Source of the DNA: an uncultured Bacilli bacterium
Lineage (GTDB): Bacteria > Bacillota_I > Bacilli_A > RF39 > UBA660
Length of the DNA stretch: 45,924 nucleotides
Assembly (NCBI GenBank): GCA_947623645.1
Contig: CANQHK010000002.1
Span: 1-45,924 of the forward strand
Direction of reading: 5' to 3'
The notes beneath the pieces were generated by a model. That model ran no database searches. It saw only the letters and a program-made list of their open reading frames with translations, and was not told the DNA's origin. Shown piece by piece: positions 1 to 45,924 of this stretch; the first letter of the stretch is position 1, and each line of letters begins with the position of its first letter. A program made the position numbers and the translations under genes.

Positions 1-1923
1 AGGTACGGACTGACGTTGCATGTTTGCACCCATCAAAGCACGGGTAGCATCGTCATGTTCCAAGAACGGAATACAACTGGTTGTAACAGCAACAACTTGT
101 TGTGGAGATACATCGATATAATCGACTTTATCTGGGCTAACCAAAATATTTTCTCCACGATATCTTGCTGCAACTTGTTTGTCCGTCATCATATTATCGT
201 CATCTGTCGTAACAGTCGCTTCAGCAATAATTAAATCTTCTTCTTCATCGGCTGTTAAATAATCGACTTGTTCTGTAATTTTACGATGATCTACTTTACG
301 ATATGGAGTCATAATAAATCCATAATCATCAACTTTTGCATAACTTGCTAAGGAAGTAATAAGCCCAATGTTTGGTCCTTCAGGAGATTCAATCGGACAA
401 ATTCTTCCGTAGTGGCTAGGGTTAACGTCACGAACTTCCATACCTGCTCTATCTCTTGAAAGTCCACCAGGTCCAAGAGCTGAAAGACGTCTTTTGTTGG
501 TAAGTTCAGAAATCGGATTAACCTGATCCATAAATTGGGATAACTGGCTTGACCCAAAGAATTCTTTCATAGCAGCAGTAACAGGTCGAATATTAATCAA
601 TGTTTTTGGCGTTACTTCTTCCATTTCTTGAGTCGTCATTCTTTCACGAATAACTCTCTCCATCCGAGAAACACCAATACGGAATTGATTTTGTAAAAGT
701 TCTCCAACTTGACGAATACGTCTGTTTCCTAAATGGTCGATTTCATCATAATTTCCAACACCATCTAATAAATTTAAATAGTAAGAAACAGAAGCATAAA
801 CATCGGAGATAGTAAGTCTTTTAACTTCGATAGATTGATCATTACCAATTAAAGTAATCTTTTGTTTTTTATTGTTTGGATTATAAATAGTAACCATTTG
901 TACTTTATTGTACGTATCAAGGTCTTCATTAATTTGAACTTCTTTTAAACCATAGCCATCGGCAAAAATTGGTTTTAACGTTTCGAGGACTTCTTTCGTT
1001 ACTAAAGTTCCCTTGCTAACAACAACCTCTTTATCCACTTTAATATCTTCTGCTAACGTTTGATTTAAAAGACGATCTAAAACATTTAATTTACGATTAA
1101 ATTTATAACGTCCAACCTTTGCTAAATCATAACGGAACTCATCAAAGAAACGAGTAATAATTTGGTTCTTTGAAGAATCGAGTGTTGCAGGTTCACCAGG
1201 TCTTAACTTTTCATAAATTTCAATTAAAGCCTCATCTGTATTTTTTGTAGAATCTTTTAAGATTGTATTTTCAATATATGGATTTTCTCCAAAGACTTTT
1301 TTGATATCTTCGTCACTAGACAAACCAAAAGCACGTAAAAGAGTCGTTAACGTTACTTTTCTTGTACGATCGATTCGAACATATAAAACATCTCTGGCAT
1401 CGGTTTCATATTCGAGCCAAGTTCCACGAGTAGGAATTACTTGAGAAGTAATAAGTTCCCGTCCATTTTTATCAATTTCACGATTAAAATACACACTTGG
1501 ACTACGAACCAATTGCGATACAATAACACGTTCTGCACCATTGACAACGAACGTTCCACTGTCCGTCATAATAGGCATATCTCCTAGGAATATCTCTTGT
1601 TCTTTTACTTCTCCAGTTTCATGATTAAATAGTCGAACATCTACTTTTAATGGAGCAGCAAAAGTCGTTTCACGATCCTTGCATTCCTTAATAGAATATC
1701 TAGGCTCGTCAAAATGATAATCTCCAAATTCAAGAGACAAAGTTCCTGAAAAATTTTCAACCGGAAATAAATCTTCAAAAACTTCTTTAATTCCCGTATC
1801 AACAAACCATTGATAAGACTTTGTTTGAATTTCTAATAAATCTTTTAATTCATAAGTATTTTTAATTCTTGAAAAACTTCTTCTTACGCGGTGGTCCCCA
1901 CATTTAACATTTTTATATGCCAC
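1..1923 (-). CDS. rpoB: DNA-directed RNA polymerase beta subunit, N-terminal ~641 codons (gene runs off the left edge)
   Basis: Absent from the ORF track because it is open at the window edge. My minus-strand translation from GTG at 1923 (RBS AGGGGTGAA upstream) gives [40 protein letters not shown]...[31 protein letters not shown], a classic RpoB N-terminus. It lies downstream of rplL and a ybxB-like gene, as in Bacillus. Confidence 0.93.
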
Positions 1924-2016
1924 TTAATTCACCCCTATACAATTAATAATCAAAGAACATAATTACCAAATAAATAATACGTCAATTTATATTAATAACA
2001 CAATCTTGAAAAGATG

Positions 2017-2610
2017 TCAAGACAAAAAACAAGAAATTATAAAAAAACCTTTATTCTTAGCAATTACATCTACAGTATAATACTGTTTTAAGTCGTTTAT
2101 CATCGATTTTGCACCCTGATCTTTTCGAATAACAATAAATAATTTCCCCTCTGGATTTAAATAATGTCGAGCATTCATAACAATTTCATAAACTTTTTCC
2201 TTACCCGCATGAATCGGGGGATTGGTTAAAATATAATCAAACTTTAAGGAAGAAACATTTTGATAACAATCACTTTCCAAAATTTCAATATTGTTTACAC
2301 CATTTTCTTTTGCATTCATCTTTGCAAGATGAAGCGCTCGACGATTCACATCAACCATCCAAATAGATGCATTAGTAAGTTTAGATAGAACAATCCCGAT
2401 TGGTCCGTAACCACATCCAACATCTAAAATTTTTTTATCTCGCATCTCTTCAAGAGGAAGATTTTCTAAAAAAGTACGTGTTCCAAAATCCAAATGATCT
2501 TTCGAAAAGACCCCATTATCTGTATAAAAAGTAAACGTATTGTTGAAAATAGAAACTTTCCATTTTCGTAGTTCACTCTTCAATTCTTGATTCGTAAAGT
2601 ACTGTGCCAT
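2017..2610 (-). CDS. Class I SAM-dependent methyltransferase, RsmC/YbxB-like
   Basis: 197-aa ORF with SAM-binding motif ILDVGCGYGPIG and an NPPIHAG (NPPxH) motif typical of RsmC/RsmD-type N-methyltransferases. It occupies the ybxB slot between rplL and rpoB. Confidence 0.8.
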   Translation of the reverse strand: MAQYFTNQELKSELRKWKVSIFNNTFTFYTDNGVFSKDHLDFGTRTFLENLPLEEMRDKKILDVGCGYGPIGIVLSKLTNASIWMVDVNRRALHLAKMNAKENGVNNIEILESDCYQNVSSLKFDYILTNPPIHAGKEKVYEIVMNARHYLNPEGKLFIVIRKDQGAKSMINDLKQYYTVDVIAKNKGFFIISCFLS

Positions 2611-2781
2611 AAACCCACTCCAAACTAAAAAAGAACTAACTTAAAATCAAATATTTAAGCTAGTCCTCCTTTCGTACCTATATAATACTACGAATCAAAA
2701 AAGATTGCAAGAAGTTTTTTTGAAAAAAGTCAATAGATTTTACACAAATTTACAAAAAACTTTTTTTACTTAATTTTATCT

Positions 2782-3174
2782 TTAATAATTCCATATATTC
2801 AGTTTCCCTTTTGCAAAAATTGGCTTTTCTAAAGGAACAATATCTTCAAGAATCCAAGCATATCTTCCTTCTTTATAGATTCCACAAAGATATTCTTGAG
2901 GATAATTCTTTTGAATATTTTGAACATATTCTTTCGTCATATAAATACAATCGACCAAACGGCACTTACAAAGAATATAACCGAAATGAAGAGGCGCACT
3001 TCCTAAAAGAGACATCAACTCTTGATTTTCTCGCCATACTTTAGGAATCTTCGTAGAACTTGCATGAATATATAATTCTCCCCTATAATTTGTCTTCCAA
3101 CTTCTCGTTTCAATCTGTTTTTTATTTTCTTTTATTAAAGTTGCATAAGGCTCCGTCAGACTCAATACCTTCAT
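2782..3174 (-). CDS. ASCH (PUA-like) domain protein
   Basis: 130-aa ORF. The N-terminal pattern MKVLSLTEPYATLIKENKKQIETRSW resembles ASCH-domain proteins. The family call is from pattern memory only. Confidence 0.55.
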   Translation of the reverse strand: MKVLSLTEPYATLIKENKKQIETRSWKTNYRGELYIHASSTKIPKVWRENQELMSLLGSAPLHFGYILCKCRLVDCIYMTKEYVQNIQKNYPQEYLCGIYKEGRYAWILEDIVPLEKPIFAKGKLNIWNY

Positions 3175-3802
3175 CCTTGAACTCCTTTTTCAAAGTTTCA
3201 TAGTCTTCATCTTGAAAATAGATTTTATAATCATGCGTCTGTCTCCATTTTTTTCTTTCTTCTCGAGTAAGTTCTAAAACTTCTAAGGCAATATCAATAT
3301 GTAAAATACCATCTAAATGGTCCATCTCATGAGATAAAACAGTTGCTTCAAATCCAACAAACTCTTCATCATGAGCGTTCCCCGAAACATCTAAATAATG
3401 AACCAATATTTTGTAAGGTCGAAGAACTCTACCACAAGCATCTAAACAACTAGCACAAGCTTCCCAATATTCTGTCAAACCTTCTCTTTTTAGAATAACC
3501 GGATTAATTAAAACTCTTGCTTCATTATAATCTTTCACTTCTTGAGAAACATCATCCTTCTGCAATTTCGCAATAACATCCAGATTAGTATTTTTTAAAT
3601 AAACAATTCTTTTCGGAATTCCAAGTTGAACTGCTGCCATTGCCATAACCTCATTTGCTTTACAAAATTGTTCTAACACTTCAATGTTTCGTTTCAATTC
3701 TTTATCGTGCAAAATATCCACTTCCAAAGATTTCTGCCTTAAAAATTCTTCATGATCCCGAATCGTAAGAGATTGAATAAGAGATTTTTCCATTTTTATC
3801 AA
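3122..3802 (-). CDS. def: Peptide deformylase (long form with C-terminal extension)
   Basis: Motifs QLGIPKRIV, EACASC (EGCLS-type Cys ligand) and HEMDHLDG (HExxH). The real start may be the internal MEKSL. The 3' end overlaps the ASCH gene start by 53 nt. Confidence 0.85.
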   Translation of the reverse strand: MIKMEKSLIQSLTIRDHEEFLRQKSLEVDILHDKELKRNIEVLEQFCKANEVMAMAAVQLGIPKRIVYLKNTNLDVIAKLQKDDVSQEVKDYNEARVLINPVILKREGLTEYWEACASCLDACGRVLRPYKILVHYLDVSGNAHDEEFVGFEATVLSHEMDHLDGILHIDIALEVLELTREERKKWRQTHDYKIYFQDEDYETLKKEFKDEGIESDGALCNFNKRK

Positions 3803-3828
3803 CTCCTTACTTATAGTATATTACAATG

Positions 3829-3855
3829 GAAAAAAGAACCCATCACATGGGTTCT
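3829..3855 (-). terminator. Intrinsic terminator after rplL
   Basis: Perfect 9-bp stem AGAACCCAT/ATGGGTTCT (3835-3843 / 3847-3855) with a 3-nt loop, followed on the minus strand by a T-run (plus-strand A-run 3830-3835). Confidence 0.7.
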
Positions 3856-3871
3856 CTTAAAAGTTTTTATT

Positions 3872-4246
3872 TTACTTAAATTCAACAGTTGCTCCAGCTT
3901 CTTCAAGTTTTGCTTTAATATCATTAGCTTCGTCTTTAGAAACGTTTTCTTTAACAGTACCATTGTTATCAACGATATCTTTACTTTCCTTAAGTCCAAG
4001 TCCAGTAATTTCACGAACAACTTTGATAACATTAACTTTAGCAGCACCAGCTTCTGTTAATACAACAGTAACAGTAGCATTATCATCTTCTTGGGTAGCT
4101 GCTCCTCCTGCAACTGGTGCAGCAACTGCAACAGCACTAGGATCTACTCCAAATTCTTCTTTCATTGCATCTACTAATTCTTTAATTTCTAAAAGACTCA
4201 TTTCTTTTAAGCTTTCAATAAAACTTTCTTTTGTTAATTTAGCCAT
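3872..4246 (-). CDS. rplL: 50S ribosomal protein L7/L12
   Basis: 124 aa. Ala/Gly-rich hinge [13 protein letters not shown] and C-terminal domain [23 protein letters not shown]...[19 protein letters not shown]. Confidence 0.96.
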
Positions 4247-4272
4247 TATAAATTTCCTCCTTATTTTATATT

Positions 4273-4767
4273 TTAATTTTCTTCTTTTTGTTTAGCATAC
4301 AAATCTAAACAGATTGATAAATCTTTTGGAATACCAATCAAAGCACCAGCAAGCATTGTAAGTAAACCGTCTCTTGATGGAATCTTTGCAAGTTCTGATA
4401 ATTGTTTCGTATCAGATACCTCTCCATCAACGACACCCACTTTTAAAATAAGTGCTGGATGTGTTTTTGCAAATTCAGATAAAACCTTAATAGGTGCAAC
4501 AGAATCACTTCCATAAGCAAGTGCACTAGGTCCTTCCAAACTTTCATCTAAGTTGATGTCCAAATCATGAAAAGCTCTCTTCATCAAAGTGTTTTTATAA
4601 ACTTTGTAATCAGATCCACTATCCCGAAGAGCACGTCTTAATTCTTTACTTTCATTATCGGTTAATCCACGATAATCGAAAAGAACGATAGTCGATGCAT
4701 CTTTGGTCGTTGCTTTAATCTCTTCAACGATTTGTTCTTTTACTGCTAATATTTTAGCATTTGCCAT
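4273..4767 (-). CDS. rplJ: 50S ribosomal protein L10
   Basis: 164 aa. The typical L10 sequence (...[22 protein letters not shown]...) sits directly upstream of rplL. Confidence 0.95.
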
Positions 4768-4930
4768 AAAACACCTCCTATATTTTTTTATTTAGGGTAC
4801 CAAAAAAGTTTCCAATCACCAAAGACTAGAAACTTTTTTCATTAAGCTTTTTTTCAAGTCCTCGGTAGGATTTACAAATAACCTACTGTCTTTGGCACCG
4901 ATAAATCAAATTTATTATATCACAAAATTA
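4768..4930 (-). promoter_or_regulatory. rplJ 5' leader (L10-leader-like) with terminator/attenuator hairpin
   Basis: 163-nt untranslated gap between rplA and rplJ. On the minus strand it has a small hairpin AGTAGG...CCTACC, then a 10-bp stem AAAAAGTTTC/GAAACTTTTT (4803-4812 / 4829-4838) followed by a U-run. The position matches the L10(L12)4-autoregulated leader of Firmicutes. I cannot run a covariance model. Confidence 0.45.
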
Positions 4931-5629
4931 TTATTTGTCAAAAGAATTTAAAGAAACTTTAATTCCAGGACCCATTGTAGTAGCAATACTAATGTTTTTA
5001 ACATAGTCCCCTTTTACACTTGCAGGACGAATCTTTAAGATTGTACCAACAAATGCATCGAAGTTTTCTAACAATTGTTCTTCTGTAAAACTTGCTTTTC
5101 CAATAATACCATGTACATTTCCAAAAGAATCTGTACGATACGTAACACGACCAGCCTTAACTTCTTCTACTGCTTTTTGAACATCCATTGTAACCGTTCC
5201 TGTTTTAGGGTTTGGCATAAGTCCTTTAGGACCTAATACTTTACCTAATTTACCAAGAAGTGGCATCATATCTGGAGTTGCAATCATAACATCAAATTCA
5301 AACCAATTTTCTTTTTCGATTTTTTCTAAGATATCAGTATCTCCAACATAATCAGCACCAGCTTCTTTTGCTTTCGTAGCATTTTCTCCTCTTGCAACAA
5401 CCAAAACTTTTTTAGTCTTTCCAGTTCCATGAGGAAGTACGATTGCACCTCTTAATTGTTGATCAGCTTTTTTCGTATCTAGATTTAAGCGAATAGCAAT
5501 TTCAACAGAGGAATCAAATTTACTTACAGATGTTTCTTTAACGAGTTTTACGGCTTCTTCTTTTGTATAAACTTTTCCTTTTTCAAGTTTTTCTGAAGCT
5601 TGCACATATTTCTTGCTTCTCTTTTTCAT
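4931..5629 (-). CDS. rplA: 50S ribosomal protein L1
   Basis: 232 aa. L1 pattern [34 protein letters not shown] and rplK-rplA synteny. Confidence 0.95.
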
Positions 5630-5736
5630 TTTCTAACCTCCTTATGTGGTTTTGTTCAAATAGAACCTTTGGCGGATTGATTTAAGCGCTTGCTTTTTTC
5701 TCCTCCCACATAGATAAACTATATGTGAAAACAAAC

Positions 5737-6162
5737 TTATTCGACAACTTCAATACCCATATTACGAGCAGTACCTTCCACAATTTTCATTGCTTCTTCT
5801 ACTGTATAGGCATTAAGATCTGGCAATTTTGTTTCTGCAATCTCTCGAAGTTGATCTTTTGTAATTTTTCCAACGATTTCTTGGCTTCCTTTAGAAGACC
5901 CTTTTTTCACTTTTGCTGCTTTTAAAATTAAGAATGGAGCAGGTGGAGTTTTAATTACAAAGTCAAAAGAACGATCATCATAGATAGAAATTTCAACTGG
6001 TAATACATCTCCCATTTTATCTCTAGTTGCATCATTATATTTTGTACAGAATTCTTGTAAATTGATTCCGGCAGGTCCCAAAACTGTTCCAACTGGTGGA
6101 GCAGGGGTTGCTTTTCCAGCTTCAATTTGCAATTTCACTTTTTTAACAACTTCCTTTGCCAC
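5737..6162 (-). CDS. rplK: 50S ribosomal protein L11
   Basis: [38 protein letters not shown] is canonical L11. The ORF-track start (6171) is a GTG inside the GGAGGTG RBS. The likely start is the next GTG, at 6162. Confidence 0.93.
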
Positions 6163-6336
6163 GAAAAACACCTCCTATAAATTTTTAAAATTACGTTTTC
6201 GCGAGTGGTTCTAATAGCTTACTTTTTTTTCCGCCTAAGCTTCCCACTAATCTTCTGTTGCAAATGTACAACAGCACGTAAATAATAACATTAAATCCTT
6301 AAAAAATCAACAGTTTTCCAAGATTTTTTCAAATTT

Positions 6337-6876
6337 TTAAGCTTTTGCTACTTCAATTTCTGTAAGATCTACTTCAACCGATGTTTCTTGACCAAATAAA
6401 TCGACAAGTAAAACTGCTTTCGAATTTGGTGCATCAATAGAATCAATTTTTCCGAACATTCCATCAAATGGACCAGAAATAATTTTAACGCGAGTTCCAA
6501 CTTCTAAGTCTTTATCGACTTCAATTCGACTCATTCCCATATCTTTCAAGATTTTATCGACTTCATAAGGTTGAAGAGGAGTTGGTTTTGCACCCTTTCC
6601 ACTAGATCCAATGAATCCTGTTACACCCGGAGTATTTCGAACAACATACCATGCTTCGTCACTCATAACCATTTCTACTAAAATATATCCAGGAAACATT
6701 TTCTTAACTTTAGTTTTTTCAACACCGTCTTTAACTTCAACTTCGGTTTGTTCTGGAACGATAACACGAAAGATATAATCTTTCATATCCATACTTTCAG
6801 CACGCATTTCAAGTTTTTCTTTTACTTTATTTTCATGTCCAGAGTACGTGTTTACAACATACCATTCTTTTTCCAT
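6337..6876 (-). CDS. nusG: Transcription termination/antitermination factor NusG
   Basis: 179 aa. NGN domain (EKEWYVVNTYSGHENKVKEKLE) plus a C-terminal KOW domain, with secE-nusG-rplK synteny. Confidence 0.95.
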   Translation of the reverse strand: MEKEWYVVNTYSGHENKVKEKLEMRAESMDMKDYIFRVIVPEQTEVEVKDGVEKTKVKKMFPGYILVEMVMSDEAWYVVRNTPGVTGFIGSSGKGAKPTPLQPYEVDKILKDMGMSRIEVDKDLEVGTRVKIISGPFDGMFGKIDSIDAPNSKAVLLVDLFGQETSVEVDLTEIEVAKA

Positions 6877-6879
6877 CGT

Positions 6880-7275
6880 CTACACCCACGCTTTCAATAA
6901 TGCCATAATAATTTCGATAACATAGAAGAAAATTCCAAAAAAGATAATGAATGTAATGGTTGCAATAGAATACTGAACCATCTCTTTACGACTTGGCCAT
7001 TTTACTTTAGACATCTCTTTTTTTACTTCTTTAAAGAATTTGAAAGGAGAAAATCTCTTTTTCTTGTCTTTCTTTTCTTTTTTATCTTTCTTTTTACGAG
7101 AGGTCTCTTTCTTTTTGTTCTTTTCTTTTTTAGTTTTTGAAAGTACCTCTTCCTTTTTTTCTTCTGTCTTTGAATTTTCTTTTTTGTTCTTCTTTCCTGC
7201 TGTTACTTTTCGAATTTCTTCATCAACATCAACTACTTCTCTAGTTGCTTTTGTAATTTTTGCCATACGACCCAC
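6880..7275 (-). CDS. secE: Preprotein translocase subunit SecE with a long Lys/Glu-rich N-terminal extension
   Basis: The C-terminal ~55 aa (FFKEVKKEMSKVKWPSRKEMVQYSIATITFIIFFGIFFYVIE) match the SecE core. It sits immediately upstream of nusG. Confidence 0.85.
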   Translation of the reverse strand: MGRMAKITKATREVVDVDEEIRKVTAGKKNKKENSKTEEKKEEVLSKTKKEKNKKKETSRKKKDKKEKKDKKKRFSPFKFFKEVKKEMSKVKWPSRKEMVQYSIATITFIIFFGIFFYVIEIIMALLKAWV

Positions 7276-7405
7276 CTACCTTATTTAAAATCAAAATAAA
7301 AACACCGTTTCCGTGTTACCTACAAGATACCATAAAAGATGGAAGTTGTCAACAATTCTTTGAAGATTTTTAAAAAAATCAAAGAAAAAACGCAAAAATA
7401 GATAT

Positions 7406-7984
7406 CTATCTCGGTAAATACAGAAAAATACAAGCCAATATTAAAGTAACGACGACCAAATTAATAGCAAGTAATAAATAGGTTGTAAATGCTTGTTCTT
7501 GGGTAGAGGCTGAACGTTTTTCAAGAAATGGTCGTTCATCTCCACTAAGCTCTCGCATGTAATCGTCATAATATAAATATTCTTTTTGTAAAAAAACTCG
7601 TTCAAAATAAGGATAATCGTCGCTTGCTAAAAACTTTTTTAAAGATGGAAGATTTTCTTTTATAACTTTCAAACACAACATACGAGAAGTTCCATTTTCT
7701 AAAAATGACGAAATCATCATTTGCGAAAGAAGAAGAATATTTTGAAATTTTAAATCTAAAACTTCTTGAATCGGACGTGTTCCTATTTTCTTATAATGAG
7801 AAAAATGAATGTCCGTAGGGTTTGTAAAGCAAACACTAACCGTTTGAAAAGATAATTCTGTTAAGTATTCTCCATTATTATGAAAACGGTGCATTTCTTC
7901 GAAAACAGCATAAAATACCTGACGTTTTTCGAGATCTGTCTTATAACTTGAAAGATATTCCTGCAAACTTAATCGATTATCCAT
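7406..7984 (-). CDS. Hypothetical protein with a single C-terminal TM helix (tail-anchored)
   Basis: 192-aa ORF with no family I recognise. It has a hydrophobic C-terminus, TYLLLAINLVVVTLILACIFLY, and lies directly downstream of the sigma factor gene. Confidence 0.5.
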   Translation of the reverse strand: MDNRLSLQEYLSSYKTDLEKRQVFYAVFEEMHRFHNNGEYLTELSFQTVSVCFTNPTDIHFSHYKKIGTRPIQEVLDLKFQNILLLSQMMISSFLENGTSRMLCLKVIKENLPSLKKFLASDDYPYFERVFLQKEYLYYDDYMRELSGDERPFLEKRSASTQEQAFTTYLLLAINLVVVTLILACIFLYLPR

Positions 7985-8024
7985 AAATCTCCCTCACATT
8001 AATTCTTTCTAATTCTATAGAATA

Positions 8025-8642
8025 TTATACAACATAATTTAATTTTTCTAAATATCTTTTTAACTTTTTTCGAATTCGAATTAACTTATTTGAAATATTT
8101 CTTGGTTTAGAAGACAAGAACTTGGCAATGTCCCGAACTTTATACTGATTTAAATAAAGTTCAAAAATTTCTGCTTGGTTAATCGGTAAGGTATAACAAA
8201 AAGTATAAATGTCTTCTTGCAAAAAAAAGGCATCCGCTAAAGCACAAACGTCCATTGTACCATCTGCAAAAAAATTTTGATATTCCGTTTCCTCAGAGAA
8301 ATTGTTATTGAGAGAAACAGAATGTTTATAAATCTGATTTTTGGAAAGTGTTTCAAGGCGAATAATATTGGCAATGGTTTTTTCGAAAACATGATTTAAA
8401 TATGTATAAAGAGAAGAATTCAAAACTTCATCGTAATTTGAAAGAGCACTAAAGAAAGCACAATACATATCTTGCTCTACATCTCTTTTTTCAAGATGAA
8501 ATTGTTGTAAAGTTGGCCACCACTTATAAATATACTTTTTTATTAGTGGTTGATATTTTTGGAAAAGAAGTTCTATTGATTCATCTGAGTTTTCCTTTAT
8601 CATATACAATAATTCATAATCATTTATATCTTTATATTCCAT
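8025..8642 (-). CDS. Sigma-70 family sigma factor, SigH-like by synteny
   Basis: Region 2-like and region 4-like segments (IELLFQKYQPLIKKYIYKWW...; ...IAKFLSSKPRNISNKLIRIRKKLKRYLEK). It occupies the sigH slot between rlmB(yacO) and secE. The likely start is ATG 8642, preceded by GGGGGGAAAAT. The ORF-track start at 8684 overlaps rlmB. Confidence 0.6.
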   Translation of the reverse strand: MEYKDINDYELLYMIKENSDESIELLFQKYQPLIKKYIYKWWPTLQQFHLEKRDVEQDMYCAFFSALSNYDEVLNSSLYTYLNHVFEKTIANIIRLETLSKNQIYKHSVSLNNNFSEETEYQNFFADGTMDVCALADAFFLQEDIYTFCYTLPINQAEIFELYLNQYKVRDIAKFLSSKPRNISNKLIRIRKKLKRYLEKLNYVV

Positions 8643-8652
8643 ATTTTCCCCC

Positions 8653-9342
8653 CTAATTTTTATGTTTTTGACGAACCACCTCATAAATCATAATTCCTGC
8701 TGCAACACTAGCATTTAAACTATTGACTTCTCCATACATGGGAATGGATGCTACAAAATCACAAGATTTTCGAACCAATGGACTCATTCCTTTTCCCTCA
8801 TTCCCAATAACAATCGCAATTTTTCCCGTATAATCAATGCTTCTATAATCTTGATTCGACATATCTGTTCCAACAACCCAAAATCCATGTTTTTTAAGAA
8901 GTCCAATGGTATCGACTAAATTGGTAACTTGAAAGATTGGAACTTTGGAAGCTGTACCAACACTTGTTTTTAAAACTGTCGCATTGACCGATGCACTTCT
9001 GTCCTTTGGAAGAATCACTCCACTCATTCCTGCTGCTTCGCAAGTTCGAATAATAGCACCTAAATTATGAGGATCCTCCAGATGATCTAAAAGAATCAAA
9101 GAGCAATCATCTTGGTCTAAAACAGAATAAATATCCGAATATTCAAAATCAGCAACTTCGATAGCAATGCCCTGATGAACTCCCGAACATAAATGGTCCA
9201 AAAATTTTTTATCCACATTTTCTGTGGATTGATGAATAAGAGATAAAATTTTACGGTCCGAAAAATCCTTTTGCAAATAAATCTTCTTTGGTTTTTCTTT
9301 TTCCAAATATTCTATACAAGCATTTTTTCCATAAACAATCAT
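8653..9342 (-). CDS. rlmB: TrmH-family 23S rRNA 2'-O-ribose (Gm) methyltransferase, RlmB/YacO-like
   Basis: 229 aa. SpoU/TrmH motifs LEDPHNLGAIIRTCEAAG, IVIGNEGKGMS and NSLNASVAAGIMIYE. It follows mrnC, as in Bacillus. Confidence 0.85.
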   Translation of the reverse strand: MIVYGKNACIEYLEKEKPKKIYLQKDFSDRKILSLIHQSTENVDKKFLDHLCSGVHQGIAIEVADFEYSDIYSVLDQDDCSLILLDHLEDPHNLGAIIRTCEAAGMSGVILPKDRSASVNATVLKTSVGTASKVPIFQVTNLVDTIGLLKKHGFWVVGTDMSNQDYRSIDYTGKIAIVIGNEGKGMSPLVRKSCDFVASIPMYGEVNSLNASVAAGIMIYEVVRQKHKN

Positions 9343-9719
9343 TTGTATTCCTCCAATATCTTTTCCATAATTTCATCGATTCGTGATTTATTTCCTACAA
9401 GATCCAAATACCCAATCACGGCCTCCATTGCAGTTGCATACTTATAAGTCAATATATCACAATTCTTTGGACTTCCATGATTCTTCGCATTTCTTGCTCG
9501 ATGAATAACAGAAAGCTCTTCTTCCGTAAAAAAATCTTCCTCTAAAAACTTCGCTAAAAATTTGGCCTGCCCCTTTGCTTGAACGATTGGTACAACTTTC
9601 TTTTGAAGTTCTAAAACAGAAGGAATTCCTTTTAAAACAAAGAACTTCCGAACATATTCTTCATAGAGTACATCACCTAAATAGGCAAGAACTAAAACAT
9701 TCACTTCAACGACTTTCAA
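9339..9719 (-). CDS. mrnC: Mini-ribonuclease 3
   Basis: 126 aa. LAYLGDVLYEEYVR and ...YKYATAMEAVIGYL match MrnC/YazC, with cysS-mrnC-rlmB synteny. Confidence 0.85.
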   Translation of the reverse strand: MKVVEVNVLVLAYLGDVLYEEYVRKFFVLKGIPSVLELQKKVVPIVQAKGQAKFLAKFLEEDFFTEEELSVIHRARNAKNHGSPKNCDILTYKYATAMEAVIGYLDLVGNKSRIDEIMEKILEEYK

Positions 9720-9804
9720 TTATATCACCTAAAATAATCATAATCGATAAAATTTAAAAACTCAAGCAAATAAGCGAAAAAGAAACAAAAAATTTTTGTT
9801 GCAC

Positions 9805-9826
9805 CAAAAAAGGAGGAAAACCTCCT
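9805..9826 (-). terminator. Intrinsic terminator after the Zn-peptidase gene
   Basis: AGGAGG-AAAA-CCTCCT hairpin (9811-9826) followed on the minus strand by TTTTT (plus-strand A-run 9806-9810). The stem overlaps the stop codon. Confidence 0.55.
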
Positions 9827-10529
9827 AATCATCATCACTACCTCGAACAATTAAAAACAATCGAAAGATTTCTAACAACGTCGTAGCAAGACCTGCAACA
9901 TAAGTAAGAGCAGCTGCTCGAAGCATATCTTTTCCACCTTCTACTTCGTGATCCGTAAGCAAATTTTCTTTTTCTAGAATGGCAAGAGCTCGTCTCGAAG
10001 CATCAAATTCTGTAGGTAGTGTAACAAGTTGAAAAAGTAAAATAACAAGTAAAAGTCCAATTCCAGCCCAAGCTAGGTCAATCCAACTAAATAAAATTCC
10101 AAGGAAAATAGCAATATAACCAAACTTTGATGCAAAATTTACGAAAGGAACCATGAAACCTCTTAATTTAATAAAGAAATATCCCTCTTTATGTTGAATC
10201 GCATGACCACATTCATGAGCAGCAACACTTAAAGAGGCAATCGACGTTCCATGAAAAATTTCTTTGGATAAACGAACCACTCTTCGATTGGGGTCATAAT
10301 GATCCGTTAAATTTCCAGCAACTTCTGTAACATAAACATCTTTTAATCCATTTTTATCAAGAATCTTGCGAGCAACTTCAACACCTGTAAGCTTCTTTTC
10401 ATTTTCAATAACTCTATATTTCGAATAACGACTTCGAAGATAAAACTCTGCAACTAAAGTAATAATCGTACCTAAAATAATAAGACCATATCCAATAAAA
10501 TCAAACCCCGAATAAGACATATAATACAT
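9825..10529 (-). CDS. Membrane zinc metallopeptidase (YugP/Zn_peptidase_2-like)
   Basis: 234 aa with an N-terminal TM helix, an HECGHAIQH zinc motif and C-terminal TM helices. Confidence 0.8.
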   Translation of the reverse strand: MYYMSYSGFDFIGYGLIILGTIITLVAEFYLRSRYSKYRVIENEKKLTGVEVARKILDKNGLKDVYVTEVAGNLTDHYDPNRRVVRLSKEIFHGTSIASLSVAAHECGHAIQHKEGYFFIKLRGFMVPFVNFASKFGYIAIFLGILFSWIDLAWAGIGLLLVILLFQLVTLPTEFDASRRALAILEKENLLTDHEVEGGKDMLRAAALTYVAGLATTLLEIFRLFLIVRGSDDD

Positions 10530-10544
10530 ATTCTTTCCTCCTAT

Positions 10545-11930
10545 CTATATTCTTTCGTAAGTCGTACCTTCTCGAGTATCCAAAAGTCGAATCCCCTGTT
10601 GCAATAATTCATCTCGAATTTTATCAGCAAGTTCAAAATCTTTATTTTTCTTAGCAATATTTCTTTCTTCAATCTTGGAAAGAATTTCTTCTTCCAAATC
10701 AACCTCTTCTTCTTTAGACAAATCCAAAGATAATACTTTGTCAAATTTTTCAATTAAATAAAGTTTCGAAAAATCAGTAAGTTCAGAATCTTTTAAAACA
10801 TCGTAAACAAGGGTTAACATACTAGAAGTATTTAAATCATTTTCAATGGCACTTCGAAATTTCTCATCGTAAAAATCAATTTTTTCTTCATGTAAATCAG
10901 GAGTACGATCCAACTGTTGAACACGTCTTTTTAACTTTTTGTAGGCTCCCTCTGCTTGATCTAAAGCATCATAAGAAAAAACCAAATTGTTCCGATAATG
11001 ACTTCCTAAACAAAAGTAGCGATAAGCAAGAGGAGAATATCCTTTTTTCTGTAAAAGAGAAAGCGTTAAAAACTCCCCACTCGATTTACTCATCTTTCCA
11101 GATTGATCATTTAAATGTTCTCCATGAACCCAATAATTACACCATTTATGTCCAAAATAAGCTTCACTTTGCGCAATTTCATTCGTATGATGAGGGAAAA
11201 TATTATCAACACCACCACAGTGAATATCTAAATATTCTCCTAAATATAAAGCCGAAAGTCCACTACATTCAATATGCCATCCAGGATATCCAACACCCCA
11301 AGGAGAATCCCATTTCATTACTTGATTCGAAAATTTCGATAAAGTAAACCAAAGTCCAAAATCAAAGGGATTCCTTTTCGCTTTATCTTCTTCTACGCTA
11401 TCCCGAACTCCCACCATAAGTTCTTCTGGTTTTTTTCCAGAAAGTTGGTAGTAATCCTTTGCTTTACTAATATCAAAATAAACATTTCCTGAAGATATAT
11501 AAGCATACCCCTCATCCAACATTTTCGAAATCATTCGAATGTACTGATCAATATGATCACTTGCTTTTTCCACAATTTCAGGACGATGAATATTTAAAGC
11601 AGTACAATCTTGAAAGAAAGCATCGGTATAAAACTGAGCAATTTCAGAAACACTTTTACCTTCCCTTTTTGCACCCTTTTCCATTTTATCTTCTCCACTA
11701 TCGGCATCACTTGTCATATGTCCAACATCCGTAATGTTCATAACTCTTTTGACATCGTACCCCAAATAGCGAAGTCCTTTTTCTAAAACATCTTCAAAAA
11801 TATACGTACGAAGATTCCCAATATGAGCATAATTATAAACGGTTGGTCCACACGTATACATCCGAACAATCCCCTCTTCATGAGGAATAAATTCTTCTAC
11901 TTTTCGATGTAATGTATTATAAATTTTCAT
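10545..11930 (-). CDS. cysS: Cysteine--tRNA ligase
   Basis: Class I signature motifs YAHIGNLR (HIGH) and KMSKS. The probable start is MKIYNTL at 11930, behind AGGAGGG. The ORF-track start is 11969. Confidence 0.95.
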   Translation of the reverse strand: MKIYNTLHRKVEEFIPHEEGIVRMYTCGPTVYNYAHIGNLRTYIFEDVLEKGLRYLGYDVKRVMNITDVGHMTSDADSGEDKMEKGAKREGKSVSEIAQFYTDAFFQDCTALNIHRPEIVEKASDHIDQYIRMISKMLDEGYAYISSGNVYFDISKAKDYYQLSGKKPEELMVGVRDSVEEDKAKRNPFDFGLWFTLSKFSNQVMKWDSPWGVGYPGWHIECSGLSALYLGEYLDIHCGGVDNIFPHHTNEIAQSEAYFGHKWCNYWVHGEHLNDQSGKMSKSSGEFLTLSLLQKKGYSPLAYRYFCLGSHYRNNLVFSYDALDQAEGAYKKLKRRVQQLDRTPDLHEEKIDFYDEKFRSAIENDLNTSSMLTLVYDVLKDSELTDFSKLYLIEKFDKVLSLDLSKEEEVDLEEEILSKIEERNIAKKNKDFELADKIRDELLQQGIRLLDTREGTTYERI

Positions 11931-12029
11931 AAGCCCTCCTATTTTATTATACGATAAAGAAATTTCCAAAGGAACTCTTTTATGTATTATACCATAAATA
12001 TGAAAAAAAAGATATTCTTTTAGAATACC

Positions 12030-14336
12030 TTACATGGCTTTCAATGTTTGAATCGAAACGTTTTTCTTTCCCAAAAGAATTTCTTGAATAACCAAGGAAT
12101 CAACTTTTTGACTTAATATATGGTCAAGTTTCCGAGCTCCAAATTCTTGATAATTAGACATTTCAATAATTTCGTCCAAAACACTTTTTCGAAGTTGTAA
12201 ATGAATTCCTCTTTCTAAAAACTTTTTTCGAACTTCTTGTAATTTATTTTCCAAAATTTTTCGAATATCTTCTTCTTTCAAAGATTCAAAAACGAGAACT
12301 TCATCAATTCGATTAATAAACTCTATACTTAAAAATTCTTTCAATTTAGAGTGCACAGAACTTGTGTCTTTGCAAAAGCCAATTTCATTTTTTCCAAATC
12401 CAATATTGGAAGTCATAATAATTGTTATGTGGTCAAATCGAACTTTCCTTGAAGTAGCATCCCTCATGAACCCTTCATCAAGAGCTTGTAAAAACAAATT
12501 TAAAACAGCGGGATGAGCCTTTTCAATTTCATCTAAAAGAAGTACTGCATAAGGATGATTTCGAATTTGTTCTAATACATTTTTTCCGTCATTGTATCCA
12601 ACATATCCACTTGGAGATCCAATAATCTTACTAATCGAATGACTTTCTCGATATTCACTCATATCCATGCGAATAAGATTTTCTTCTCCTACTAAAAATT
12701 TAGCATACTCCTTAACGAGCATCGTCTTTCCAACACCCGTTGGACCTACAAATAAGAAAGAGGAAGGTTTGCCTTGCTTTTGAAGGCCAAATTTTATTCT
12801 TTTTGTAAGTTCTAAAAGTTGATGAACCGCTTTCTTTTGCCCAACAATCTTTTTTTGAAAAGCAGATTCCATTTTTGAAAGTTGGCGAAGACCCTTTTCA
12901 TCCAGATCAAAGATTGGAATTTTTGTTTTATTTACAACAACTTCTCGAATATCTTCCAAATGAACTGTTTTTATTTTATTTTGTGAAACTTTTAATGAGT
13001 CGGTATTTAAAATAGACAAAATTTCTTTTTCTCTTTCTTTCATGCGAAGTGCTTCTTGAAAATCCTGCTTTTGAATACATTCCTGTTTTTTCTCTTCTAA
13101 AGTTGTAAGTTCTTTTTTCAAAAGTAGAATCTTTTCATTTTTAGGATTCATTTGTAATTGAACCTTCGAACAAACTTCATCTAATATATCAATAGACTTA
13201 TCTGGTTGTTTCCGATTATACATATATAAATCCGTCAAACGAACAATTTCTTTTAACAGATTATCTTCCATTTTAACTCCATGAAAAGAACAATAAAGAG
13301 GTTTTAGTTCCAATAGAATTTCATATGTTTTTTCAGGAGTTGGCTCTAAAATTTCGAGTTTTTGAAATCTTCTGTCAAAAGCTTTATCTTCTTCAATTGT
13401 CTTTTTATATTCTTCTAAAGTAGTTGCACCAATGAGTTTTAAATTTCCCCTAGCAAGAGCAGGTTTTAGAATATTGGAAGCATCAATTGCTCCTTCTGCT
13501 CCTCCTGCCCCAACTAAAGTATGAACCTCATCAATAAAAATAATCACATCATCTCGTGCTTCAATCTCTTTTAAAATTTTATGCACACGTTCTTCAAATT
13601 CTCCGCGATATTTTGTTCCTGCTACCAAACTAGCAATTTCAACAGCAATAATTCTTTTTCCTTTAAGACTTAAAGGAACTTCTTCTTTAGCAATTCTTCT
13701 TGCCAGTTCTTCAACAACAGCAGTTTTCCCTACCCCTGCTTCTCCAACTAATAATGGATTATTTTTACATCGTCGGCTAAGAATCTCAATCATTCTTAAA
13801 ACTTCTTTCTCTCTTCCGATGACTGGATCAATTTCCCCTCTACTTGCTTTTTTTGTTAAATCAACACCAAATTCTTCGACTAATAATTTTCTTTTTTGCT
13901 TTCCTTTTTTATCCACAAGTTTTGCGGAAAACTCTTCATAGATATCATCGATATCCACATCCATTTGAGCAAGAAGTCGAAGAGCAACGCCATCTCCTTC
14001 TTCAATCATCGCAATTACTAAATGATAAACATTCACTTCCATAGCATTCACTTCTCTTGAAGTAACTGCAGCATTTTCTAAAATTCTCTTTAATAAAGGA
14101 GTATAAATAAACCAAGAATTTTCTTCTTTCCCAATCCCTATAACACGAACGAGTTCTTCCTTAAACCGTTTATAGGATACACCCATCTCTTCAAATTTTA
14201 AGGATATCTCCTCACATTCTTTCAATATTGCCAAAAAAAGATGTTCACTTCCAACATAAGGATGTTTTAATTCCATCATTTCTTTTTTTGCCAAAAGTAA
14301 CACCTTCTGTGCTTCTTCACTAAATCTTGAAAACAT
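12030..14336 (-). CDS. clpC: ATP-dependent Clp protease ATP-binding subunit ClpC
   Basis: 768 aa. Clp_N repeat at the N-terminus, two AAA+ modules (GEAGVGKTA and GPTGVGKT Walker A) and a coiled-coil middle domain. Confidence 0.9.
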
Positions 14337-14419
14337 GAAACTCCCTCCATTTCTATTCTATGAATATAATGAGAAAGTTTTAAAAAATATATACAAAAAA
14401 GAATACAAAAATTTGTATT

Positions 14420-15670
14420 CTAAGAAAGCAAGAAATAAACACCTACTGCGATTGCAACAAAATCAATAGCAAGAAAGAACGCAAGCATCATCCAATTGGA
14501 AAGTCCTGCACGAGAAGTTGGATATTCTCCAAGGCTTTTATGAAGTATCTTTTTTTCTGATGATTCTTCCTTTATAGGAGAATCCATTGTCATCTCTTCA
14601 AAATTTTTGGAAGATGGAATTTCGTCTACAGAAGGATTTATTTGTTCTTCTTGTAAATCATTTCTTTTTTCGGCTTTTGGAGAAAGCAAATCTTCTTTAG
14701 AACTCGTTACTAAGGAACGAATTTGATTAACATCATATCCTTCTAAATAAATATCATTTTCTTCCCCTTCAGAATGCAAATAACATTTTGTCGGATCTAC
14801 CTCATTTACTTCTACATTTTTTCCATCTAATAGGACATTTTTTTGAAAGTCTTCAATAATTTGCGGTAGAATATTGTTATCGAAATCTTCTCCATCTTTA
14901 TATTCTAATGTTTCTTTATTGGCAATAACACCATCTTCTTTATGAATGTAAGTTGCTTGAATAATTCTTTCAGATAATTCTTCGCCATCATGCAAAATAG
15001 AAAGACGAATGTGAGCATTAAGTCCAGTTGCTGTTGCTAAAAGTCTTTCGTAGATATGATCTTGGAAGGAACTTAATTCCGGTACTTCATCTTTTTCTTT
15101 TTTCTCTTGGTTCTCTATAGACTTATCTTGAATTGTTTGAACTGCTTTTAAAAATGCATTTTGAATTTCTTCTTCTGCTAAGGAAGAAACCACTAAACGA
15201 TTATCCTCAAACTCTAACCCTTGTTGTTTCAAAAGTTCTTGCATTTCCTTCATATCTGTTTTAACCATATATTTTTTATTGGTAGAATAATTGGCGATAC
15301 CAATTCCAAAGTTTCCTGGATAGTTTAAAGAATTTTTAAAAAGCTCATAAATATTGGCAATTTCTTTATCCATCTCTGATAAATAATTATGATTTTCCTC
15401 ATAAAGGTTCATCGCAGAACGAATATCGGTAAGAAGATAATTTAAGTCGATAGAAGGATTGTTCGTATAAATTACTAAACTACAATTTCCATTCTGATTT
15501 TTCAAAAGAAGATTATATCCTTTTTTCAAACAAACTTCTTGAAATATTTTTAAAAGAACATTATCTTTATCCTGCTTAAAAGAAATAGAATATCCATTTT
15601 CGGAAGAAGAAAGTTCTAAATCATAATTAGAAAGTTTCTCTTGTACATCTTGATATAAGTCTTTCGGCAT
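14420..15670 (-). CDS. Hypothetical acidic protein with a C-terminal TM anchor
   Basis: 416-aa ORF, no recognisable family. C-terminal hydrophobic helix WMMLAFFLAIDFVAIAVGVYFLL. Confidence 0.5.
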   Translation of the reverse strand: MPKDLYQDVQEKLSNYDLELSSSENGYSISFKQDKDNVLLKIFQEVCLKKGYNLLLKNQNGNCSLVIYTNNPSIDLNYLLTDIRSAMNLYEENHNYLSEMDKEIANIYELFKNSLNYPGNFGIGIANYSTNKKYMVKTDMKEMQELLKQQGLEFEDNRLVVSSLAEEEIQNAFLKAVQTIQDKSIENQEKKEKDEVPELSSFQDHIYERLLATATGLNAHIRLSILHDGEELSERIIQATYIHKEDGVIANKETLEYKDGEDFDNNILPQIIEDFQKNVLLDGKNVEVNEVDPTKCYLHSEGEENDIYLEGYDVNQIRSLVTSSKEDLLSPKAEKRNDLQEEQINPSVDEIPSSKNFEEMTMDSPIKEESSEKKILHKSLGEYPTSRAGLSNWMMLAFFLAIDFVAIAVGVYFLLS

Positions 15671-15755
15671 TGCTTATCACCTCTATCTTACTACATCATA
15701 TCATATTTTTCCAAAAATGGGAAGAAAAATACCAAAAAAAAAGAAGCCGAGGCTT

Positions 15756-17195
15756 CTATACAGCTAACATGATGATGAATACTACGATAAGCACTATAAG
15801 GATTTCTACAAATAATTTCCAAATATGCTTTAACCATTTTCCGTAAGAAATATCTAAATATGAAAGTGTACCCATCAAAATGATACTAGATGGAAGTACA
15901 AGCATTCCAAGACCATAGATAGATTGGAAAATAACGGCAATAATAGAATATAAAGAACTATCTGTAATAACTGTCATTGTATAAGGAAGTATTGCTTCTG
16001 CTGTATACATAGCTTCTACATTTAAGAAACTACCTAAAAATACGATAACACTCATAATAACAACATTTAATCCTTTACCAAGACCTAAAAGTAGTTTTAC
16101 AAAATATAATTGAACTGGATGATAAGTTGAAATAATTAAAAGCATATAAATAAGTGACATAATCACTGCTGGTTTTAAAGCTTTTTTCATTCCATCTGTA
16201 ATGCCATCTAGAAATTTGTCAAAAGAAAGACGATAAACAAGAGCAAGAACGATGGTTGTAAGAATAACCATAACAGGAAGTGCTGCTGCTGCAACTTGTG
16301 CTAGTGCATATCCCCATTCTCCAAATGCTTGGGCATCTCCTAAAATCTTTGCGAATATTGGAAAATCGAAAATTTCAAATTCCATTACCCAATTATAAAC
16401 ATCGGTAAAGACTGTAAATTTAGGAAATACCGTTGACCATGGAAATACTCCAAGAAGCATAATGATAAGCATCAAATCAAAAATGACAACAAGTGGCCAA
16501 ATGCGAACTTTCTTATCTGTTGCAACGGTTACTGTATCTGGAATATATTGTCCTTTATTAACAGAAGTTTGACTCTTTGTTTTCTTCGCATAACGAAGTA
16601 CATTAAAAATCAATAAGATAACTGCAAGAGCTAAAATAATTACCTTATAAAGCATATCACCTGTTGCTTCTGTTTCTAAAATAGAATGAACATAACTAAA
16701 AGTATCGGCACCATAAGTTGTACCAATCATACCACATAGTACGCTTCCAACGGTAACACTAGCTGCAACAATCTTGTTATATCCCATCATAAGAATGATT
16801 GATATCAACATTGGAAATACAACAAGAAATCCTAATGAGAATCCACATACAGATGAAAGTGCAGCAAGAAGTACCATAACAAGCACTAAGAAAATAGATT
16901 CTTTTCCTTTAAATCCAGAAACGATTTTTTCTAAGAATGCTTTGTATGCTGGAATTCGATACAACACACCATAAAGTCCACCACATAATATTACGTAAAA
17001 CAAAATATGAATAAAATAAGATAAAACGATTTGTGGATATGAGAACAAATTGAATAAACCAAGTTGAATTCTTTCAGGTCCTTCCAAAAGTTCCATAGCT
17101 TCTGTACTATAGTATGTTCTAGGAATTATCCAAGATAGTAAAAAGACAATGAAGATAGAAATTAAAACTACTTTTAAAATATTATGTTTTTTCAT
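15756..17195 (-). CDS. Polytopic membrane transporter, YfcC/DcuC-like
   Basis: 479 aa, more than 10 predicted TM helices, with an N-terminal pattern like YfcC-family putative anion/amino-acid carriers. The family call is tentative. Confidence 0.5.
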   Translation of the reverse strand: MKKHNILKVVLISIFIVFLLSWIIPRTYYSTEAMELLEGPERIQLGLFNLFSYPQIVLSYFIHILFYVILCGGLYGVLYRIPAYKAFLEKIVSGFKGKESIFLVLVMVLLAALSSVCGFSLGFLVVFPMLISIILMMGYNKIVAASVTVGSVLCGMIGTTYGADTFSYVHSILETEATGDMLYKVIILALAVILLIFNVLRYAKKTKSQTSVNKGQYIPDTVTVATDKKVRIWPLVVIFDLMLIIMLLGVFPWSTVFPKFTVFTDVYNWVMEFEIFDFPIFAKILGDAQAFGEWGYALAQVAAAALPVMVILTTIVLALVYRLSFDKFLDGITDGMKKALKPAVIMSLIYMLLIISTYHPVQLYFVKLLLGLGKGLNVVIMSVIVFLGSFLNVEAMYTAEAILPYTMTVITDSSLYSIIAVIFQSIYGLGMLVLPSSIILMGTLSYLDISYGKWLKHIWKLFVEILIVLIVVFIIMLAV

Positions 17196-17280
17196 ATTAA
17201 CCCTCCCAATTCCATTATAGCAAGTTTTTAAAAGAAATACAAAGAATTTTCTAAAAATTAGAATATTTTTCCATAAAAAT

Positions 17281-17336
17281 CAAAAAACAGTTCTATTCTG
17301 GCATCCAAAATGATGCGCCAAAGAACTGTTTTTTTA
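17281..17336 (-). terminator. Bidirectional-looking intrinsic terminator after lysS
   Basis: Stem AACAGTTCT/AGAACTGTT (17286-17294 / 17322-17330) with additional inner pairing (GGCATC/GATGCGCC). It is flanked by an A-run upstream and a T-run downstream on the plus strand. Confidence 0.7.
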
Positions 17337-17345
17337 ACTTCTTGA

Positions 17346-18836
<1,491 letters not shown>

Positions 18837-19430
18837 CTACTTATCCATAACTACTTTGGTATTTCCAACAAGATCATGTAAACCTCTTCCATCTTTTCTA
18901 AATAATACCATAAAAATCGTAATGAAAGATATAATCATTTGAATAATTTGTAAAGGATAACTTACATAGAAATAATAGTCTCTTTTCATAAATAATACAA
19001 AAATAACAATTAAAAGATTTACGAGAACAGAATTTAGTACCATTGCTCGGTAAATATAATCATTAATTGTAAGTTTCCTTTCACTTGCACTAACAATTCG
19101 TATATTCATAATCTTTTTACCAAATGTTTGACCATTCTGATAAAATTGAAAAACAATAAAATACAAAATCACGCATGTAATTTCTAAAATGTAACTTGGT
19201 ACAGATGCATAATCTAAATCATAAGTAATCAATGCATATTGGCGTACAAACTCTTCCATATTGATTTCCTCATTAATGTATTTTTCTTGAAGTTCTGTTG
19301 CATCTTTTTGGATTGTTTCATAATTATCAGAAACAGGTATAACAAGTCCTATAATACTAACAGCAAAACTAACAATAATAATATCTAGAATATAAGCAAG
19401 TAACCTTGGAAAAAAATAAGCTTTCTCCAT
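18837..19430 (-). CDS. RDD family membrane protein
   Basis: 197 aa. TM helices plus RDD-type residues (GQTFGKKIMNIRIV ... GRGLHDLVGNTKVV). Confidence 0.7.
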   Translation of the reverse strand: MEKAYFFPRLLAYILDIIIVSFAVSIIGLVIPVSDNYETIQKDATELQEKYINEEINMEEFVRQYALITYDLDYASVPSYILEITCVILYFIVFQFYQNGQTFGKKIMNIRIVSASERKLTINDYIYRAMVLNSVLVNLLIVIFVLFMKRDYYFYVSYPLQIIQMIISFITIFMVLFRKDGRGLHDLVGNTKVVMDK

Positions 19431-19432
19431 CC

Positions 19433-20416
19433 TTATCCCTCTTTTCTTAAATTCAATTTGTACTCGTTGAGTAACTTTATTATATCATGAGTTTGATGAA
19501 CAAGGAAGATTTTTTCTCGGATTTCTTTCGAATTTGGTAAACCTTTTAAATACCATGCCACATGGCTTCGAATTTCCAGTACTGCGGTTCTTTCTCCTTG
19601 AAAAGTTTTTAAATATTCAAGATGTTTTAAACAGACATCGATCTTTTCATCATTAGAAACTTCAAAAGATTCTTTTCCTTCTAAATGATTGATTAATTTT
19701 TGGAAAATCCAAGGATTTCCTAGAGCGCCTCGTCCAATCATAACTGCATCAACTCCTGTTTGAAACATCCGATCACAACTTTCGATATCGACAATATCTC
19801 CATTTCCAAAAACCGGAATGGACACTGCCTCTTTGACAGATCGAATCACATCATAATCAACTTTTCCTGTATATCCTTGACTTCTGGTTCTTCCATGAAT
19901 ACAAATAGCACTTGCTCCTGCCTCTTCACAAATTTTAGCAATAAGAGGAGCATTGATATGTTCTTGATCCCAACCGCTTCGAATCTTAACCGTTACTGGA
20001 ACGGAAACATTCTCTACAACAGATGAAACAATTTCCCGAACTTTCTCAGGATTTTTAAGAAGTGCAGCACCTGCCTCTGATCGAACAGCAACTTTTGGAA
20101 CAGGACATCCCATATTAATATCCAAAATAGAAACAGGATACATATCTGTTAAAATTTTTGCTGCTTTTACCAAACTTTCGACTTTGCCACCAAAAATTTG
20201 AATAGCAACGGGCATCTTTAAAGTATCGATTCCATTTAACATGGAAAACGTCTTTTTATTTCCACGAACGACAGCTTCAGCACTAATAAGTTCCGTAACA
20301 GCATACGCACATCCCATTTCTTCTACAATTTTCATATACGCAGGATTGGAAATCCCCGCCATCGGAGCAAGTGCAATTCTATTTTTAATTAAAACATTTC
20401 CAATTTTAAAACTCAT
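19433..20416 (-). CDS. dusB: tRNA-dihydrouridine synthase
   Basis: 327 aa. LAPMAGISNPAY, NMGCPV and GRGALGNPWIF motifs of the Dus family. It sits upstream of lysS, as Bacillus yacF does. Confidence 0.9.
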   Translation of the reverse strand: MSFKIGNVLIKNRIALAPMAGISNPAYMKIVEEMGCAYAVTELISAEAVVRGNKKTFSMLNGIDTLKMPVAIQIFGGKVESLVKAAKILTDMYPVSILDINMGCPVPKVAVRSEAGAALLKNPEKVREIVSSVVENVSVPVTVKIRSGWDQEHINAPLIAKICEEAGASAICIHGRTRSQGYTGKVDYDVIRSVKEAVSIPVFGNGDIVDIESCDRMFQTGVDAVMIGRGALGNPWIFQKLINHLEGKESFEVSNDEKIDVCLKHLEYLKTFQGERTAVLEIRSHVAWYLKGLPNSKEIREKIFLVHQTHDIIKLLNEYKLNLRKEG

Positions 20417-20431
20417 ATAATCACCCTTGTT

Positions 20432-20881
20432 CTAAGAATATTGATACGTTTTTGTAAATTCTTCTTTAGAATGAAGTCGACAAGCCGTTTTAAGAATCAA
20501 AGCACACTCTTTCCGATAAAATTGTAAAAGGTTCTGTTCATCTAATTTTTGAACGAGAAGATGAGAAAGAAAATAAATCTGATCTTCCTTCGTAAAATTT
20601 TCTCTTCTTTGAACTTTTTCAAAAATTCCCTCAACAATTAGAACGATATCGGAAGATGTTAATGTACTTTCTCCAAAAATCTTATCTAAATAATAAGAAA
20701 ATCCAGAAACCAATAGAGAAATATAAATCATATCTAAGTAAAGAGAGGATTGCTGATTTAAAGCAACCAATAAATATCGCTGATAAAGTTCTAAAAGAAT
20801 GTCATAATCAAGAAATTTCGAAGTATTCCCATTTCTTAGAAAAAGAGTTTCATAGTTTTTAATATCTTCTTGGTCTTCCAT
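20432..20881 (-). CDS. Hypothetical protein
   Basis: ORF with no recognisable family. The likely start is MEDQEDIK at 20881, preceded by GGTGA. The ORF-track start at 20950 adds an implausible hydrophobic leader. Confidence 0.4.
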   Translation of the reverse strand: MEDQEDIKNYETLFLRNGNTSKFLDYDILLELYQRYLLVALNQQSSLYLDMIYISLLVSGFSYYLDKIFGESTLTSSDIVLIVEGIFEKVQRRENFTKEDQIYFLSHLLVQKLDEQNLLQFYRKECALILKTACRLHSKEEFTKTYQYS

Positions 20882-20963
20882 GCTAGTCACCTCAACAAAA
20901 CAACGATAGTATACAACAAATAAAAATAGAATGCAAGAAAAAAAGAACAATCCGTTCTTTCGT

Positions 20964-21395
20964 CTATTTTGACTTTTTCTTTAACAAATCCCGAATTTCT
21001 TCTAATAAAAGAACTTCTTCTGATTTTGTTTCTTCTGGTGTTTCTTCTACTACTTCTTCTTTTTTCTCAAAAGATTGTAATTTTGCAAAGAACTTGACCA
21101 TCACAAAAATACAAAAAGCAATAATTAAAAAGTCTACAACTGATTGAATAAAAGCTCCATAAGCAATTGCTTCCTCTCCAATTCGAATACTCAAATTTGA
21201 AAAATCCAATCCTCCAAGTAAAGTACCAATTAAAGGCATCAAAATATCATTAACTAAGCTTGTAACAATTTTTCCAAAGGCACCACCGATAATGACACCA
21301 ACAGCCATATCAACAACATTTCCACGAGCAATAAACGTACGAAACTCTCCCATTTCTTTTTTTAGAAATCCTTTCTTATCTTTCAATTTTCTCAC
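20964..21395 (-). CDS. mscL: Large-conductance mechanosensitive channel
   Basis: [40 protein letters not shown] is canonical MscL. Confidence 0.92.
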
Positions 21396-21443
21396 CTCTA
21401 ACTTCTATTATACAGAAAAACGACAAAAAGAAAAGAAAATTTC

Positions 21444-21468
21444 CAAAAAAAGACCAACCTTATTGGTC
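21444..21468 (-). terminator. Intrinsic terminator after ftsH
   Basis: GACCAA-CCTTA-TTGGTC hairpin (21452-21468) overlapping the ftsH stop codon, followed on the minus strand by T7 (plus-strand A-run 21445-21451). Confidence 0.55.
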
Positions 21469-23448
21469 AGCCTCTTCTTTTAATCGATCGATTAGTTCTT
21501 CTTTAGAAAGTTTAGTATATCCTTTAATCCCTTTCTCTTTTGCAAGTGTTTTAAGTTCTGAAAGAGATAACTCGTCGAAATCTTGTTCTTCTTTGATCAT
21601 ATCAATATCTTCTTCTGGCATTTTACCATGTTCAACAAGATAATCAATTTGTTCTTTGGTAATTGTTTCATATTCTAAAAGAGCATTGGCAATCGATTGA
21701 ACTAAATCTTGATTTTTACTTAAAATATCTTTTGCTTTTTCGTAACATTCATGAATAATCTTACGAACTTCTTCATCAATTTCATGTGCTACTTCATTGG
21801 AGAAGTTTTTACTTTTACTGTAATCTCTTCCTAAGAATACACTACCTTCTTGTTGTTCTAATTGAACCGGTCCTAAATCACTCATACCGTATTCAGTAAC
21901 CATCGCCCGAGCAATCTTGGTAGCTTTTTCAAAATCATTGTGTGCTCCGGTTGTAACTTCATGGAAACGAATTTCTTCAGAAACACGTCCACCAAGTAAA
22001 CCAGTAATTCTCTCTAATAATTCTGTCTTCGTTGCAAGATACGTTTCCTCTTTTGGCATCATGAGTGTATATCCACCTGCCTGCCCACGAGGAATAATCG
22101 TAATTTTTTGAACGTCATCAGCATGGTCTAACTTAATTCCAAGAACAGCATGACCTGCTTCATGATAAGCAACCACTTCTTTTTCATGTTCATTGTATTT
22201 ACGACTTGTTTTAGCAGGTCCACCAATAACACGGTCCGTTGCTTCATCAATTTCACTCATCGTAATACTTTCTTTATTTCGACGAACAGCAAGAAGTGCT
22301 GCTTCATTTAATAAGTTCTCCAAACTTGCTCCACTAAATCCAGGAGTTCTTTTTGCAATATTTTTAAGAGAAACCCCTTTTCCTAAAATTTTATTTTTAG
22401 CATGAACTTTTAAAATTTCTTCCCTTTCTCTTACATCTGGTAAATCAACCGTTACTTGTCGATCGAAACGACCTGGACGAAGAAGAGCGGGATCCAAAAC
22501 GTCTGCTCGGTTGGTTGCAGCAATAACGATAATTCCTTCATTTGCTCCAAATCCATCCATTTCTGTTAACAATTGATTTAAAGTTTGCTCTCTTTCATCG
22601 TGTCCACCACCAAGACCTGTTCCACGTTGACGTCCAACCGCATCGATTTCATCAATAAAGATTAAGCAAGGAGCATTATGCTTTGCTTGTTTAAACATAT
22701 CTCTTACACGGCTTGCACCGACACCAACAAAAAGTTCAACAAAGTCTGATCCACTAATATAGTAGAAAGGAACATTCGCTTCTCCTGCAACCGCTTTCGC
22801 AAGTAAAGTTTTACCAGTTCCAGGAGGACCTACCAATAAAACTCCTTTCGGAATTCTTGCTCCAAGTTTTTGGAACTTCTTCGGCATTTTTAAGAAATCA
22901 ATCAGTTCTCTTACCTCTTCTTTTTCTTCTTTTAAACCTGCAACATCTTGGAAAGTAACCTTATTTTCATCACTAACAAGTCTTGCTCTACTTCTTCCAA
23001 AGTCCATTGACTTATTTGCTCCACCCATTTGACGACTTAAAATGAAGAATGCACCACCAATTAAAATAGCAAATGGCAAAACGTTCACTAAAATAAGAAG
23101 CAAAGAACTAGATTCAGGATCTGTTTCTGTATCAAACTTAAATTCACTTTCAGCATTGTATTTCATAATTTCAGAAACAACACTATCGGTTAATGGTACT
23201 CGTACAAAAAATGTTTCTCTTTCATCATAAGAATTAAGTTTTCCACGAATTTCATAAACACTGGCTCTTGCTCTAGGTGTAATTGTAATATCTTCTACTT
23301 TCTTTTCCTCTAAATAACCAACGAGTTCATTGTACTCAATCATATGAACTTCTTGATTAAAAACGTTATAAAAATAGTAAATTCCTAACAACAACAAAAT
23401 CAAGAATAAATAAGGCAATAAACCTTTTTTAACATTTTTATTAATCAT
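21460..23448 (-). CDS. ftsH: ATP-dependent zinc metalloprotease FtsH with a C-terminal Rho_N/SAP-like tail
   Basis: 662 aa. Two N-terminal TM helices, AAA+ motif GPPGTGKT and zinc site HEAGHA. The C-terminal segment is [33 protein letters not shown]. Confidence 0.95.
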
Positions 23449-23464
23449 CTATTTTCCTCCTTCA

Positions 23465-24790
23465 TCAGTAATATTTATATATTATATCACACTTTTCTGA
23501 TTTTTTCTTAACAAATTTACTTTTTTTTATACCAGGAATCCAAAGAATTCGATTTTTAGAGTCCACAACAATCGGCCACAATTCTCTTTCTTCCATAGGA
23601 ATCTTTTTATCAATAAAAATATCTTTCACTTTTTTGTGTCCATTCATCCCTAATAAATCCATTTTATCTCCGTGTTTTCTAGTTCGAACATAGAGAGGAA
23701 GGGTAATTTCACGAGAATTTAATCTACAAATATCATTCCCGTTTTCTTTTGTATCATCCACTCTTTGCAAATGTTTTTTATTAGGGAGAATTGCGTAACT
23801 AGAAAGTTCCATTTCATAATTATCCACTGCTTGAATTTCATCGACAATCTTTAATAAGTTATACTCTTTGACAATTTTAATATTGTTGGGTAAATAAATA
23901 TAAGAATTTTTCTTAGAAGATGCAATCAAATCAAATATCAAAGCTACATGGCGATCATGAAGAATCATCGTATCATCATGATAAATTTCTTCTAAAACCC
24001 GGTACATCATCTTTTCTTGAACCAATCGATCAAGTTCTAAAAACGAAGGAATATCCAGTTGTTTGTCATGATAAACCTTATGATAAACTTTTTCTACTTG
24101 ACGATCTAAAAAAGCACTATATTCGTATAAAGTCTTACTAAATTTTAAAAACTTCTCATGAACTTGTGGATCTTCCTGTTTTAAAAAAGGTAAAACATTC
24201 TTCCGGTAGCGATTTCTTGTATACTTGCTTTTAAAATTAGATTTATCTATAACATAAGGAACTTTATATTCCCACAAGAAATCTTCAATTTCTTTTTTAG
24301 TAACAAAAATCAGTGGTCTTAAAATCTTATAGTCTGCCATTTCTACGATGCTATGGAATCCACTATATCCCTTTAAAGTAGATCCTCTTACGATACGCAT
24401 TAAAATCGTTTCTATCAAATCGTCCCCATGATGTGCTGTCATAAGGTATTGAGCATGATATTTATGAACAATATTTTCAAAAAAAGTATATCGAATGGTT
24501 CTTGCTTCATTATGAAAGTTATCATCACTATATTTTTCAATTTTCATAGATTCAAATACAACATCATTTTTCAAACACCAATCTTCTAAAAAAATTGCTT
24601 CCTTAGCACTTTCTCTTCGGACATTGTGATTAACATGTGCAACAACAATCGAAAAATCAATTTGTTTTCTAAGAAGAGTTAAAATAAACAAAAGTGCCAT
24701 AGAATCCGGTCCTCCAGAAACTCCAACAACAACGACATCTGTACTTTTTAAATCTACTTTATGAAGTAAAAAATCATATACTTTTTCCAT
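23465..24790 (-). CDS. tilS: tRNA(Ile)-lysidine synthase
   Basis: 441 aa. PP-loop VGVSGGPDSMAL. It sits upstream of ftsH, as in Bacillus. Confidence 0.9.
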   Translation of the reverse strand: MEKVYDFLLHKVDLKSTDVVVVGVSGGPDSMALLFILTLLRKQIDFSIVVAHVNHNVRRESAKEAIFLEDWCLKNDVVFESMKIEKYSDDNFHNEARTIRYTFFENIVHKYHAQYLMTAHHGDDLIETILMRIVRGSTLKGYSGFHSIVEMADYKILRPLIFVTKKEIEDFLWEYKVPYVIDKSNFKSKYTRNRYRKNVLPFLKQEDPQVHEKFLKFSKTLYEYSAFLDRQVEKVYHKVYHDKQLDIPSFLELDRLVQEKMMYRVLEEIYHDDTMILHDRHVALIFDLIASSKKNSYIYLPNNIKIVKEYNLLKIVDEIQAVDNYEMELSSYAILPNKKHLQRVDDTKENGNDICRLNSREITLPLYVRTRKHGDKMDLLGMNGHKKVKDIFIDKKIPMEERELWPIVVDSKNRILWIPGIKKSKFVKKKSEKCDIIYKYY

Positions 24791-24856
24791 AAAAGTTTTC
24801 TTCCTTTCAACATTCTACTTACCTTTCAAAAAAAAAGAAAGACCATAACTGTTTTT

Positions 24857-25159
24857 CTATTCTTCTGGAATCCGAATAATAACTTCTCCCTCTTTTGAAT
24901 AATTATATTTTTCTCTTGCATATCGACCTTGATATTCAGGATCTTGCAATTTTTCAACATCAACAGTAAGTGCTGCTTCTTTTTCTTTTAATTCTACTAA
25001 TTCTTCCGCCAAATTTGCTTTTTCTTGATACTTTGCAGCAATCTCTACCCAATATTTACCAATGGTAACTCCAAGAACAATAATAAGCCCAACACAAACA
25101 GGAACAAATAATAACATTCTTGCCCGAAATTTTCTTTTTTGACGTGTCTTTTTGCTCAT
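24857..25159 (-). CDS. divIC: Septum formation initiator (DivIC/FtsB family)
   Basis: Basic N-terminus, one TM helix, then a coiled coil (AAKYQEKANLAEELVELKEKEAALTVDVEKLQDPEY). It follows yabQ, as in Bacillus. The likely start is MSKKTRQ at 25159. Confidence 0.7.
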   Translation of the reverse strand: MSKKTRQKRKFRARMLLFVPVCVGLIIVLGVTIGKYWVEIAAKYQEKANLAEELVELKEKEAALTVDVEKLQDPEYQGRYAREKYNYSKEGEVIIRIPEE

Positions 25160-25264
25160 TACAAGAATCACCACCCTTTTTATACAAAACTATTATAAAT
25201 AGCAAAAAAAAATATTTCAAGTAAATTCTGAAATATTTTAACAACTTTACATCAAAAATGTAAA

Positions 25265-25540
25265 CTAATACCTTCGGACCTTTCGAGCATAAAAACTGCC
25301 AAACCAAAAGCCTAAAATAATCATTATTAAAAAATATATATGTAGAACCCCTGAATTAATCATTCTCAACAAAATAAAATAAAAAAGCACATGAACTAAA
25401 ACAAACAATAAATTGATAACAACTTTCATCCATTTTCTACTTGAAAAAAGATACCGATAATTAAGATTCACCATAAAGGAAAAGAAAAAACCAAATGCAA
25501 AGGAAAAAATAAGACTTTGTAACTGCACTTCCAATGGCAT
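25265..25540 (-). CDS. yabQ: Spore cortex biosynthesis protein YabQ
   Basis: 91-aa membrane protein with the pattern ...INSGVLHIYFLIMIILGF..., like YabQ (NEGELRIYIFL). Its start overlaps the yabP stop. Confidence 0.7.
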   Translation of the reverse strand: MPLEVQLQSLIFSFAFGFFFSFMVNLNYRYLFSSRKWMKVVINLLFVLVHVLFYFILLRMINSGVLHIYFLIMIILGFWFGSFYARKVRRY

Positions 25541-25830
25541 TATTTAAATAGCCTTCCTATAAAAGTATTATCCTTATCTTTTTTTACACCATCATCAACA
25601 TAAGCAAAAGATTTCAAAAGTCCTTTGATAGAAACGTTCCCTTGCATTGTATCAAGTTTTAAAAGTTCCATATCACTTCCCTTTAAAACTAAATAACCCA
25701 TAACTGTTTCCATTAAAAACTCTTCATCGTCAAAACTTTCAATTTTCTTAACTCCTGTAACTAAAATACTTTTTCTTTCAACAATTGTAATGCTATGATT
25801 ATAATTTGGCAAACTTGTATCCTTGTCCAT
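25540..25830 (-). CDS. yabP: Sporulation protein YabP
   Basis: 96 aa. LVTGVKKIESFDDEEFLMETVMGYLVLKGSDMELLKLDTMQGNVSIKG matches the YabP/YqfC family. Confidence 0.85.
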   Translation of the reverse strand: MDKDTSLPNYNHSITIVERKSILVTGVKKIESFDDEEFLMETVMGYLVLKGSDMELLKLDTMQGNVSIKGLLKSFAYVDDGVKKDKDNTFIGRLFK

Positions 25831-25895
25831 AATTTTCCACCTTTCTAATAAAGTGTATGTCCAAGAATAAAAAATATGAAAAAAAAAGAAAGCGA

Positions 25896-26168
25896 TTACT
25901 CACTTTCTGGAGCTTCTGCTTCGTTATATGCTTTTAAGATTTCATCTTCAAACATAGCACGAACTTCTGGGTTAATTGGATGAGCAACATCTCTATATTC
26001 ACCAGAATTTGTTTTCTTGCTAGGCATAGCAATGAACAATCCCTTGTCTCCTTCAATAATACGAATGTCATGTACTGCGAAACAATCATCTAATAATACA
26101 GATGCAATTCCCTTCATACGAGAACCTTCTTTCTCGATTTTACGTACATTAACAGATGTAATTTTCAT
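25896..26168 (-). CDS. spoVG: Septation/sporulation regulator SpoVG
   Basis: MKITSVNVRKIEKEGSRMKGIASVLLDDCFAVHDIRIIEGDKGLFIAMPSKK is canonical SpoVG. The start is ATG 26168, behind GAAGGAGGAG. The ORF-track start is 26195. Confidence 0.95.
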   Translation of the reverse strand: MKITSVNVRKIEKEGSRMKGIASVLLDDCFAVHDIRIIEGDKGLFIAMPSKKTNSGEYRDVAHPINPEVRAMFEDEILKAYNEAEAPESE

Positions 26169-26206
26169 ATAGTCTCCTCCTTCTAAAGTTTTCACTTTAC
26201 ATGTAT

Positions 26207-26235
26207 ATCATATACCAATTATTGGGAAATTGCAA
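26207..26235 (-). promoter_or_regulatory. Candidate sigma-A promoter for spoVG
   Basis: On the minus strand: TTGCAA (26235-26230), a 17-nt spacer, then TATGAT (26212-26207), about 40 nt upstream of the spoVG start. Confidence 0.4.
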
Positions 26236-26261
26236 GAAAAGTTGAAAAAAAATTAAAAATT

Positions 26262-26489
26262 TTAAGAATCGATATCTTCAAACACTAGATTTTCAATTAA
26301 TACATCGGAATAACTATAAGATTTAACACGATTATCGGAAAAAGAATGAACTAAAAATACCCCCCGAAAAGTATCGGTAATGACTCCTTGAAAATCATCT
26401 ACTTGCCCTCTGCTTCCACGAAAACAAAAATGAAGAGTTTCTCCTTTTCTCTTTTGAATATCTTCCCGAATTTTTTCAATGTTCATCAT
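26262..26489 (-). CDS. veg: Veg protein (biofilm/sporulation-associated small DNA-binding protein)
   Basis: 75 aa. ...FRGVFLVHSFSDNRVKSYSYSDVLIENLVF resembles B. subtilis Veg (...[33 protein letters not shown]). Its start overlaps the yabG stop (ATGA). Confidence 0.85.
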   Translation of the reverse strand: MMNIEKIREDIQKRKGETLHFCFRGSRGQVDDFQGVITDTFRGVFLVHSFSDNRVKSYSYSDVLIENLVFEDIDS

Positions 26490-27010
26490 CTTGGATACCC
26501 CACATACATTGCACCTTTTGTCATAACTCCCCCAACACCATCTTTCCCATATTTTGTCTTTTCAATAATATGAATTAAATCCAAAACCTGATTTCTATCA
26601 GACAAAGCAATACTACTAGCAAGAATAGCAGGATCCAGAGCATGAATATTGACTCGCTTCGGACTTGATGCAAATGTTGCACCTGCTTTAATCAACTCTT
26701 CATAATCACTTTGACAAGCACCAGCAATAATTGCAAGCTTATCCGGACTCTTTTCATAATTTCGAGCAACTTTTACCGCATCTACAAAATAAAGAGAGTT
26801 CTTATAGTTTTGAATATCTGTCTTACTCCCTTTTCTTTTATAATAAGCATCATGTCCTGTAATCACAACAATATCTGGATTTAATTCTTCCAAATAATGT
26901 CCAATTTCTTCTCCGATATTTTCTTCTTCAATACATGCTCCATATGCCATAATATGAAATTTCTGATAAAATTTTAAACATCGATTTAAATAATCTTCAT
27001 CCCCGTCTGC
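26486..27010 (-). CDS. yabG: yabG 3' segment (C-terminal ~172 codons of the sporulation-specific protease YabG, peptidase U57); split gene
   Basis: The ORF-track protein carries IVVITGHDAYYKRKG, IIAGACQSDYEELIKAGATFASSPKRVNIHALDP. Extending the frame upstream of the annotated Met gives *QESADGDEDYLNRCLKFYQKFHIMAYGAC, which matches B. subtilis YabG ...LDGDEAYLKKCLNVYKKIGVPVYGIHC. There is no start codon or RBS at the true N-boundary. Confidence 0.88.
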   Translation of the reverse strand, partial: ADGDEDYLNRCLKFYQKFHIMAYGACIEEENIGEEIGHYLEELNPDIVVITGHDAYYKRKGSKTDIQNYKNSLYFVDAVKVARNYEKSPDKLAIIAGACQSDYEELIKAGATFASSPKRVNIHALDPAILASSIALSDRNQVLDLIHIIEKTKYGKDGVGGVMTKGAMYVGYPR

Positions 27011-27019
27011 TGATTCTTG

Positions 27020-27028
27020 TTAAGTAAC
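27020..27028. repeat. Left element-side inverted repeat TTAAGTAAC (putative recombinase-binding arm)
   Basis: TTAAGTAAC at 27020-27028 is the exact reverse complement of GTTACTTAA at 40536-40544. In the excised circle the two would flank the core with a 21-nt spacer centred on the shared GC of the core. Confidence 0.55.
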
Positions 27029-27166
27029 TTTGTAGGTTTTAAATAAAGGCAACTCTTTGCCATAATGGAGATTTAAGGAATTTCTGGATTTTTTATATTT
27101 ATATTACAGAATTATCTTCTTGAACTGTCCTAATATATACTACCTTTCTTCTAATTATATATCTTC

Positions 27167-28729
27167 CTAATACAACTTTATTTTTTTAGGAGCTCCTAAT
27201 TCAAATCGAAATGATAATTTTAATGTATTATCGCTATAAACTATAATTTCTTTTATCCAATCTCGAACACTATTGTTTACAAATTCATCATTATTTATAA
27301 ACTGACTATATTTTTCAATCATTTCTTCTCTTCGTATTTTTTCATTTTTGGATTCCATTATTTTTTTTAACATTTGCTCGGATTGTTCTTTCTGTTTTAC
27401 TTCTTTTTCTTTTCTTTCAACAAATTCATTTAAAGTGATTTCTCCTGTAGTCTTTTTCAAATACAGATTTCGAATATTAGCGTTATGAAATTCAATATCT
27501 TCTTTTAAATTCGATATTTTCAAATCAAGTCTTTCATTTTTTAATAGATCTTTCGTTACTTTAGAAACAATTTTTTCTGAATCAACATAGGTATTCATAA
27601 TATCTTTCAAATTTTCTTTAACAATTGTCCTTAATCGAGAATCTGCTATCTTTCTGTTTTTACAACGCTTTCTATTAACAACTTTCCCACATCCAAAATA
27701 ATATTGTTCTTTTCTATCATTTTTTTGAACTCTACATGGAGTCATTGCTCTTCCACAAGTACCACAAATAACTAAACCACTAAATAAACCACAATAATCT
27801 TTTTTTTCTCTTTTTTTAATTTGTTTTAATTTCCTGTTAGCTTCTTCAAACAATTCATCATATATAATCGCAGGATGACAATTTTCTATTGTTTCCCAAT
27901 CTCTTATAGGTATTCCTTGTCTTTGTTTTTGATGATAGTCTTGCTTCATTGATTTTCTTTTAACAATTCTTCCTGTATAGGTTTGATTCTTCAATATTCT
28001 ATAAATAACATTACTAGACCAATCATAGTAATATTTTTTCTTTTTACTAGGTGTCATTTTCATATAAAGTATAGGAGGTAAAATTTTATCTTTATTTAAC
28101 CCATCTGCTACTTCTTGTCTAGTTTTCCCACTTGCTACTTCCGTAAAAATTCTCTTCACTATATTTGCAGCTTCTTCATCTACTTCAAGAAATCTTTGAT
28201 CTTTCATTTTCTTGATTCTATATCCATAAGGTGCCATAAATCCAATAAATTGTCCTTCTTCAGTTTTTGCCATTGCTACTTGTTTTCTTTTTATGGATGC
28301 CTCTTTAACATATCGATCATTAATTAAAGAACGTATTCCAAACATTATTTGTTGTTCACTATCTCCAAGATTATTGCTATCAAAACAATCATTAATAGCA
28401 ATATATCGAACATTATATTTAGGAAAATACTCACTTATATAATAGGCAGTTTCTAAAAAATTTCTTCCTAATCTAGACATATCTTTCGTTACAACGATAC
28501 CAATGAAACCACTTTCAATATCTTCTTTTAACTTTTCAAATCCAGGTCGTTCAAAGTTAATTCCCGAATACCCATCATCAATATATTCTTTGTCCACTAT
28601 CAATCCCATACTTTTAACATAAGATTTTATAAAATTCAATTGATTGTATATACTAGATGAATATTCCTTTTCTTTAACTAAATCTTCCTGAGATAATCGC
28701 CCATAAGAAACAGTTAATCTATTATCCAT
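27167..28729 (-). CDS. Large serine recombinase (TnpX/TndX/SpoIVCA-like)
   Basis: N-terminal resolvase domain YGRLSQED...DDGYSGINFERPGF...VVTKDMSRLGRN, a recombinase domain, a Cys-rich zinc ribbon (CGTCGRAM...GCGK...C) and a C-terminal coiled coil. The likely start ATG at 28729 overlaps the upstream recombinase stop (TATGGATAA). Confidence 0.9.
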   Translation of the reverse strand: MDNRLTVSYGRLSQEDLVKEKEYSSSIYNQLNFIKSYVKSMGLIVDKEYIDDGYSGINFERPGFEKLKEDIESGFIGIVVTKDMSRLGRNFLETAYYISEYFPKYNVRYIAINDCFDSNNLGDSEQQIMFGIRSLINDRYVKEASIKRKQVAMAKTEEGQFIGFMAPYGYRIKKMKDQRFLEVDEEAANIVKRIFTEVASGKTRQEVADGLNKDKILPPILYMKMTPSKKKKYYYDWSSNVIYRILKNQTYTGRIVKRKSMKQDYHQKQRQGIPIRDWETIENCHPAIIYDELFEEANRKLKQIKKREKKDYCGLFSGLVICGTCGRAMTPCRVQKNDRKEQYYFGCGKVVNRKRCKNRKIADSRLRTIVKENLKDIMNTYVDSEKIVSKVTKDLLKNERLDLKISNLKEDIEFHNANIRNLYLKKTTGEITLNEFVERKEKEVKQKEQSEQMLKKIMESKNEKIRREEMIEKYSQFINNDEFVNNSVRDWIKEIIVYSDNTLKLSFRFELGAPKKIKLY

Positions 28730-30311
28730 AGTTAACCTCATTTATATTAAAATTAAAGAAAATTTTAACGGTTTTATCTTCATGGATTTCGATTCTATGA
28801 ATCAATGTCCTTAAAACTTCTTTATCAAAATTTTTTGTTTTTAAAAATTCAGAAATGTATTTTCTTTTCGTTTTTTCGTCCGTTAAAATGTTCTTTAGCT
28901 TTCTTATGAATATTTTTAAATCTGCTATTTTTTCTTCACATTTTTCTCTATCTTGCTCTAAATCTCTTTTTATTCCAAAAAATTCATCCTTAGAAATAAT
29001 ATTATTTGCTCGATCCTTATATAAATTGCTAATAGCCTTATCAATCGTAATCATTTTGGATTGATAATTATTTAAAGCATTTTCATATTTACTTAAAACA
29101 TTAAAATTACATAAAGAGGTTTCATATTTTTTTTCTAAAGATTCATTATTAGAATACTTGATTAAAATTGTTCTAATTTCCTTTAAAACAAGATCATTCA
29201 AATCTTCTTCTCTATAATAATGCATTGTGCATACATGATTACGATAAGTTGCATAGGTTCTACACAGATATATTGGAGTAATTTTTGTAGAGCTCTTCTG
29301 CCCTTTTACGCGTCGTACTAACATCGTCTTACCACAATCACCACAAACAACGAATCCTTTTAATAAATAATCATATTTTCGATGTCGTATATCCGTTCCT
29401 CTTTTGGGAGAATTAACTCTTTCAAAAATTTCGGGAGAAATAATTTGAGGTAATACTCCTTTTTTTATTATCCACTTACTTCTTGGCAGTAATCTTTTCT
29501 TTTTCGACTTCAAGCTAACTCTTTCATATTTTCCTTGAATCAAAGTTCCTATATAAGCTTCATTTTCTAATATATGTTTAACAGAAGAGGCCTTCCATAT
29601 ATTTGTAGTTATCGTGACTTTTTTCATTTTCTTGCCTCTATAAACATCTGGAGGTTGAATCCCTTCCTTTGTTAAAATTCTTGCAATCCTTCCTTCCGAT
29701 TGTCCTCTATCTTTTAATTCAAAGATTTTTTGAACAATTGGTGCAGCATATTCATCAATAACAAGTAGTTTACTATTTTCTTCTGATCTTTTATATCCAA
29801 AAGGAACAGAACTACCTACAAATTCTCCTTTTTTCATCATATCGTGTCGAACACTTTTAATTTTTTTTGATATATCTTTTAAATACATATCATTGATAAC
29901 TGCCTTAAAAGGAATTATATCTTCTACTCCATTAGGAGTTAAAGAGTCATAATTATCCAATATAGCAATATATCGAATATTATGTTCTGGAAAATACTTA
30001 AATACATAATTGCCCGTTTCTATAAACTCTCTACCTAATCTAGACATATCTTTTGTAATTACACAATCGATTACACCATTTTCAATGTCATTTATTAGTT
30101 GGCGAAAAGCAGGTCTATCAAAATTACCACCAGAATATCCATCATCAACATAGTAATCATATATTTCAATATTGTTTTTCAAAGCAAAATCTTTTATAAA
30201 TGCTCTTTGATTTTTGATACTTATACTTTCATTATTTTTATTATCATCTTCTATTGAAAGCCTTAGATATCCTCCTGCTTTGTATGTTTTATCAGTTAAG
30301 CAATTGTTCAT
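28722..30311 (-). CDS. Large serine recombinase (second, paralogous)
   Basis: YLRLSIEDD...DDGYSGGNFDRPAF...VITKDMSRLGRE, zinc ribbon CGDCGKTM...C and a coiled-coil C-terminus. The likely start is MNNCL at 30311, behind AGAGAGGGTG. The ORF-track start is 30353. Confidence 0.9.
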   Translation of the reverse strand: MNNCLTDKTYKAGGYLRLSIEDDNKNNESISIKNQRAFIKDFALKNNIEIYDYYVDDGYSGGNFDRPAFRQLINDIENGVIDCVITKDMSRLGREFIETGNYVFKYFPEHNIRYIAILDNYDSLTPNGVEDIIPFKAVINDMYLKDISKKIKSVRHDMMKKGEFVGSSVPFGYKRSEENSKLLVIDEYAAPIVQKIFELKDRGQSEGRIARILTKEGIQPPDVYRGKKMKKVTITTNIWKASSVKHILENEAYIGTLIQGKYERVSLKSKKKRLLPRSKWIIKKGVLPQIISPEIFERVNSPKRGTDIRHRKYDYLLKGFVVCGDCGKTMLVRRVKGQKSSTKITPIYLCRTYATYRNHVCTMHYYREEDLNDLVLKEIRTILIKYSNNESLEKKYETSLCNFNVLSKYENALNNYQSKMITIDKAISNLYKDRANNIISKDEFFGIKRDLEQDREKCEEKIADLKIFIRKLKNILTDEKTKRKYISEFLKTKNFDKEVLRTLIHRIEIHEDKTVKIFFNFNINEVNYG

Positions 30312-30394
30312 TTGCACCCTCTCTTTCTTCCTAACTAACTCCACATAATACAATCATTATAAATTGCCTATAAATTTATTTCCAATGTATAAAT

Positions 30395-30520
30395 TTATTG
30401 ATATTTTCCTTCTCGCAGTGTTGACTTCAAATATATTTCAAATGCTTCTAAAATTTTTTCTTGAATTGTTGGAGCATCTTCATCAAAAACACATATAACT
30501 AATTCCTTGCTTTTATTCAT
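30395..30520 (-). CDS. Small unannotated ORF (41 aa) heading the recombinase module; candidate accessory/directionality factor
   Basis: My own translation is MNKSKELVICVFDEDAPTIQEKILEAFEIYLKSTLREGKYQ*. A strong RBS (AGAGGAGGGA) lies 5 nt upstream of ATG 30520. The ORF is below the ORF-track size cutoff. The function is pure inference from position. Confidence 0.4.
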   Translation of the reverse strand: MNKSKELVICVFDEDAPTIQEKILEAFEIYLKSTLREGKYQ

Positions 30521-30565
30521 AGTATCCCTCCTCTTTAAACTTATGAATTTTTTCTTAATTAATGA

Positions 30566-30608
30566 ACAAAAAAATTAGAACAATCTACTTTTGTCTACTG
30601 TTCTAATT
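30566..30608 (-). terminator. Terminator separating the cargo operon from the recombinase module
   Basis: 10-bp perfect stem AATTAGAACA/TGTTCTAATT (30573-30582 / 30599-30608) with a 16-nt loop, followed on the minus strand by T7 (plus-strand A-run 30568-30574). It lies about 150 nt after the stop of the 689-aa gene. Confidence 0.5.
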
Positions 30609-30761
30609 TGTTTCAATAATATAATAAAATTCGGTTTTAAATTTCTTAATTACTTAATATTAATAAGTATTGCTTGATACTTTTTCATGAAGATTGAAAT
30701 CTTTATATGATTTTATCTCAATCACAGTTTCAGCGAAATTATCTATTTTGTTGAATATTTT

Positions 30762-32831
30762 TTATTTTGTAATTGTTTTTCTATCCTTTGCCTTAATTTT
30801 GGATTGATGGTTGGTGTCATATTTTTTCAATATTGCTAATGTTGTTTCTGGAACTAACTGTGCTACTTTTTCCCAATCATTATTATTCAAAGCTTTTCTC
30901 ACTTCTTTCGCACTAATCGCAGTACCATTTATATCCATAAATCGAGGAATTTCAATAACTTCTATTCCATACAATGGCAAATTATTCTTTAATTCTCTAT
31001 TATAGGATGCAGTTATAATATCTGTTTTTTCTTCTCCTACAAATCTCTTTTTTACATTTAACGTCGGTGCAATATAATCAGTAAATATCTCTCTATCTAA
31101 TGATAAATCTAATGTAACATCTGTTTTTTCATCCCTATTAAAATATTCTGGGAAAATCATAGAAGAACCAAAAATTTTTCCACTTGGAATGACTGTTACA
31201 TTCGAAAAATGTTTACAACCATTCTGTACCATTTTAAATCTATCATCAAACTTAAATATAGACTTATCATCTTGAACTACAATAACAAATAATTGTTCTA
31301 CTTGTTTAGAAACATAATCAATTAGATTATAGTGACCATAAGTAAAAGGATTACAATTCATCAATATAGCACCATTAGGACCCCTAGATATGTTCAATTT
31401 TCTAAGCATATTTAAGTATTCCTCAATATACTTATTATTTTCAAAAACTTTTCTTTTAATCTCTCGCTTTATTGGTTGGGCTAATTTTTTATTATCTGGA
31501 TTTCGAATCAATAAATTATTTTCTATTTTACTATACATATATTCAGCAACATGAGAATTAGCAACGTGATTACAATGGGCTGGTTTGTCGATAAAATAAT
31601 TATGAAGAGTAGTATCATTAAATACAGGTAATAAAGAAATCACATCACTATAACCGAGCTCTAATAATCTTTGCTTTTCTTTGCTTGATATTGTAAACAC
31701 CATTTTATCTCCATTTTTTACATTTACAGAATCAGCAATTCGAATTTGTTCAGGCAATTCCATTGCTCTTAAACCATAATTATTTACAGAATAATCCCTA
31801 TCCTCTTTATTTACCTTTCTCTGTAAATAGCTTGCAATGGTGTGTGCATCATCAACTAAAGCACCATATATCATACAAGGACCAAACAAATTGATGTCAA
31901 AAGCATAATCATGAATTTTATCTGTAGTATAGCGAATACCATTAATACTCTTACAAAAATTATTATTTGAATCAGCCAATCGACAAATACCATTTTTGAG
32001 AATTGTCCCAGGAGATAAATTTTTCCTTTCTATGTAATCTTCTGTAAATAAATCTCCCAAAACATTTTCTAATAATTGCCTGATTTCTAAATCATTTTTA
32101 TAATTACTTAAATAGTATATATAATTTACTTTTGCTGCCATCCTTAATTTTTCTGAAAAAGATAAATTCGTAATTTGTTCTTTATCAGGAAATTCAAAAA
32201 CAATTGTCTCATAGTCTTTACATTTTAAAAATTCATTTACAAAATAATAAATTTCAGCATCATTACACAATTCATTAATTGATACATTTTTTGAAATATC
32301 AAGACTTTCAAATCGAGCTTTTTTTACAATTTCTTCCTTCAATTGTTTAGAATTATTGTCCGTATCAATTAATAATGAATTCGGATGAAGTATTGCTTCC
32401 AAATAATGATCATAGGAAGTTTCAAGCAAAACTATCTGAAAATTATTTCCATAAACATTAATATAATTATATAATTCTTGAGATAGCTTTCCCATTATAA
32501 ATACAGTTTCAGGATTTTGACTTCTTACATAATTCATTATTTTATCATTATTGGCATATAAACATTTCCACCTATCTAAATCAATAGAGGTGTCTTTCCA
32601 TTCACTAGAGTTGTTCAGTTCTAAATTTTTTTTATATACAGCTACTTCGTCCATTGATATTTCTAAATTAGCACCACTTAATAAATTATTTAAAAACGAT
32701 TGATATGTAACAAAGTGTGCATCATCAAATGCAACAATAATTTCTTGATTTTGTAAAAATAAATTTATCAGTTTTCTTTTTAAATTTTCTTCTTGCTTAT
32801 TTATATAACAAATATTTTTATTATTTACCAT
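30762..32831 (-). CDS. 689-aa fusion protein: unknown ~470-aa N-terminal region plus a C-terminal CitC-like (citrate lyase ligase-type) nucleotidyltransferase domain
   Basis: The C-terminus GAILMNCNPFTYGHYNLIDY...FTDYIAPTLNVKKRFVGEE...ISAKEVRKAL...LVPETTLAILKKY parallels CitC (NANPFTLGH...; ...RFVGTEP...; ISASRVR...; LVP..TL). The TxGH and ISxxxxR motifs of the cytidylyltransferase-like superfamily are present. I do not recognise the N-terminal region. Confidence 0.65.
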   Translation of the reverse strand: MVNNKNICYINKQEENLKRKLINLFLQNQEIIVAFDDAHFVTYQSFLNNLLSGANLEISMDEVAVYKKNLELNNSSEWKDTSIDLDRWKCLYANNDKIMNYVRSQNPETVFIMGKLSQELYNYINVYGNNFQIVLLETSYDHYLEAILHPNSLLIDTDNNSKQLKEEIVKKARFESLDISKNVSINELCNDAEIYYFVNEFLKCKDYETIVFEFPDKEQITNLSFSEKLRMAAKVNYIYYLSNYKNDLEIRQLLENVLGDLFTEDYIERKNLSPGTILKNGICRLADSNNNFCKSINGIRYTTDKIHDYAFDINLFGPCMIYGALVDDAHTIASYLQRKVNKEDRDYSVNNYGLRAMELPEQIRIADSVNVKNGDKMVFTISSKEKQRLLELGYSDVISLLPVFNDTTLHNYFIDKPAHCNHVANSHVAEYMYSKIENNLLIRNPDNKKLAQPIKREIKRKVFENNKYIEEYLNMLRKLNISRGPNGAILMNCNPFTYGHYNLIDYVSKQVEQLFVIVVQDDKSIFKFDDRFKMVQNGCKHFSNVTVIPSGKIFGSSMIFPEYFNRDEKTDVTLDLSLDREIFTDYIAPTLNVKKRFVGEEKTDIITASYNRELKNNLPLYGIEVIEIPRFMDINGTAISAKEVRKALNNNDWEKVAQLVPETTLAILKKYDTNHQSKIKAKDRKTITK

Positions 32832-32860
32832 ATTACCCTATCCCCTGTATAAACATTATT

Positions 32861-33613
32861 TTACGGACGAACTATAGAAAGAATAAAGTCTATAATTTCA
32901 TCATCATATCCATATAATTCGTGTTTTCCATCTTGTATTGTAGTCAAACTTAATCTATGCTTTGTACAAAATTTTTCTATATTTTCATAAAGAACCGTCT
33001 TATCCAAAGTACCTTGTATAATTGATATATTGTCAAAATTAGAATTTTTTATTTTTTTATCACCATTTTTAAACTCATCATAACTATTTTTATAAATCTT
33101 AATATTATTATATAAAGGCATATACTCATTAGTCTTGAAATAATCATTAGAAATACCAGATTTATTTTCCATTATTTCACAAAAGTTGATTGCTGGACAC
33201 ATTAATATAGTGTTTCGTATATCAGATTTTTTTTCTAAAAGTCGATTTAAAATGACAAAGCCACCAAAACTACAACCAAATAAATAAATAGGTACATTGT
33301 ATTCTTTTGCAACAAAATGAATTACATCATTTAAATAATCAATACACCTGCTTAAAGTAAATTGAGAAAAATCGGTTTTATCTTCTCCGTGCCCAGGAAA
33401 ATCAAAAGCATAAACTCCCAAATTATTTTCTAATAGTCTATCATAAAATCTTGTAGCCCAATTTTTATTACTACCTAGTCCATGACAATAAATAATGATT
33501 CCCTTTAAATGATTACTTGGTATTGCACTAAAAACATTAATTTTTCCCATTAATATGCTATTCATTTTAACCCGTGTATCGTTTTTTGCTATATTAATCT
33601 TATTTTCATCCAT
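32861..33613 (-). CDS. Alpha/beta hydrolase (serine hydrolase)
   Basis: 250 aa. IIYCHGLGSN, FDFPGHGED and the nucleophile elbow GCSFGG (GxSxG). Confidence 0.75.
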   Translation of the reverse strand: MDENKINIAKNDTRVKMNSILMGKINVFSAIPSNHLKGIIIYCHGLGSNKNWATRFYDRLLENNLGVYAFDFPGHGEDKTDFSQFTLSRCIDYLNDVIHFVAKEYNVPIYLFGCSFGGFVILNRLLEKKSDIRNTILMCPAINFCEIMENKSGISNDYFKTNEYMPLYNNIKIYKNSYDEFKNGDKKIKNSNFDNISIIQGTLDKTVLYENIEKFCTKHRLSLTTIQDGKHELYGYDDEIIDFILSIVRP

Positions 33614-33651
33614 AAATATCCCTCATTCATATATAATTTTAAACCATTATA

Positions 33652-34455
33652 TCATATCTTTCCAATATATTTTTCAAACGTCTTTTTATTAGGATAATTT
33701 ATATTATCTAATTCCTTATATAATTTTAGATATTCATAATCTACAGATTGTTCAACAATATCCAATTCTCCATTTTTCTCTTCAAGTATATAATAAATCG
33801 CAGCTTTATCTATAGCTACACCTGTTCCATTCAATGAATAAAACTCTGTCTGATTGAATTTATGATGCCTATAAAAATGATAATGACCATAAATTATAAC
33901 ATCATAATTATCTATAGTATTACCAAAAAACAGTGGATCGTTATCTGCAGAAACAACATTTTTTGTTTTAGGTAAAGTAAATCTTATATCTTTTGAAGTA
34001 TTTGTATCAAAAAAACATTCTGGGTGCTCACCCTCATACTTCCATACACCAGAATAATCATATCGTACATCAATTGGAAAATGACATAAAGCTACTTTGT
34101 GATTATTAAAATTTAATTCAATCGTGTGTGACTGTTCTTTTAAAAATTGAATTTGCTCTTGGCTGAGTTGTTTTTCAGTCCATATAGCATTATAATATCT
34201 TTCTATATTGTGATTTTTCAAATATGGAAAACATTCAGTACCTAATACTATATATTCTTCTGCATTTCCTAATATTGTCATTATATTATTTTCAATTAAT
34301 AAATCTAAACATTCTTTAGGAGAGTTTCCTAATCCTATTACATCTCCTAATGAATATACTTTTCTTATGTTTTTTTTCTTTATATCTTCGAGCACACTTT
34401 TTAATGCTTCTAAGTTAGCATGGACGTCAGTTATTATTGCAATCTTATCTTTCAT
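33652..34455 (-). CDS. Metallophosphoesterase (calcineurin-like superfamily)
   Basis: 267 aa. Motifs IITDVHAN (DxH), SLGDVIGLG (GD), LGNAEE (GNxE) and YGHYHF (GHxH). Confidence 0.8.
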   Translation of the reverse strand: MKDKIAIITDVHANLEALKSVLEDIKKKNIRKVYSLGDVIGLGNSPKECLDLLIENNIMTILGNAEEYIVLGTECFPYLKNHNIERYYNAIWTEKQLSQEQIQFLKEQSHTIELNFNNHKVALCHFPIDVRYDYSGVWKYEGEHPECFFDTNTSKDIRFTLPKTKNVVSADNDPLFFGNTIDNYDVIIYGHYHFYRHHKFNQTEFYSLNGTGVAIDKAAIYYILEEKNGELDIVEQSVDYEYLKLYKELDNINYPNKKTFEKYIGKI

Positions 34456-34471
34456 AATTATACCTCATTTC

Positions 34472-34500
34472 TTGATATTTTATTTACTTTATGATACTAT
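34472..34500 (+). promoter_or_regulatory. Candidate sigma-A promoter (extended -10) for the Tmk-like kinase gene
   Basis: TTGATA (34472-34477), a 17-nt spacer, then TGaTACTAT with -10 TACTAT (34495-34500), about 27 nt upstream of ATG 34527. Confidence 0.4.
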
Positions 34501-34526
34501 AACATAGCCAAGGAAGTGAGCGATTT

Positions 34527-35015
34527 ATGCTAATCATTGAAGGTTTAGATGGTAGTGGTAAAACAACATTAATAAATCATCTTCGAATGGATAATAAAAA
34601 AGTTTTAATACCAGAAAACATTCTTAATTCTTTTGTGAAATACCAAAACCTGTTAAAAGAATTATCATCAGACTCAATGATGGATCGATCTTTTATTAGT
34701 GAAATGGTTTATGGAAAAGTATTGTCTAATAAAACAAAATTAACAGAAGAGGAATACCAACAGTTATTAAGCTTGTACTCCAAAAACAATTCAATTATTA
34801 TATATCTCTATGCACCAAAAGAAATTTTATTAATGCGTAGAACCAGTGATAAAAAAGATCAATTTGTATTATCAAAATTTTATGAAAAATTATTAGATGA
34901 ATTTGAGTATCGTTTAAATCAAGCCCATACTTTTTTACCTACTTATAAAATTAATACTTATGAAAATGATGAAAATCAAGTTCTATCGAAAGTAAAAAAA
35001 CTATCTAAATTCTAA
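34527..35015 (+). CDS. Thymidylate-kinase-like P-loop nucleotide kinase (short form)
   Basis: 162 aa. LIIEGLDGSGKTTL P-loop, MDRSFISEMVYG (DR(Y/F)xxSxxAY-type NMP-binding motif) and a Lys/Arg lid-like segment MRRTSDKK. It is the only plus-strand gene in the element. Confidence 0.7.
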   Translation: MLIIEGLDGSGKTTLINHLRMDNKKVLIPENILNSFVKYQNLLKELSSDSMMDRSFISEMVYGKVLSNKTKLTEEEYQQLLSLYSKNNSIIIYLYAPKEILLMRRTSDKKDQFVLSKFYEKLLDEFEYRLNQAHTFLPTYKINTYENDENQVLSKVKKLSKF

Positions 35016-36287
35016 TTTTTTTGTAAAATTTGGAATATGAATTGTTGAGACAATTTCTGGAGAATAAGTAACGTTTTGATGTCTATCTAATTCAAATGAT
35101 GGTTTCAAACTCAATAATATCAAATCTTGCATCGACAAAATATTTCTCATGAATAAAGCTTTATCATAATGAATAGAAAAATCTCTATTTATATTTTGTC
35201 TTTGTACCAAAGCTATTTTTAACGTATCATTGTTTTTTAATACACTGTCTAATAAACCACCTAAATATGTTAATATTATTTCTGTTTCTCTTTTTGAAAC
35301 ATTATATTCAGATAACAACATTTTCATATTATCCATACAAGCGCTCATATTTCTATTAAAAAATGCTGTTCTATTATATCTTGCCTCATCAATCATATAT
35401 TTACCATTACTAACCAATCTAGATAGAAAAACAGGAGATAATATTGAATAATAATAAGCAGCACCAAAATTATCAGTAGTAAAAAAGTTTGGATATAATT
35501 GATAGTCCCAGTTTTGTTGAAATGAATCAGTTATACCATTTTTTCTAAAAATATCATCAATCATCTTCATACTTTCTACATCACAACAATTAAATTCACC
35601 TGATAAACCATATTTTAAAACAGTTTCTTCAAAATTACTATTAAATCCATGAAAACAATATCCATCGTTAATATACTTTTGTCTGATCAAATTTAGTATT
35701 GTTTCTTTTGGAGTTTTACTAAAATTCTCTTTTTGAAGAATATTTCTAATTAAAATATCATCACATTTTTTTAAAACTTCTTCAAATGACTCACTACTTT
35801 CACAAACTTGTATTAGACAATTATAGTATTCATGAACAAATTTTTCATTTTGAATATCCTCTCTATTTATAATCATATATTGATATATTTTTTGTAGCAA
35901 AAAAGATTGAATAAAGAGTTGTTCATCTGCCCATCCATAATGATGAACACCAATTTGTGTTAAATCATATTTAAAATTTTTTCTATTTAAAATATCAAAT
36001 ATATCTTCTAATAAAGTAATATTAAGTACTTTTTCAAAATATTGAACAAATTCATTTCCATTATTATTTTTTGAAGTTTGGTTTCCATAAATTTTACAAC
36101 TGCCATCAATATCAACATTCATTATATTTCTATGACTTATAATCTTTTTAGACAAGTTATAGTATTCATCTTTTGAAAGTTTCATTTTTTGACAAATCAT
36201 ATTTATTGCTATTTCTTTAAATATCTTTTCTTTAGAGTCCATTTCTACAATCATATTGTATAAATCCATATTTTTATCCATTTTCAT
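35001..36287 (-). CDS. Hypothetical 428-aa protein (orphan; no recognisable motif)
   Basis: Long ORF translationally coupled to the upstream NUDIX gene by a 14-nt overlap. No TM helices or catalytic motifs that I can identify. Confidence 0.5.
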   Translation of the reverse strand: MKMDKNMDLYNMIVEMDSKEKIFKEIAINMICQKMKLSKDEYYNLSKKIISHRNIMNVDIDGSCKIYGNQTSKNNNGNEFVQYFEKVLNITLLEDIFDILNRKNFKYDLTQIGVHHYGWADEQLFIQSFLLQKIYQYMIINREDIQNEKFVHEYYNCLIQVCESSESFEEVLKKCDDILIRNILQKENFSKTPKETILNLIRQKYINDGYCFHGFNSNFEETVLKYGLSGEFNCCDVESMKMIDDIFRKNGITDSFQQNWDYQLYPNFFTTDNFGAAYYYSILSPVFLSRLVSNGKYMIDEARYNRTAFFNRNMSACMDNMKMLLSEYNVSKRETEIILTYLGGLLDSVLKNNDTLKIALVQRQNINRDFSIHYDKALFMRNILSMQDLILLSLKPSFELDRHQNVTYSPEIVSTIHIPNFTKKLEFR

Positions 36288-36708
36288 TTAAATACATTTC
36301 TATAGCTTTTTTCTGATATGGTAATTCTAATTTTTCTAAAATATGATTCTTATCCATTATTATCAACTCGGACTCTTTTTCTAATGGAAGTAATATCTTA
36401 TCATCTATTTCTACTAAAAAAATATGTGCTAATGATTCCATATTAATATTATCTCTAGTAACCCAATAACAATCTATAGTATATAATTCTTTTGCTTTTT
36501 TTACCAAACAGCCACTTTCTTCTAGAAATTCTCTTTTTAAACATTCGAAGCATGATTCACCTTTTTTGATTCCTCCACCTATTAATGAAATTTCATTATT
36601 TTTTTTTGTTAAATACATTTGATTGTTTTTTTCATATATTCCAAAACATGTCTCCCGGAATATATAATGAATTCCCTTAGATTTTATTCCAATTTGTACT
36701 TTTTTCAT
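36274..36708 (-). CDS. NUDIX hydrolase
   Basis: 144 aa with an intact Nudix box, GGGIKKGESCFECLKREFLEESG (GX5EX7REUXEEXGU). Confidence 0.85.
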   Translation of the reverse strand: MKKVQIGIKSKGIHYIFRETCFGIYEKNNQMYLTKKNNEISLIGGGIKKGESCFECLKREFLEESGCLVKKAKELYTIDCYWVTRDNINMESLAHIFLVEIDDKILLPLEKESELIIMDKNHILEKLELPYQKKAIEMYLNENG

Positions 36709-37487
36709 TAATCATCCCACACTTTCCATGGTGCTTTTCCTATTTTTAGTAATTTATTTAAATATTCTCTTTCACTTTGAAAGTCCATACATTGCCAAAA
36801 TCCAAGATGTTTATATGCTGCTACTTGGTTTGTTAAAACGAATTTTTCTAGTATTTCTTTTTCAAATGATTCTGAGTCTGGATTTAATTCTTTTAAAACA
36901 GCCTTATTTATAACCATAAATCCAGCATTAATCCATTCATCATCTTTTAAAAATTTTTCTCTAAAATAATCCACTTTATTATTTCGAATTTCTACAACTC
37001 CAAATCTCTCTTTTCTTTTTACAACGGATATTGTTACCAAACTGCTATTATTTTTGTGAAATTGATATAAGTTCTTGATGTTGATATCAGAAACTGCATC
37101 AGCATAGGTTAAGAAGAAACAATCACTGTCATCATCCAGATACCTTTCGACCCTTTTTAACCGTCCACCTGTCTGTGTATCTAATCCAGTATCAACTAAT
37201 GTTATTTTCCAATCTTCACTATTATCGTTAATGATATGAATATCATTATTTTTAAAATCTAAATTTAAATCCTTTTTTTTATTCATTAAGTTAATAAAGT
37301 ATTTTTTAAATTCTTCTTGCTTATATCCTAAACATATTATAAACTCTTTAACGCCATAATAATAGTAAATTTTCATTATATGCCAAATAATTGGCTCTTC
37401 ACCTACTGTAACCAAAGGTTTAGGCGTTGTATCATTTTCAACCTTTATCCTACTACCCTTACCTCCTGCAAAAATAACACATTTCAT
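36708..37487 (-). CDS. Glucose-1-phosphate cytidylyltransferase-like sugar-phosphate nucleotidyltransferase (RfbF/DdhA family)
   Basis: MKCVIFAGGKGSRIKVENDTTPKPLVTVGEEPIIWHIMKIYYYYGVKEFIICLGYKQEEFKKYF closely follows the RfbF N-terminal signature. At 259 aa the length is typical. Confidence 0.8.
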   Translation of the reverse strand: MKCVIFAGGKGSRIKVENDTTPKPLVTVGEEPIIWHIMKIYYYYGVKEFIICLGYKQEEFKKYFINLMNKKKDLNLDFKNNDIHIINDNSEDWKITLVDTGLDTQTGGRLKRVERYLDDDSDCFFLTYADAVSDINIKNLYQFHKNNSSLVTISVVKRKERFGVVEIRNNKVDYFREKFLKDDEWINAGFMVINKAVLKELNPDSESFEKEILEKFVLTNQVAAYKHLGFWQCMDFQSEREYLNKLLKIGKAPWKVWDD

Positions 37488-37495
37488 ATTTCCTC

Positions 37496-39175
37496 CTATA
37501 TCTTCAAAATACTTGCATTATTAATTGATGTATTCCAATAATATCCCGTTTCTTTTTTTGCAACTATTATTCTTATCCCCAATCTTTCGGTTAAATAGGA
37601 TATTTCATTAAAATCTAGCTCTAAATCTTTTATAATAACAGTTCGATTTTTAAATTCTATTTGATTTTTAGAAATTTTTTTCTGTAACTTTTCTATTAAT
37701 GAAACTATATATTCTTTATCAGGAAATTCAAATTGTTCAAACTTCTTTTTACAAAGATTTCTTTGAGAATTTGGACAATTATTGCAATTCAAGCAGATAT
37801 CTGTATTATAGAAAAATTTTCTATCTGGTTGATGCAAAGCATATCCTAATGCACAACTTGTTGTTTGAAAGATAGGATAATTTCCATTTTTTGCAAGATC
37901 ATTCCATAAATAATCATAAGCTTTATTGTTCCATACATTATCTGACTTTAAAGCATTATTTCTATTTTCTTTCAATTCATTCCATTCTATGTTATCAATA
38001 ATATCATTCGTTGTTTTTAAGCCTATTGCAACAGAAGCTACACAATATTTTTTTACAAATTGATATATTTTAAATATATCTTTTTTACTAGAGTTTTGTG
38101 GAATAAATGGTCTCCAGTAATGAATAATTGTTTTTCCTTTCTGGGATAATTTAATAAAGTTATTTTCTATTATCTTCTTATTAACCCCCACTTCTATATT
38201 TCTGTCCAATCCTGAATAGCTCAAAAAGAATATAAACTTATGACCTAATTTTTCGTAACCATCAATAAAATCAATAAAATCATCAGGAATATCACATTTT
38301 GATATAAAAATTATTGGATTTTTTATTTTTCGTTCCATAAGAATTTCTATTAATTGTTTCAAATATTCTATATTATCTGAAGTAGAAAAAACATCCGTTT
38401 GTGAAAATAAGCATAATGGCATATCAGGGATATAAAATTTGCTTTCTAATAATTGATTTACTGCTTGTTCAGGACTAATTAAAACTATAGGCTTTATTTT
38501 ATTTAATCCTCTCTCTTTAAGAAAACAATACTTACATTGCTTAGGGCAACCTTGTATTGGATTTAAAACTAACCAAGTTGCATGAACATCTACAATTGGA
38601 TAAAATTGTGGTGTTTTTTTCTTTTCAAAATCATTAAGAAACTTCCTTGCATCCATAACCATTTTATTAAATTCAATTTCAAGATCTAGCTTTAAATCAT
38701 ATGCAATAGAAAATACTATTTCAAATAATCGTGCTAAATTGAAATATAAAAAGTCATCTTCTTTCGCAAAACCATATCGTATCTTATAATGCCTATATCC
38801 ATATTTTTCTAAAACTTTTTCGGAAATTTCTCCATACAGTACATTAAAACTCATTAATGCCTCTGATATATTTTCAAATTTGATATAGTTATAATTATAA
38901 TTGTAATTTTGAATATCTAAGTCCAATTTCCAACAAAGGCTAAATAATTGTAATACAATATCGGATAGTTCATCTCCGAGATCATTTATTTTTCTGCCAG
39001 TTTCACCATATTCCTTATGAGATGAAATTAGGTAATTAAAGTGTCCCAATTGAACATTTAATTCAGCTAAAACAGTGATTGCATCCCAACTTTTATTTTC
39101 TGTAATCTTAAATTGTTCTTTTAATTTAACTGCAATTTGGTAATTTTTTTTTATAAATGCTTTAATGTTCTCCAT
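37496..39175 (-). CDS. Fusion protein: N-terminal MazG-like (all-alpha NTP pyrophosphohydrolase-like) region plus a radical SAM domain (SplB/COG1533-like) with a C-terminal Cys cluster
   Basis: The N-terminal pattern VLAELNVQLG...INDLGDELSDIVLQLFSLCWKLDLD resembles small MazG/YpjD-type pyrophosphatases. The CxxxCxxC motif NPIQGCPKQCKYCF is encoded at 38525-38548. A further cluster, CLNCNNCPNSQRNLC, lies near the C-terminus. The likely start is ATG 39175 (GGAGGTAAATATG). The ORF-track start is 39187. Confidence 0.75.
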   Translation of the reverse strand: MENIKAFIKKNYQIAVKLKEQFKITENKSWDAITVLAELNVQLGHFNYLISSHKEYGETGRKINDLGDELSDIVLQLFSLCWKLDLDIQNYNYNYNYIKFENISEALMSFNVLYGEISEKVLEKYGYRHYKIRYGFAKEDDFLYFNLARLFEIVFSIAYDLKLDLEIEFNKMVMDARKFLNDFEKKKTPQFYPIVDVHATWLVLNPIQGCPKQCKYCFLKERGLNKIKPIVLISPEQAVNQLLESKFYIPDMPLCLFSQTDVFSTSDNIEYLKQLIEILMERKIKNPIIFISKCDIPDDFIDFIDGYEKLGHKFIFFLSYSGLDRNIEVGVNKKIIENNFIKLSQKGKTIIHYWRPFIPQNSSKKDIFKIYQFVKKYCVASVAIGLKTTNDIIDNIEWNELKENRNNALKSDNVWNNKAYDYLWNDLAKNGNYPIFQTTSCALGYALHQPDRKFFYNTDICLNCNNCPNSQRNLCKKKFEQFEFPDKEYIVSLIEKLQKKISKNQIEFKNRTVIIKDLELDFNEISYLTERLGIRIIVAKKETGYYWNTSINNASILKI

Positions 39176-39177
39176 AT

Positions 39178-40038
39178 TTACCTCCATATATTCTTTCTTA
39201 ATGTCAATTCTTTCGAATATTCTTCTTTTTCTTCACCATTCAATATTTTTGCTTTATTTTCTAGAACACTCATGTAATAATTAATTAAATTATTTCGAAT
39301 AACACTATTTGATTGTTTTAATATAATTTGGTTATAAAACACATCACAGTAAGACAATACATCATAAGCTTTTTTTACTTGATTTTGGTAATTAGAATTT
39401 CGCATAATACCATTTGAATTTTTATAATAATTGTATCCTATGTAAGGAATACTAGATACACAACTTGAACTATCTAATACTAAAGATGTAATAGCAAAAT
39501 CTTCTTGTAGCTTTCCATTAGGAAATTGAAAATTTTTCTTTTTCCAAAAATCAGTATTATAGGCATATAACCATACAGGACTATATATTTCATAATTTCT
39601 TGCAAATTTATTCAATACATCGATTCCTTTTCTATTTTGAAAGCTAGATGTTACAAATTTTTCTACAATTTTATTATCATCATCAACCATTATTGCCTGA
39701 TAACGAACAACATCATTTTTTGTACTTTGCTCATTTAATTTTTCAAAGAGATTCTTTTCAATCCAATCATCAGAATCTATGAAAATTATAGTGTCTCCTC
39801 GAATTTTTGAAAGTGCATAATTCCTTGCACTACTAACATCTTTAAAATTAACTTTAAAATATCTTATACAAGGATTATCATAATTATTATGTATTAACTC
39901 ATAGGTTCCATCTATACTATAATCATCAACAATAATAATCTCAAAATTTTTATAGGTTTGATGTAATATAGAATTCAAACATCTAGAAATATAATCTACT
40001 CTATTATGTGTTGGAACAATAACACTAAAATCTCTCAT
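39178..40038 (-). CDS. Family 2 (GT-A) glycosyltransferase
   Basis: FSVIVPTHNRVDYISRCLNSILHQTYKNFEIIIVDDYSIDGT and the DxD motif IFIDSDDW. Confidence 0.88.
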   Translation of the reverse strand: MRDFSVIVPTHNRVDYISRCLNSILHQTYKNFEIIIVDDYSIDGTYELIHNNYDNPCIRYFKVNFKDVSSARNYALSKIRGDTIIFIDSDDWIEKNLFEKLNEQSTKNDVVRYQAIMVDDDNKIVEKFVTSSFQNRKGIDVLNKFARNYEIYSPVWLYAYNTDFWKKKNFQFPNGKLQEDFAITSLVLDSSSCVSSIPYIGYNYYKNSNGIMRNSNYQNQVKKAYDVLSYCDVFYNQIILKQSNSVIRNNLINYYMSVLENKAKILNGEEKEEYSKELTLRKNIWR

Positions 40039-40058
40039 TTTACCTCCAGTATTTAAAG

Positions 40059-40103
40059 AAAAAAGTGAATACGAAAGCTATGATGCTTGCCATATCCACT
40101 TTT
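40059..40103 (-). terminator. Intrinsic-terminator-like hairpin inside the 5' leader of the cargo operon (possible attenuator/riboswitch expression platform)
   Basis: Minus strand: AAAAGUGGAUAUGGCAAGC-AUCAUA-GCUUUCGUAUUCACUUUUUU. This is a ~14-bp stem with one bulge and some G-U pairs, followed by U6. It ends about 20 nt before the GT2 start codon, just upstream of the GGAGG RBS. Confidence 0.5.
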
Positions 40104-40146
40104 GATATTTTATATTGCAATTATCACAGGGCAAACACCCTCAAAA

Positions 40147-40175
40147 ATTAGCATTTATTATACAACTAAAGTACC
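40147..40175 (-). promoter_or_regulatory. Consensus sigma-A promoter for the cargo operon
   Basis: On the minus strand: TTGACA (40175-40170), exactly 17 nt, then TATAAT (40152-40147). Both hexamers match the consensus perfectly. The predicted 5' UTR is about 100 nt. Confidence 0.6.
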
Positions 40176-40535
40176 CTTTTGTCAATAGAGTTAACATTAT
40201 TGCAATCATTATTACAGTATAATTATTATTTTAGAGATAATGCTTTTCAAAAAAGTCTTTATCAACTTCACATTTTTGATGTATTACTACAATTAGACAT
40301 ATTCTTTCTATATTTAAAAAAACTATGTATGGCAATAAAAAAAGAACTGAAAATCAATTCAATTCTTGTTATGCATTGTTCGTTAAAATTTATATTCCTT
40401 TTAATTACTTAGGAATATATCCGCCTCTTCAAATGAATGTAATATTTTTTTAAATCACTAAATTTTTTTAATTTTTTCGCTTTATTAGAAATTTTCAATT
40501 TGCTTTTTTCTTTATAACTAAAGGGTTTGCGAGTG

Positions 40536-40544
40536 GTTACTTAA
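40536..40544. repeat. Right element-side inverted repeat GTTACTTAA
   Basis: Exact reverse complement of 27020-27028. It lies 6 nt from the right junction core. Confidence 0.55.
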
Positions 40545-40550
40545 TTTAAT

Positions 40551-40832
40551 GTCAGCATCGATATGTAAGATTTTTCCAGGCAGATAAAAATACTCGTTTC
40601 GATCAAGAGAAAAATCTTTATCCATTCGGTCTAACAAATCTTTATCATCTATGACTTCATCTTTTCCTTCTAACTTTAAATCATCTATTTTACTATCAGC
40701 ATAAAGACGAATATTAACTCCCTTTAAGTAAACCATATCTCCTTCTATTCGGATAATTTGAAAAACGGTATCATTATCATAGGAATTACGACTTACATAA
40801 TCTCCAACATTAAAAAACATAAGATCACCCAA
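40551..40832 (-). CDS. yabG: yabG 5' segment (N-terminal ~94 codons); split gene
   Basis: FNVGDYVSRNSYDNDTVFQIIRIEGDMVYLKGVNIRLYADSKIDDL...YFYLPGKILHIDAD matches the B. subtilis YabG N-terminus (QIGDMVARKSYQMDVLFRIIGIE...RLIADSDFSDL...YFHMPGKVLHLDGD). After ...HIDAD the frame runs 10 unrelated codons (IKLSNHSQTL) into the element and stops at 40518. Confidence 0.88.
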
Positions 40833-40838
40833 TTCATC

Positions 40839-41657
40839 TTATGTTTCTTTTTTTAATTCATTACTAATTTCAACAAATACTTCTATAGGAATTTCTTCTG
40901 CTCGATTGGACAGTGAAAATTTATTTTTCTCAAGAATATTTGAGATTTTATCCAAATCATATCCTTTTAAATTATTTCTTAGTGTCTTTCTTTTATACTG
41001 AAAACTATCTCGTACAATTTTTTCAAAAAAAGAACGATTTGAAATGAAATAAGGTGGAATTCTTTTCGTAAAGGATACAACAACACTATCGACATTTGGT
41101 TTTGGAATAAAACAATTTCTACTTACAAGAAATTCACATTTTACAGAGAAATAACTTTGCAAAAAAATCGATAAAGAATTATACTGTTTTGTTCCAACTT
41201 CTGCAGTAAAACGTTCTCCAACCTCTTTTTGAACCATCAAAATCATTTTATCAACATCTACCTCACGAATTATTTTTTCTAAAATAGGGGTTGTTATATA
41301 ATAAGGTAAATTAGCAATAACATAAAGATGTTGATATGAAAAAAGGGTTATGTCTTCTAAAATATTTCTCTTTAAAAAATCATCAAAAATAAAATGAACA
41401 TTTGGAAATTCTATAAATGTTTCTCCTAACATTGGTTGTAATCTTAAGTCAATTTCATAAGCCAGCACTTGACAAGAAGAAAAATTAGCAAGTTTTTTTG
41501 TCAAGCTTCCTGCTCCTGCTCCAATTTCAATAATAAGAGAGTTTTCTTGAATATCCGCAACTCTTGCTATTTTTTCGATAATTCCCTCTTCTTTTATAAA
41601 GTTCTGACCAAAGCTTTTTTTAAAATGAAAATCATTCAACTCCATGAAAATCATCAC
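40839..41657 (-). CDS. rsmA: 16S rRNA (adenine1518/1519-N6)-dimethyltransferase
   Basis: FKKSFGQNFIKEEGIIEKI, IEIGAGAGSLT and NLPYYITTPIL are KsgA/RsmA motifs. It lies immediately upstream of yabG, as in Bacillus. The true start may be the internal MELND. Confidence 0.92.
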   Translation of the reverse strand: MMIFMELNDFHFKKSFGQNFIKEEGIIEKIARVADIQENSLIIEIGAGAGSLTKKLANFSSCQVLAYEIDLRLQPMLGETFIEFPNVHFIFDDFLKRNILEDITLFSYQHLYVIANLPYYITTPILEKIIREVDVDKMILMVQKEVGERFTAEVGTKQYNSLSIFLQSYFSVKCEFLVSRNCFIPKPNVDSVVVSFTKRIPPYFISNRSFFEKIVRDSFQYKRKTLRNNLKGYDLDKISNILEKNKFSLSNRAEEIPIEVFVEISNELKKET

Positions 41658-41694
41658 CCATCATTAATATATCATAGAAAAGAAAAAAAGAAAA

Positions 41695-42168
41695 CTACTC
41701 TGAATGAGTAATTTCTTCTGGAACTTTTTGTGTAGAAATTTTTTCCTTTTCCTTTCTTTTCGATAGCATAAAGCAAATATTTCCTGCAATCAATAAATAA
41801 AACATTGCTTTAAGAGGAGCAATCATATCAGAAAAATAATCGAAACTCATTTTATAACTTGATTGAAGTTGAAGAATCATGTAAGAATCTGAAATTGCTC
41901 GATATGCTGTAAAGATTAAAACTATAAATACTAAACAACATGTGATATTATAAAAAATACATTGTGTAACCTGTTTTTGTTTAAAAATATAATTAATACC
42001 AAATAGTATAAATAAAACAATATAGGGAATAAAAATATCCATTGCATCCATAAAACTTTTTCCAAGTCTTTGGTACATTGCACTAATAACGTAAAAGGTC
42101 ATTACAAAACTAACAATAAGAAGAATATACTTTAGAAATGAAAACATTGCATTAATAATTTTTATCAT
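41695..42168 (-). CDS. Hypothetical 4-TM membrane protein
   Basis: 157 aa, four hydrophobic helices, no family recognised. It overlaps the upstream gene by 4 nt. Confidence 0.5.
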   Translation of the reverse strand: MIKIINAMFSFLKYILLIVSFVMTFYVISAMYQRLGKSFMDAMDIFIPYIVLFILFGINYIFKQKQVTQCIFYNITCCLVFIVLIFTAYRAISDSYMILQLQSSYKMSFDYFSDMIAPLKAMFYLLIAGNICFMLSKRKEKEKISTQKVPEEITHSE

Positions 42169-42857
42169 AATGTACCTCCTACTGTATCACGATACCAGTT
42201 TGACATAAGTTCTAAGAAACGAGCTGCTCGATTATATGCAGACATAACTTCATAAAAGCCATCTTTAACATCATTTTTAATAATTAAATTACTTGCATCT
42301 GTTGTAAAATAATAATTTCCGTTTGCTGTTAAATCTTTCTTTAAGTAGGAAGTATCTTGTAATAAATCATCCATATAAGCTTGTAAAAGTTCTTTATTTT
42401 GTTGTAAATAAGAATTGTTTAAAGGATTTTGTGCAACTAAATTATAAAGTTGTTTAACGATACATTCATTTAAAACTTCTTGTTCAAAGCTTTCTCTAAA
42501 TTTATAGATATCTAAAATATCGAGGCTTTGTTTCGTGCGAATTTCTTGAAATGTTGAATTTTTAAAAATTTTTATACAAGTGCGAAAATTATCTTGCCAT
42601 AATGCTGCATCATTATACTCCAAACTTCCCTGATAGACATCACTCGTTGGTAATGACTCAACATTTGCCTGAACTCTTTCTAAAATAGAATCAAATTCTA
42701 ATACAGATGCATCTTGTTCAAAATCTATATAAGCTTCTCTTCGAATTTCACGATAATGATAAATGTTTAAAAATAAGTAGAAAAATGCAAATCCAAAAGC
42801 AACACCCACAAGGGAATACCCCACGACTTGTAAATACTGTTTTAATAGTTCTTTCAT
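42165..42857 (-). CDS. Hypothetical protein with an N-terminal TM anchor
   Basis: The likely start is MKELLKQY at 42857, behind AAGGAGGAAC. One TM helix (VVGYSLVGVAFGFAFFYLFL) is followed by a ~200-aa soluble domain. It begins about 40 nt after the sipW stop. Confidence 0.5.
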   Translation of the reverse strand: MKELLKQYLQVVGYSLVGVAFGFAFFYLFLNIYHYREIRREAYIDFEQDASVLEFDSILERVQANVESLPTSDVYQGSLEYNDAALWQDNFRTCIKIFKNSTFQEIRTKQSLDILDIYKFRESFEQEVLNECIVKQLYNLVAQNPLNNSYLQQNKELLQAYMDDLLQDTSYLKKDLTANGNYYFTTDASNLIIKNDVKDGFYEVMSAYNRAARFLELMSNWYRDTVGGTL

Positions 42858-42895
42858 TCTTTCGTTCCTCCTTTTAAAAATAACCAATTATTTCT

Positions 42896-43807
42896 TTACC
42901 TTTTATGTTTGTGCTTATTTTTATGTTTTTGTTTGTATTTATTCTTATTTTTTTGAGGGAAATTATTTTTATAATTGTTATTATAATGATTATTATAATT
43001 GTTATTGTTGTTATTATAGAAAGAAGGTTTTACACTGCTGCTTTCAAATTTATTAGAAGAAAAACTTCCATTATTCTTTTCAAATTTATGATTAGAATGA
43101 TCATCAATTATAGAAGTTGTTTCTTGAGTTTGTGTTTGTTTTTCTGAATCATTCTTTTTTTCTTCTTTTTTTCTATGAAAAAATCCCTTTTTCTTTTCTT
43201 CTTCCTCCTGTGCTTCTGTTCCAATTTTTGGTTTTTCAGGACCCACTATAAGTGCTTTCATAAGTTTAACAAGATCTCCTATGATAATAAACAAGCATGG
43301 TAAAACAATAACTAAAATCCAACCAAATTGAGTTGTCAAAAGTTGTTGCAAATATCCAATGTAAGGAATTCGAAGCATAACTTTTCCAATTACTTGGTCA
43401 TAACTAACTAAAGTTCTATCTTCAACGTTATTATTATCTCCTTTGGTTCTGTAGGCGTACGTTCCAGATTCTGTTTTATTGATTCCTACAACTCTATGTG
43501 TTACAGTTATACCACTATTTCTTGGATCTTCTGAAGTAAAAGTAATAACATCCTTTTTATGAATATCTTTTGCATCTACTCGCATTGTAATAACGGCATC
43601 CATAACATTAATATTTGGAACCATACTAGGACTAATAATAACATAGGCACCAAATAAAGGAGCACGTTCAATTCCTTTTTTAGCGCTTGTATAGTTATCT
43701 AAAAAGTATAATCCAACCATGATGGATACTAAAATCAAAATAATAAAAATAGAATATAACAATATTGTCGAAAGAAAATGAAATATTCGTTTAACTAAAT
43801 CCCACAT
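42896..43807 (-). CDS. sipW: Signal peptidase I, SipW (archaeal/ER-type S26B) with a long Asn/Lys/His-rich C-terminal tail
   Basis: ISPSMVPNINVMDAVI (catalytic Ser), VTHRVVGI (His) and YRTKGDNNNVED match B. subtilis SipW motifs (SGSMEP, ITHRI, KGDNN). A second TM helix is followed by a ~120-aa low-complexity tail. Confidence 0.85.
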   Translation of the reverse strand: MWDLVKRIFHFLSTILLYSIFIILILVSIMVGLYFLDNYTSAKKGIERAPLFGAYVIISPSMVPNINVMDAVITMRVDAKDIHKKDVITFTSEDPRNSGITVTHRVVGINKTESGTYAYRTKGDNNNVEDRTLVSYDQVIGKVMLRIPYIGYLQQLLTTQFGWILVIVLPCLFIIIGDLVKLMKALIVGPEKPKIGTEAQEEEEKKKGFFHRKKEEKKNDSEKQTQTQETTSIIDDHSNHKFEKNNGSFSSNKFESSSVKPSFYNNNNNNYNNHYNNNYKNNFPQKNKNKYKQKHKNKHKHKR

Positions 43808-43909
43808 ATCAGCCCACCTATCTTATTATTCTACATTATAAATATGATACCACAAATTTTATAAAAAAACTATGGATTTATAAACTTTTTTTTAAGATTT
43901 GTAAAGCAT

Positions 43910-43943
43910 CAAAAAACTATTGCTTTTGAACTTCAATAGTTTT
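43910..43943 (-). terminator. Intrinsic terminator after the third paralog gene
   Basis: 10-bp stem AAAACTATTG/CAATAGTTTT (43913-43922 / 43934-43943), followed on the minus strand by a T-run. Confidence 0.6.
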
Positions 43944-43945
43944 TC

Positions 43946-44581
43946 TTAATGTACTTCTACAGCTACAACTTTTATTTTAACAGAAAATTTTTTGTTATAA
44001 TAATCTCCTACTTTAGGAGCATCCTCTGCTAACCACAAGCGAAGACGAAATTCTTCGTGATAATTTTCTTCTCCTTTTGGAACTGTTCCGGTATAAATAA
44101 CTTTTCCACCGTTTTCAAAAGAATCTAACTGATCGTAAGTTAAAACTTTTCCATTTTTTTCTACAAGAGGACTAGCAACTTCTGTATTTCCTGTCTTTTT
44201 TGTTAAATAAATTTTTGCACATTCTTCTTGCAAAGTACTCGTTGAATCTTTTAGTACAATGACTTGGTAAGTAACATTTGCTAATGTCGTATGAGCATTA
44301 ACAGAAAAATCAAAATATTCTTGATTTCCATTTAAAATCTTTCCTGATGCATCTGGAATTGGATAAACTTCTTGCATATCAACTCCGTTTCCTTGAAAAG
44401 CATCTTCATTATAAGCAAAAGAAATAACACCTGCTTCAATAATATTATCTGTACTTCCTCGCATAAATTTCGAATATATTGAGAATGTAACTCCACCTAA
44501 CAATAAAAATAAAGATAATACTAAAAATAATAATGTTACATTCCTAACTTTTGCTCCTGGTCTTCTCTTTTTATCTTTCAT
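43946..44581 (-). CDS. Secreted protein with a SipW-type signal peptide (paralog 3 of 3)
   Basis: Basic N-terminus plus TM helix ending GGVTFSIYS. It shares the C-terminal motif FRLRLWLAED...KKFSVKIKVVA with the two upstream paralogs. Confidence 0.65.
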   Translation of the reverse strand: MKDKKRRPGAKVRNVTLLFLVLSLFLLLGGVTFSIYSKFMRGSTDNIIEAGVISFAYNEDAFQGNGVDMQEVYPIPDASGKILNGNQEYFDFSVNAHTTLANVTYQVIVLKDSTSTLQEECAKIYLTKKTGNTEVASPLVEKNGKVLTYDQLDSFENGGKVIYTGTVPKGEENYHEEFRLRLWLAEDAPKVGDYYNKKFSVKIKVVAVEVH

Positions 44582-44583
44582 TT

Positions 44584-45219
44584 TTAATCACCAATCCCTT
44601 CTGCCAAAACGTTAACTTTAAGGGAATAAGTCTTTCCATAGAAGTCTGTTGCTCCTTCTCGAATCCACATTCTAAGAATATAATCCTGTGAAAAAGTTGA
44701 AACAGAATTTGGAAGAGATACAGTATATAATTTCTTATAAGTTTTTCCATCGATTTCAATATTTTCTAATTCACTACAAATAGGAATTTCTTGAGTGATA
44801 GGATTTTCGATATTTCCTTGAACACTACTTAAGTAAATTTTAATATCTGATGAAGGGATTGTAGAAGATTCATTTTCTTCTAAAGCAATGATATACTTAC
44901 TCATAATATTGTGGGTATTTCCACTTACATTAAACTCGAAAGTATTGGCACTACCGGTTAATCTTTTTCCGATTTCATCACTCATTTCATTGGCGTTTTC
45001 AATATTTATTCCGTTTCCATGGCCATTTACATCAGAATAATTAAATACAAAATCATAAAGAGGTGTTTTTTCTCCATGAATTGTATTATTAAATAAAGAA
45101 AAAGTTATCCCAATTAAAATAAAAAGTAATAGAAATAATGAAATAACAAAAATAATCCAAATCCAGCTACCTTGATCTTCTATGTAAGGATATTCTTCAA
45201 AATATTTTTCTTGTTCCAC
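44584..45219 (-). CDS. Secreted protein with a SipW-type signal peptide (paralog 2 of 3)
   Basis: TM helix ending IGITFSLFNNT. C-terminal motif YILRMWIREG...KTYSLKVNVLAEGIGD. The likely GTG start at 45219 lies behind AGAGGTGA, 2 nt after the upstream stop. The ORF-track start is 45252. Confidence 0.65.
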   Translation of the reverse strand: MEQEKYFEEYPYIEDQGSWIWIIFVISLFLLLFILIGITFSLFNNTIHGEKTPLYDFVFNYSDVNGHGNGINIENANEMSDEIGKRLTGSANTFEFNVSGNTHNIMSKYIIALEENESSTIPSSDIKIYLSSVQGNIENPITQEIPICSELENIEIDGKTYKKLYTVSLPNSVSTFSQDYILRMWIREGATDFYGKTYSLKVNVLAEGIGD

Positions 45220-45220
45220 C

Positions 45221-45922
45221 TTAATCACCTCTCTCGTCTGGGATATCTGCATCCCCTATACCTTGAACAGATACTTTTACAGAGAAAGCTTGATTCTTAA
45301 TACTTGTAACGCCTTCTTCATCCATTATTGGAACAGTTTCTCCTTTATCATCTTTTTCACCAATCCACATATAAAGACGATAATAATCTGTAGATGTTCC
45401 TCTTACTCGCGTATTATATAATTTATATCCTGCATGACTATTCGATGCAGGAGTTTCTTGAAGCATAGAGAAAAAGATAGGATTTACAAGCATTGGTTTT
45501 TCAGGAAGTGGTTTTGTACGATTTTCTAAAGCTACTTTAATTCTAGAAGGAAGAATGGTACTGAGTTTTCCACTCTTAACTTCTTCTAAATTAGAAGTTA
45601 CATTTTCAAGATCAATTTCATAAGCAAGAGCGCTTCCTTCGGGAAAACTATATGTTACATAAAAATCAAAATAAGCCTTTTCATCTTTGGTATTAATAGC
45701 GTTTTCATCACTAATGGGAACTGCATTATTTAAAGAAATCCCGTTGTTATCTTCGATAAATCCCATCTTGAAATCTCCTGCTAAACTACCCTTAAGGCTA
45801 GTAGAAGTAGTTGAAAGACGAGAATATGTAAAGAAGGCAAAACTAAATCCAACAATTGAAATAATAACAACAATGATTGCAACTGTCCATAATACAACAT
45901 TTTTACTAGAACCTTTCCTCAT
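45221..45922 (-). CDS. Secreted protein with a SipW-type signal peptide (paralog 1 of 3)
   Basis: MRKGSSKNVVLWTVAIIVVIISIVGFSFAFFTYS resembles the SipW-cognate signal class (...AxF..). C-terminal motif YYRLYMWIGE...QAFSVKVSVQGIGD. The start codon is at the window edge. Confidence 0.65.
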   Translation of the reverse strand: MRKGSSKNVVLWTVAIIVVIISIVGFSFAFFTYSRLSTTSTSLKGSLAGDFKMGFIEDNNGISLNNAVPISDENAINTKDEKAYFDFYVTYSFPEGSALAYEIDLENVTSNLEEVKSGKLSTILPSRIKVALENRTKPLPEKPMLVNPIFFSMLQETPASNSHAGYKLYNTRVRGTSTDYYRLYMWIGEKDDKGETVPIMDEEGVTSIKNQAFSVKVSVQGIGDADIPDERGD

Positions 45923-45924
45923 TT

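Follow-up and report, generated by a model that had tools for sequence, protein, structure and literature searches.

A non-phage family of integrative elements interrupts the sporulation gene yabG in uncultured gut Bacilli and is probably excised during sporulation

The gene yabG encodes a spore-coat protease and, in Bacillus subtilis, is expressed in the mother cell under sigma-K. A sigma-K dependence of yabG is also known from C. difficile (PMC3789822). In the window analysed here, a stretch of 45,924 nucleotides from an uncultured Bacilli bacterium, yabG is present in two halves on the minus strand with a 13,552-bp insert between them (all features below are on the minus strand unless otherwise stated), and the question raised by this locus is whether the gene is simply inactivated or can be rebuilt by excision of the insert. 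The original prediction, that of a skin/SPbeta-type intervening element in a mother-cell gene, is supported by the colinearity of the joined halves with YabG, by conserved attL and attR sites with a GA core, by intact recombinases and by a conserved sigma-E-like promoter. The gene also lies, as had been recognised, in the conserved slot rsmA-yabG-veg-spoVG, with rsmA (40839..41657; Pfam RrnaAD) on one side, veg, spoVG, yabP and yabQ (25265..26489) on the other, and divIC and tilS among the further flanking genes; the sporulation genes veg, spoVG, yabP and yabQ indicate a spore-forming host.

The N-terminal half of yabG (40832..40558) ends with ...KILHID at a GA crossover, and its true start is likely to be the ATG at 40820 (MFFNVGD) instead of the TTG at 40832 chosen originally. 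The C-terminal half (27005..26486) runs from GDEDYL to GYPR and a stop and carries the conserved GHDAY and AGACQS motifs; as claimed, the frame of the ORF at 26486..26950 stays open upstream to 27019, reading ...QESADGDEDYLNRC.... The crossover is a GA dinucleotide common to attL (40559-40558) and attR (27007-27006), and the insertion point is codon 88 of yabG, at the HID/GD coding site. When the halves are rejoined at this GA, the product reads ...LHID/GDEDY..., in a register identical to that of intact YabG relatives, with which it is colinear codon for codon at 83-90% identity; it has 260 aa counted from MFFNVGD, or 264 codons from the TTG. The joint of the original prediction, HIDAD/GDEDY with an insert of 13,546 bp, is in frame and gives an ORF that aligns with the full length of Pfam PF05582 (Peptidase_U57; positions 1-280 of 280; E = 3e-87), but it is 6 nt off and contains two extra codons (AD) absent from every intact YabG relative. 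With the crossover at GA, the N-terminal half ends after ...LHID; the ORF called for it (40518..40832), rightly read as the YabG N-terminus followed by unrelated codons, thus runs on to 40518 through 12 element-encoded codons (ADIKLSNHSQTL and a stop) and not 10. The empty site that was to be looked for in related genomes exists in two contigs (L178 and L179; 80-83% nucleotide identity), which align to both flanks and in which homology breaks exactly at the crossover bases (40556-40559 and 27007). Precise excision at the GA core would restore an intact, colinear yabG ORF.

In attL (40530..40590), a host arm ending in ...AATCTTACATATC is followed by the GA core and by the element arm TGCTGACATTAAATTAAGTAAC, which is kept in two related elements (L007 and L016). 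In attR (26980..27036), the element arm GTTACTTAACAAGAATCAGCA precedes the core and the host arm CGGGGATGAAGATT, and the consensus of this element arm, GTTACTTAAC-N5/6-TCAGCA-GA, recurs across elements. The reconstructed attP, GTTACTTAA-N6-TCAGCA-GA-TGCTGA-N7-TTAAGTAAC, forms an imperfect dyad around the 2-bp crossover, and such half-sites occur just twice in the whole window, at the two ends of the element. The predicted excision junctions are GGAAAAATCTTACATATCGACGGGGATGAAGATT for attB and GTTACTTAACAAGAATCAGCAGATGCTGACATTAAATTAAGTAAC for attP.

The element itself spans 27006..40557, one copy of the GA core being counted, with a GC content of 24-29%. The claim that it is more AT-rich than its surroundings holds for the flank below (~29-32% GC) but not for the flank above (41-44 kb), which also has only 26-28%, so that composition is a weak marker of the insert. 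Its non-coding left end (40240..40557) is conserved, aligning with L007 and L016, and holds a degenerate remnant of a ParA-like gene start (ATGTCTAATTGT...), the L007 counterpart of which is a 37-aa ORF matching AAA_31/CbiA. A sigma-70-type promoter, TTGACA-17-TATAAT (40157..40185; 12/12 matches, by consensus only), faces the cargo operon. The cargo region (30762..40038) comprises nine genes, annotated with Pfam and NCBIfam: a GT2 glycosyltransferase (39178-40038), a radical-SAM protein (37496-39187), a glucose-1-P cytidylyltransferase-like protein (36708-37487; TIGR02623 at 299 bits against a cutoff of 300), a NUDIX protein (36274-36708), a 428-aa protein without assigned function (35001-36287), a dNK/thymidylate-kinase-like protein (34527-35015, plus strand), a metallophosphoesterase (33652-34455), an alpha/beta hydrolase (32861-33613) and a 689-aa protein with a citrate-lyase-ligase-like adenylyltransferase domain (30762-32831). 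By its domains, this cargo is of the CDP-sugar/glycosyltransferase type. Neither Pfam nor PHROGs detected capsid, tail, terminase, lysis or replication genes in the insert, the PHROGs matches being generic or auxiliary only, and PADLOC found no defence systems in the cargo. No relatives of the element were found in IMG/VR, and identity to any phage record is at most 39%. Judged by its gene content, the element is a non-viral, non-phage integrative mobile element.

The recombinases that had been noticed in the insert proved to be two large serine recombinases, LSR2 and LSR1, within a conserved end module ordered as sigma-E-like promoter, orf41, sigma-A-like promoter, LSR2, LSR1, terminator hairpin and attR, in which the promoters are assigned as consensus matches in AT-rich DNA. 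Upstream of orf41 lies a predicted sigma-E-type motif, TCATTAA-N13-CATAAGTT (30538..30565), a match at the level of the consensus to a promoter for sporulation expression, the sigma-E consensus used being the version quoted in bioRxiv 10.1101/2020.04.13.040188. A relaxed form of the pattern has five matches in 91.8 kb (the window, both strands), one before orf41 and another before yabP. The full motif is present in 9/12 elements, the other three failing the strict pattern, and TTCATA is invariant in nine aligned elements. The conserved 41-codon ORF that follows, orf41 (30395..30520; MNKSKELVICVFDEDAPTIQEKILEAFEIYLKSTLREGKYQ), is found directly upstream of LSR2 in every element. Its homologues form 31 clusters of 35-52 aa, all unnamed, and no similarity to named proteins was detected in NCBIfam, PHROGs or the homologue clusters; differences by codon position (87, 61 and 134) follow a coding-type substitution pattern. 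By analogy with known systems, orf41 is a candidate recombination directionality factor.

Between orf41 and LSR2, a sigma-A-type promoter, TTGGAA-18-TATAAT (30356..30385), is predicted; about half of the elements have it in exact or near-exact form, the other half or so showing no clear match. LSR2 (28722..30353; Pfam Resolvase, Recombinase and Zn_ribbon_recom) likely starts at the ATG at 30311, which gives 529 aa in place of the 543 aa of the listed ORF; its Y-x-R-L-S catalytic motif is invariant in seven family members and its identity across elements is 55-87%. LSR1 (27167..28741; Pfam), which as listed overlaps the end of LSR2, likely starts at the ATG at 28729 (520 aa; listed ORF 524 aa), has homologues in more than 100 clusters at 42-84% identity, and carries an invariant catalytic S17. 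The two recombinases, 32% identical to each other, have complete domain sets and conserved catalytic serines and are encoded ~160 bp from attR. After LSR1 and just inside attR, a terminator-like hairpin GGCAAAGAGTTGCC followed by TTTATTT (27048..27061) is kept in L007, L010 and L016.

The module is not confined to this locus: gut metagenomes and MAGs under the label "uncultured Bacilli" contain it in 13 distinct elements, all at the identical yabG codon and each with a different cargo (toxins, toxin-antitoxin pairs, surface proteins and glycan genes across the family). Thirteen distinct LSR1 clusters (45-84% identity) are associated with this yabG codon without exception wherever downstream sequence exists. 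The yabG halves are intact in all elements seen; every C-terminal half matches residues 88-260 in one unbroken alignment, and the joined gene is full length in L007 and L016, in the same HID/GDEDY register. Two pairs of loci reveal movement between hosts: L173 and L174 share an element that is 100% identical over 12.1 kb, while identity drops right at the crossover to 69-73% in the host flank, and in L188 and L189 the elements are 99.97% and the flanks 82-85% identical. Near-identical elements in hosts with divergent flanks mean that the element is actively mobile, and these alignments demonstrate that horizontal transfer of the family is recent. As is expected of integrative elements of large serine recombinases, there is an attP dyad around a 2-bp core shared with attB, a fixed target and horizontal mobility; as in intervening elements, a sporulation gene is split, the element has its own recombinase by an att site, and the ORF is restored at a short core.

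An element interrupting yabG has already been published, namely yin, a single-recombinase prophage of Clostridium botulinum V73 (Douillard et al. 2023, PMC10747680). PCR detected both the restored yabG and the circular form of excised yin. A small directionality factor under a promoter of sporulation type was proposed for yin, and its authors, who found it in one strain only, encountered no other yabG-disrupting element in public genomes (PMC10747680). Both kinds of element interrupt yabG and encode recombination enzymes of the large serine type, built from Resolvase, Recombinase and Zn-ribbon domains. By its published description, yin is a Caudoviricetes-like prophage with its single recombinase beside the 5' half of yabG in a Clostridium host, whereas the present elements have no phage genes, carry two recombinases and orf41 beside the 3' half, and form a large family in uncultured Bacilli. 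An identity of the yin type was considered and rejected, both the prophage content and the single recombinase by the 5' fragment being absent here. As far as can be read from these sequences, the non-phage, two-recombinase yabG family is distinct from yin and widespread.

Closer in its non-prophage nature is the intervening element gin, which interrupts gerE in Bacillus cereus ATCC 10987; its excision needs the GirC recombinase and, as directionality factor, the 42-aa GirX, the two being expressed in mid-sporulation (Abe et al. 2017, PMC5595907). It too splits a mother-cell sporulation gene and has several serine recombinase genes, including the two-gene girAB operon, but target gene and host clade differ, and of its three recombinases girAB are dispensable and silent, while the present family has exactly two, both kept in every element. 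SPbeta, an active phage of 134 kb, has another target and a single recombinase. In the SPbeta/spsM system a large serine recombinase and a small directionality factor, SprA and SprB, likewise rebuild a mother-cell gene (PMC4191935, PMC5499854), and LSR2 is weakly similar to structures of SprA (YokA; E = 7e-14). The skin elements of sigK (B. subtilis SpoIVCA, C. difficile CD1231/CD1234) have one recombinase, are mostly prophage-derived and, as a family, have nothing in common but the recombination gene(s) (Galperin et al. preprint 10.1101/2022.02.25.481979); their excision is experimentally proven, whereas that of the present element is predicted. In skinCd, sigma-A drives the recombinase and sigma-E the directionality factor (PMC5025042), which is the promoter layout proposed here.

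For the catalytic domain of both recombinases, the closest solved structure is TnpX (E = 6e-28 and 5e-26). TnpX and TndX cross over at a GA dinucleotide; their elements, Tn4451/Tn5397, are clostridial transposons for antibiotic resistance that have a single recombinase and choose their targets with relaxed specificity. SCCmec resembles the present family in that it is a non-phage cassette of the chromosome, encodes its large serine recombinases in a two-gene operon, varies in cargo and always occupies one fixed target, but SCC enters orfX/rlmH at its 3' end and splits no developmental gene, and it is not known to have a directionality factor. An SCC-type cassette (CcrAB) was rejected as a class for the element: the two recombinases score 82 and 100 bits with the NCBIfam model SCCmet_CcrB, far under its cutoff of 900, and are thus not Ccr orthologues.

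From this arrangement a mechanism can be proposed. The sigma-A-type promoter would provide low levels of the recombinases, which alone would catalyse attP x attB integration in a new host. In sporulation, sigma-E would switch on orf41 in the mother cell, and this putative 41-aa directionality factor would direct the recombinase(s) to attL x attR excision, so that an intact yabG would be rebuilt in the terminally differentiated mother cell before its late (sigma-K-type) expression. The forespore chromosome would keep the element, which would hence be inherited. A sigma-E-type motif before orf41 and a sigma-A-type promoter often present before the recombinases follow the logic of the C. difficile skin, which by analogy supports mother-cell excision; the timing in sporulation, the function given to orf41 and any division of labour between the two recombinases are inferred. 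The proposal does not account for the second recombinase.

A purely selfish element would use the conserved yabG HIDGD site as a safe landing pad, leaving yabG inactivated and excising for transfer or stochastically in all growth phases, with no programme in the mother cell. We regard this as possible but rather unlikely. Recent inter-species transfer and diverse accessory cargo would suit it, as would the integrated form read in 42/42 contigs for two family members; pattern scans of IMG/VR and JGI contigs likewise gave no attP or element-specific attB junctions. Since model species can sporulate without yabG, its simple inactivation would be tolerated, and because the elements were recently mobile, the intact yabG halves could reflect recent insertion instead of selection for a restorable gene. 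Excision products of yin were also seen at all time points in C. botulinum (PMC10747680). Against this stand the restoration of yabG exactly in frame, the integrity of both halves in every element, and the choice of a late mother-cell gene, like sigK, spsM, gerE, spoVFB and spoVR. The conserved sigma-E-type motif before the recombination module, of the same type as at the host's yabP, would be of little use for transfer alone, because a selfish element has no future in the mother cell.

It is improbable that LSR1 and LSR2 form an obligate CcrA/CcrB-like pair that integrates and excises with no directionality factor, in the manner of SCC, orf41 being unrelated to recombination. The two genes occur as a tandem throughout, either adjacent or overlapping, with a catalytic serine in both, CcrB is their top NCBIfam match, and SCC recombinases need no directionality factor to work on several att pairings (PMC12286644, PMC5595907); yet the CcrB scores are low, orf41 is as strongly conserved as the recombinases, always directly upstream and behind its own conserved promoter motif, and gin has a documented factor of similar size in GirX. 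A chimeric contig, joining unrelated DNA within yabG by an assembly or binning error, can be given almost no credence. The window seems to stem from an assembly of metagenome type, and an independent attL junction of exactly this element was not retrieved, but an independent assembly (L006, ENA ERZ27249187) has the junction from LSR1 through attR and the C-terminal half of yabG to veg at 97-100% identity, homologous junctions occur in dozens of independent assemblies, and the ends carry matching inverted half-sites with a common GA core.

With moderate confidence, we favour an integrative element at codon 88 of yabG, one of a family with a conserved end module and conserved attP arms around the GA crossover; the interrupted gene would be rebuilt by excision in the mother cell, and the element is probably cut out during sporulation. 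On the evidence of their sequences, these elements constitute a previously undescribed family that is spreading horizontally among uncultured gut Bacilli with freely exchangeable cargo.

The spore-coat protease gene yabG is split in two, far beyond what chance could produce, because the in-frame fusion originally proposed for its halves (N-half, 40832..40558; C-half, 27005..26486; minus strand, like all genes discussed here) matches the whole Pfam Peptidase_U57 model (positions 1-280 of 280, E = 3e-87) and the neighbours of the split gene are conserved, with rsmA upstream and veg, spoVG, yabP, yabQ, divIC, tilS and ftsH downstream. The YabG N-terminus opens the ORF at 40518..40832 (-), whose end reads ...YFYLPGKILHIDADIKLSNHSQTL*, and the ORF at 26486..26950 (-) belongs to a frame that is open upstream as far as 27019 and reads QESADGDEDYLNRCLKFY...GYPR*. 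The original prediction of a split gene restored by in-frame fusion is thus borne out by an end-to-end match of the joined product to the YabG family HMM, but the junction it proposed lies 6 nt off. Intact YabG relatives in metagenome assemblies (identity up to 89-90%) all lack two residues at the proposed joint (...LHI--DGDEDY, aligned to that fusion), because the true crossover is a GA dinucleotide common to the two ends of the element. The junction GAC|GGG, which gives two extra codons relative to all intact relatives and a non-palindromic attP, was therefore rejected, and the insert (27006..40557) measures 13,552 bp instead of 13,546.

The shared GA is found at 40559-40558 in attL (CATATC-GA-TGCTGACATTAAATTAAGTAAC) and at 27007-27006 in attR (GTTACTTAACAAGAATCAGCA-GA-CGGGGATGAAGAT). 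Crossover at this position gives an attB reading ...CATATCGACGGGGAT..., which codes for HIDGD like the intact relatives, and an attP reading GTTACTTAA-N6-TCAGCA-GA-TGCTGA-N7-TTAAGTAAC; the sequences spanning the predicted junctions are ...CTGGAAAAATCTTACATATCGACGGGGATGAAGATTATTTAAATC... for attB and ...CAAAGTTACTTAACAAGAATCAGCAGATGCTGACATTAAATTAAGTAACCACTCG... for attP. The imperfect dyad of the predicted attP, arranged around a 2-bp core, is the anatomy expected of a large-serine-recombinase site. TnpX reportedly also crosses over at a GA dinucleotide; the papers searched had nothing on this. The empty site exists in relatives, since two of the retrieved contigs (L178 and L179) carry an uninterrupted yabG with 80-83% nucleotide identity and both flanks aligned, and homology to them breaks at 40556-40559 and at 27007. 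Apart from the two at the element ends, the 45.9-kb window has no half-site of this type, so that an internal second att pair or a nested element was rejected. The restored YabG would have 260 aa, counted from MFFNVGD.

Some variation was observed around the gene. In the window rsmA is nearly contiguous with yabG (40839-40832); in relatives such as L001 a pair of additional genes (187 and 303 aa) lies between them, and in L178 about 87 nt. Further upstream (42896-45922, -) there are three tandem paralogues (211, 222 and 233 aa) that begin with a membrane or signal segment and match no Pfam family. Downstream of them on this strand comes a 303-aa protein whose low-complexity tail is rich in Asn and Lys and which by eye resembles a SipW-type signal peptidase. 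The group has the look of a sipW/TasA-like cluster, and similar-sized genes without Pfam matches are found upstream of rsmA in L001 and L178. The window also holds an ordinary Rfam L10_leader (4793-4913, -, 58.8 bits) upstream of ribosomal protein genes, and no tRNA genes were found in it. An independent low-coverage contig (L006, ENA ERZ27249187, 1,774 bp, coverage 1.6) has the same attR junction and differs from the window by a 23-nt duplication downstream of LSR1, one of the recombinase genes of the element, and by a 152-bp deletion within the yabG C-half (window 26597-26748); either genuine variation that damages yabG or a fault of the assembly could account for this.

The attR end of the element holds a module, all on the minus strand, composed of orf41 (30395-30520), a 41-codon ORF and candidate directionality factor, the large serine recombinase genes LSR2 (28722-30353) and LSR1 (27167-28741), whose products are 32% identical, and a terminator-like hairpin (27048-27061). 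The LSR1 and LSR2 ORFs as listed overlap by 20 nt; with the ATG at 28729 as the LSR1 start the overlap shrinks to 8 nt. An exact-product look-up of the listed 524-aa LSR1 gave no match, probably because the real start is this ATG, four codons downstream. The cargo, which is faced by a sigma-70-type promoter matching the consensus perfectly, includes a glucose-1-phosphate cytidylyltransferase near-equivalog (36708-37487, -), a GT2 glycosyltransferase (39178-40038, -), radical-SAM, NUDIX, kinase, metallophosphoesterase and alpha/beta hydrolase proteins, a 689-aa protein with a citrate-lyase-ligase-type adenylyltransferase domain and one protein of unknown function. In B. subtilis, yfnH and the other CDP-sugar genes of its operon have a part in making the glycan of the spore surface, and a spore-surface role for the cytidylyltransferase-like and GT2 cargo is conceivable.

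LSR1 homologues form more than 100 clusters (42-84% identity), and the genomic context could be read for 13 distinct clusters from ENA, Logan and NCBI assemblies together with six GTDB species representatives, labelled 'uncultured Bacilli bacterium' and coming from rabbit, mouse and water deer gut; other members come from further gut metagenome assemblies. In all 13, orf41-LSR2-LSR1 lies directly upstream of a yabG fragment starting at residue 88, followed by veg. The two elements with both ends in view (L007, 9,544 bp; L016, 8,927 bp) also have the N-half, and joining at GA gives a full-length YabG. The element arm of attR has the family consensus GTTACTTAAC-N5/6-TCAGCA-GA. Some members have an extra small resolvase-domain gene (131-191 aa) between LSR1 and attR (L010:11583-12158, L173:11620-12015, L188:5579-6076), with two more small ORFs there in L010; the window's element has neither.

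The cargo is different in every element of the family. In the sister elements it comprises an AMP-binding enzyme with a hybrid histidine kinase, SUFU/SMI1-type immunity proteins, PemK and RelB/YafQ toxin-antitoxin pairs and, in L173:1-5748, L175:1-8099 and L172:2137-6420, genes of the polymorphic-toxin type and for secreted or surface proteins of very large size. Among these are an RHS/YD-repeat protein (more than 2,058 aa), an M26 peptidase (3,882 aa) and a pectate-lyase-like protein with Big_2 domains (1,427 aa); immunity-like genes and toxin-antitoxin pairs are found with them.

The kind of element is known, and the original prediction's query whether yabG had already been described as a target can be answered: yin, the one case described for yabG, is a prophage of a single strain, C. 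botulinum V73, with a single recombinase adjoining the 5' fragment, whose excision and circle were shown by PCR, and its authors found no other yabG-disrupting element in public genomes as of November 2023 (PMC10747680). A prophage reading was rejected here, since Pfam and PHROGs show no phage genes for structure, lysis or replication in the insert, LSR1 has no relatives in IMG/VR and its identity to any annotated phage record is at most 39%. LSR2 reaches at most 36% to any annotated plasmid record, and no transfer machinery is visible in the element; its conserved left end holds the start of a ParA/Soj-like gene (MSNCKVIAVANQKG...; window 40240-40300, -; L007:2610-2723), degenerate in the window and truncated to 37 aa in L007, and this remnant hints at a plasmid- or ICE-like ancestor. 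A reading of the cargo as an anti-phage defence island was likewise rejected, as no PADLOC system was found in the insert. A decaying, vertically inherited relic is ruled out, because near-identical elements are found in divergent hosts: those of L173 and L174 show 100% identity across the visible 12.1 kb, with host flanks at 69-73% and the identity dropping exactly at the crossover, and those of L188 and L189 are 99.97% identical against 82-85% in the host flanks. Moreover, recombinase identity is uncoupled from that of the host YabG (LSR1 83% and YabG-C 61% in L016; 45% and 72% in L017). These comparisons show an element that is mobile now, with site-specific integration at the same yabG codon in different species. 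In searches for an excised or unintegrated form, the left-end pattern of the element had no match in JGI metagenome contigs, nor the attP joint in IMG/VR, and a metagenome scan with degenerate peptide patterns from the LSR1 alignment gave, among the matches listed, generic recombinases of at most 38% identity.

As for orf41, its differences across codon positions 1/2/3 (87, 61, 134) are of a coding type and its homologues form 31 clusters, all of 35-52 aa and all without names, so that it looks like a real gene; it matched no named protein in NCBIfam, PADLOC or PHROG. In a 9-element alignment, an invariant TTCATA box lies about 10 nt upstream of its ribosome-binding site, and another 13-14 nt before this box comes a TCATTAA box. 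These boxes fit the B. subtilis sigma-E consensus, (T/G)(A/C)ATA(A/T)(A/T) ... CATACA(A/C)T (quoted in bioRxiv 10.1101/2020.04.13.040188), as a putative sigma-E-type promoter, and the full pattern precedes orf41 in 9 of 12 elements. A relaxed pattern from this consensus has five matches on both strands of the window, one before orf41 and another directly upstream of yabP, a gene that is sigma-E-dependent in B. subtilis. The latter, a near-consensus TCATATT-N13-CATACACT (25852-25879, -) right before yabP-yabQ (yabP 25540-25830), was the motif search's internal positive control, and its presence suggests sigma-E promoters of the B. subtilis kind in this host. A sigma-A-type TTGGAA-18-TATAAT lies between orf41 and LSR2 and recurs in about half of the elements; the strict sigma-K consensus (AC-N16/17-CATAnnnTA) was found neither upstream of yabG nor on the coding strand of the element.

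The same promoter layout is thereby predicted here as in the C. difficile skin element of sigK, in which sigma-A drives the recombinase and sigma-E the directionality factor (PMC5025042). The gin element in gerE of B. cereus is non-phage and has three recombinases and a directionality factor, GirX, of 42 aa (PMC5595907), to which orf41 is alike in size. Because of these two resemblances, the best model is one in which the recombinases would integrate the element on their own, mother-cell sigma-E would switch on orf41 and flip the reaction to excision, and yabG, whose expression in C. difficile depends on sigma-K (PMC3789822), would be rebuilt before it is expressed late, the element being retained in the forespore. 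The original prediction of developmental excision is in this way partly supported, strongly in anatomy and family evidence, with a timing that we infer from motifs and precedent. According to the literature, the skin elements of 15 species have only the recombinase in common, encoded at the border that adjoins the 3' fragment. In the present family every element has conserved LSR1 and LSR2, each with its catalytic Y-x-R-x-S motif preserved; orthology to CcrA/CcrB was rejected (NCBIfam comparison), and the two may form a heteromer or may divide integration and developmental excision between them. A further and rather unlikely reading makes the family a sporulation-coupled cargo shuttle, in which one recombinase with the sigma-E-wired orf41 would excise the element in the mother cell and repair yabG, the other or a heteromer would integrate it into new hosts, and mother-cell lysis would free circles that take the element and its exchangeable cargo, such as polymorphic toxins, toxin-antitoxin pairs, giant surface proteins and glycan genes, from one gut Bacilli species to another. 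Sporulation would then be an occasion for horizontal gene transfer too, and the excised circle might be the place from which the window's CDP-sugar/glycosyltransferase cargo acts on the spore surface.

The repair of sporulation genes by programmed DNA excision is a classic bacterial developmental genome rearrangement. New here is a non-viral, yabG-specific family with two recombinases and orf41, spreading among uncultured gut Bacilli; no description of it was found in the literature on yabG with intervening elements or recombinases. Its compact three-gene recombination module is conserved and its recent transfer between species is clear, and the diverged sets of recombinases, att sites and small factors, with a defined 2-bp crossover, would be useful for studies of directionality and as orthogonal integrases. 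With yabG as its dedicated target, the family represents a testable case of sigma-E-controlled excision beyond model organisms and a route for toxins, surface proteins and glycan genes among spore-forming gut bacteria.

What the first reader, a model, noticed from the sequence alone, without database searches (positions are those of the whole stretch)
30762..40175. Element cargo is a tightly coupled, nucleotide-centred enzyme set with no obvious known pathway (candidate novel nucleotide or nucleotide-sugar modification or defence system)
- Nine cargo genes fill the element. None encodes a capsid, tail, terminase or conjugation function.
- First operon (40038->35001; genes overlap or lie 8 nt or less apart): GT2 glycosyltransferase, MazG-like/radical-SAM fusion, RfbF-like glucose-1-P cytidylyltransferase, NUDIX hydrolase, 428-aa orphan.
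- Then a Tmk-like P-loop kinase on the opposite strand.
- Then a metallophosphoesterase, an alpha/beta hydrolase and a 689-aa protein with a CitC-like nucleotidyltransferase domain.
- At least six of the nine proteins are predicted to bind or cleave nucleotides or phosphoesters.
- Missing parts: there is no NDP-sugar dehydratase, epimerase, flippase or polymerase that would make this an ordinary O-antigen or capsule locus. There is also no restriction, abortive-infection or toxin gene that I recognise.
- Hypothesis (i): the set synthesises a CDP-linked or otherwise nucleotide-activated modified sugar for envelope or spore-surface decoration. The analogy is SPbeta interrupting the spore polysaccharide gene spsM.
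- Hypothesis (ii): the set makes or destroys a modified nucleotide as an anti-phage or DNA-modification function. Analogies are viperin-type radical SAM enzymes acting on NTPs and often found near nucleotide kinases, phage thymidine-hypermodification clusters that combine P-loop kinases, radical SAM enzymes and MazG-like pyrophosphatases, and dNTP-depleting defence systems.
- The sigma-A consensus promoter points to vegetative expression, which fits (ii) somewhat better than a mother-cell-only role.
Basis: partly seen in the sequence, partly recalled or inferred. Interest (0 to 1): 0.85.

Follow-up and report, generated by a model that had tools for sequence, protein, structure and literature searches.

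The report
Mobile radical-SAM nucleotide-modifying gene module
Nine tightly packed genes carried by a small mobile element form a conserved, so far undescribed enzyme set built around a new radical-SAM enzyme, which most likely makes a chemically altered, sugar-bearing nucleotide inside the cell, possibly for defence against viruses or rival DNA.

Summary
Nine intact genes (30762-40038) with the stated domains fill an element that splits yabG. None has a membrane segment or a match to a phage structural, conjugation or known defence family.

It is not a chance assembly. The same nine genes, in the same order and orientation, recur in at least five other gut-Bacilli lineages (radical-SAM (rSAM) identity 61-85%). 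They sit in different mobile contexts.

The heart of the module is an uncharacterised rSAM family with an extra four-cysteine site. It is almost always fused or adjacent to a MazG/dimeric-dUTPase-fold domain and a NUDIX hydrolase. That trio occurs in Firmicutes, Actinobacteria, Alphaproteobacteria and CPR bacteria, sometimes with no sugar enzyme.

Other partners are mostly nucleotide enzymes: small kinases, dCTP and cytidine deaminases, a 5'-nucleotidase and a DEDDh exonuclease. In soil metagenomes the operon is TIR-or-caspase protein, then RelA/SpoT-like protein, then rSAM.

Other variants carry one to three glycosyltransferases and sugar-tailoring enzymes.

Best reading (about 0.4): a cytoplasmic pathway that radically modifies a probably pyrimidine nucleotide and couples it to CDP-glucose-derived sugar, for use in conflict. 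Main rival (about 0.25): an unusual sugar added to a host glycopolymer.

No chemistry or phenotype is shown.

The parts
40157..40185 (-). Sigma-70/sigma-A-type promoter-like site, TTGACA-17-TATAAT (12 of 12 matches), about 120 nt upstream of the GT2 start.
   Evidence: It is the only 12/12 site in 30300-40600. A TTGACA-17-nt site lies at the same distance in L001 (12/12), L008 (11/12), and L011 and L013 (10/12). Function was not tested.
40039..40156 (-). 5' leader with a 5' hairpin and a strong terminator-like hairpin followed by a U run, just before the GT2 ribosome-binding site. It is a possible attenuator.
   Evidence: MFE is -30.1 kcal/mol, z = -2.9. Stem-plus-T-run equivalents with different sequence occur in L001, L011 and L013. 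No Rfam family matches. This is weak: only five sequences.
39178..40038 (-). Soluble family-2 glycosyltransferase (286 aa, DxD motif present).
   Evidence: PF00535, E = 3e-29. Nearest solved relatives are GalT1, K4CP, TarS, TarP, SpsA and GmaR. No TM segment. It always lies directly upstream of the rSAM gene in the gut module.
38618..39187 (-). N-terminal all-alpha domain of the 563-aa fusion protein, with the MazG/dimeric-dUTPase (NTP pyrophosphohydrolase) fold and a remodelled first metal motif.
   Evidence: The profile hits the MazG-type structures 2gta, 4qgp, 1vmg and 5ie9 at E = 0.016-0.05. Foldseek matches dimeric dUTPases and phage NTP-PPases. The HMM recognises a PGAP-annotated MazG protein in pFRL6. 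Invariant residues are W34, E42, Q46, G48, H49, D72, E73 and D76.
37496..38617 (-). Radical-SAM core of the fusion protein. It has C214xxxC218xxC221, four further invariant cysteines (C445, C465, C471, C479) and a small C-terminal alpha/beta domain.
   Evidence: PF04055. Alignments A1, A3 and A8. AF2 model pLDDT 93. Only generic rSAM structural matches were found, and no PDB relative by sequence profile.
36708..37487 (-). Sugar-1-phosphate nucleotidyltransferase, RfbF-like (glucose-1-P cytidylyltransferase).
   Evidence: TIGR02623 scores 299.2 bits against a cut-off of 300.25, aligned over the full length. PF00483. The gene is fragmented or lost in several sister loci.
36274..36708 (-). NUDIX hydrolase (144 aa) with an intact NUDIX box.
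   Evidence: PF00293, E = 3e-8. The box GX5EX7REUXEEXGU can be read in the translation. In L004 it is fused to the alpha/beta hydrolase.
35001..36287 (-). 428-aa protein of unknown fold and function.
   Evidence: No Pfam, NCBIfam, PHROG, PADLOC or PDB hit. AF2 pLDDT is 70 and Foldseek finds no match. It has 242 distant relatives, none with a Pfam domain among those tested. It is not related to the HprK-like kinases.
34527..35015 (+). Small Tmk/dNK-like P-loop kinase, always encoded antisense to the rest of the module.
   Evidence: PF01712, E = 9.5e-9; phrog_761 'thymidylate kinase', E = 1.3e-16. The nearest solved protein is SPbeta YorR. The orientation is conserved in all nine-gene loci.
33652..34455 (-). 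Calcineurin-like metallophosphoesterase (267 aa).
   Evidence: PF12850 and PF00149. It is lost in L013.
32861..33613 (-). Alpha/beta-fold hydrolase (250 aa).
   Evidence: PF12146 and PF00561. The GCSFG nucleophile elbow is present. It is fused to NUDIX in L004.
30762..32831 (-). 689-aa protein. It has a novel 480-aa N-terminal region with conserved Cys, Asp and His residues, plus a C-terminal CitC-like HIGH-motif nucleotidyltransferase/adenylate-forming domain.
   Evidence: PF08218, 187 bits, residues 487-667. The N-region is found only together with this domain. Alignment A5.
27167..30353 (-). Context: two tandem large serine recombinases of the carrying element.
   Evidence: Both carry PF00239, PF07508 and PF13408. 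Related recombinases flank the module in L012, L023 and L053.
40518..40832 (-). Context: the 5' part of the interrupted yabG gene. The 3' part is at 26486-26950.
   Evidence: PF05582 profile positions 1-62 match here, and positions 129-280 match at 26486-26950.

Best explanation
**What it is**
The nine genes are one horizontally mobile functional module. Its core is a new radical-SAM enzyme family. The family is marked by the motifs HYWRP and LSYSG and by a second, four-cysteine site. It works together with a MazG/dimeric-dUTPase-fold nucleotide-binding domain and a NUDIX hydrolase.

**Inferred mechanism (none of these steps is shown)**
1. The MazG-fold domain binds a nucleoside triphosphate, probably a pyrimidine.
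2. The rSAM domain modifies that nucleotide by radical chemistry.
3. The RfbF-like enzyme makes CDP-glucose.
4. The soluble GT2 joins the hexose to the modified nucleotide or nucleoside.
5. The Tmk-like kinase, NUDIX, MazG-fold domain and metallophosphoesterase set the phosphorylation state of intermediates and product.
6. The CitC-like adenylate-forming enzyme and the alpha/beta hydrolase add or remove an acyl group.
7. The 428-aa protein has no assignable role.

**Inferred product and role**
The product would be a cytoplasmic nucleotide derivative. Because the module travels on mobile elements and relatives of its rSAM sit in immune-type operons, I infer a role in conflict: an antiviral or anti-invader nucleotide analogue or signal.

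**Shown**
- Gene content and intact catalytic motifs.
- Co-inheritance and mobility.
- Domain folds.
- Partner statistics across loci.
For: **The module is real and mobile**
- The same nine genes, in the same order and orientation, occur in five other non-redundant lineages.
- They sit in a T4SS conjugative element (L001), next to serine recombinases (L012, L014-17, L053), and here inside yabG.

**The core is nucleotide-centred**
- Across 75 non-redundant rSAM groups, the commonest neighbours are the MazG-fold protein (34 groups) and NUDIX (32 groups).
- Several loci have only rSAM + MazG-fold + NUDIX, with or without a kinase, and no sugar enzyme: L021, L062, L073, L085, L088, L091 and L049.
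- The MazG-fold domain is fused N-terminally to the rSAM, or encoded just before or after it, or fused to a GT2 in L027.
- Characterised members of this fold bind (d)NTPs or phosphoribosyl-ATP (established knowledge of MazG, dimeric dUTPases, DCTPP1 and HisE).

**Other partners are nucleotide enzymes**
- The Tmk/dNK-like kinase here.
- Small P-loop kinases, a DEDDh exonuclease and an HD protein on Labrenzia, Streptomyces and Nostoc plasmids.
- Two dCTP-deaminase-like proteins, a cytidine deaminase, a methyltransferase, GalU, the rSAM, a GT, a HAD hydrolase and a MazG protein on Streptomyces plasmid pFRL6.
- An NT5C-like nucleotidase and a CBASS-type S_4TM effector directly upstream of the rSAM in L022.

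**Immune-type operons**
- Five contigs carry the tight operon TIR protein, then RelA/SpoT-like protein, then rSAM. Three partial contigs and one TIR-then-rSAM contig add to this.
- In L111 the TIR is replaced by a caspase domain on the same C-terminal module (49% identity, E = 3e-52). That is an effector swap.
- These rSAMs share all the family signatures.

**Cytoplasmic and self-contained**
- All nine proteins are soluble.
- The module carries its own consensus promoter.
- The NTase type varies between lineages: RfbF-, GalU- or ManC-like. This suggests the sugar donor is an add-on rather than the defining substrate.
Against: - There is no experimental evidence and no characterised homologue of the rSAM, so the substrate is inferred only from its neighbours.
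- No PADLOC defence model matches the module.
- The flanks seen are not defence islands.
- The nine-gene module has no recognisable effector, toxin or sensor.
- The immune-type operons involve rSAMs only 27-33% identical to this one, and they lack the MazG-fold, NUDIX and GT partners. Function may differ between clades.
- Several variants carry three GT2s plus acetyl- or pyruvyl-transferase, a polysaccharide deacetylase or UDP-GlcNAc 2-epimerase. That looks like oligosaccharide assembly on a polymer or protein.
- The GT2's nearest solved relatives glycosylate teichoic acid, glycosaminoglycans or proteins, not nucleotides.
- The first metal-binding motif of the MazG-fold domain is not conserved, so it may not hydrolyse anything.
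- The NTase is fragmented or missing in L012, L013, L017, L020 and L053-55.
Confidence: 0.4

Rival explanations
1. Glycoconjugate decoration. The module makes an unusual nucleotide-activated sugar from CDP-glucose, tailored by the rSAM. The soluble GT2 then adds it in the cytoplasm to a host-made acceptor, such as teichoic acid, a secondary cell-wall polymer or a protein. This would resemble prophage TarP or TagE/TarS. The nucleotide hydrolases and kinase would serve sugar-phosphate and nucleotide recycling. The benefit would be an altered surface, for example masking of a phage receptor.
For: - The NTase is essentially RfbF.
- The GT2's nearest solved relatives are TarS, TarP, GalT1, SpsA and GmaR.
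- Some variants have three GT2s plus a hexapeptide acetyltransferase and HAD (L004), or three GT2s plus a pyruvyl transferase and deacetylase (L027), or three GT2s alone (L077-81).
- UDP-GlcNAc 2-epimerase lies next to the module in four lineages.
- MurA-like enolpyruvyl transferase and GT4 accompany the Streptomyces relatives.
- Soluble, element-borne teichoic-acid glycosyltransferases are an established precedent (TarP; own knowledge).
Against: - The most widespread form of the cassette has no NTase and no GT at all.
- The NTase is decaying in several nine-gene loci.
- A MazG-fold domain, a Tmk-like kinase, dCTP and cytidine deaminases, NT5C, an exonuclease, RelA/SpoT and TIR are not expected in a sugar pathway.
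- No dehydratase, aminotransferase or reductase typical of deoxy-sugar pathways is present.
- No membrane or export component is present.
Confidence: 0.25
2. Secreted nucleoside-type natural product. The module is a small biosynthetic gene cluster for a glycosylated nucleoside antibiotic, analogous to the polyoxin/nikkomycin, blasticidin or tunicamycin pathways. It would be used against competitors rather than phages.
For: - Streptomyces relatives lie in clusters with a MurA-like enolpyruvyl transferase, a class II aldolase, GT4 and a 'DUF6415 natural product biosynthesis protein'.
- An enolpyruvyl transferase followed by an rSAM recalls NikO/PolA followed by PolH in octosyl-acid formation (PMC5365060).
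- The pFRL6 cluster resembles a cytosine-nucleoside pathway.
- ABC transporters lie near some loci.
Against: - The nine-gene module has no exporter or self-resistance gene and no membrane protein.
- Homology of this rSAM to PolH, NikJ, TunB or BlsE could not be tested, because no sequences were available.
- The carriers are 13-kb integrative elements and conjugative elements in gut Bacilli, which is unusual for antibiotic clusters.
Confidence: 0.1
3. Nucleic-acid modification. The enzymes supply and attach a modified or glycosylated base to the DNA (or RNA) of the host or element. This would be self-marking or anti-restriction, as in the Dpd or Dnd islands or base J.
For: - Copies lie beside transfer genes in three conjugative contexts: L001, pFRL6 and Labrenzia pBCL1. 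The last also has an N6 DNA methylase and a DEDDh exonuclease.
- Partners include a dNTP-directed kinase, deaminases and MazG-type enzymes.
- GT-A-fold enzymes can glucosylate DNA, as the base-J glucosyltransferase does (own knowledge).
Against: - No base-exchange enzyme, hydroxymethylase, DNA-binding domain or partner restriction nuclease is present in the module.
- The module is absent from 50,697 phage genomes and from IMG/VR.
- The rSAM shows no specific structural similarity to spore photoproduct lyase.
Confidence: 0.1
4. Peptide or protein modification. The rSAM, with its Cys-rich C-terminal region, modifies a peptide or protein. That target is also phosphorylated by the HprK-like or other kinases and then glycosylated.
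For: - HprK-related kinase B-like proteins are partners in 17 groups.
- RimK-type ATP-grasp enzymes lie next to them in four lineages.
- A weak PqqD-like ORF, a CPBP protease and an ABC transporter lie downstream in L058.
- Foldseek lists the peptide-modifying rSAM enzymes SuiB and CteB among its hits.
Against: - No precursor-peptide candidate exists in the window.
- No leader peptidase, cyclase or recognition element is present.
- The window module has a Tmk-like kinase, not an HprK-like one.
- The SuiB and CteB matches have poor superposition (rmsd of about 18-22 Å), so the structural similarity is not specific.
Confidence: 0.07

Closest known systems
Prokaryotic viperins (pVips): rSAM enzymes that convert CTP, GTP or UTP into 3'-deoxy-3',4'-didehydro chain terminators
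   Same: - An rSAM enzyme inferred to act on a nucleoside triphosphate.
- Frequent linkage to small nucleotide kinases.
- Cytoplasmic action, with a small molecule as the agent.
- A viperin fold appears among the generic structural matches.
   Different: - No viperin sequence or PADLOC match.
- An extra four-cysteine site and a C-terminal domain.
- An obligatory MazG-fold partner and NUDIX.
- Sugar-activating and glycosyl-transfer genes.
- Nine genes rather than one or two.
Element-encoded soluble teichoic-acid glycosyltransferases (S. aureus prophage TarP; TarS, TarM, TagE)
   Same: - A soluble GT-A/GT2 enzyme carried on a mobile element.
- It needs no membrane partner.
- TarS and TarP are among the nearest solved relatives of the GT2.
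   Different: - Those are single genes that use a housekeeping UDP-sugar.
- Here the GT2 is locked to an rSAM-MazG-fold enzyme, its own NTase and five further nucleotide, phosphoester or acyl enzymes.
High-carbon nucleoside antibiotic pathways (polyoxin/nikkomycin PolA/NikO followed by the rSAM PolH/NikJ; tunicamycin TunB with Nudix TunN)
   Same: - An rSAM acts on a nucleotide, with phosphatase or Nudix helpers and a glycosyltransferase.
- Streptomyces relatives of the rSAM directly follow a MurA/EPSP-type enolpyruvyl transferase. This mirrors PolA followed by PolH (PMC5365060).
   Different: - Homology to PolH, NikJ or TunB was not tested.
- The window has no enolpyruvyl transferase, peptide-assembly enzyme, exporter or resistance gene.
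- The host is a gut Bacilli element, not an actinomycete.
Phage thymidine/cytidine hypermodification clusters and Dpd/Dnd DNA-modification islands
   Same: - They combine a P-loop kinase, an rSAM, MazG-type pyrophosphatases and glycosyltransferases.
- They are carried on islands.
   Different: - No homologue was found in phage collections.
- There is no hydroxymethylase, thymidylate-synthase-like enzyme, transglycosylase or paired restriction component.
Sporulation-gene intervening elements (skin, SPbeta in spsM, gin, yin in yabG)
   Same: The carrier is a serine-recombinase element that splits the sporulation protease gene yabG, as the yin element of C. botulinum does (PMC10747680).
   Different: - This concerns the carrier, not the cargo.
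- yin is prophage-like with different content.
- No other copy of this cargo lies in yabG.

Membership tests
Viperin / pVip | Sequence membership in the viperin rSAM family (detectable by viperin or PADLOC models, or by solved viperins) | tested here: not met
   - The 563-aa protein has no PADLOC family hit.
- No PDB sequence hit, either alone or as a profile.
- Foldseek places viperin only at rank 17-19, among generic rSAM folds, with TM about 0.5.
Viperin / pVip | Converts an NTP into a ddh-NTP | not testable with these tools
   This needs an enzyme assay.
MazG NTP pyrophosphohydrolase (PF03819) | Pfam or sequence-level match | tested here: not met
   - No PF03819 hit at E <= 0.01.
- The profile search of the PDB was only marginal, E = 0.016-0.05.
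MazG NTP pyrophosphohydrolase (PF03819) | All-alpha NTP-PPase fold | tested here: met
   - The AF2 model has pLDDT 93.
- Foldseek matches dimeric dUTPases (5mil, 5myd, 5myi) and many phage NTP-PPases or dUTPases, with target TM 0.45-0.64.
MazG NTP pyrophosphohydrolase (PF03819) | EExxE ... ExxD metal-binding motifs | tested here: inconclusive
   - The second motif, D72-E73-x-x-D76, is invariant.
- The first is replaced by E42-x3-Q46-x-G-H49.
- Catalytic competence is unknown.
Glucose-1-phosphate cytidylyltransferase RfbF (TIGR02623) | Score at or above the equivalog cut-off | tested here: inconclusive
   299.2 bits against a cut-off of 300.25, with a full-length alignment of 1-257 to 1-255.
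O-antigen / capsule / teichoic-acid biosynthesis locus | Initiating phosphoglycosyl transferase, flippase or ABC exporter, and polymerase or ligase (all membrane proteins) | tested here: not met
   - No such Pfam or NCBIfam family was found.
- None of the nine proteins has a hydrophobic segment (maximum KD19 is 1.41).
Citrate lyase ligase CitC (TIGR00124) | Full-length equivalog match | tested here: not met
   - 169 bits against a cut-off of 262.
- Only residues 429-674 align.
- The 430 N-terminal residues are unrelated.
Phage thymidine hypermodification cluster | Phage-borne, with a 5-hmdU-forming enzyme, a 5-HMUDK kinase and an aGPT-Pplase | tested here: not met
   - The rSAM has no homologue in INPHARED phages or IMG/VR.
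- None of those families appears in the Pfam or PHROG results.
Any defence system in PADLOC-DB v2.0 | Model hits that make up a listed system | tested here: not met
   - Only weak domain-level hits appeared: PDC-M51B and VakA P-loop, and PDC-S07 NUDIX.
- Six of the nine proteins had none.
dNTP-depleting defence (dCTP deaminase, dGTPase) | Presence of a dCTP deaminase or a dGTPase | tested here: not met
   - Absent from the window.
- dCTP-deaminase-like genes accompany only the distant pFRL6 relative.
Sporulation-gene intervening element (the carrier, not the cargo) | Element with a large serine recombinase interrupting a sporulation gene | tested here: met
   - The yabG halves are at 40518-40832 and 26486-26950.
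- Two PF00239/PF07508/PF13408 recombinases lie at 27167-30353.
- Excision was not tested.

The most novel reading that the evidence does not exclude
The 'HYWRP' radical-SAM family defines a new, widespread class of nucleotide-based conflict systems.

- The rSAM converts a nucleotide into a modified antiviral molecule or signal.
- In soil bacteria it would feed a TIR or caspase effector through a RelA/SpoT-like partner.
- In this gut element it would be elaborated into a glycosylated, possibly acylated, nucleotide by a nine-gene mobile pathway.
- That would be a viperin-like chemical defence with sugar conjugation, a chemistry not described so far.
Probability: 0.25. Interest if true: 0.85.

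Novelty: new variant of a known kind. Interest (0 to 1): 0.7.

Why it matters
- If the inference is right, this is a second route, independent of viperin, by which bacteria use radical-SAM chemistry on nucleotides in conflicts.
- It would also yield a new class of glycosylated nucleotide analogues, which could be antiviral or antibiotic leads.
- Whatever the function, three results stand on their own:
  - An uncharacterised rSAM family, present in at least four phyla, now has a defined signature and obligatory partners: a MazG-fold domain and NUDIX.
  - A compact nine-gene version can be tested by expression.
  - A TIR-or-caspase / RelA-SpoT / rSAM operon looks like an undescribed immune system.
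- The work also shows that a sporulation-gene intervening element can carry metabolic or conflict cargo rather than prophage remnants.

Tried and rejected
- **ADP-ribosyltransferase idea for the 428-aa orphan.** The conserved 'FHG...YYYS...E' motifs suggested it. The AF2 model is mostly helical with pLDDT 70, and Foldseek found nothing. Rejected as unsupported.
- **The orphan as a degenerate HprK-like kinase.** It occupies the same position in the operon. hhalign gave probability 0.1. Rejected.
- **Spore photoproduct lyase-like DNA enzyme.** JGI labels two relatives 'DNA repair photolyase'. SPL is not among the top structural matches. Not supported.
- **Known riboswitch in the 5' leader.** No Rfam match.
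- **Precursor peptide for a peptide-modification pathway.** No plausible small ORF in the intergenic regions.
- **Phage origin.** No rSAM homologue in phage genomes or IMG/VR.
- **Sequence or profile searches of the PDB.** Uninformative for the rSAM, the orphan and the N-region of the 689-aa protein.
- **Literature searches.** Searches combining rSAM with MazG, Nudix, GT, TIR, RelA-SpoT or dCTP deaminase found no description of this system.
- **GC content.** It does not delimit the cargo. The low GC (0.24-0.28) extends into the flanking housekeeping genes.

Full report
**1. The observation**

- GT2 (39178-40038), the 563-aa fusion protein (37496-39187), the NTase (36708-37487), NUDIX (36274-36708) and the 428-aa orphan (35001-36287) form a minus-strand block. 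Neighbouring genes overlap or lie 8 nt or less apart.
- A 162-aa P-loop kinase (34527-35015) is on the plus strand.
- A metallophosphoesterase (33652-34455), an alpha/beta hydrolase (32861-33613) and a 689-aa protein (30762-32831) follow on the minus strand.

The Pfam, NCBIfam and PHROG scans confirm the domain calls. Three refinements apply.
- The NTase is essentially RfbF (TIGR02623, 299.2 bits against a cut-off of 300.25).
- Only residues 487-667 of the 689-aa protein are CitC-like. The whole protein fails the CitC equivalog cut-off.
- The 'MazG-like' N-domain has no Pfam MazG hit.

Catalytic motifs can be read in the translations: the DxD of the GT2, GGxGxR of the NTase, the NUDIX box, the Tmk-type P-loop and DR motif, GxSxG of the hydrolase, the HIGH motif, and CxxxCxxC.

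None of the nine proteins has a membrane segment. None hits a phage structural or conjugation family. None adds up to a PADLOC system.

The surrounding element splits yabG. Pfam U57 positions 1-62 match at 40518-40832 and positions 129-280 at 26486-26950. The element carries two large serine recombinases.

The 12/12 TTGACA-17-TATAAT site lies at 40185-40157.

**2. Not a chance assembly**

A search with the fusion protein found 122 unnamed relatives. Genome, metagenome and contig look-ups gave 121 loci, which fall into 75 non-redundant rSAM groups.

The same nine genes, in the same order and with the kinase antisense, occur in five further lineages: L001, L008, L011, L013 and L014. Their rSAM identity to the window is 61-85%. 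The contexts differ.
- L001 is inside a T4SS conjugative element.
- L012, L014-17 and L053 are next to serine recombinases.
- Only the window copy is in yabG.

The promoter-like site travels with the module.

Some copies are eroding. The NTase is missing or fragmented in L012, L013, L017, L020 and L053-55. The phosphoesterase is missing in L013.

**3. The core enzyme**

The rSAM domain has the canonical cluster motif plus four further invariant cysteines (C445, C465, C471, C479). It also has the family signatures LSYSG and HYWRP.

The AF2 model is confident, with pLDDT 93. Even so, the rSAM part matches only generic rSAM folds: PFL-AE, SuiB, HydE and viperin, with target TM of 0.57 or less. 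A family profile finds no solved relative. The family is therefore uncharacterised.

The N-domain is an all-alpha NTP-pyrophosphohydrolase fold.
- Its profile picks MazG-type structures as the top four PDB hits, though only at E = 0.016-0.05.
- Foldseek matches dimeric dUTPases and many phage NTP-PPases.
- Its HMM recognises an annotated MazG protein on plasmid pFRL6.
- The first EExxE motif is replaced by an invariant Q46/H49, while D72-E73-x-x-D76 is kept. Hydrolytic activity is therefore uncertain.

The two domains are always linked. The arrangements seen are:
- fused in the order N-domain then rSAM core;
- separate genes, N-domain first (L023-25);
- separate genes, rSAM first (L006, L041, L045-47, L050);
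- N-domain fused to a GT2 (L027).

**4. Partners across the family**

Within 7 kb of the rSAM, the neighbour counts across the 75 groups are:

| Neighbour | Groups |
|---|---|
| MazG-fold protein | 34 |
| NUDIX | 32 |
| Sugar-1-P NTase | 17 |
| HprK-related-kinase-B-like P-loop protein | 17 |
| GT2 | 12 |
| GT4 (Streptomyces; MurA-like and class II aldolase in 11 of these) | 12 |

- The NTase is RfbF-, GalU- or ManC-like, depending on the lineage.
- The Streptomyces set is documented.
- The CitC-like protein, the orphan, the Tmk-like kinase and the hydrolase are specific to the gut module.
- Several loci hold only rSAM + MazG-fold + NUDIX, with or without a kinase, and no sugar enzyme.

Sugar-side additions:
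- triple GT2 (L004, L027, L077-81);
- acetyl- and pyruvyl-transferases, deacetylases and an APH-like kinase;
- UDP-GlcNAc 2-epimerase in four lineages.

Nucleotide-side additions:
- pFRL6 carries a P-loop kinase, two dCTP-deaminase-like proteins, a cytidine deaminase, a methyltransferase, GalU, the rSAM, a GT and a HAD hydrolase, with a MazG protein nearby. The cluster lies beside Tra genes.
- Labrenzia, Streptomyces and Nostoc plasmids carry the rSAM with a DEDDh exonuclease, a small P-loop kinase and an HD protein. In Labrenzia an N6 methylase is adjacent.
- In L022, an S_4TM CBASS-type effector and an NT5C-like nucleotidase lie directly upstream of the rSAM.

Soil metagenomes add an immune-type operon.
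- Five contigs hold a tight operon of a TIR protein, then a RelA/SpoT-like protein, then the rSAM. Three partial contigs and one TIR-then-rSAM contig add to this.
- In L111 the TIR is replaced by a caspase domain on the same C-terminal module (49% identity, E = 3e-52).
- These rSAMs keep every family signature.
- Effector swapping of this kind is typical of immune systems (established knowledge).
- PADLOC has no model for the rSAM and only domain-level hits for its partners.

No relative was found in 50,697 phage genomes or in IMG/VR.

**5. Interpretation**

The invariant core, a radical enzyme with two nucleotide-pyrophosphatase-type proteins, points to a nucleotide substrate. So do the nucleotide-metabolic and immune-type partners. 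The variable NTase type and the optional GTs suggest that sugar attachment is an elaboration.

For this window I therefore favour, at about 0.4, a cytoplasmic pathway that:
- radically modifies a probably pyrimidine nucleotide;
- glycosylates it from CDP-glucose;
- adjusts its phosphates and an acyl group.

I infer a role in conflict. Every chemical step is inferred.

The main rival, at about 0.25, is synthesis and transfer of an unusual sugar to a host glycopolymer or protein. It rests on the multi-GT variants and on the GT2's nearest solved relatives, TarS, TarP and GalT1.

Lesser rivals are:
- a secreted nucleoside antibiotic, given the Streptomyces contexts and the PolA/PolH analogy (PMC5365060);
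- nucleic-acid modification;
- peptide or protein modification.

**6. Comparison with known systems**

The module is not a viperin, a MazG family member by sequence, a CitC, an O-antigen or teichoic-acid locus, a phage hypermodification cluster or any PADLOC system (see the membership table).

It works most like viperin-type chemical defence or a nucleoside-antibiotic pathway. I found no description of it in eight literature searches.

**7. Side observations**

- The leader between the promoter and the GT2 folds into a terminator-like hairpin (z = -2.9). Sequence-divergent equivalents exist in sister loci, and no Rfam family matches. It may be an attenuator.
- The 428-aa orphan belongs to a family of at least 242 cluster representatives. 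None of those tested has a Pfam domain, and the fold is unrecognised.
- A related serine-recombinase element (L060) carries the CitC-like protein with an Fe-ADH, two GT4s, a HAD hydrolase and a NUDIX, but no rSAM.
- The yin paper states that no other yabG-interrupting element was known as of November 2023 (PMC10747680).

**8. Verdict**

The finding is real, conserved and mobile, and it fits no described system. Its function is inferred only from gene content and neighbourhoods.

- Interest: 0.7.
- Novelty: a new variant of a known kind (radical-SAM nucleotide or nucleotide-sugar chemistry).
- There is a 0.25 chance that it marks a new class of nucleotide-based conflict systems.

Noticed in passing
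window 26486-26950 and 40518-40832 (element about 26950-40518): The carrying element interrupts the sporulation protease gene yabG and has two tandem large serine recombinases (27167-30353). The only published yabG-interrupting element (yin, C. botulinum) was described as unique in 2023.
   Followed up: partly
window 40039-40156 (minus strand): The 5' leader upstream of the GT2 folds into a hairpin plus a strong terminator-like stem with a U run (z = -2.9). Sister loci have equivalent stems with different sequence. No Rfam family matches. It may be a new attenuator or riboswitch.
   Followed up: partly
L101:325-3437, L108:7954-11080, L110, L111:840-5202, L113 (soil metagenome contigs): There is a tight three-gene operon: TIR-domain protein, then RelA/SpoT-like protein, then an rSAM of the same family. 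In L111 the TIR is swapped for a caspase domain on the same C-terminal module. It looks like an undescribed immune system and is not in PADLOC v2.
   Followed up: partly
L064 (Streptomyces sp. F12 plasmid pFRL6, NC_023286.1, 67298-76690): The cluster holds a MazG protein, a P-loop kinase, two dCTP-deaminase-like proteins, a cytidine deaminase, a methyltransferase, GalU, an rSAM homologue, a 515-aa glycosyltransferase and a HAD hydrolase. It lies beside plasmid transfer genes.
   Followed up: partly
L022:7967-9766: A CBASS-type S_4TM effector (PF18159, E = 5e-22) and an NT5C-like 5'-nucleotidase lie directly upstream of a minimal rSAM module. No cyclase is in view. This is a single case.
   Followed up: partly
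L060:69-9389 and L061: Another serine-recombinase element carries the CitC-like 711-aa protein with an Fe-ADH, two GT4 glycosyltransferases, a HAD hydrolase and a NUDIX, but no rSAM. The CitC-like/NUDIX/GT part may therefore be a separable sub-module.
   Followed up: no
window 35001-36287: The 428-aa orphan belongs to a broad uncharacterised family. It has 242 cluster representatives at E <= 1e-3, some in 650-850-aa proteins. Conserved positions include G-Y-x-F-H, Y280, S-P and N320. Ten relatives tested had no Pfam domain, and the fold is unrecognised.
   Followed up: partly
window 34527-35015: The Tmk-like kinase is encoded antisense to the rest of the module in every nine-gene locus. Its 3' end overlaps the end of the orphan gene by 15 nt. 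The reason for this conserved arrangement is unknown.
   Followed up: no
L012, L013, L017, L020, L053-L055: The RfbF-like NTase gene is deleted, split or reduced to fragments in several otherwise intact copies of the module. The sugar-activating step may be dispensable or supplied by the host.
   Followed up: partly
L031-L044, L051, L052, L065, L066 (Streptomyces chromosomes and linear plasmids): A conserved cluster holds GT4, a hypothetical protein, a class II aldolase, a MurA-like enolpyruvyl transferase and an rSAM homologue. It often also has a DUF6415 'natural product' protein, a 3'-5' exonuclease and a small AAA/P-loop protein. It recalls PolA/PolH of polyoxin biosynthesis.
   Followed up: partly
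window 4793-4913 (minus strand): The ribosomal protein L10 leader (RF00557, 58.8 bits) is an ordinary housekeeping feature of the flank.
   Followed up: no

What the first reader, a model, noticed from the sequence alone, without database searches (positions are those of the whole stretch)
37496..39175. MazG-like domain fused to an SplB-type radical SAM domain with an extra Cys cluster
- Seen, N-terminal region: the first ~190 aa are all-alpha and carry MazG/YpjD-like helix signatures (LAELNVQLG..., DLGDELSDIVLQLFSLC). The first acidic EExxE-type motif is degenerate, so this part may bind rather than hydrolyse an NTP.
- Seen, linker: an NYNYNYNY linker is encoded by a short ATAATT-type repeat near 38885-38910.
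- Seen, radical SAM core: the CxxxCxxC motif sits in the context NPIQGCPKQCKYCF. That context is typical of the SplB/COG1533 (spore photoproduct lyase-like) branch.
- Seen, auxiliary cluster: a C-terminal CLNCNNCP...C cluster suggests an auxiliary Fe-S site.
- Established knowledge: radical SAM enzymes do act on nucleotides and NDP-sugars. Examples are viperin (CTP -> ddhCTP), DesII (TDP-sugar) and spore photoproduct lyase (DNA).
- Inference: the fused MazG-like module delivers or recognises a (d)NTP or NDP-sugar substrate for radical chemistry. I do not know of a characterised example of this architecture, but I cannot search to confirm that.
Basis: partly seen in the sequence, partly recalled or inferred. 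Interest (0 to 1): 0.8.

Follow-up and report, generated by a model that had tools for sequence, protein, structure and literature searches.

The report
MazG-like / radical SAM fusion enzyme
This gene encodes an uncharacterised iron-sulfur radical SAM enzyme permanently joined to a nucleotide-pyrophosphatase-like module; the pair recurs (separate or fused in either order) beside nucleotide-sugar enzymes on mobile DNA, so it probably remodels a nucleotide-linked sugar or nucleotide by chemistry not yet described.

Summary
The fusion is real; its biochemical function is unproven. The CDS is 37496-39175 (-), 559 aa.

- **N-terminal domain (aa 1-187):** a confident six-helix domain and a divergent member of the MazG / dimeric-dUTPase superfamily. 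It is an internal pseudo-dimer. The ExxD motif is kept. The ExxE motif is replaced by a conserved QxxH.
- **C-terminal part:** a genuine radical SAM enzyme. CxxxCxxC is present in 65 of 65 complete homologues. Four further invariant cysteines are C441, C461, C467 and C475. C464 of "CLNC" is not conserved.
- **SplB:** no sequence-level link to spore photoproduct lyase was found.
- **Pairing:** outside a Streptomyces clade, the two modules lie next to each other or are fused in both orders. The MazG-like module is also found fused to GT2, to NUDIX and to an uncharacterised protein encoded in the same clusters.
- **Neighbours:** in every clade examined, the gene next to the radical SAM gene makes or uses a nucleotide sugar.
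- **Location:** here the cassette sits in a 13.5-kb recombinase element that splits yabG.
- **Best reading (about 0.5):** radical remodelling of a nucleotide-activated sugar.
- **Prior description:** no Pfam, NCBIfam, PADLOC or PHROG family covers either module specifically, and no paper was found.
- **Verdict:** a new variant of a known kind, of moderately high interest.

The parts
37496..39175 (-). CDS of the fusion protein, 559 aa plus stop. The longer ORF to 39187 is probably not used.
39181..39185 (-). GGAGG Shine-Dalgarno, 5 nt upstream of ATG 39175. It lies within the last codons of the upstream GT2 gene, just before its stop codon, which suggests translational coupling.
38615..39175 (-). 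N-terminal all-alpha domain, aa 1-187. It is a divergent MazG / dimeric-dUTPase-like (all-alpha NTP-PPase superfamily) fold and an internal pseudo-dimer.
38927..39175 (-). Repeat 1 (helices 1-3, aa 1-83). It carries E38-x3-Q42-x2-H45 (39041-39064) in place of ExxE, and D68-E69-x2-D72 (38960-38974), the retained ExxD.
38885..38908 (-). NYNYNYNY (aa 90-97), encoded by four imperfect AAT-TAT-type hexamers. It is a variable loop between helix 3 and helix 4 of the N-terminal domain.
38615..38869 (-). Repeat 2 (helices 4-6, aa 103-187). It carries G115, E119 and E123 (38807-38833) and the basic loop R128, K131, R133 (38771-38797). Its own ExxD is lost.
38018..38602 (-). Radical SAM core (aa 192-386, partial TIM barrel). 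C210-x3-C214-x2-C217 lies at 38525-38548. Other conserved motifs are SYSG (aa 319-322) and HYWRP (aa 352-356).
37685..38017 (-). Helical subdomain carrying the four invariant cysteines C441, C461, C467 and C475 (37751-37855). This is the putative auxiliary Fe-S (or metal) site.
37499..37684 (-). C-terminal alpha/beta subdomain (aa 498-559) ending in the conserved YYWNTS motif. Its role is unknown.
39178..40038 (-). GT2 glycosyltransferase immediately upstream. In another lineage (P0125) this GT2 is fused to the MazG-like module.
36708..37487 (-). Glucose-1-phosphate cytidylyltransferase-like gene (TIGR02623, 299.2 bits against a cut-off of 300.25), 8 nt downstream of the fusion gene.
36274..36708 (-). 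NUDIX hydrolase of the cassette.
35001..36287 (-). Orphan 428-aa protein. It has 22 homologues and no domain hit, and was seen here only in the 16 window-type loci.
34527..35015 (+). Small P-loop nucleotide kinase, thymidylate-kinase / deoxynucleoside-kinase-like, on the opposite strand.
30762..34455 (-). Three further conserved cassette genes: a metallophosphoesterase (33652-34455), an alpha/beta hydrolase (32861-33613), and a 689-aa protein with a citrate-lyase-ligase-type nucleotidyltransferase C-terminus (30762-32831).
40157..40185 (-). Candidate operon promoter, TTGACA-17-TATAAT. It is the only 12/12 consensus match in the region and lies ~120 nt upstream of the GT2 start.
27005..40556 (.). 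Mobile element of about 13.5 kb that carries the cassette. It is low in GC (about 25% against about 32%), encodes two large serine recombinases (27167-28741 and 28722-30353) and splits yabG. The junction cores are GCAGAC at 27005-27010 and GCTGAC at 40551-40556.

Best explanation
The gene encodes a two-module enzyme.

**Module 1 (aa 1-187)**
- It is a single-chain pseudo-dimer of the MazG / dimeric-dUTPase (all-alpha NTP pyrophosphohydrolase) fold.
- Its composite site keeps the ExxD carboxylates (D68, E69, D72).
- The site also has E38, E119 and E123, and a basic loop (R128, K131, R133).
- A conserved Q42-x-x-H45 replaces the ExxE pair.
- It therefore recognises the phosphoanhydride of a nucleotide. 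It either only holds the nucleotide or cleaves it with altered metal chemistry.

**Module 2 (aa 192-559)**
- It is a radical SAM enzyme. One [4Fe-4S] cluster on C210/C214/C217 cleaves SAM to the 5'-deoxyadenosyl radical.
- A second, four-cysteine site (C441/C461/C467/C475) probably holds an auxiliary cluster used for substrate anchoring or electron transfer.

**Proposed function**
- The two modules act on the same nucleotide-linked substrate.
- In this cassette the substrate is most likely the CDP-hexose made by the cytidylyltransferase encoded 8 nt downstream.
- The radical SAM module abstracts a hydrogen atom from the sugar (or ribose) and remodels it, for example by dehydration, epimerisation or C-C bond formation.
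- The MazG-like module grips, or afterwards cleaves, the nucleotide diphosphate handle.
- The upstream GT2 passes the product to an unknown acceptor.
- The whole cassette is cargo of mobile elements.

**Shown:** domain identities, conserved residues, obligate pairing, neighbourhood.
**Inferred:** substrate class, order of steps, Fe-S nature of the second site, any catalysis.
For: **N-terminal domain**
- The model is confident: pLDDT 90.9, six helices.
- With the close-family profiles (full-length A1 and N-domain A3), the three best PDB hits are all MazG-type pyrophosphatases. With the broad profile, YpjD scores 4.6e-4, followed by 5ie9, 1vmg, 4qgp, DCTPP1 and a phage dimeric dUTPase.
- Of 80 family members, 30 hit Pfam MazG, 11 hit MazG-like (best 8.4e-7) and 3 hit PRA-PH. 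No other Pfam family is hit more than once.
- Foldseek finds dimeric dUTPases, DCTPP1 and YpjD in the PDB. In BFVD it finds dUTPase, NTP-PPase and MazG proteins, with TM up to 0.62.
- The two halves are related to each other: hhalign probability 88%, E 3e-6.

**Radical SAM part**
- Pfam PF04055 scores above its gathering threshold.
- The model has pLDDT 95.4.
- Foldseek gives probability 1.0 to PFL-AE, SuiB, spore photoproduct lyase, BioB, viperin and HydE.
- CxxxCxxC is present in 65 of 65 complete sequences, and four more cysteines in 66 of 66.

**Pairing**
- Short-form (~375 aa) homologues have a separate ~186-200 aa gene homologous to the N-terminal domain right beside them, with E values from 7e-63 to 6e-20.
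- The reverse-order fusion, radical SAM followed by the MazG-like module, occurs in at least five clusters.
- The MazG-like module is also fused to GT2, to NUDIX and to the neighbouring 297-aa protein.

**Neighbourhood**
- Glucose-1-phosphate cytidylyltransferase in this window, GalU-like, MurA-like or MurD-like genes sit directly next to the radical SAM gene in different clades.
- Glycosyltransferases are usually present.

**Operon structure**
- The genes are tightly packed, with an overlapping stop and Shine-Dalgarno.
Against: - No biochemical datum exists for any member.
- The window protein itself gets no Pfam MazG hit. All MazG-type sequence hits are weak; only the broad-profile hit to YpjD (4.6e-4) falls below 1e-3. 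Foldseek E-values for the N-terminal domain are modest (0.04 in the PDB, 3e-3 in BFVD).
- The type of nucleotidyltransferase differs between clades (CDP-type against GalU-type). Most members of the Streptomyces clade lack the MazG-like partner. The substrate may therefore differ across the family.
- The cassette also contains nucleotide kinases, phosphoesterases and a CitC-like ligase, which a simple NDP-sugar tailoring route does not need.
- One Streptomyces context (pFRL6) is rich in dCTP and cytidine deaminases, which points to nucleotides rather than sugars.
- I could not inspect model coordinates, so the geometry of the four-cysteine site and the facing of the two active sites are untested.
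Confidence: 0.5

Rival explanations
1. Nucleotide or DNA hypermodification, or an antiviral nucleotide analogue.
- The MazG-like module works like T4 gp56 or a dimeric dUTPase, converting a (d)NTP to (d)NMP.
- The radical SAM module modifies the base or ribose, in a viperin-like or new way.
- The cassette kinases re-phosphorylate the product.
- GT2 with CDP-glucose glycosylates the modified nucleotide or DNA.
- The mobile element gains protection from restriction or from phage.
For: - The best fold matches of the N-terminal domain are dimeric dUTPases and phage NTP-PPases.
- A thymidylate-kinase-like gene lies in the cassette.
- The Streptomyces pFRL6 and L032 context is: P-loop kinase, two dCTP deaminases, cytidine deaminase, methyltransferase, GalU, radical SAM, GT, HAD. 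It sits next to Tra genes, with a MazG gene upstream.
- The cassette is carried on an ICE-like region, on plasmids and on recombinase elements.
- A distant relative sits beside the SIR2-HerA defence genes, followed by a DEDDh exonuclease and a P-loop protein.
- Viperin is among the fold matches.
Against: - No hydroxymethylase or thymidylate-synthase-like enzyme, and no DNA-binding domain, was found in any cassette.
- There are no hits in 50,697 GenBank phages and only one true member in IMG/VR.
- PADLOC has no model for it.
- The most constant neighbour is a sugar-1-phosphate nucleotidyltransferase or another nucleotide-sugar enzyme, not a nucleotide kinase.
- The deaminase context occurs in only 2-3 loci.
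Confidence: 0.2
2. A step in a secondary-metabolite pathway, for example a high-carbon or otherwise modified nucleoside or sugar antibiotic. This would resemble PolH/NikJ acting on the enolpyruvyl-UMP made by the MurA homologue NikO/PolA, or TunB in tunicamycin biosynthesis. The product would be a diffusible small molecule rather than a glycoconjugate of the cell.
For: - In 13 Streptomyces loci the order is GT4, hypothetical gene, class II aldolase, MurA-like, radical SAM. A 'DUF6415 natural product biosynthesis' gene lies nearby.
- PolH is a radical SAM enzyme that uses a MurA-homologue product (PMC5365060).
- An ABC transporter lies near some loci.
Against: - The gut-Bacilli cassette has no transporter, no resistance gene and no other hallmark of a biosynthetic cluster.
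- No sequence link to PolH/NikJ or TunB was tested or found.
- The cassette is small and is carried by mobile elements.
Confidence: 0.1
3. A peptide or protein-modifying radical SAM maturase (RiPP-like). In this reading the MazG-like module acts as a non-catalytic helical recognition or scaffold domain.
For: - Some split loci carry an HprK-related P-loop kinase and an ATP-grasp (RimK) gene.
- An auxiliary cysteine site is present.
- SuiB, CteB and anSME appear among the fold matches.
Against: - There is no precursor-peptide gene and no room for one in the tightly packed operon.
- There is no SPASM or twitch cysteine pattern, and the four cysteines lie in helices.
- There is no PqqD/RRE hit.
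- The invariant acidic and basic residues of the N-terminal domain fit a nucleotide site.
- The constant neighbours are nucleotide-sugar enzymes.
Confidence: 0.07
4. A spore-photoproduct-lyase-like DNA repair enzyme (SplB/COG1533), with a house-cleaning MazG domain attached.
For: - The motif context NPxxGCxxxCxYCF resembles COG1533 members.
- JGI names homologues P0107 and P0115 'DNA repair photolyase'.
- Spore photoproduct lyase structure 4fhf ranks 5th among fold matches.
- The host has sporulation genes.
Against: - The family profile does not find spore photoproduct lyase in the PDB even at E<=10.
- No SplB model is hit in NCBIfam.
- The fold similarity is generic (TM about 0.4, the same as PFL-AE, BioB and viperin).
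- The family occurs in organisms not known as endospore-formers: Streptomyces, Rickettsiales, Micavibrio and CPR.
- The neighbours are sugar and nucleotide enzymes, not repair genes.
Confidence: 0.03

Closest known systems
MazG / all-alpha NTP pyrophosphohydrolase superfamily (YpjD, DCTPP1/RS21-C6, HisE, dimeric dUTPases, T4 gp56-type dCTPase)
   Same: - All-helical bundle.
- The retained ExxD helix aligns in register (DELSDvlLQl... against EEigDVLf.l...).
- The two-repeat single-chain layout resembles dimeric dUTPases and phage NTP-PPases, with TM up to 0.62.
   Different: - The ExxE pair is replaced by conserved Q42-x-x-H45, with an extra invariant E38.
- The second repeat has lost ExxD.
- The window protein is below every Pfam threshold.
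- It forms its own small family: 178 cluster representatives at E<=0.001 in 1.84 billion.
- It is always tied to a radical SAM partner.
OxsB/OxsA of oxetanocin A biosynthesis (radical SAM enzyme plus nucleotide phosphohydrolase partner; from my own knowledge, not tested here)
   Same: A radical SAM enzyme works together with a dedicated nucleotide phosphohydrolase-type protein on a nucleotide substrate.
   Different: - OxsA is an HD-domain protein, not MazG-like.
- OxsB is cobalamin-dependent.
- The two are separate proteins.
- There is no sequence relationship.
Viperin / prokaryotic viperins (CTP to ddhCTP)
   Same: - It has the radical SAM fold: 6q2p at E 4.6e-5, rmsd 3.2 A over 197 columns.
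- It would use a nucleotide triphosphate substrate.
- Viperin is associated with nucleotide kinases and with conflict or mobile contexts.
   Different: - There is no sequence-level similarity.
- Viperin has no auxiliary cysteine site and no MazG-like module.
- PADLOC viperin models do not hit.
Spore photoproduct lyase SplB / COG1533 radical SAM proteins (PA0069, Rv2578c families)
   Same: - The sequence context of the cluster-binding motif is similar.
- The partial TIM-barrel fold is shared.
   Different: - There is no profile-level match to spore photoproduct lyase.
- The C-terminal architecture differs: a helical four-cysteine subdomain plus an alpha/beta subdomain.
- The genomic context differs.
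PolH/NikJ with NikO/PolA (peptidyl-nucleoside antibiotics; PMC5365060) and DesII / AprD4-type sugar-modifying radical SAM enzymes (from my own knowledge)
   Same: - Radical chemistry acts on a nucleotide or nucleotide-activated sugar supplied by a neighbouring enzyme.
- The Streptomyces clade sits directly after a MurA homologue, as PolH follows PolA in its pathway.
   Different: - No homology has been shown.
- PolH carries one cluster (PMC5365060).
- None of these enzymes has a MazG-like partner.

Membership tests
Radical SAM superfamily | CxxxCxxC motif binding the SAM-cleaving [4Fe-4S] cluster, conserved in homologues | tested here: met
   C210/C214/C217 are present in 65 of 66 aligned homologues. 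The one exception is N-terminally truncated.
Radical SAM superfamily | Pfam PF04055 at or above the gathering score | tested here: met
   30.6 bits for the whole protein and 32.8 bits for the C-terminal part alone, against a cut-off of 29.5. The margin is narrow.
Radical SAM superfamily | Partial (beta/alpha)6 TIM-barrel fold | tested here: met
   The AlphaFold2 model has pLDDT 95.4. Foldseek gives probability 1.0 to PFL-AE, SuiB, spore photoproduct lyase, BioB, viperin and HydE.
Radical SAM superfamily | Reductive cleavage of SAM; Fe-S content | not testable with these tools
   Needs anaerobic biochemistry.
MazG / all-alpha NTP-PPase superfamily | All-alpha helical-bundle fold related to solved MazG, DCTPP1 or dimeric dUTPase structures | tested here: met
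   - The AlphaFold2 model has pLDDT 90.9 and six helices.
- The top PDB fold hits are dimeric dUTPases (probability 0.99), followed by DCTPP1 and YpjD.
- Among the top BFVD hits, all but one of those that carry a name are dUTPases, NTP-PPases, MazG or PRA-PH (one is labelled 'nucleotide kinase'); TM 0.4-0.62.
MazG / all-alpha NTP-PPase superfamily | Sequence-profile relationship to MazG families | tested here: met
   - The relationship holds at family level only.
- 30 of 80 members hit PF03819, 11 hit PF12643 (best 8.4e-7) and 3 hit PRA-PH. No other family recurs.
- The broad profile hits YpjD at 4.6e-4 and three more MazG-type structures below 0.02.
- The window protein alone gets no hit.
MazG / all-alpha NTP-PPase superfamily | ExxE...ExxD metal-binding signature | tested here: not met
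   ExxD is kept (E69, D72, preceded by D68). ExxE is replaced by Q42-x-x-H45, which is invariant in the close family; Q42 is in at least 90% of the broad family.
MazG / all-alpha NTP-PPase superfamily | NTP to NMP + PPi hydrolysis | not testable with these tools
   Needs an enzyme assay. The altered motif leaves both binding-only and altered catalysis open.
Spore photoproduct lyase (SplB) / COG1533 | Sequence-level membership (match to solved spore photoproduct lyase or to SplB-type family models) | tested here: not met
   - The family profile against all PDB sequences gives no spore photoproduct lyase hit at E<=10.
- NCBIfam gives only 10-11-bit, E 0.14-0.22 hits to the PA0069 and Rv2578c families; the PA0069 hit covers only aa 208-225, around the motif.
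Spore photoproduct lyase (SplB) / COG1533 | Fold closer to spore photoproduct lyase than to other radical SAM enzymes | tested here: not met
   Structure 4fhf ranks 5th (E 1.8e-5, TMq 0.41), behind PFL-AE and SuiB and level with BioB and viperin.
Spore photoproduct lyase (SplB) / COG1533 | Catalytic Cys and Tyr H-atom relay of spore photoproduct lyase; DNA lesion substrate | not tested
   No reliable alignment to spore photoproduct lyase could be made. C294 (SKC) is in 55 of 66 sequences, but its equivalence to the lyase's cysteine is unknown.
SPASM / twitch auxiliary-cluster radical SAM enzymes | C-terminal beta-hairpin-led domain with the CX2CX5CX3C-type seven- (or three-) cysteine pattern | tested here: not met
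   The invariant cysteines are spaced C-x19-C-x5-C-x7-C and lie in or next to helices of an all-helical subdomain.
Known anti-phage defence systems (PADLOC v2) | Match of the signature protein to a defence-system model | tested here: not met
   No PADLOC hit was found for the fusion protein, for short-form homologues or for the separate MazG-like protein.

The most novel reading that the evidence does not exclude
The cassette is a mobile-element-borne pathway that makes a new modified nucleotide.
- The dimeric-dUTPase-like module strips a (d)NTP to the monophosphate and hands it directly to the fused radical SAM module.
- The radical SAM module installs a radical-derived modification on the base or sugar.
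- Cassette kinases re-activate the product.
- GT2 with CDP-glucose glycosylates it.
- The end result is either a previously unknown glycosylated DNA hypermodification that protects the element, or an antiviral nucleotide analogue.

This would be a radical-SAM route to DNA or nucleotide hypermodification outside phages.
Probability: 0.2. Interest if true: 0.85.

Novelty: new variant of a known kind. Interest (0 to 1): 0.62.

Why it matters
- Radical SAM enzymes that act on nucleotides or nucleotide sugars (viperin, DesII, PolH, OxsB) have each revealed new chemistry, and some have revealed new biology such as antiviral nucleotides and antibiotics.
- This is a rare family: 43 of 185,579 species genomes scanned. 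It is transferred horizontally and has its own auxiliary-site architecture.
- It has an obligate MazG-like partner. Fusions in both orders, and fusions of that partner to GT2, NUDIX and an uncharacterised cluster protein, mark the partner as the hub of a multi-enzyme nucleotide-centred pathway.
- The family sits on plasmids, on an ICE-like region and on a sporulation-gene intervening element in gut Firmicutes. That placement points to a role in surface or nucleic-acid modification, or in conflict with phages.
- The split loci give ready-made two-protein systems, and the fused form gives a single polypeptide, for biochemical assignment.

Tried and rejected
- **Pfam on the N-terminal domain alone** gave only noise (DUF2719, DUF4840). 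The link to MazG needed family profiles and fold search.
- **Single-sequence phmmer against the PDB** gave only a ferredoxin fragment at E 5.
- **PADLOC and PHROGs** have no model for either module.
- **The orphan 428-aa neighbour** has only 22 homologues and no domain, so it gave no functional clue.
- **Chasing the Pfam name 'ScmC'** (precomputed faint or weak hits on the 364-402-aa P-loop partners) through the paper library returned only unrelated acronyms. My own Pfam scan did not reproduce ScmC. It gave P-loop/AAA hits instead, and NCBIfam gave a weak match to HprK-related kinases.
- **Paper searches** combining radical SAM, MazG, Nudix, nucleotidyltransferase and glycosyltransferase found nothing describing this architecture or cassette.
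- **All-against-all ORF clustering of neighbourhoods** was swamped by spurious ORFs in high-GC loci.
- **SplB membership** was considered and rejected.
- **SPASM or twitch classification** was considered and rejected.
- **A RiPP reading** was considered and given low weight (no precursor, no RRE).
- **Not possible here:** I could not obtain model coordinates. I had no structure jobs left for a full-length model, so the inter-domain geometry is untested.


Full report
**1. What is there**

The finding lies on a long minus-strand ORF, 37496-39187 by mechanical listing.
- A GGAGG Shine-Dalgarno sits at 39181-39185, five bases before ATG 39175, and runs up to the stop codon of the upstream gene.
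- The database gene call for this very sequence is 559 aa.
- Homologues begin MENIK....

I use 559-aa numbering throughout. Most tool outputs used the 563-aa ORF and read +4. The coordinates of all motifs were recomputed.

The protein has 122 database relatives. About 60 are full length (556-581 aa, down to 40% identity). The rest are ~375-aa proteins that match only the C-terminal two thirds. None carries an informative name: they are labelled 'hypothetical', 'radical SAM protein' or, in JGI, 'DNA repair photolyase'.

**2. N-terminal domain (aa 1-187)**

Pfam and NCBIfam give nothing for the window sequence. Evidence for a MazG-type domain comes from four directions.

*Structure.* An AlphaFold2 model built on 38 homologues is confident (pLDDT 90.9, pTM 0.89) and consists of six helices.

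*Sequence profiles against the PDB.*
- The three best hits at E<=10 for the close-family profiles (full-length A1 and N-domain A3) are all MazG-type pyrophosphatases: 5ie9, 4qgp and YpjD 2gta, with E from 0.03 to 0.7.
- I then searched 1.84 billion cluster representatives with the N-terminal-domain profile. This found only 178 relatives at E<=0.001, mostly stand-alone proteins of 170-220 aa.
- A broad profile of 80 of these hits YpjD at 4.6e-4, then 5ie9, 1vmg and 4qgp below 0.02. DCTPP1/RS21-C6, a phage dimeric dUTPase and HisE follow at weaker values.

*Pfam scan of family members.* The 80 members were scanned one by one:
- 30 hit MazG (PF03819).
- 11 hit MazG-like (PF12643, best 8.4e-7).
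- 3 hit PRA-PH.
- Every other Pfam family is hit by a single member only.

*Fold search.*
- In the PDB the top hits are dimeric dUTPases (probability 0.99), with DCTPP1 and YpjD further down the list.
- In BFVD all but one of the named top hits are dUTPases, NTP-PPases, MazG or PRA-PH proteins (one is labelled 'nucleotide kinase'), with TM up to 0.62 over about 180-220 columns.

*Internal duplication.* The two halves of the domain are related to each other (hhalign probability 88%, E 3e-6). The domain is therefore a single-chain pseudo-dimer, like dimeric dUTPases or tandem MazG proteins.

*Active-site register*:
- The canonical E-E-x-G-E helix reads V-Q42-L-G44-H45 here.
- The ExxD helix is kept as D68-E69-L-S-D72.

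*Invariant residues in the close family:* E38, Q42, G44, H45, E58, R61, D68, E69, D72, G115, E119, E123, R128, K131 and R133. Of these, E38, Q42, D68, E69 and D72 are at least 90% conserved across the broad family.

But the replacement residues are themselves under strong selection. This argues for a working nucleotide/pyrophosphate site with altered metal chemistry, not a decayed one.

*The NYNYNYNY stretch* (aa 90-97; DNA 38885-38908, four imperfect hexamers) is a variable loop between helices 3 and 4 of this domain. It is not the inter-domain linker.

**3. Radical SAM part (aa 192-559)**

- Pfam Radical_SAM is just above threshold (30.6 and 32.8 bits against 29.5).
- The AlphaFold2 model on 66 homologues is very confident (pLDDT 95.4).
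- Foldseek gives probability 1.0 to many radical SAM structures: PFL-AE 1.8e-6, SuiB, spore photoproduct lyase 4fhf 1.8e-5 (rank 5), BioB, viperin 4.6e-5 and HydE. All have TM about 0.4 on the query.
- C210/C214/C217 are present in all 65 complete sequences.
- Four further cysteines are invariant in 66 of 66 sequences: C441, C461, C467 and C475.
- These four cysteines lie in an all-helical subdomain. Their spacing, C-x19-C-x5-C-x7-C, fits neither SPASM nor twitch.
- A final alpha/beta subdomain ends in the conserved YYWNTS motif.

Against the 'SplB-type' label:
- The family profile finds no spore photoproduct lyase sequence in the PDB, even at E<=10.
- The only COG1533-type signals are 10-11-bit NCBIfam hits at E 0.14-0.22 to the PA0069 and Rv2578c families; the PA0069 hit covers only the residues around the motif.
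- I treat this protein as a separate, uncharacterised radical SAM family.

**4. The two modules are an obligate pair**

*Adjacent genes.* In loci with the short (~375 aa) form, a separate gene of 186-200 aa lies directly beside the radical SAM gene. It matches the N-terminal-domain HMM:
- L006, a Clostridium MAG: 7e-63.
- L008, Paenibacillus: 1e-37.
- L009, Acrocarpospora: 6e-20.

*Wider survey.* I examined 43 species genomes holding the family, the session's other loci and one IMG/VR contig.
- Every locus outside a Streptomyces/Kitasatospora clade has the MazG-like module fused or adjacent. Two loci cut off at contig ends, and five distant viral relatives (20-28% identity, L054-L059), are set aside.
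- This includes Ensifer, Micavibrio, an alphaproteobacterial MAG, Shapirobacteria and Saccharibacteria.

*Architectures of the N-terminal-domain family*:

| Architecture | Examples |
|---|---|
| MazG-like then radical SAM (this protein) | P0023, P0062 |
| Radical SAM then MazG-like (at least five clusters) | P0127, P0175, P0204, P0243, P0259 |
| GT2 then MazG-like | P0125 |
| MazG-like then IDI-type NUDIX | P0133; L053 ORF |
| MazG-like then the 297-aa protein encoded next to it in Paenibacillus | P0162 |

Independent fusions in both orders, and fusions to several different partners from the same cluster, are classic evidence that these proteins work together.

**5. Neighbourhood**

*In this window* the genes are tightly packed on the minus strand:
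- GT2 (39178-40038).
- The fusion gene.
- A glucose-1-phosphate cytidylyltransferase-like gene (TIGR02623, 299.2 bits against a cut-off of 300.25).
- NUDIX.
- An orphan 428-aa gene.
- A metallophosphoesterase.
- An alpha/beta hydrolase.
- A 689-aa protein with a citrate-lyase-ligase-type nucleotidyltransferase end.
- A small thymidylate-kinase-like gene on the plus strand.

The same block recurs in about 16 loci from uncultured gut Bacilli, Mollicutes and Clostridia MAGs and one Roseburia-labelled genome bin. A 54%-identical relative keeps GT2, NUDIX fused to the hydrolase, the nucleotidyltransferase and the CitC-like gene. It adds two more GT2 genes, an acetyltransferase and a HAD hydrolase.

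*The gene directly beside the radical SAM gene in other clades:*

| Neighbour | Where |
|---|---|
| GalU-like nucleotidyltransferase | Clostridia, Paenibacillus, Streptomyces pFRL6 |
| MurA-like enzyme, in the order GT4, hypothetical, class II aldolase, MurA, radical SAM | 13 Streptomyces loci, many on linear plasmids |
| MurD-like ligase | L035, L036 |

The common denominator is an enzyme that makes or uses a nucleotide sugar, usually with a glycosyltransferase nearby. This is the main basis for my preferred substrate class.

*An exception in flavour* is the pFRL6/L032 context: P-loop kinase, two dCTP deaminases, cytidine deaminase, methyltransferase, GalU, radical SAM, GT and HAD. It lies beside Tra genes with a canonical MazG gene upstream. 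This context looks like deoxypyrimidine-nucleotide metabolism and keeps a nucleotide or DNA-modification reading alive.

**6. Mobile context**

*In this window:*
- The cassette lies in a low-GC stretch (about 25% against about 32%).
- It is bounded by two large serine recombinases (27167-30353).
- It is flanked by the two halves of yabG. The N-terminal piece (40518-40832) matches Peptidase_U57 positions 1-62. The C-terminal piece (26486-26998) matches positions 112-280.
- The reading frames meet at near-identical cores, GCTGAC at 40551-40556 and GCAGAC at 27005-27010.
- veg, spoVG and yabP follow.
- The element is therefore about 13.5 kb and interrupts a sporulation gene, in the manner of skin-type intervening elements. 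That comparison is from my own knowledge.

*Elsewhere:*
- The same cassette sits next to type IV secretion (conjugation) genes.
- It also sits beside a serine recombinase.
- It occurs on Streptomyces plasmids.
- There is no match in 50,697 GenBank phages.
- A distant relative on an IMG/VR contig follows SIR2-HerA and precedes a DEDDh exonuclease and a P-loop protein. The same pair of genes follows the radical SAM gene on a Streptomyces plasmid.

**7. How it most likely works**

*Shown:*
- Two folded modules with conserved putative active-site residues.
- Obligate pairing of the modules.
- Nucleotide-sugar enzymes as constant neighbours.
- Operon-like packing, with a perfect sigma-70-type promoter match at 40185-40157.

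*Inferred:*
- The radical SAM module generates a 5'-deoxyadenosyl radical and remodels a nucleotide-activated sugar. Here that sugar is probably the CDP-hexose from the adjacent cytidylyltransferase.
- The MazG-like module holds, or later cleaves, the nucleotide-diphosphate handle.
- GT2 transfers the product.

I put about 0.5 on this. Alternatives:

| Reading | Confidence |
|---|---|
| Nucleotide or DNA hypermodification, or antiviral nucleotide | 0.2 |
| Nucleoside or sugar natural product | 0.1 |
| Peptide maturase | 0.07 |
| Spore-photoproduct-lyase-like repair | 0.03 |

**8. Comparison and novelty**

- The closest functional precedents are radical SAM enzymes that need a nucleotide-handling partner or substrate: OxsB/OxsA, viperin, PolH with the MurA homologue PolA (PMC5365060) and DesII. 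These comparisons rest partly on my own knowledge.
- None shares the MazG-like partner or the helical four-cysteine subdomain. No homology to any of them was shown here.
- No Pfam, NCBIfam, PADLOC or PHROG family covers either module specifically.
- Six paper searches and one follow-up reading found no description of this architecture or cassette.
- I rate it a new variant of a known kind. It is a real, rare, horizontally mobile enzyme pair that is ready for biochemical assignment.

Noticed in passing
window 26486-26998 and 40518-40832 (junction cores 27005-27010 and 40551-40556): The sporulation protease gene yabG is split into two halves by a low-GC element of about 13.5 kb. The element carries two tandem large serine recombinases (27167-28741 and 28722-30353). 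This resembles skin-type intervening elements that excise during sporulation. ksgA lies upstream; veg, spoVG, yabP and yabQ lie downstream.
   Followed up: partly
window 40157-40185 (- strand): A perfect TTGACA-17-TATAAT promoter match lies ~120 nt upstream of the GT2 start. It is the only 12/12 match in 10.6 kb, although the overall count of promoter-like sites is no higher than in shuffled sequence.
   Followed up: no
L061 (Streptomyces sp. F12 plasmid pFRL6, NC_023286.1) 1957-11349; also L032: An operon reads: P-loop kinase, two dCTP deaminases, cytidine deaminase, SAM methyltransferase, GalU, radical SAM homologue, glycosyltransferase, HAD. It lies next to conjugal transfer genes, with a canonical MazG gene upstream. 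It looks like a plasmid-borne deoxypyrimidine or DNA-modification or nucleotide-depletion cassette.
   Followed up: partly
L033, L034, L037-L042, L045, L046, L060, L062, L063 (Streptomyces/Kitasatospora): A conserved block reads: GT4, hypothetical (~240 aa), class II aldolase, MurA-like enolpyruvyl transferase, radical SAM homologue. It is often on large linear plasmids and mostly lacks the MazG-like partner. This recalls the PolA/PolH (NikO/NikJ) logic.
   Followed up: partly
L055 6991-12215 (IMG/VR contig); L062 7956-10768: A distant radical SAM relative (28% identity) is followed by a DEDDh 3'-5' exonuclease and a small P-loop (AAA_28) protein. It lies directly after a SIR2-HerA defence pair. 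The same exonuclease and ATPase pair follows the radical SAM gene on a Streptomyces plasmid.
   Followed up: partly
P0229, P0256: The MazG-like module is fused to a further ~170-aa C-terminal domain that has no Pfam hit. The domain carries an 'NLHHIHA(A/P)D' motif that reminded me of nucleoside diphosphate kinase. This was not tested.
   Followed up: no
P0162, P0176, P0180 and others; L008 11750-12643; L009 11739-12527: A 260-300-aa protein family is fused to, or encoded next to, the MazG-like module. It has a conserved 'R(V/I)D.N..NF(I/V)...(L)VD(I).PP' motif reminiscent of kinase catalytic and metal-binding loops. It has no Pfam family.
   Followed up: no
window 34527-35015 (+) and 35001-36287 (-): The thymidylate-kinase-like gene is the only plus-strand gene of the cassette. 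It converges on, and overlaps by 15 nt, the 3' end of the orphan 428-aa gene. The arrangement is conserved in the homologous loci.
   Followed up: no
window 30762-32831 (-): In this 689-aa protein only the last ~260 aa match citrate-lyase ligase or HIGH-type nucleotidyltransferases. The first ~430 aa have no family hit. In L001 an AMP-binding (acyl-adenylate-forming) enzyme follows it.
   Followed up: no
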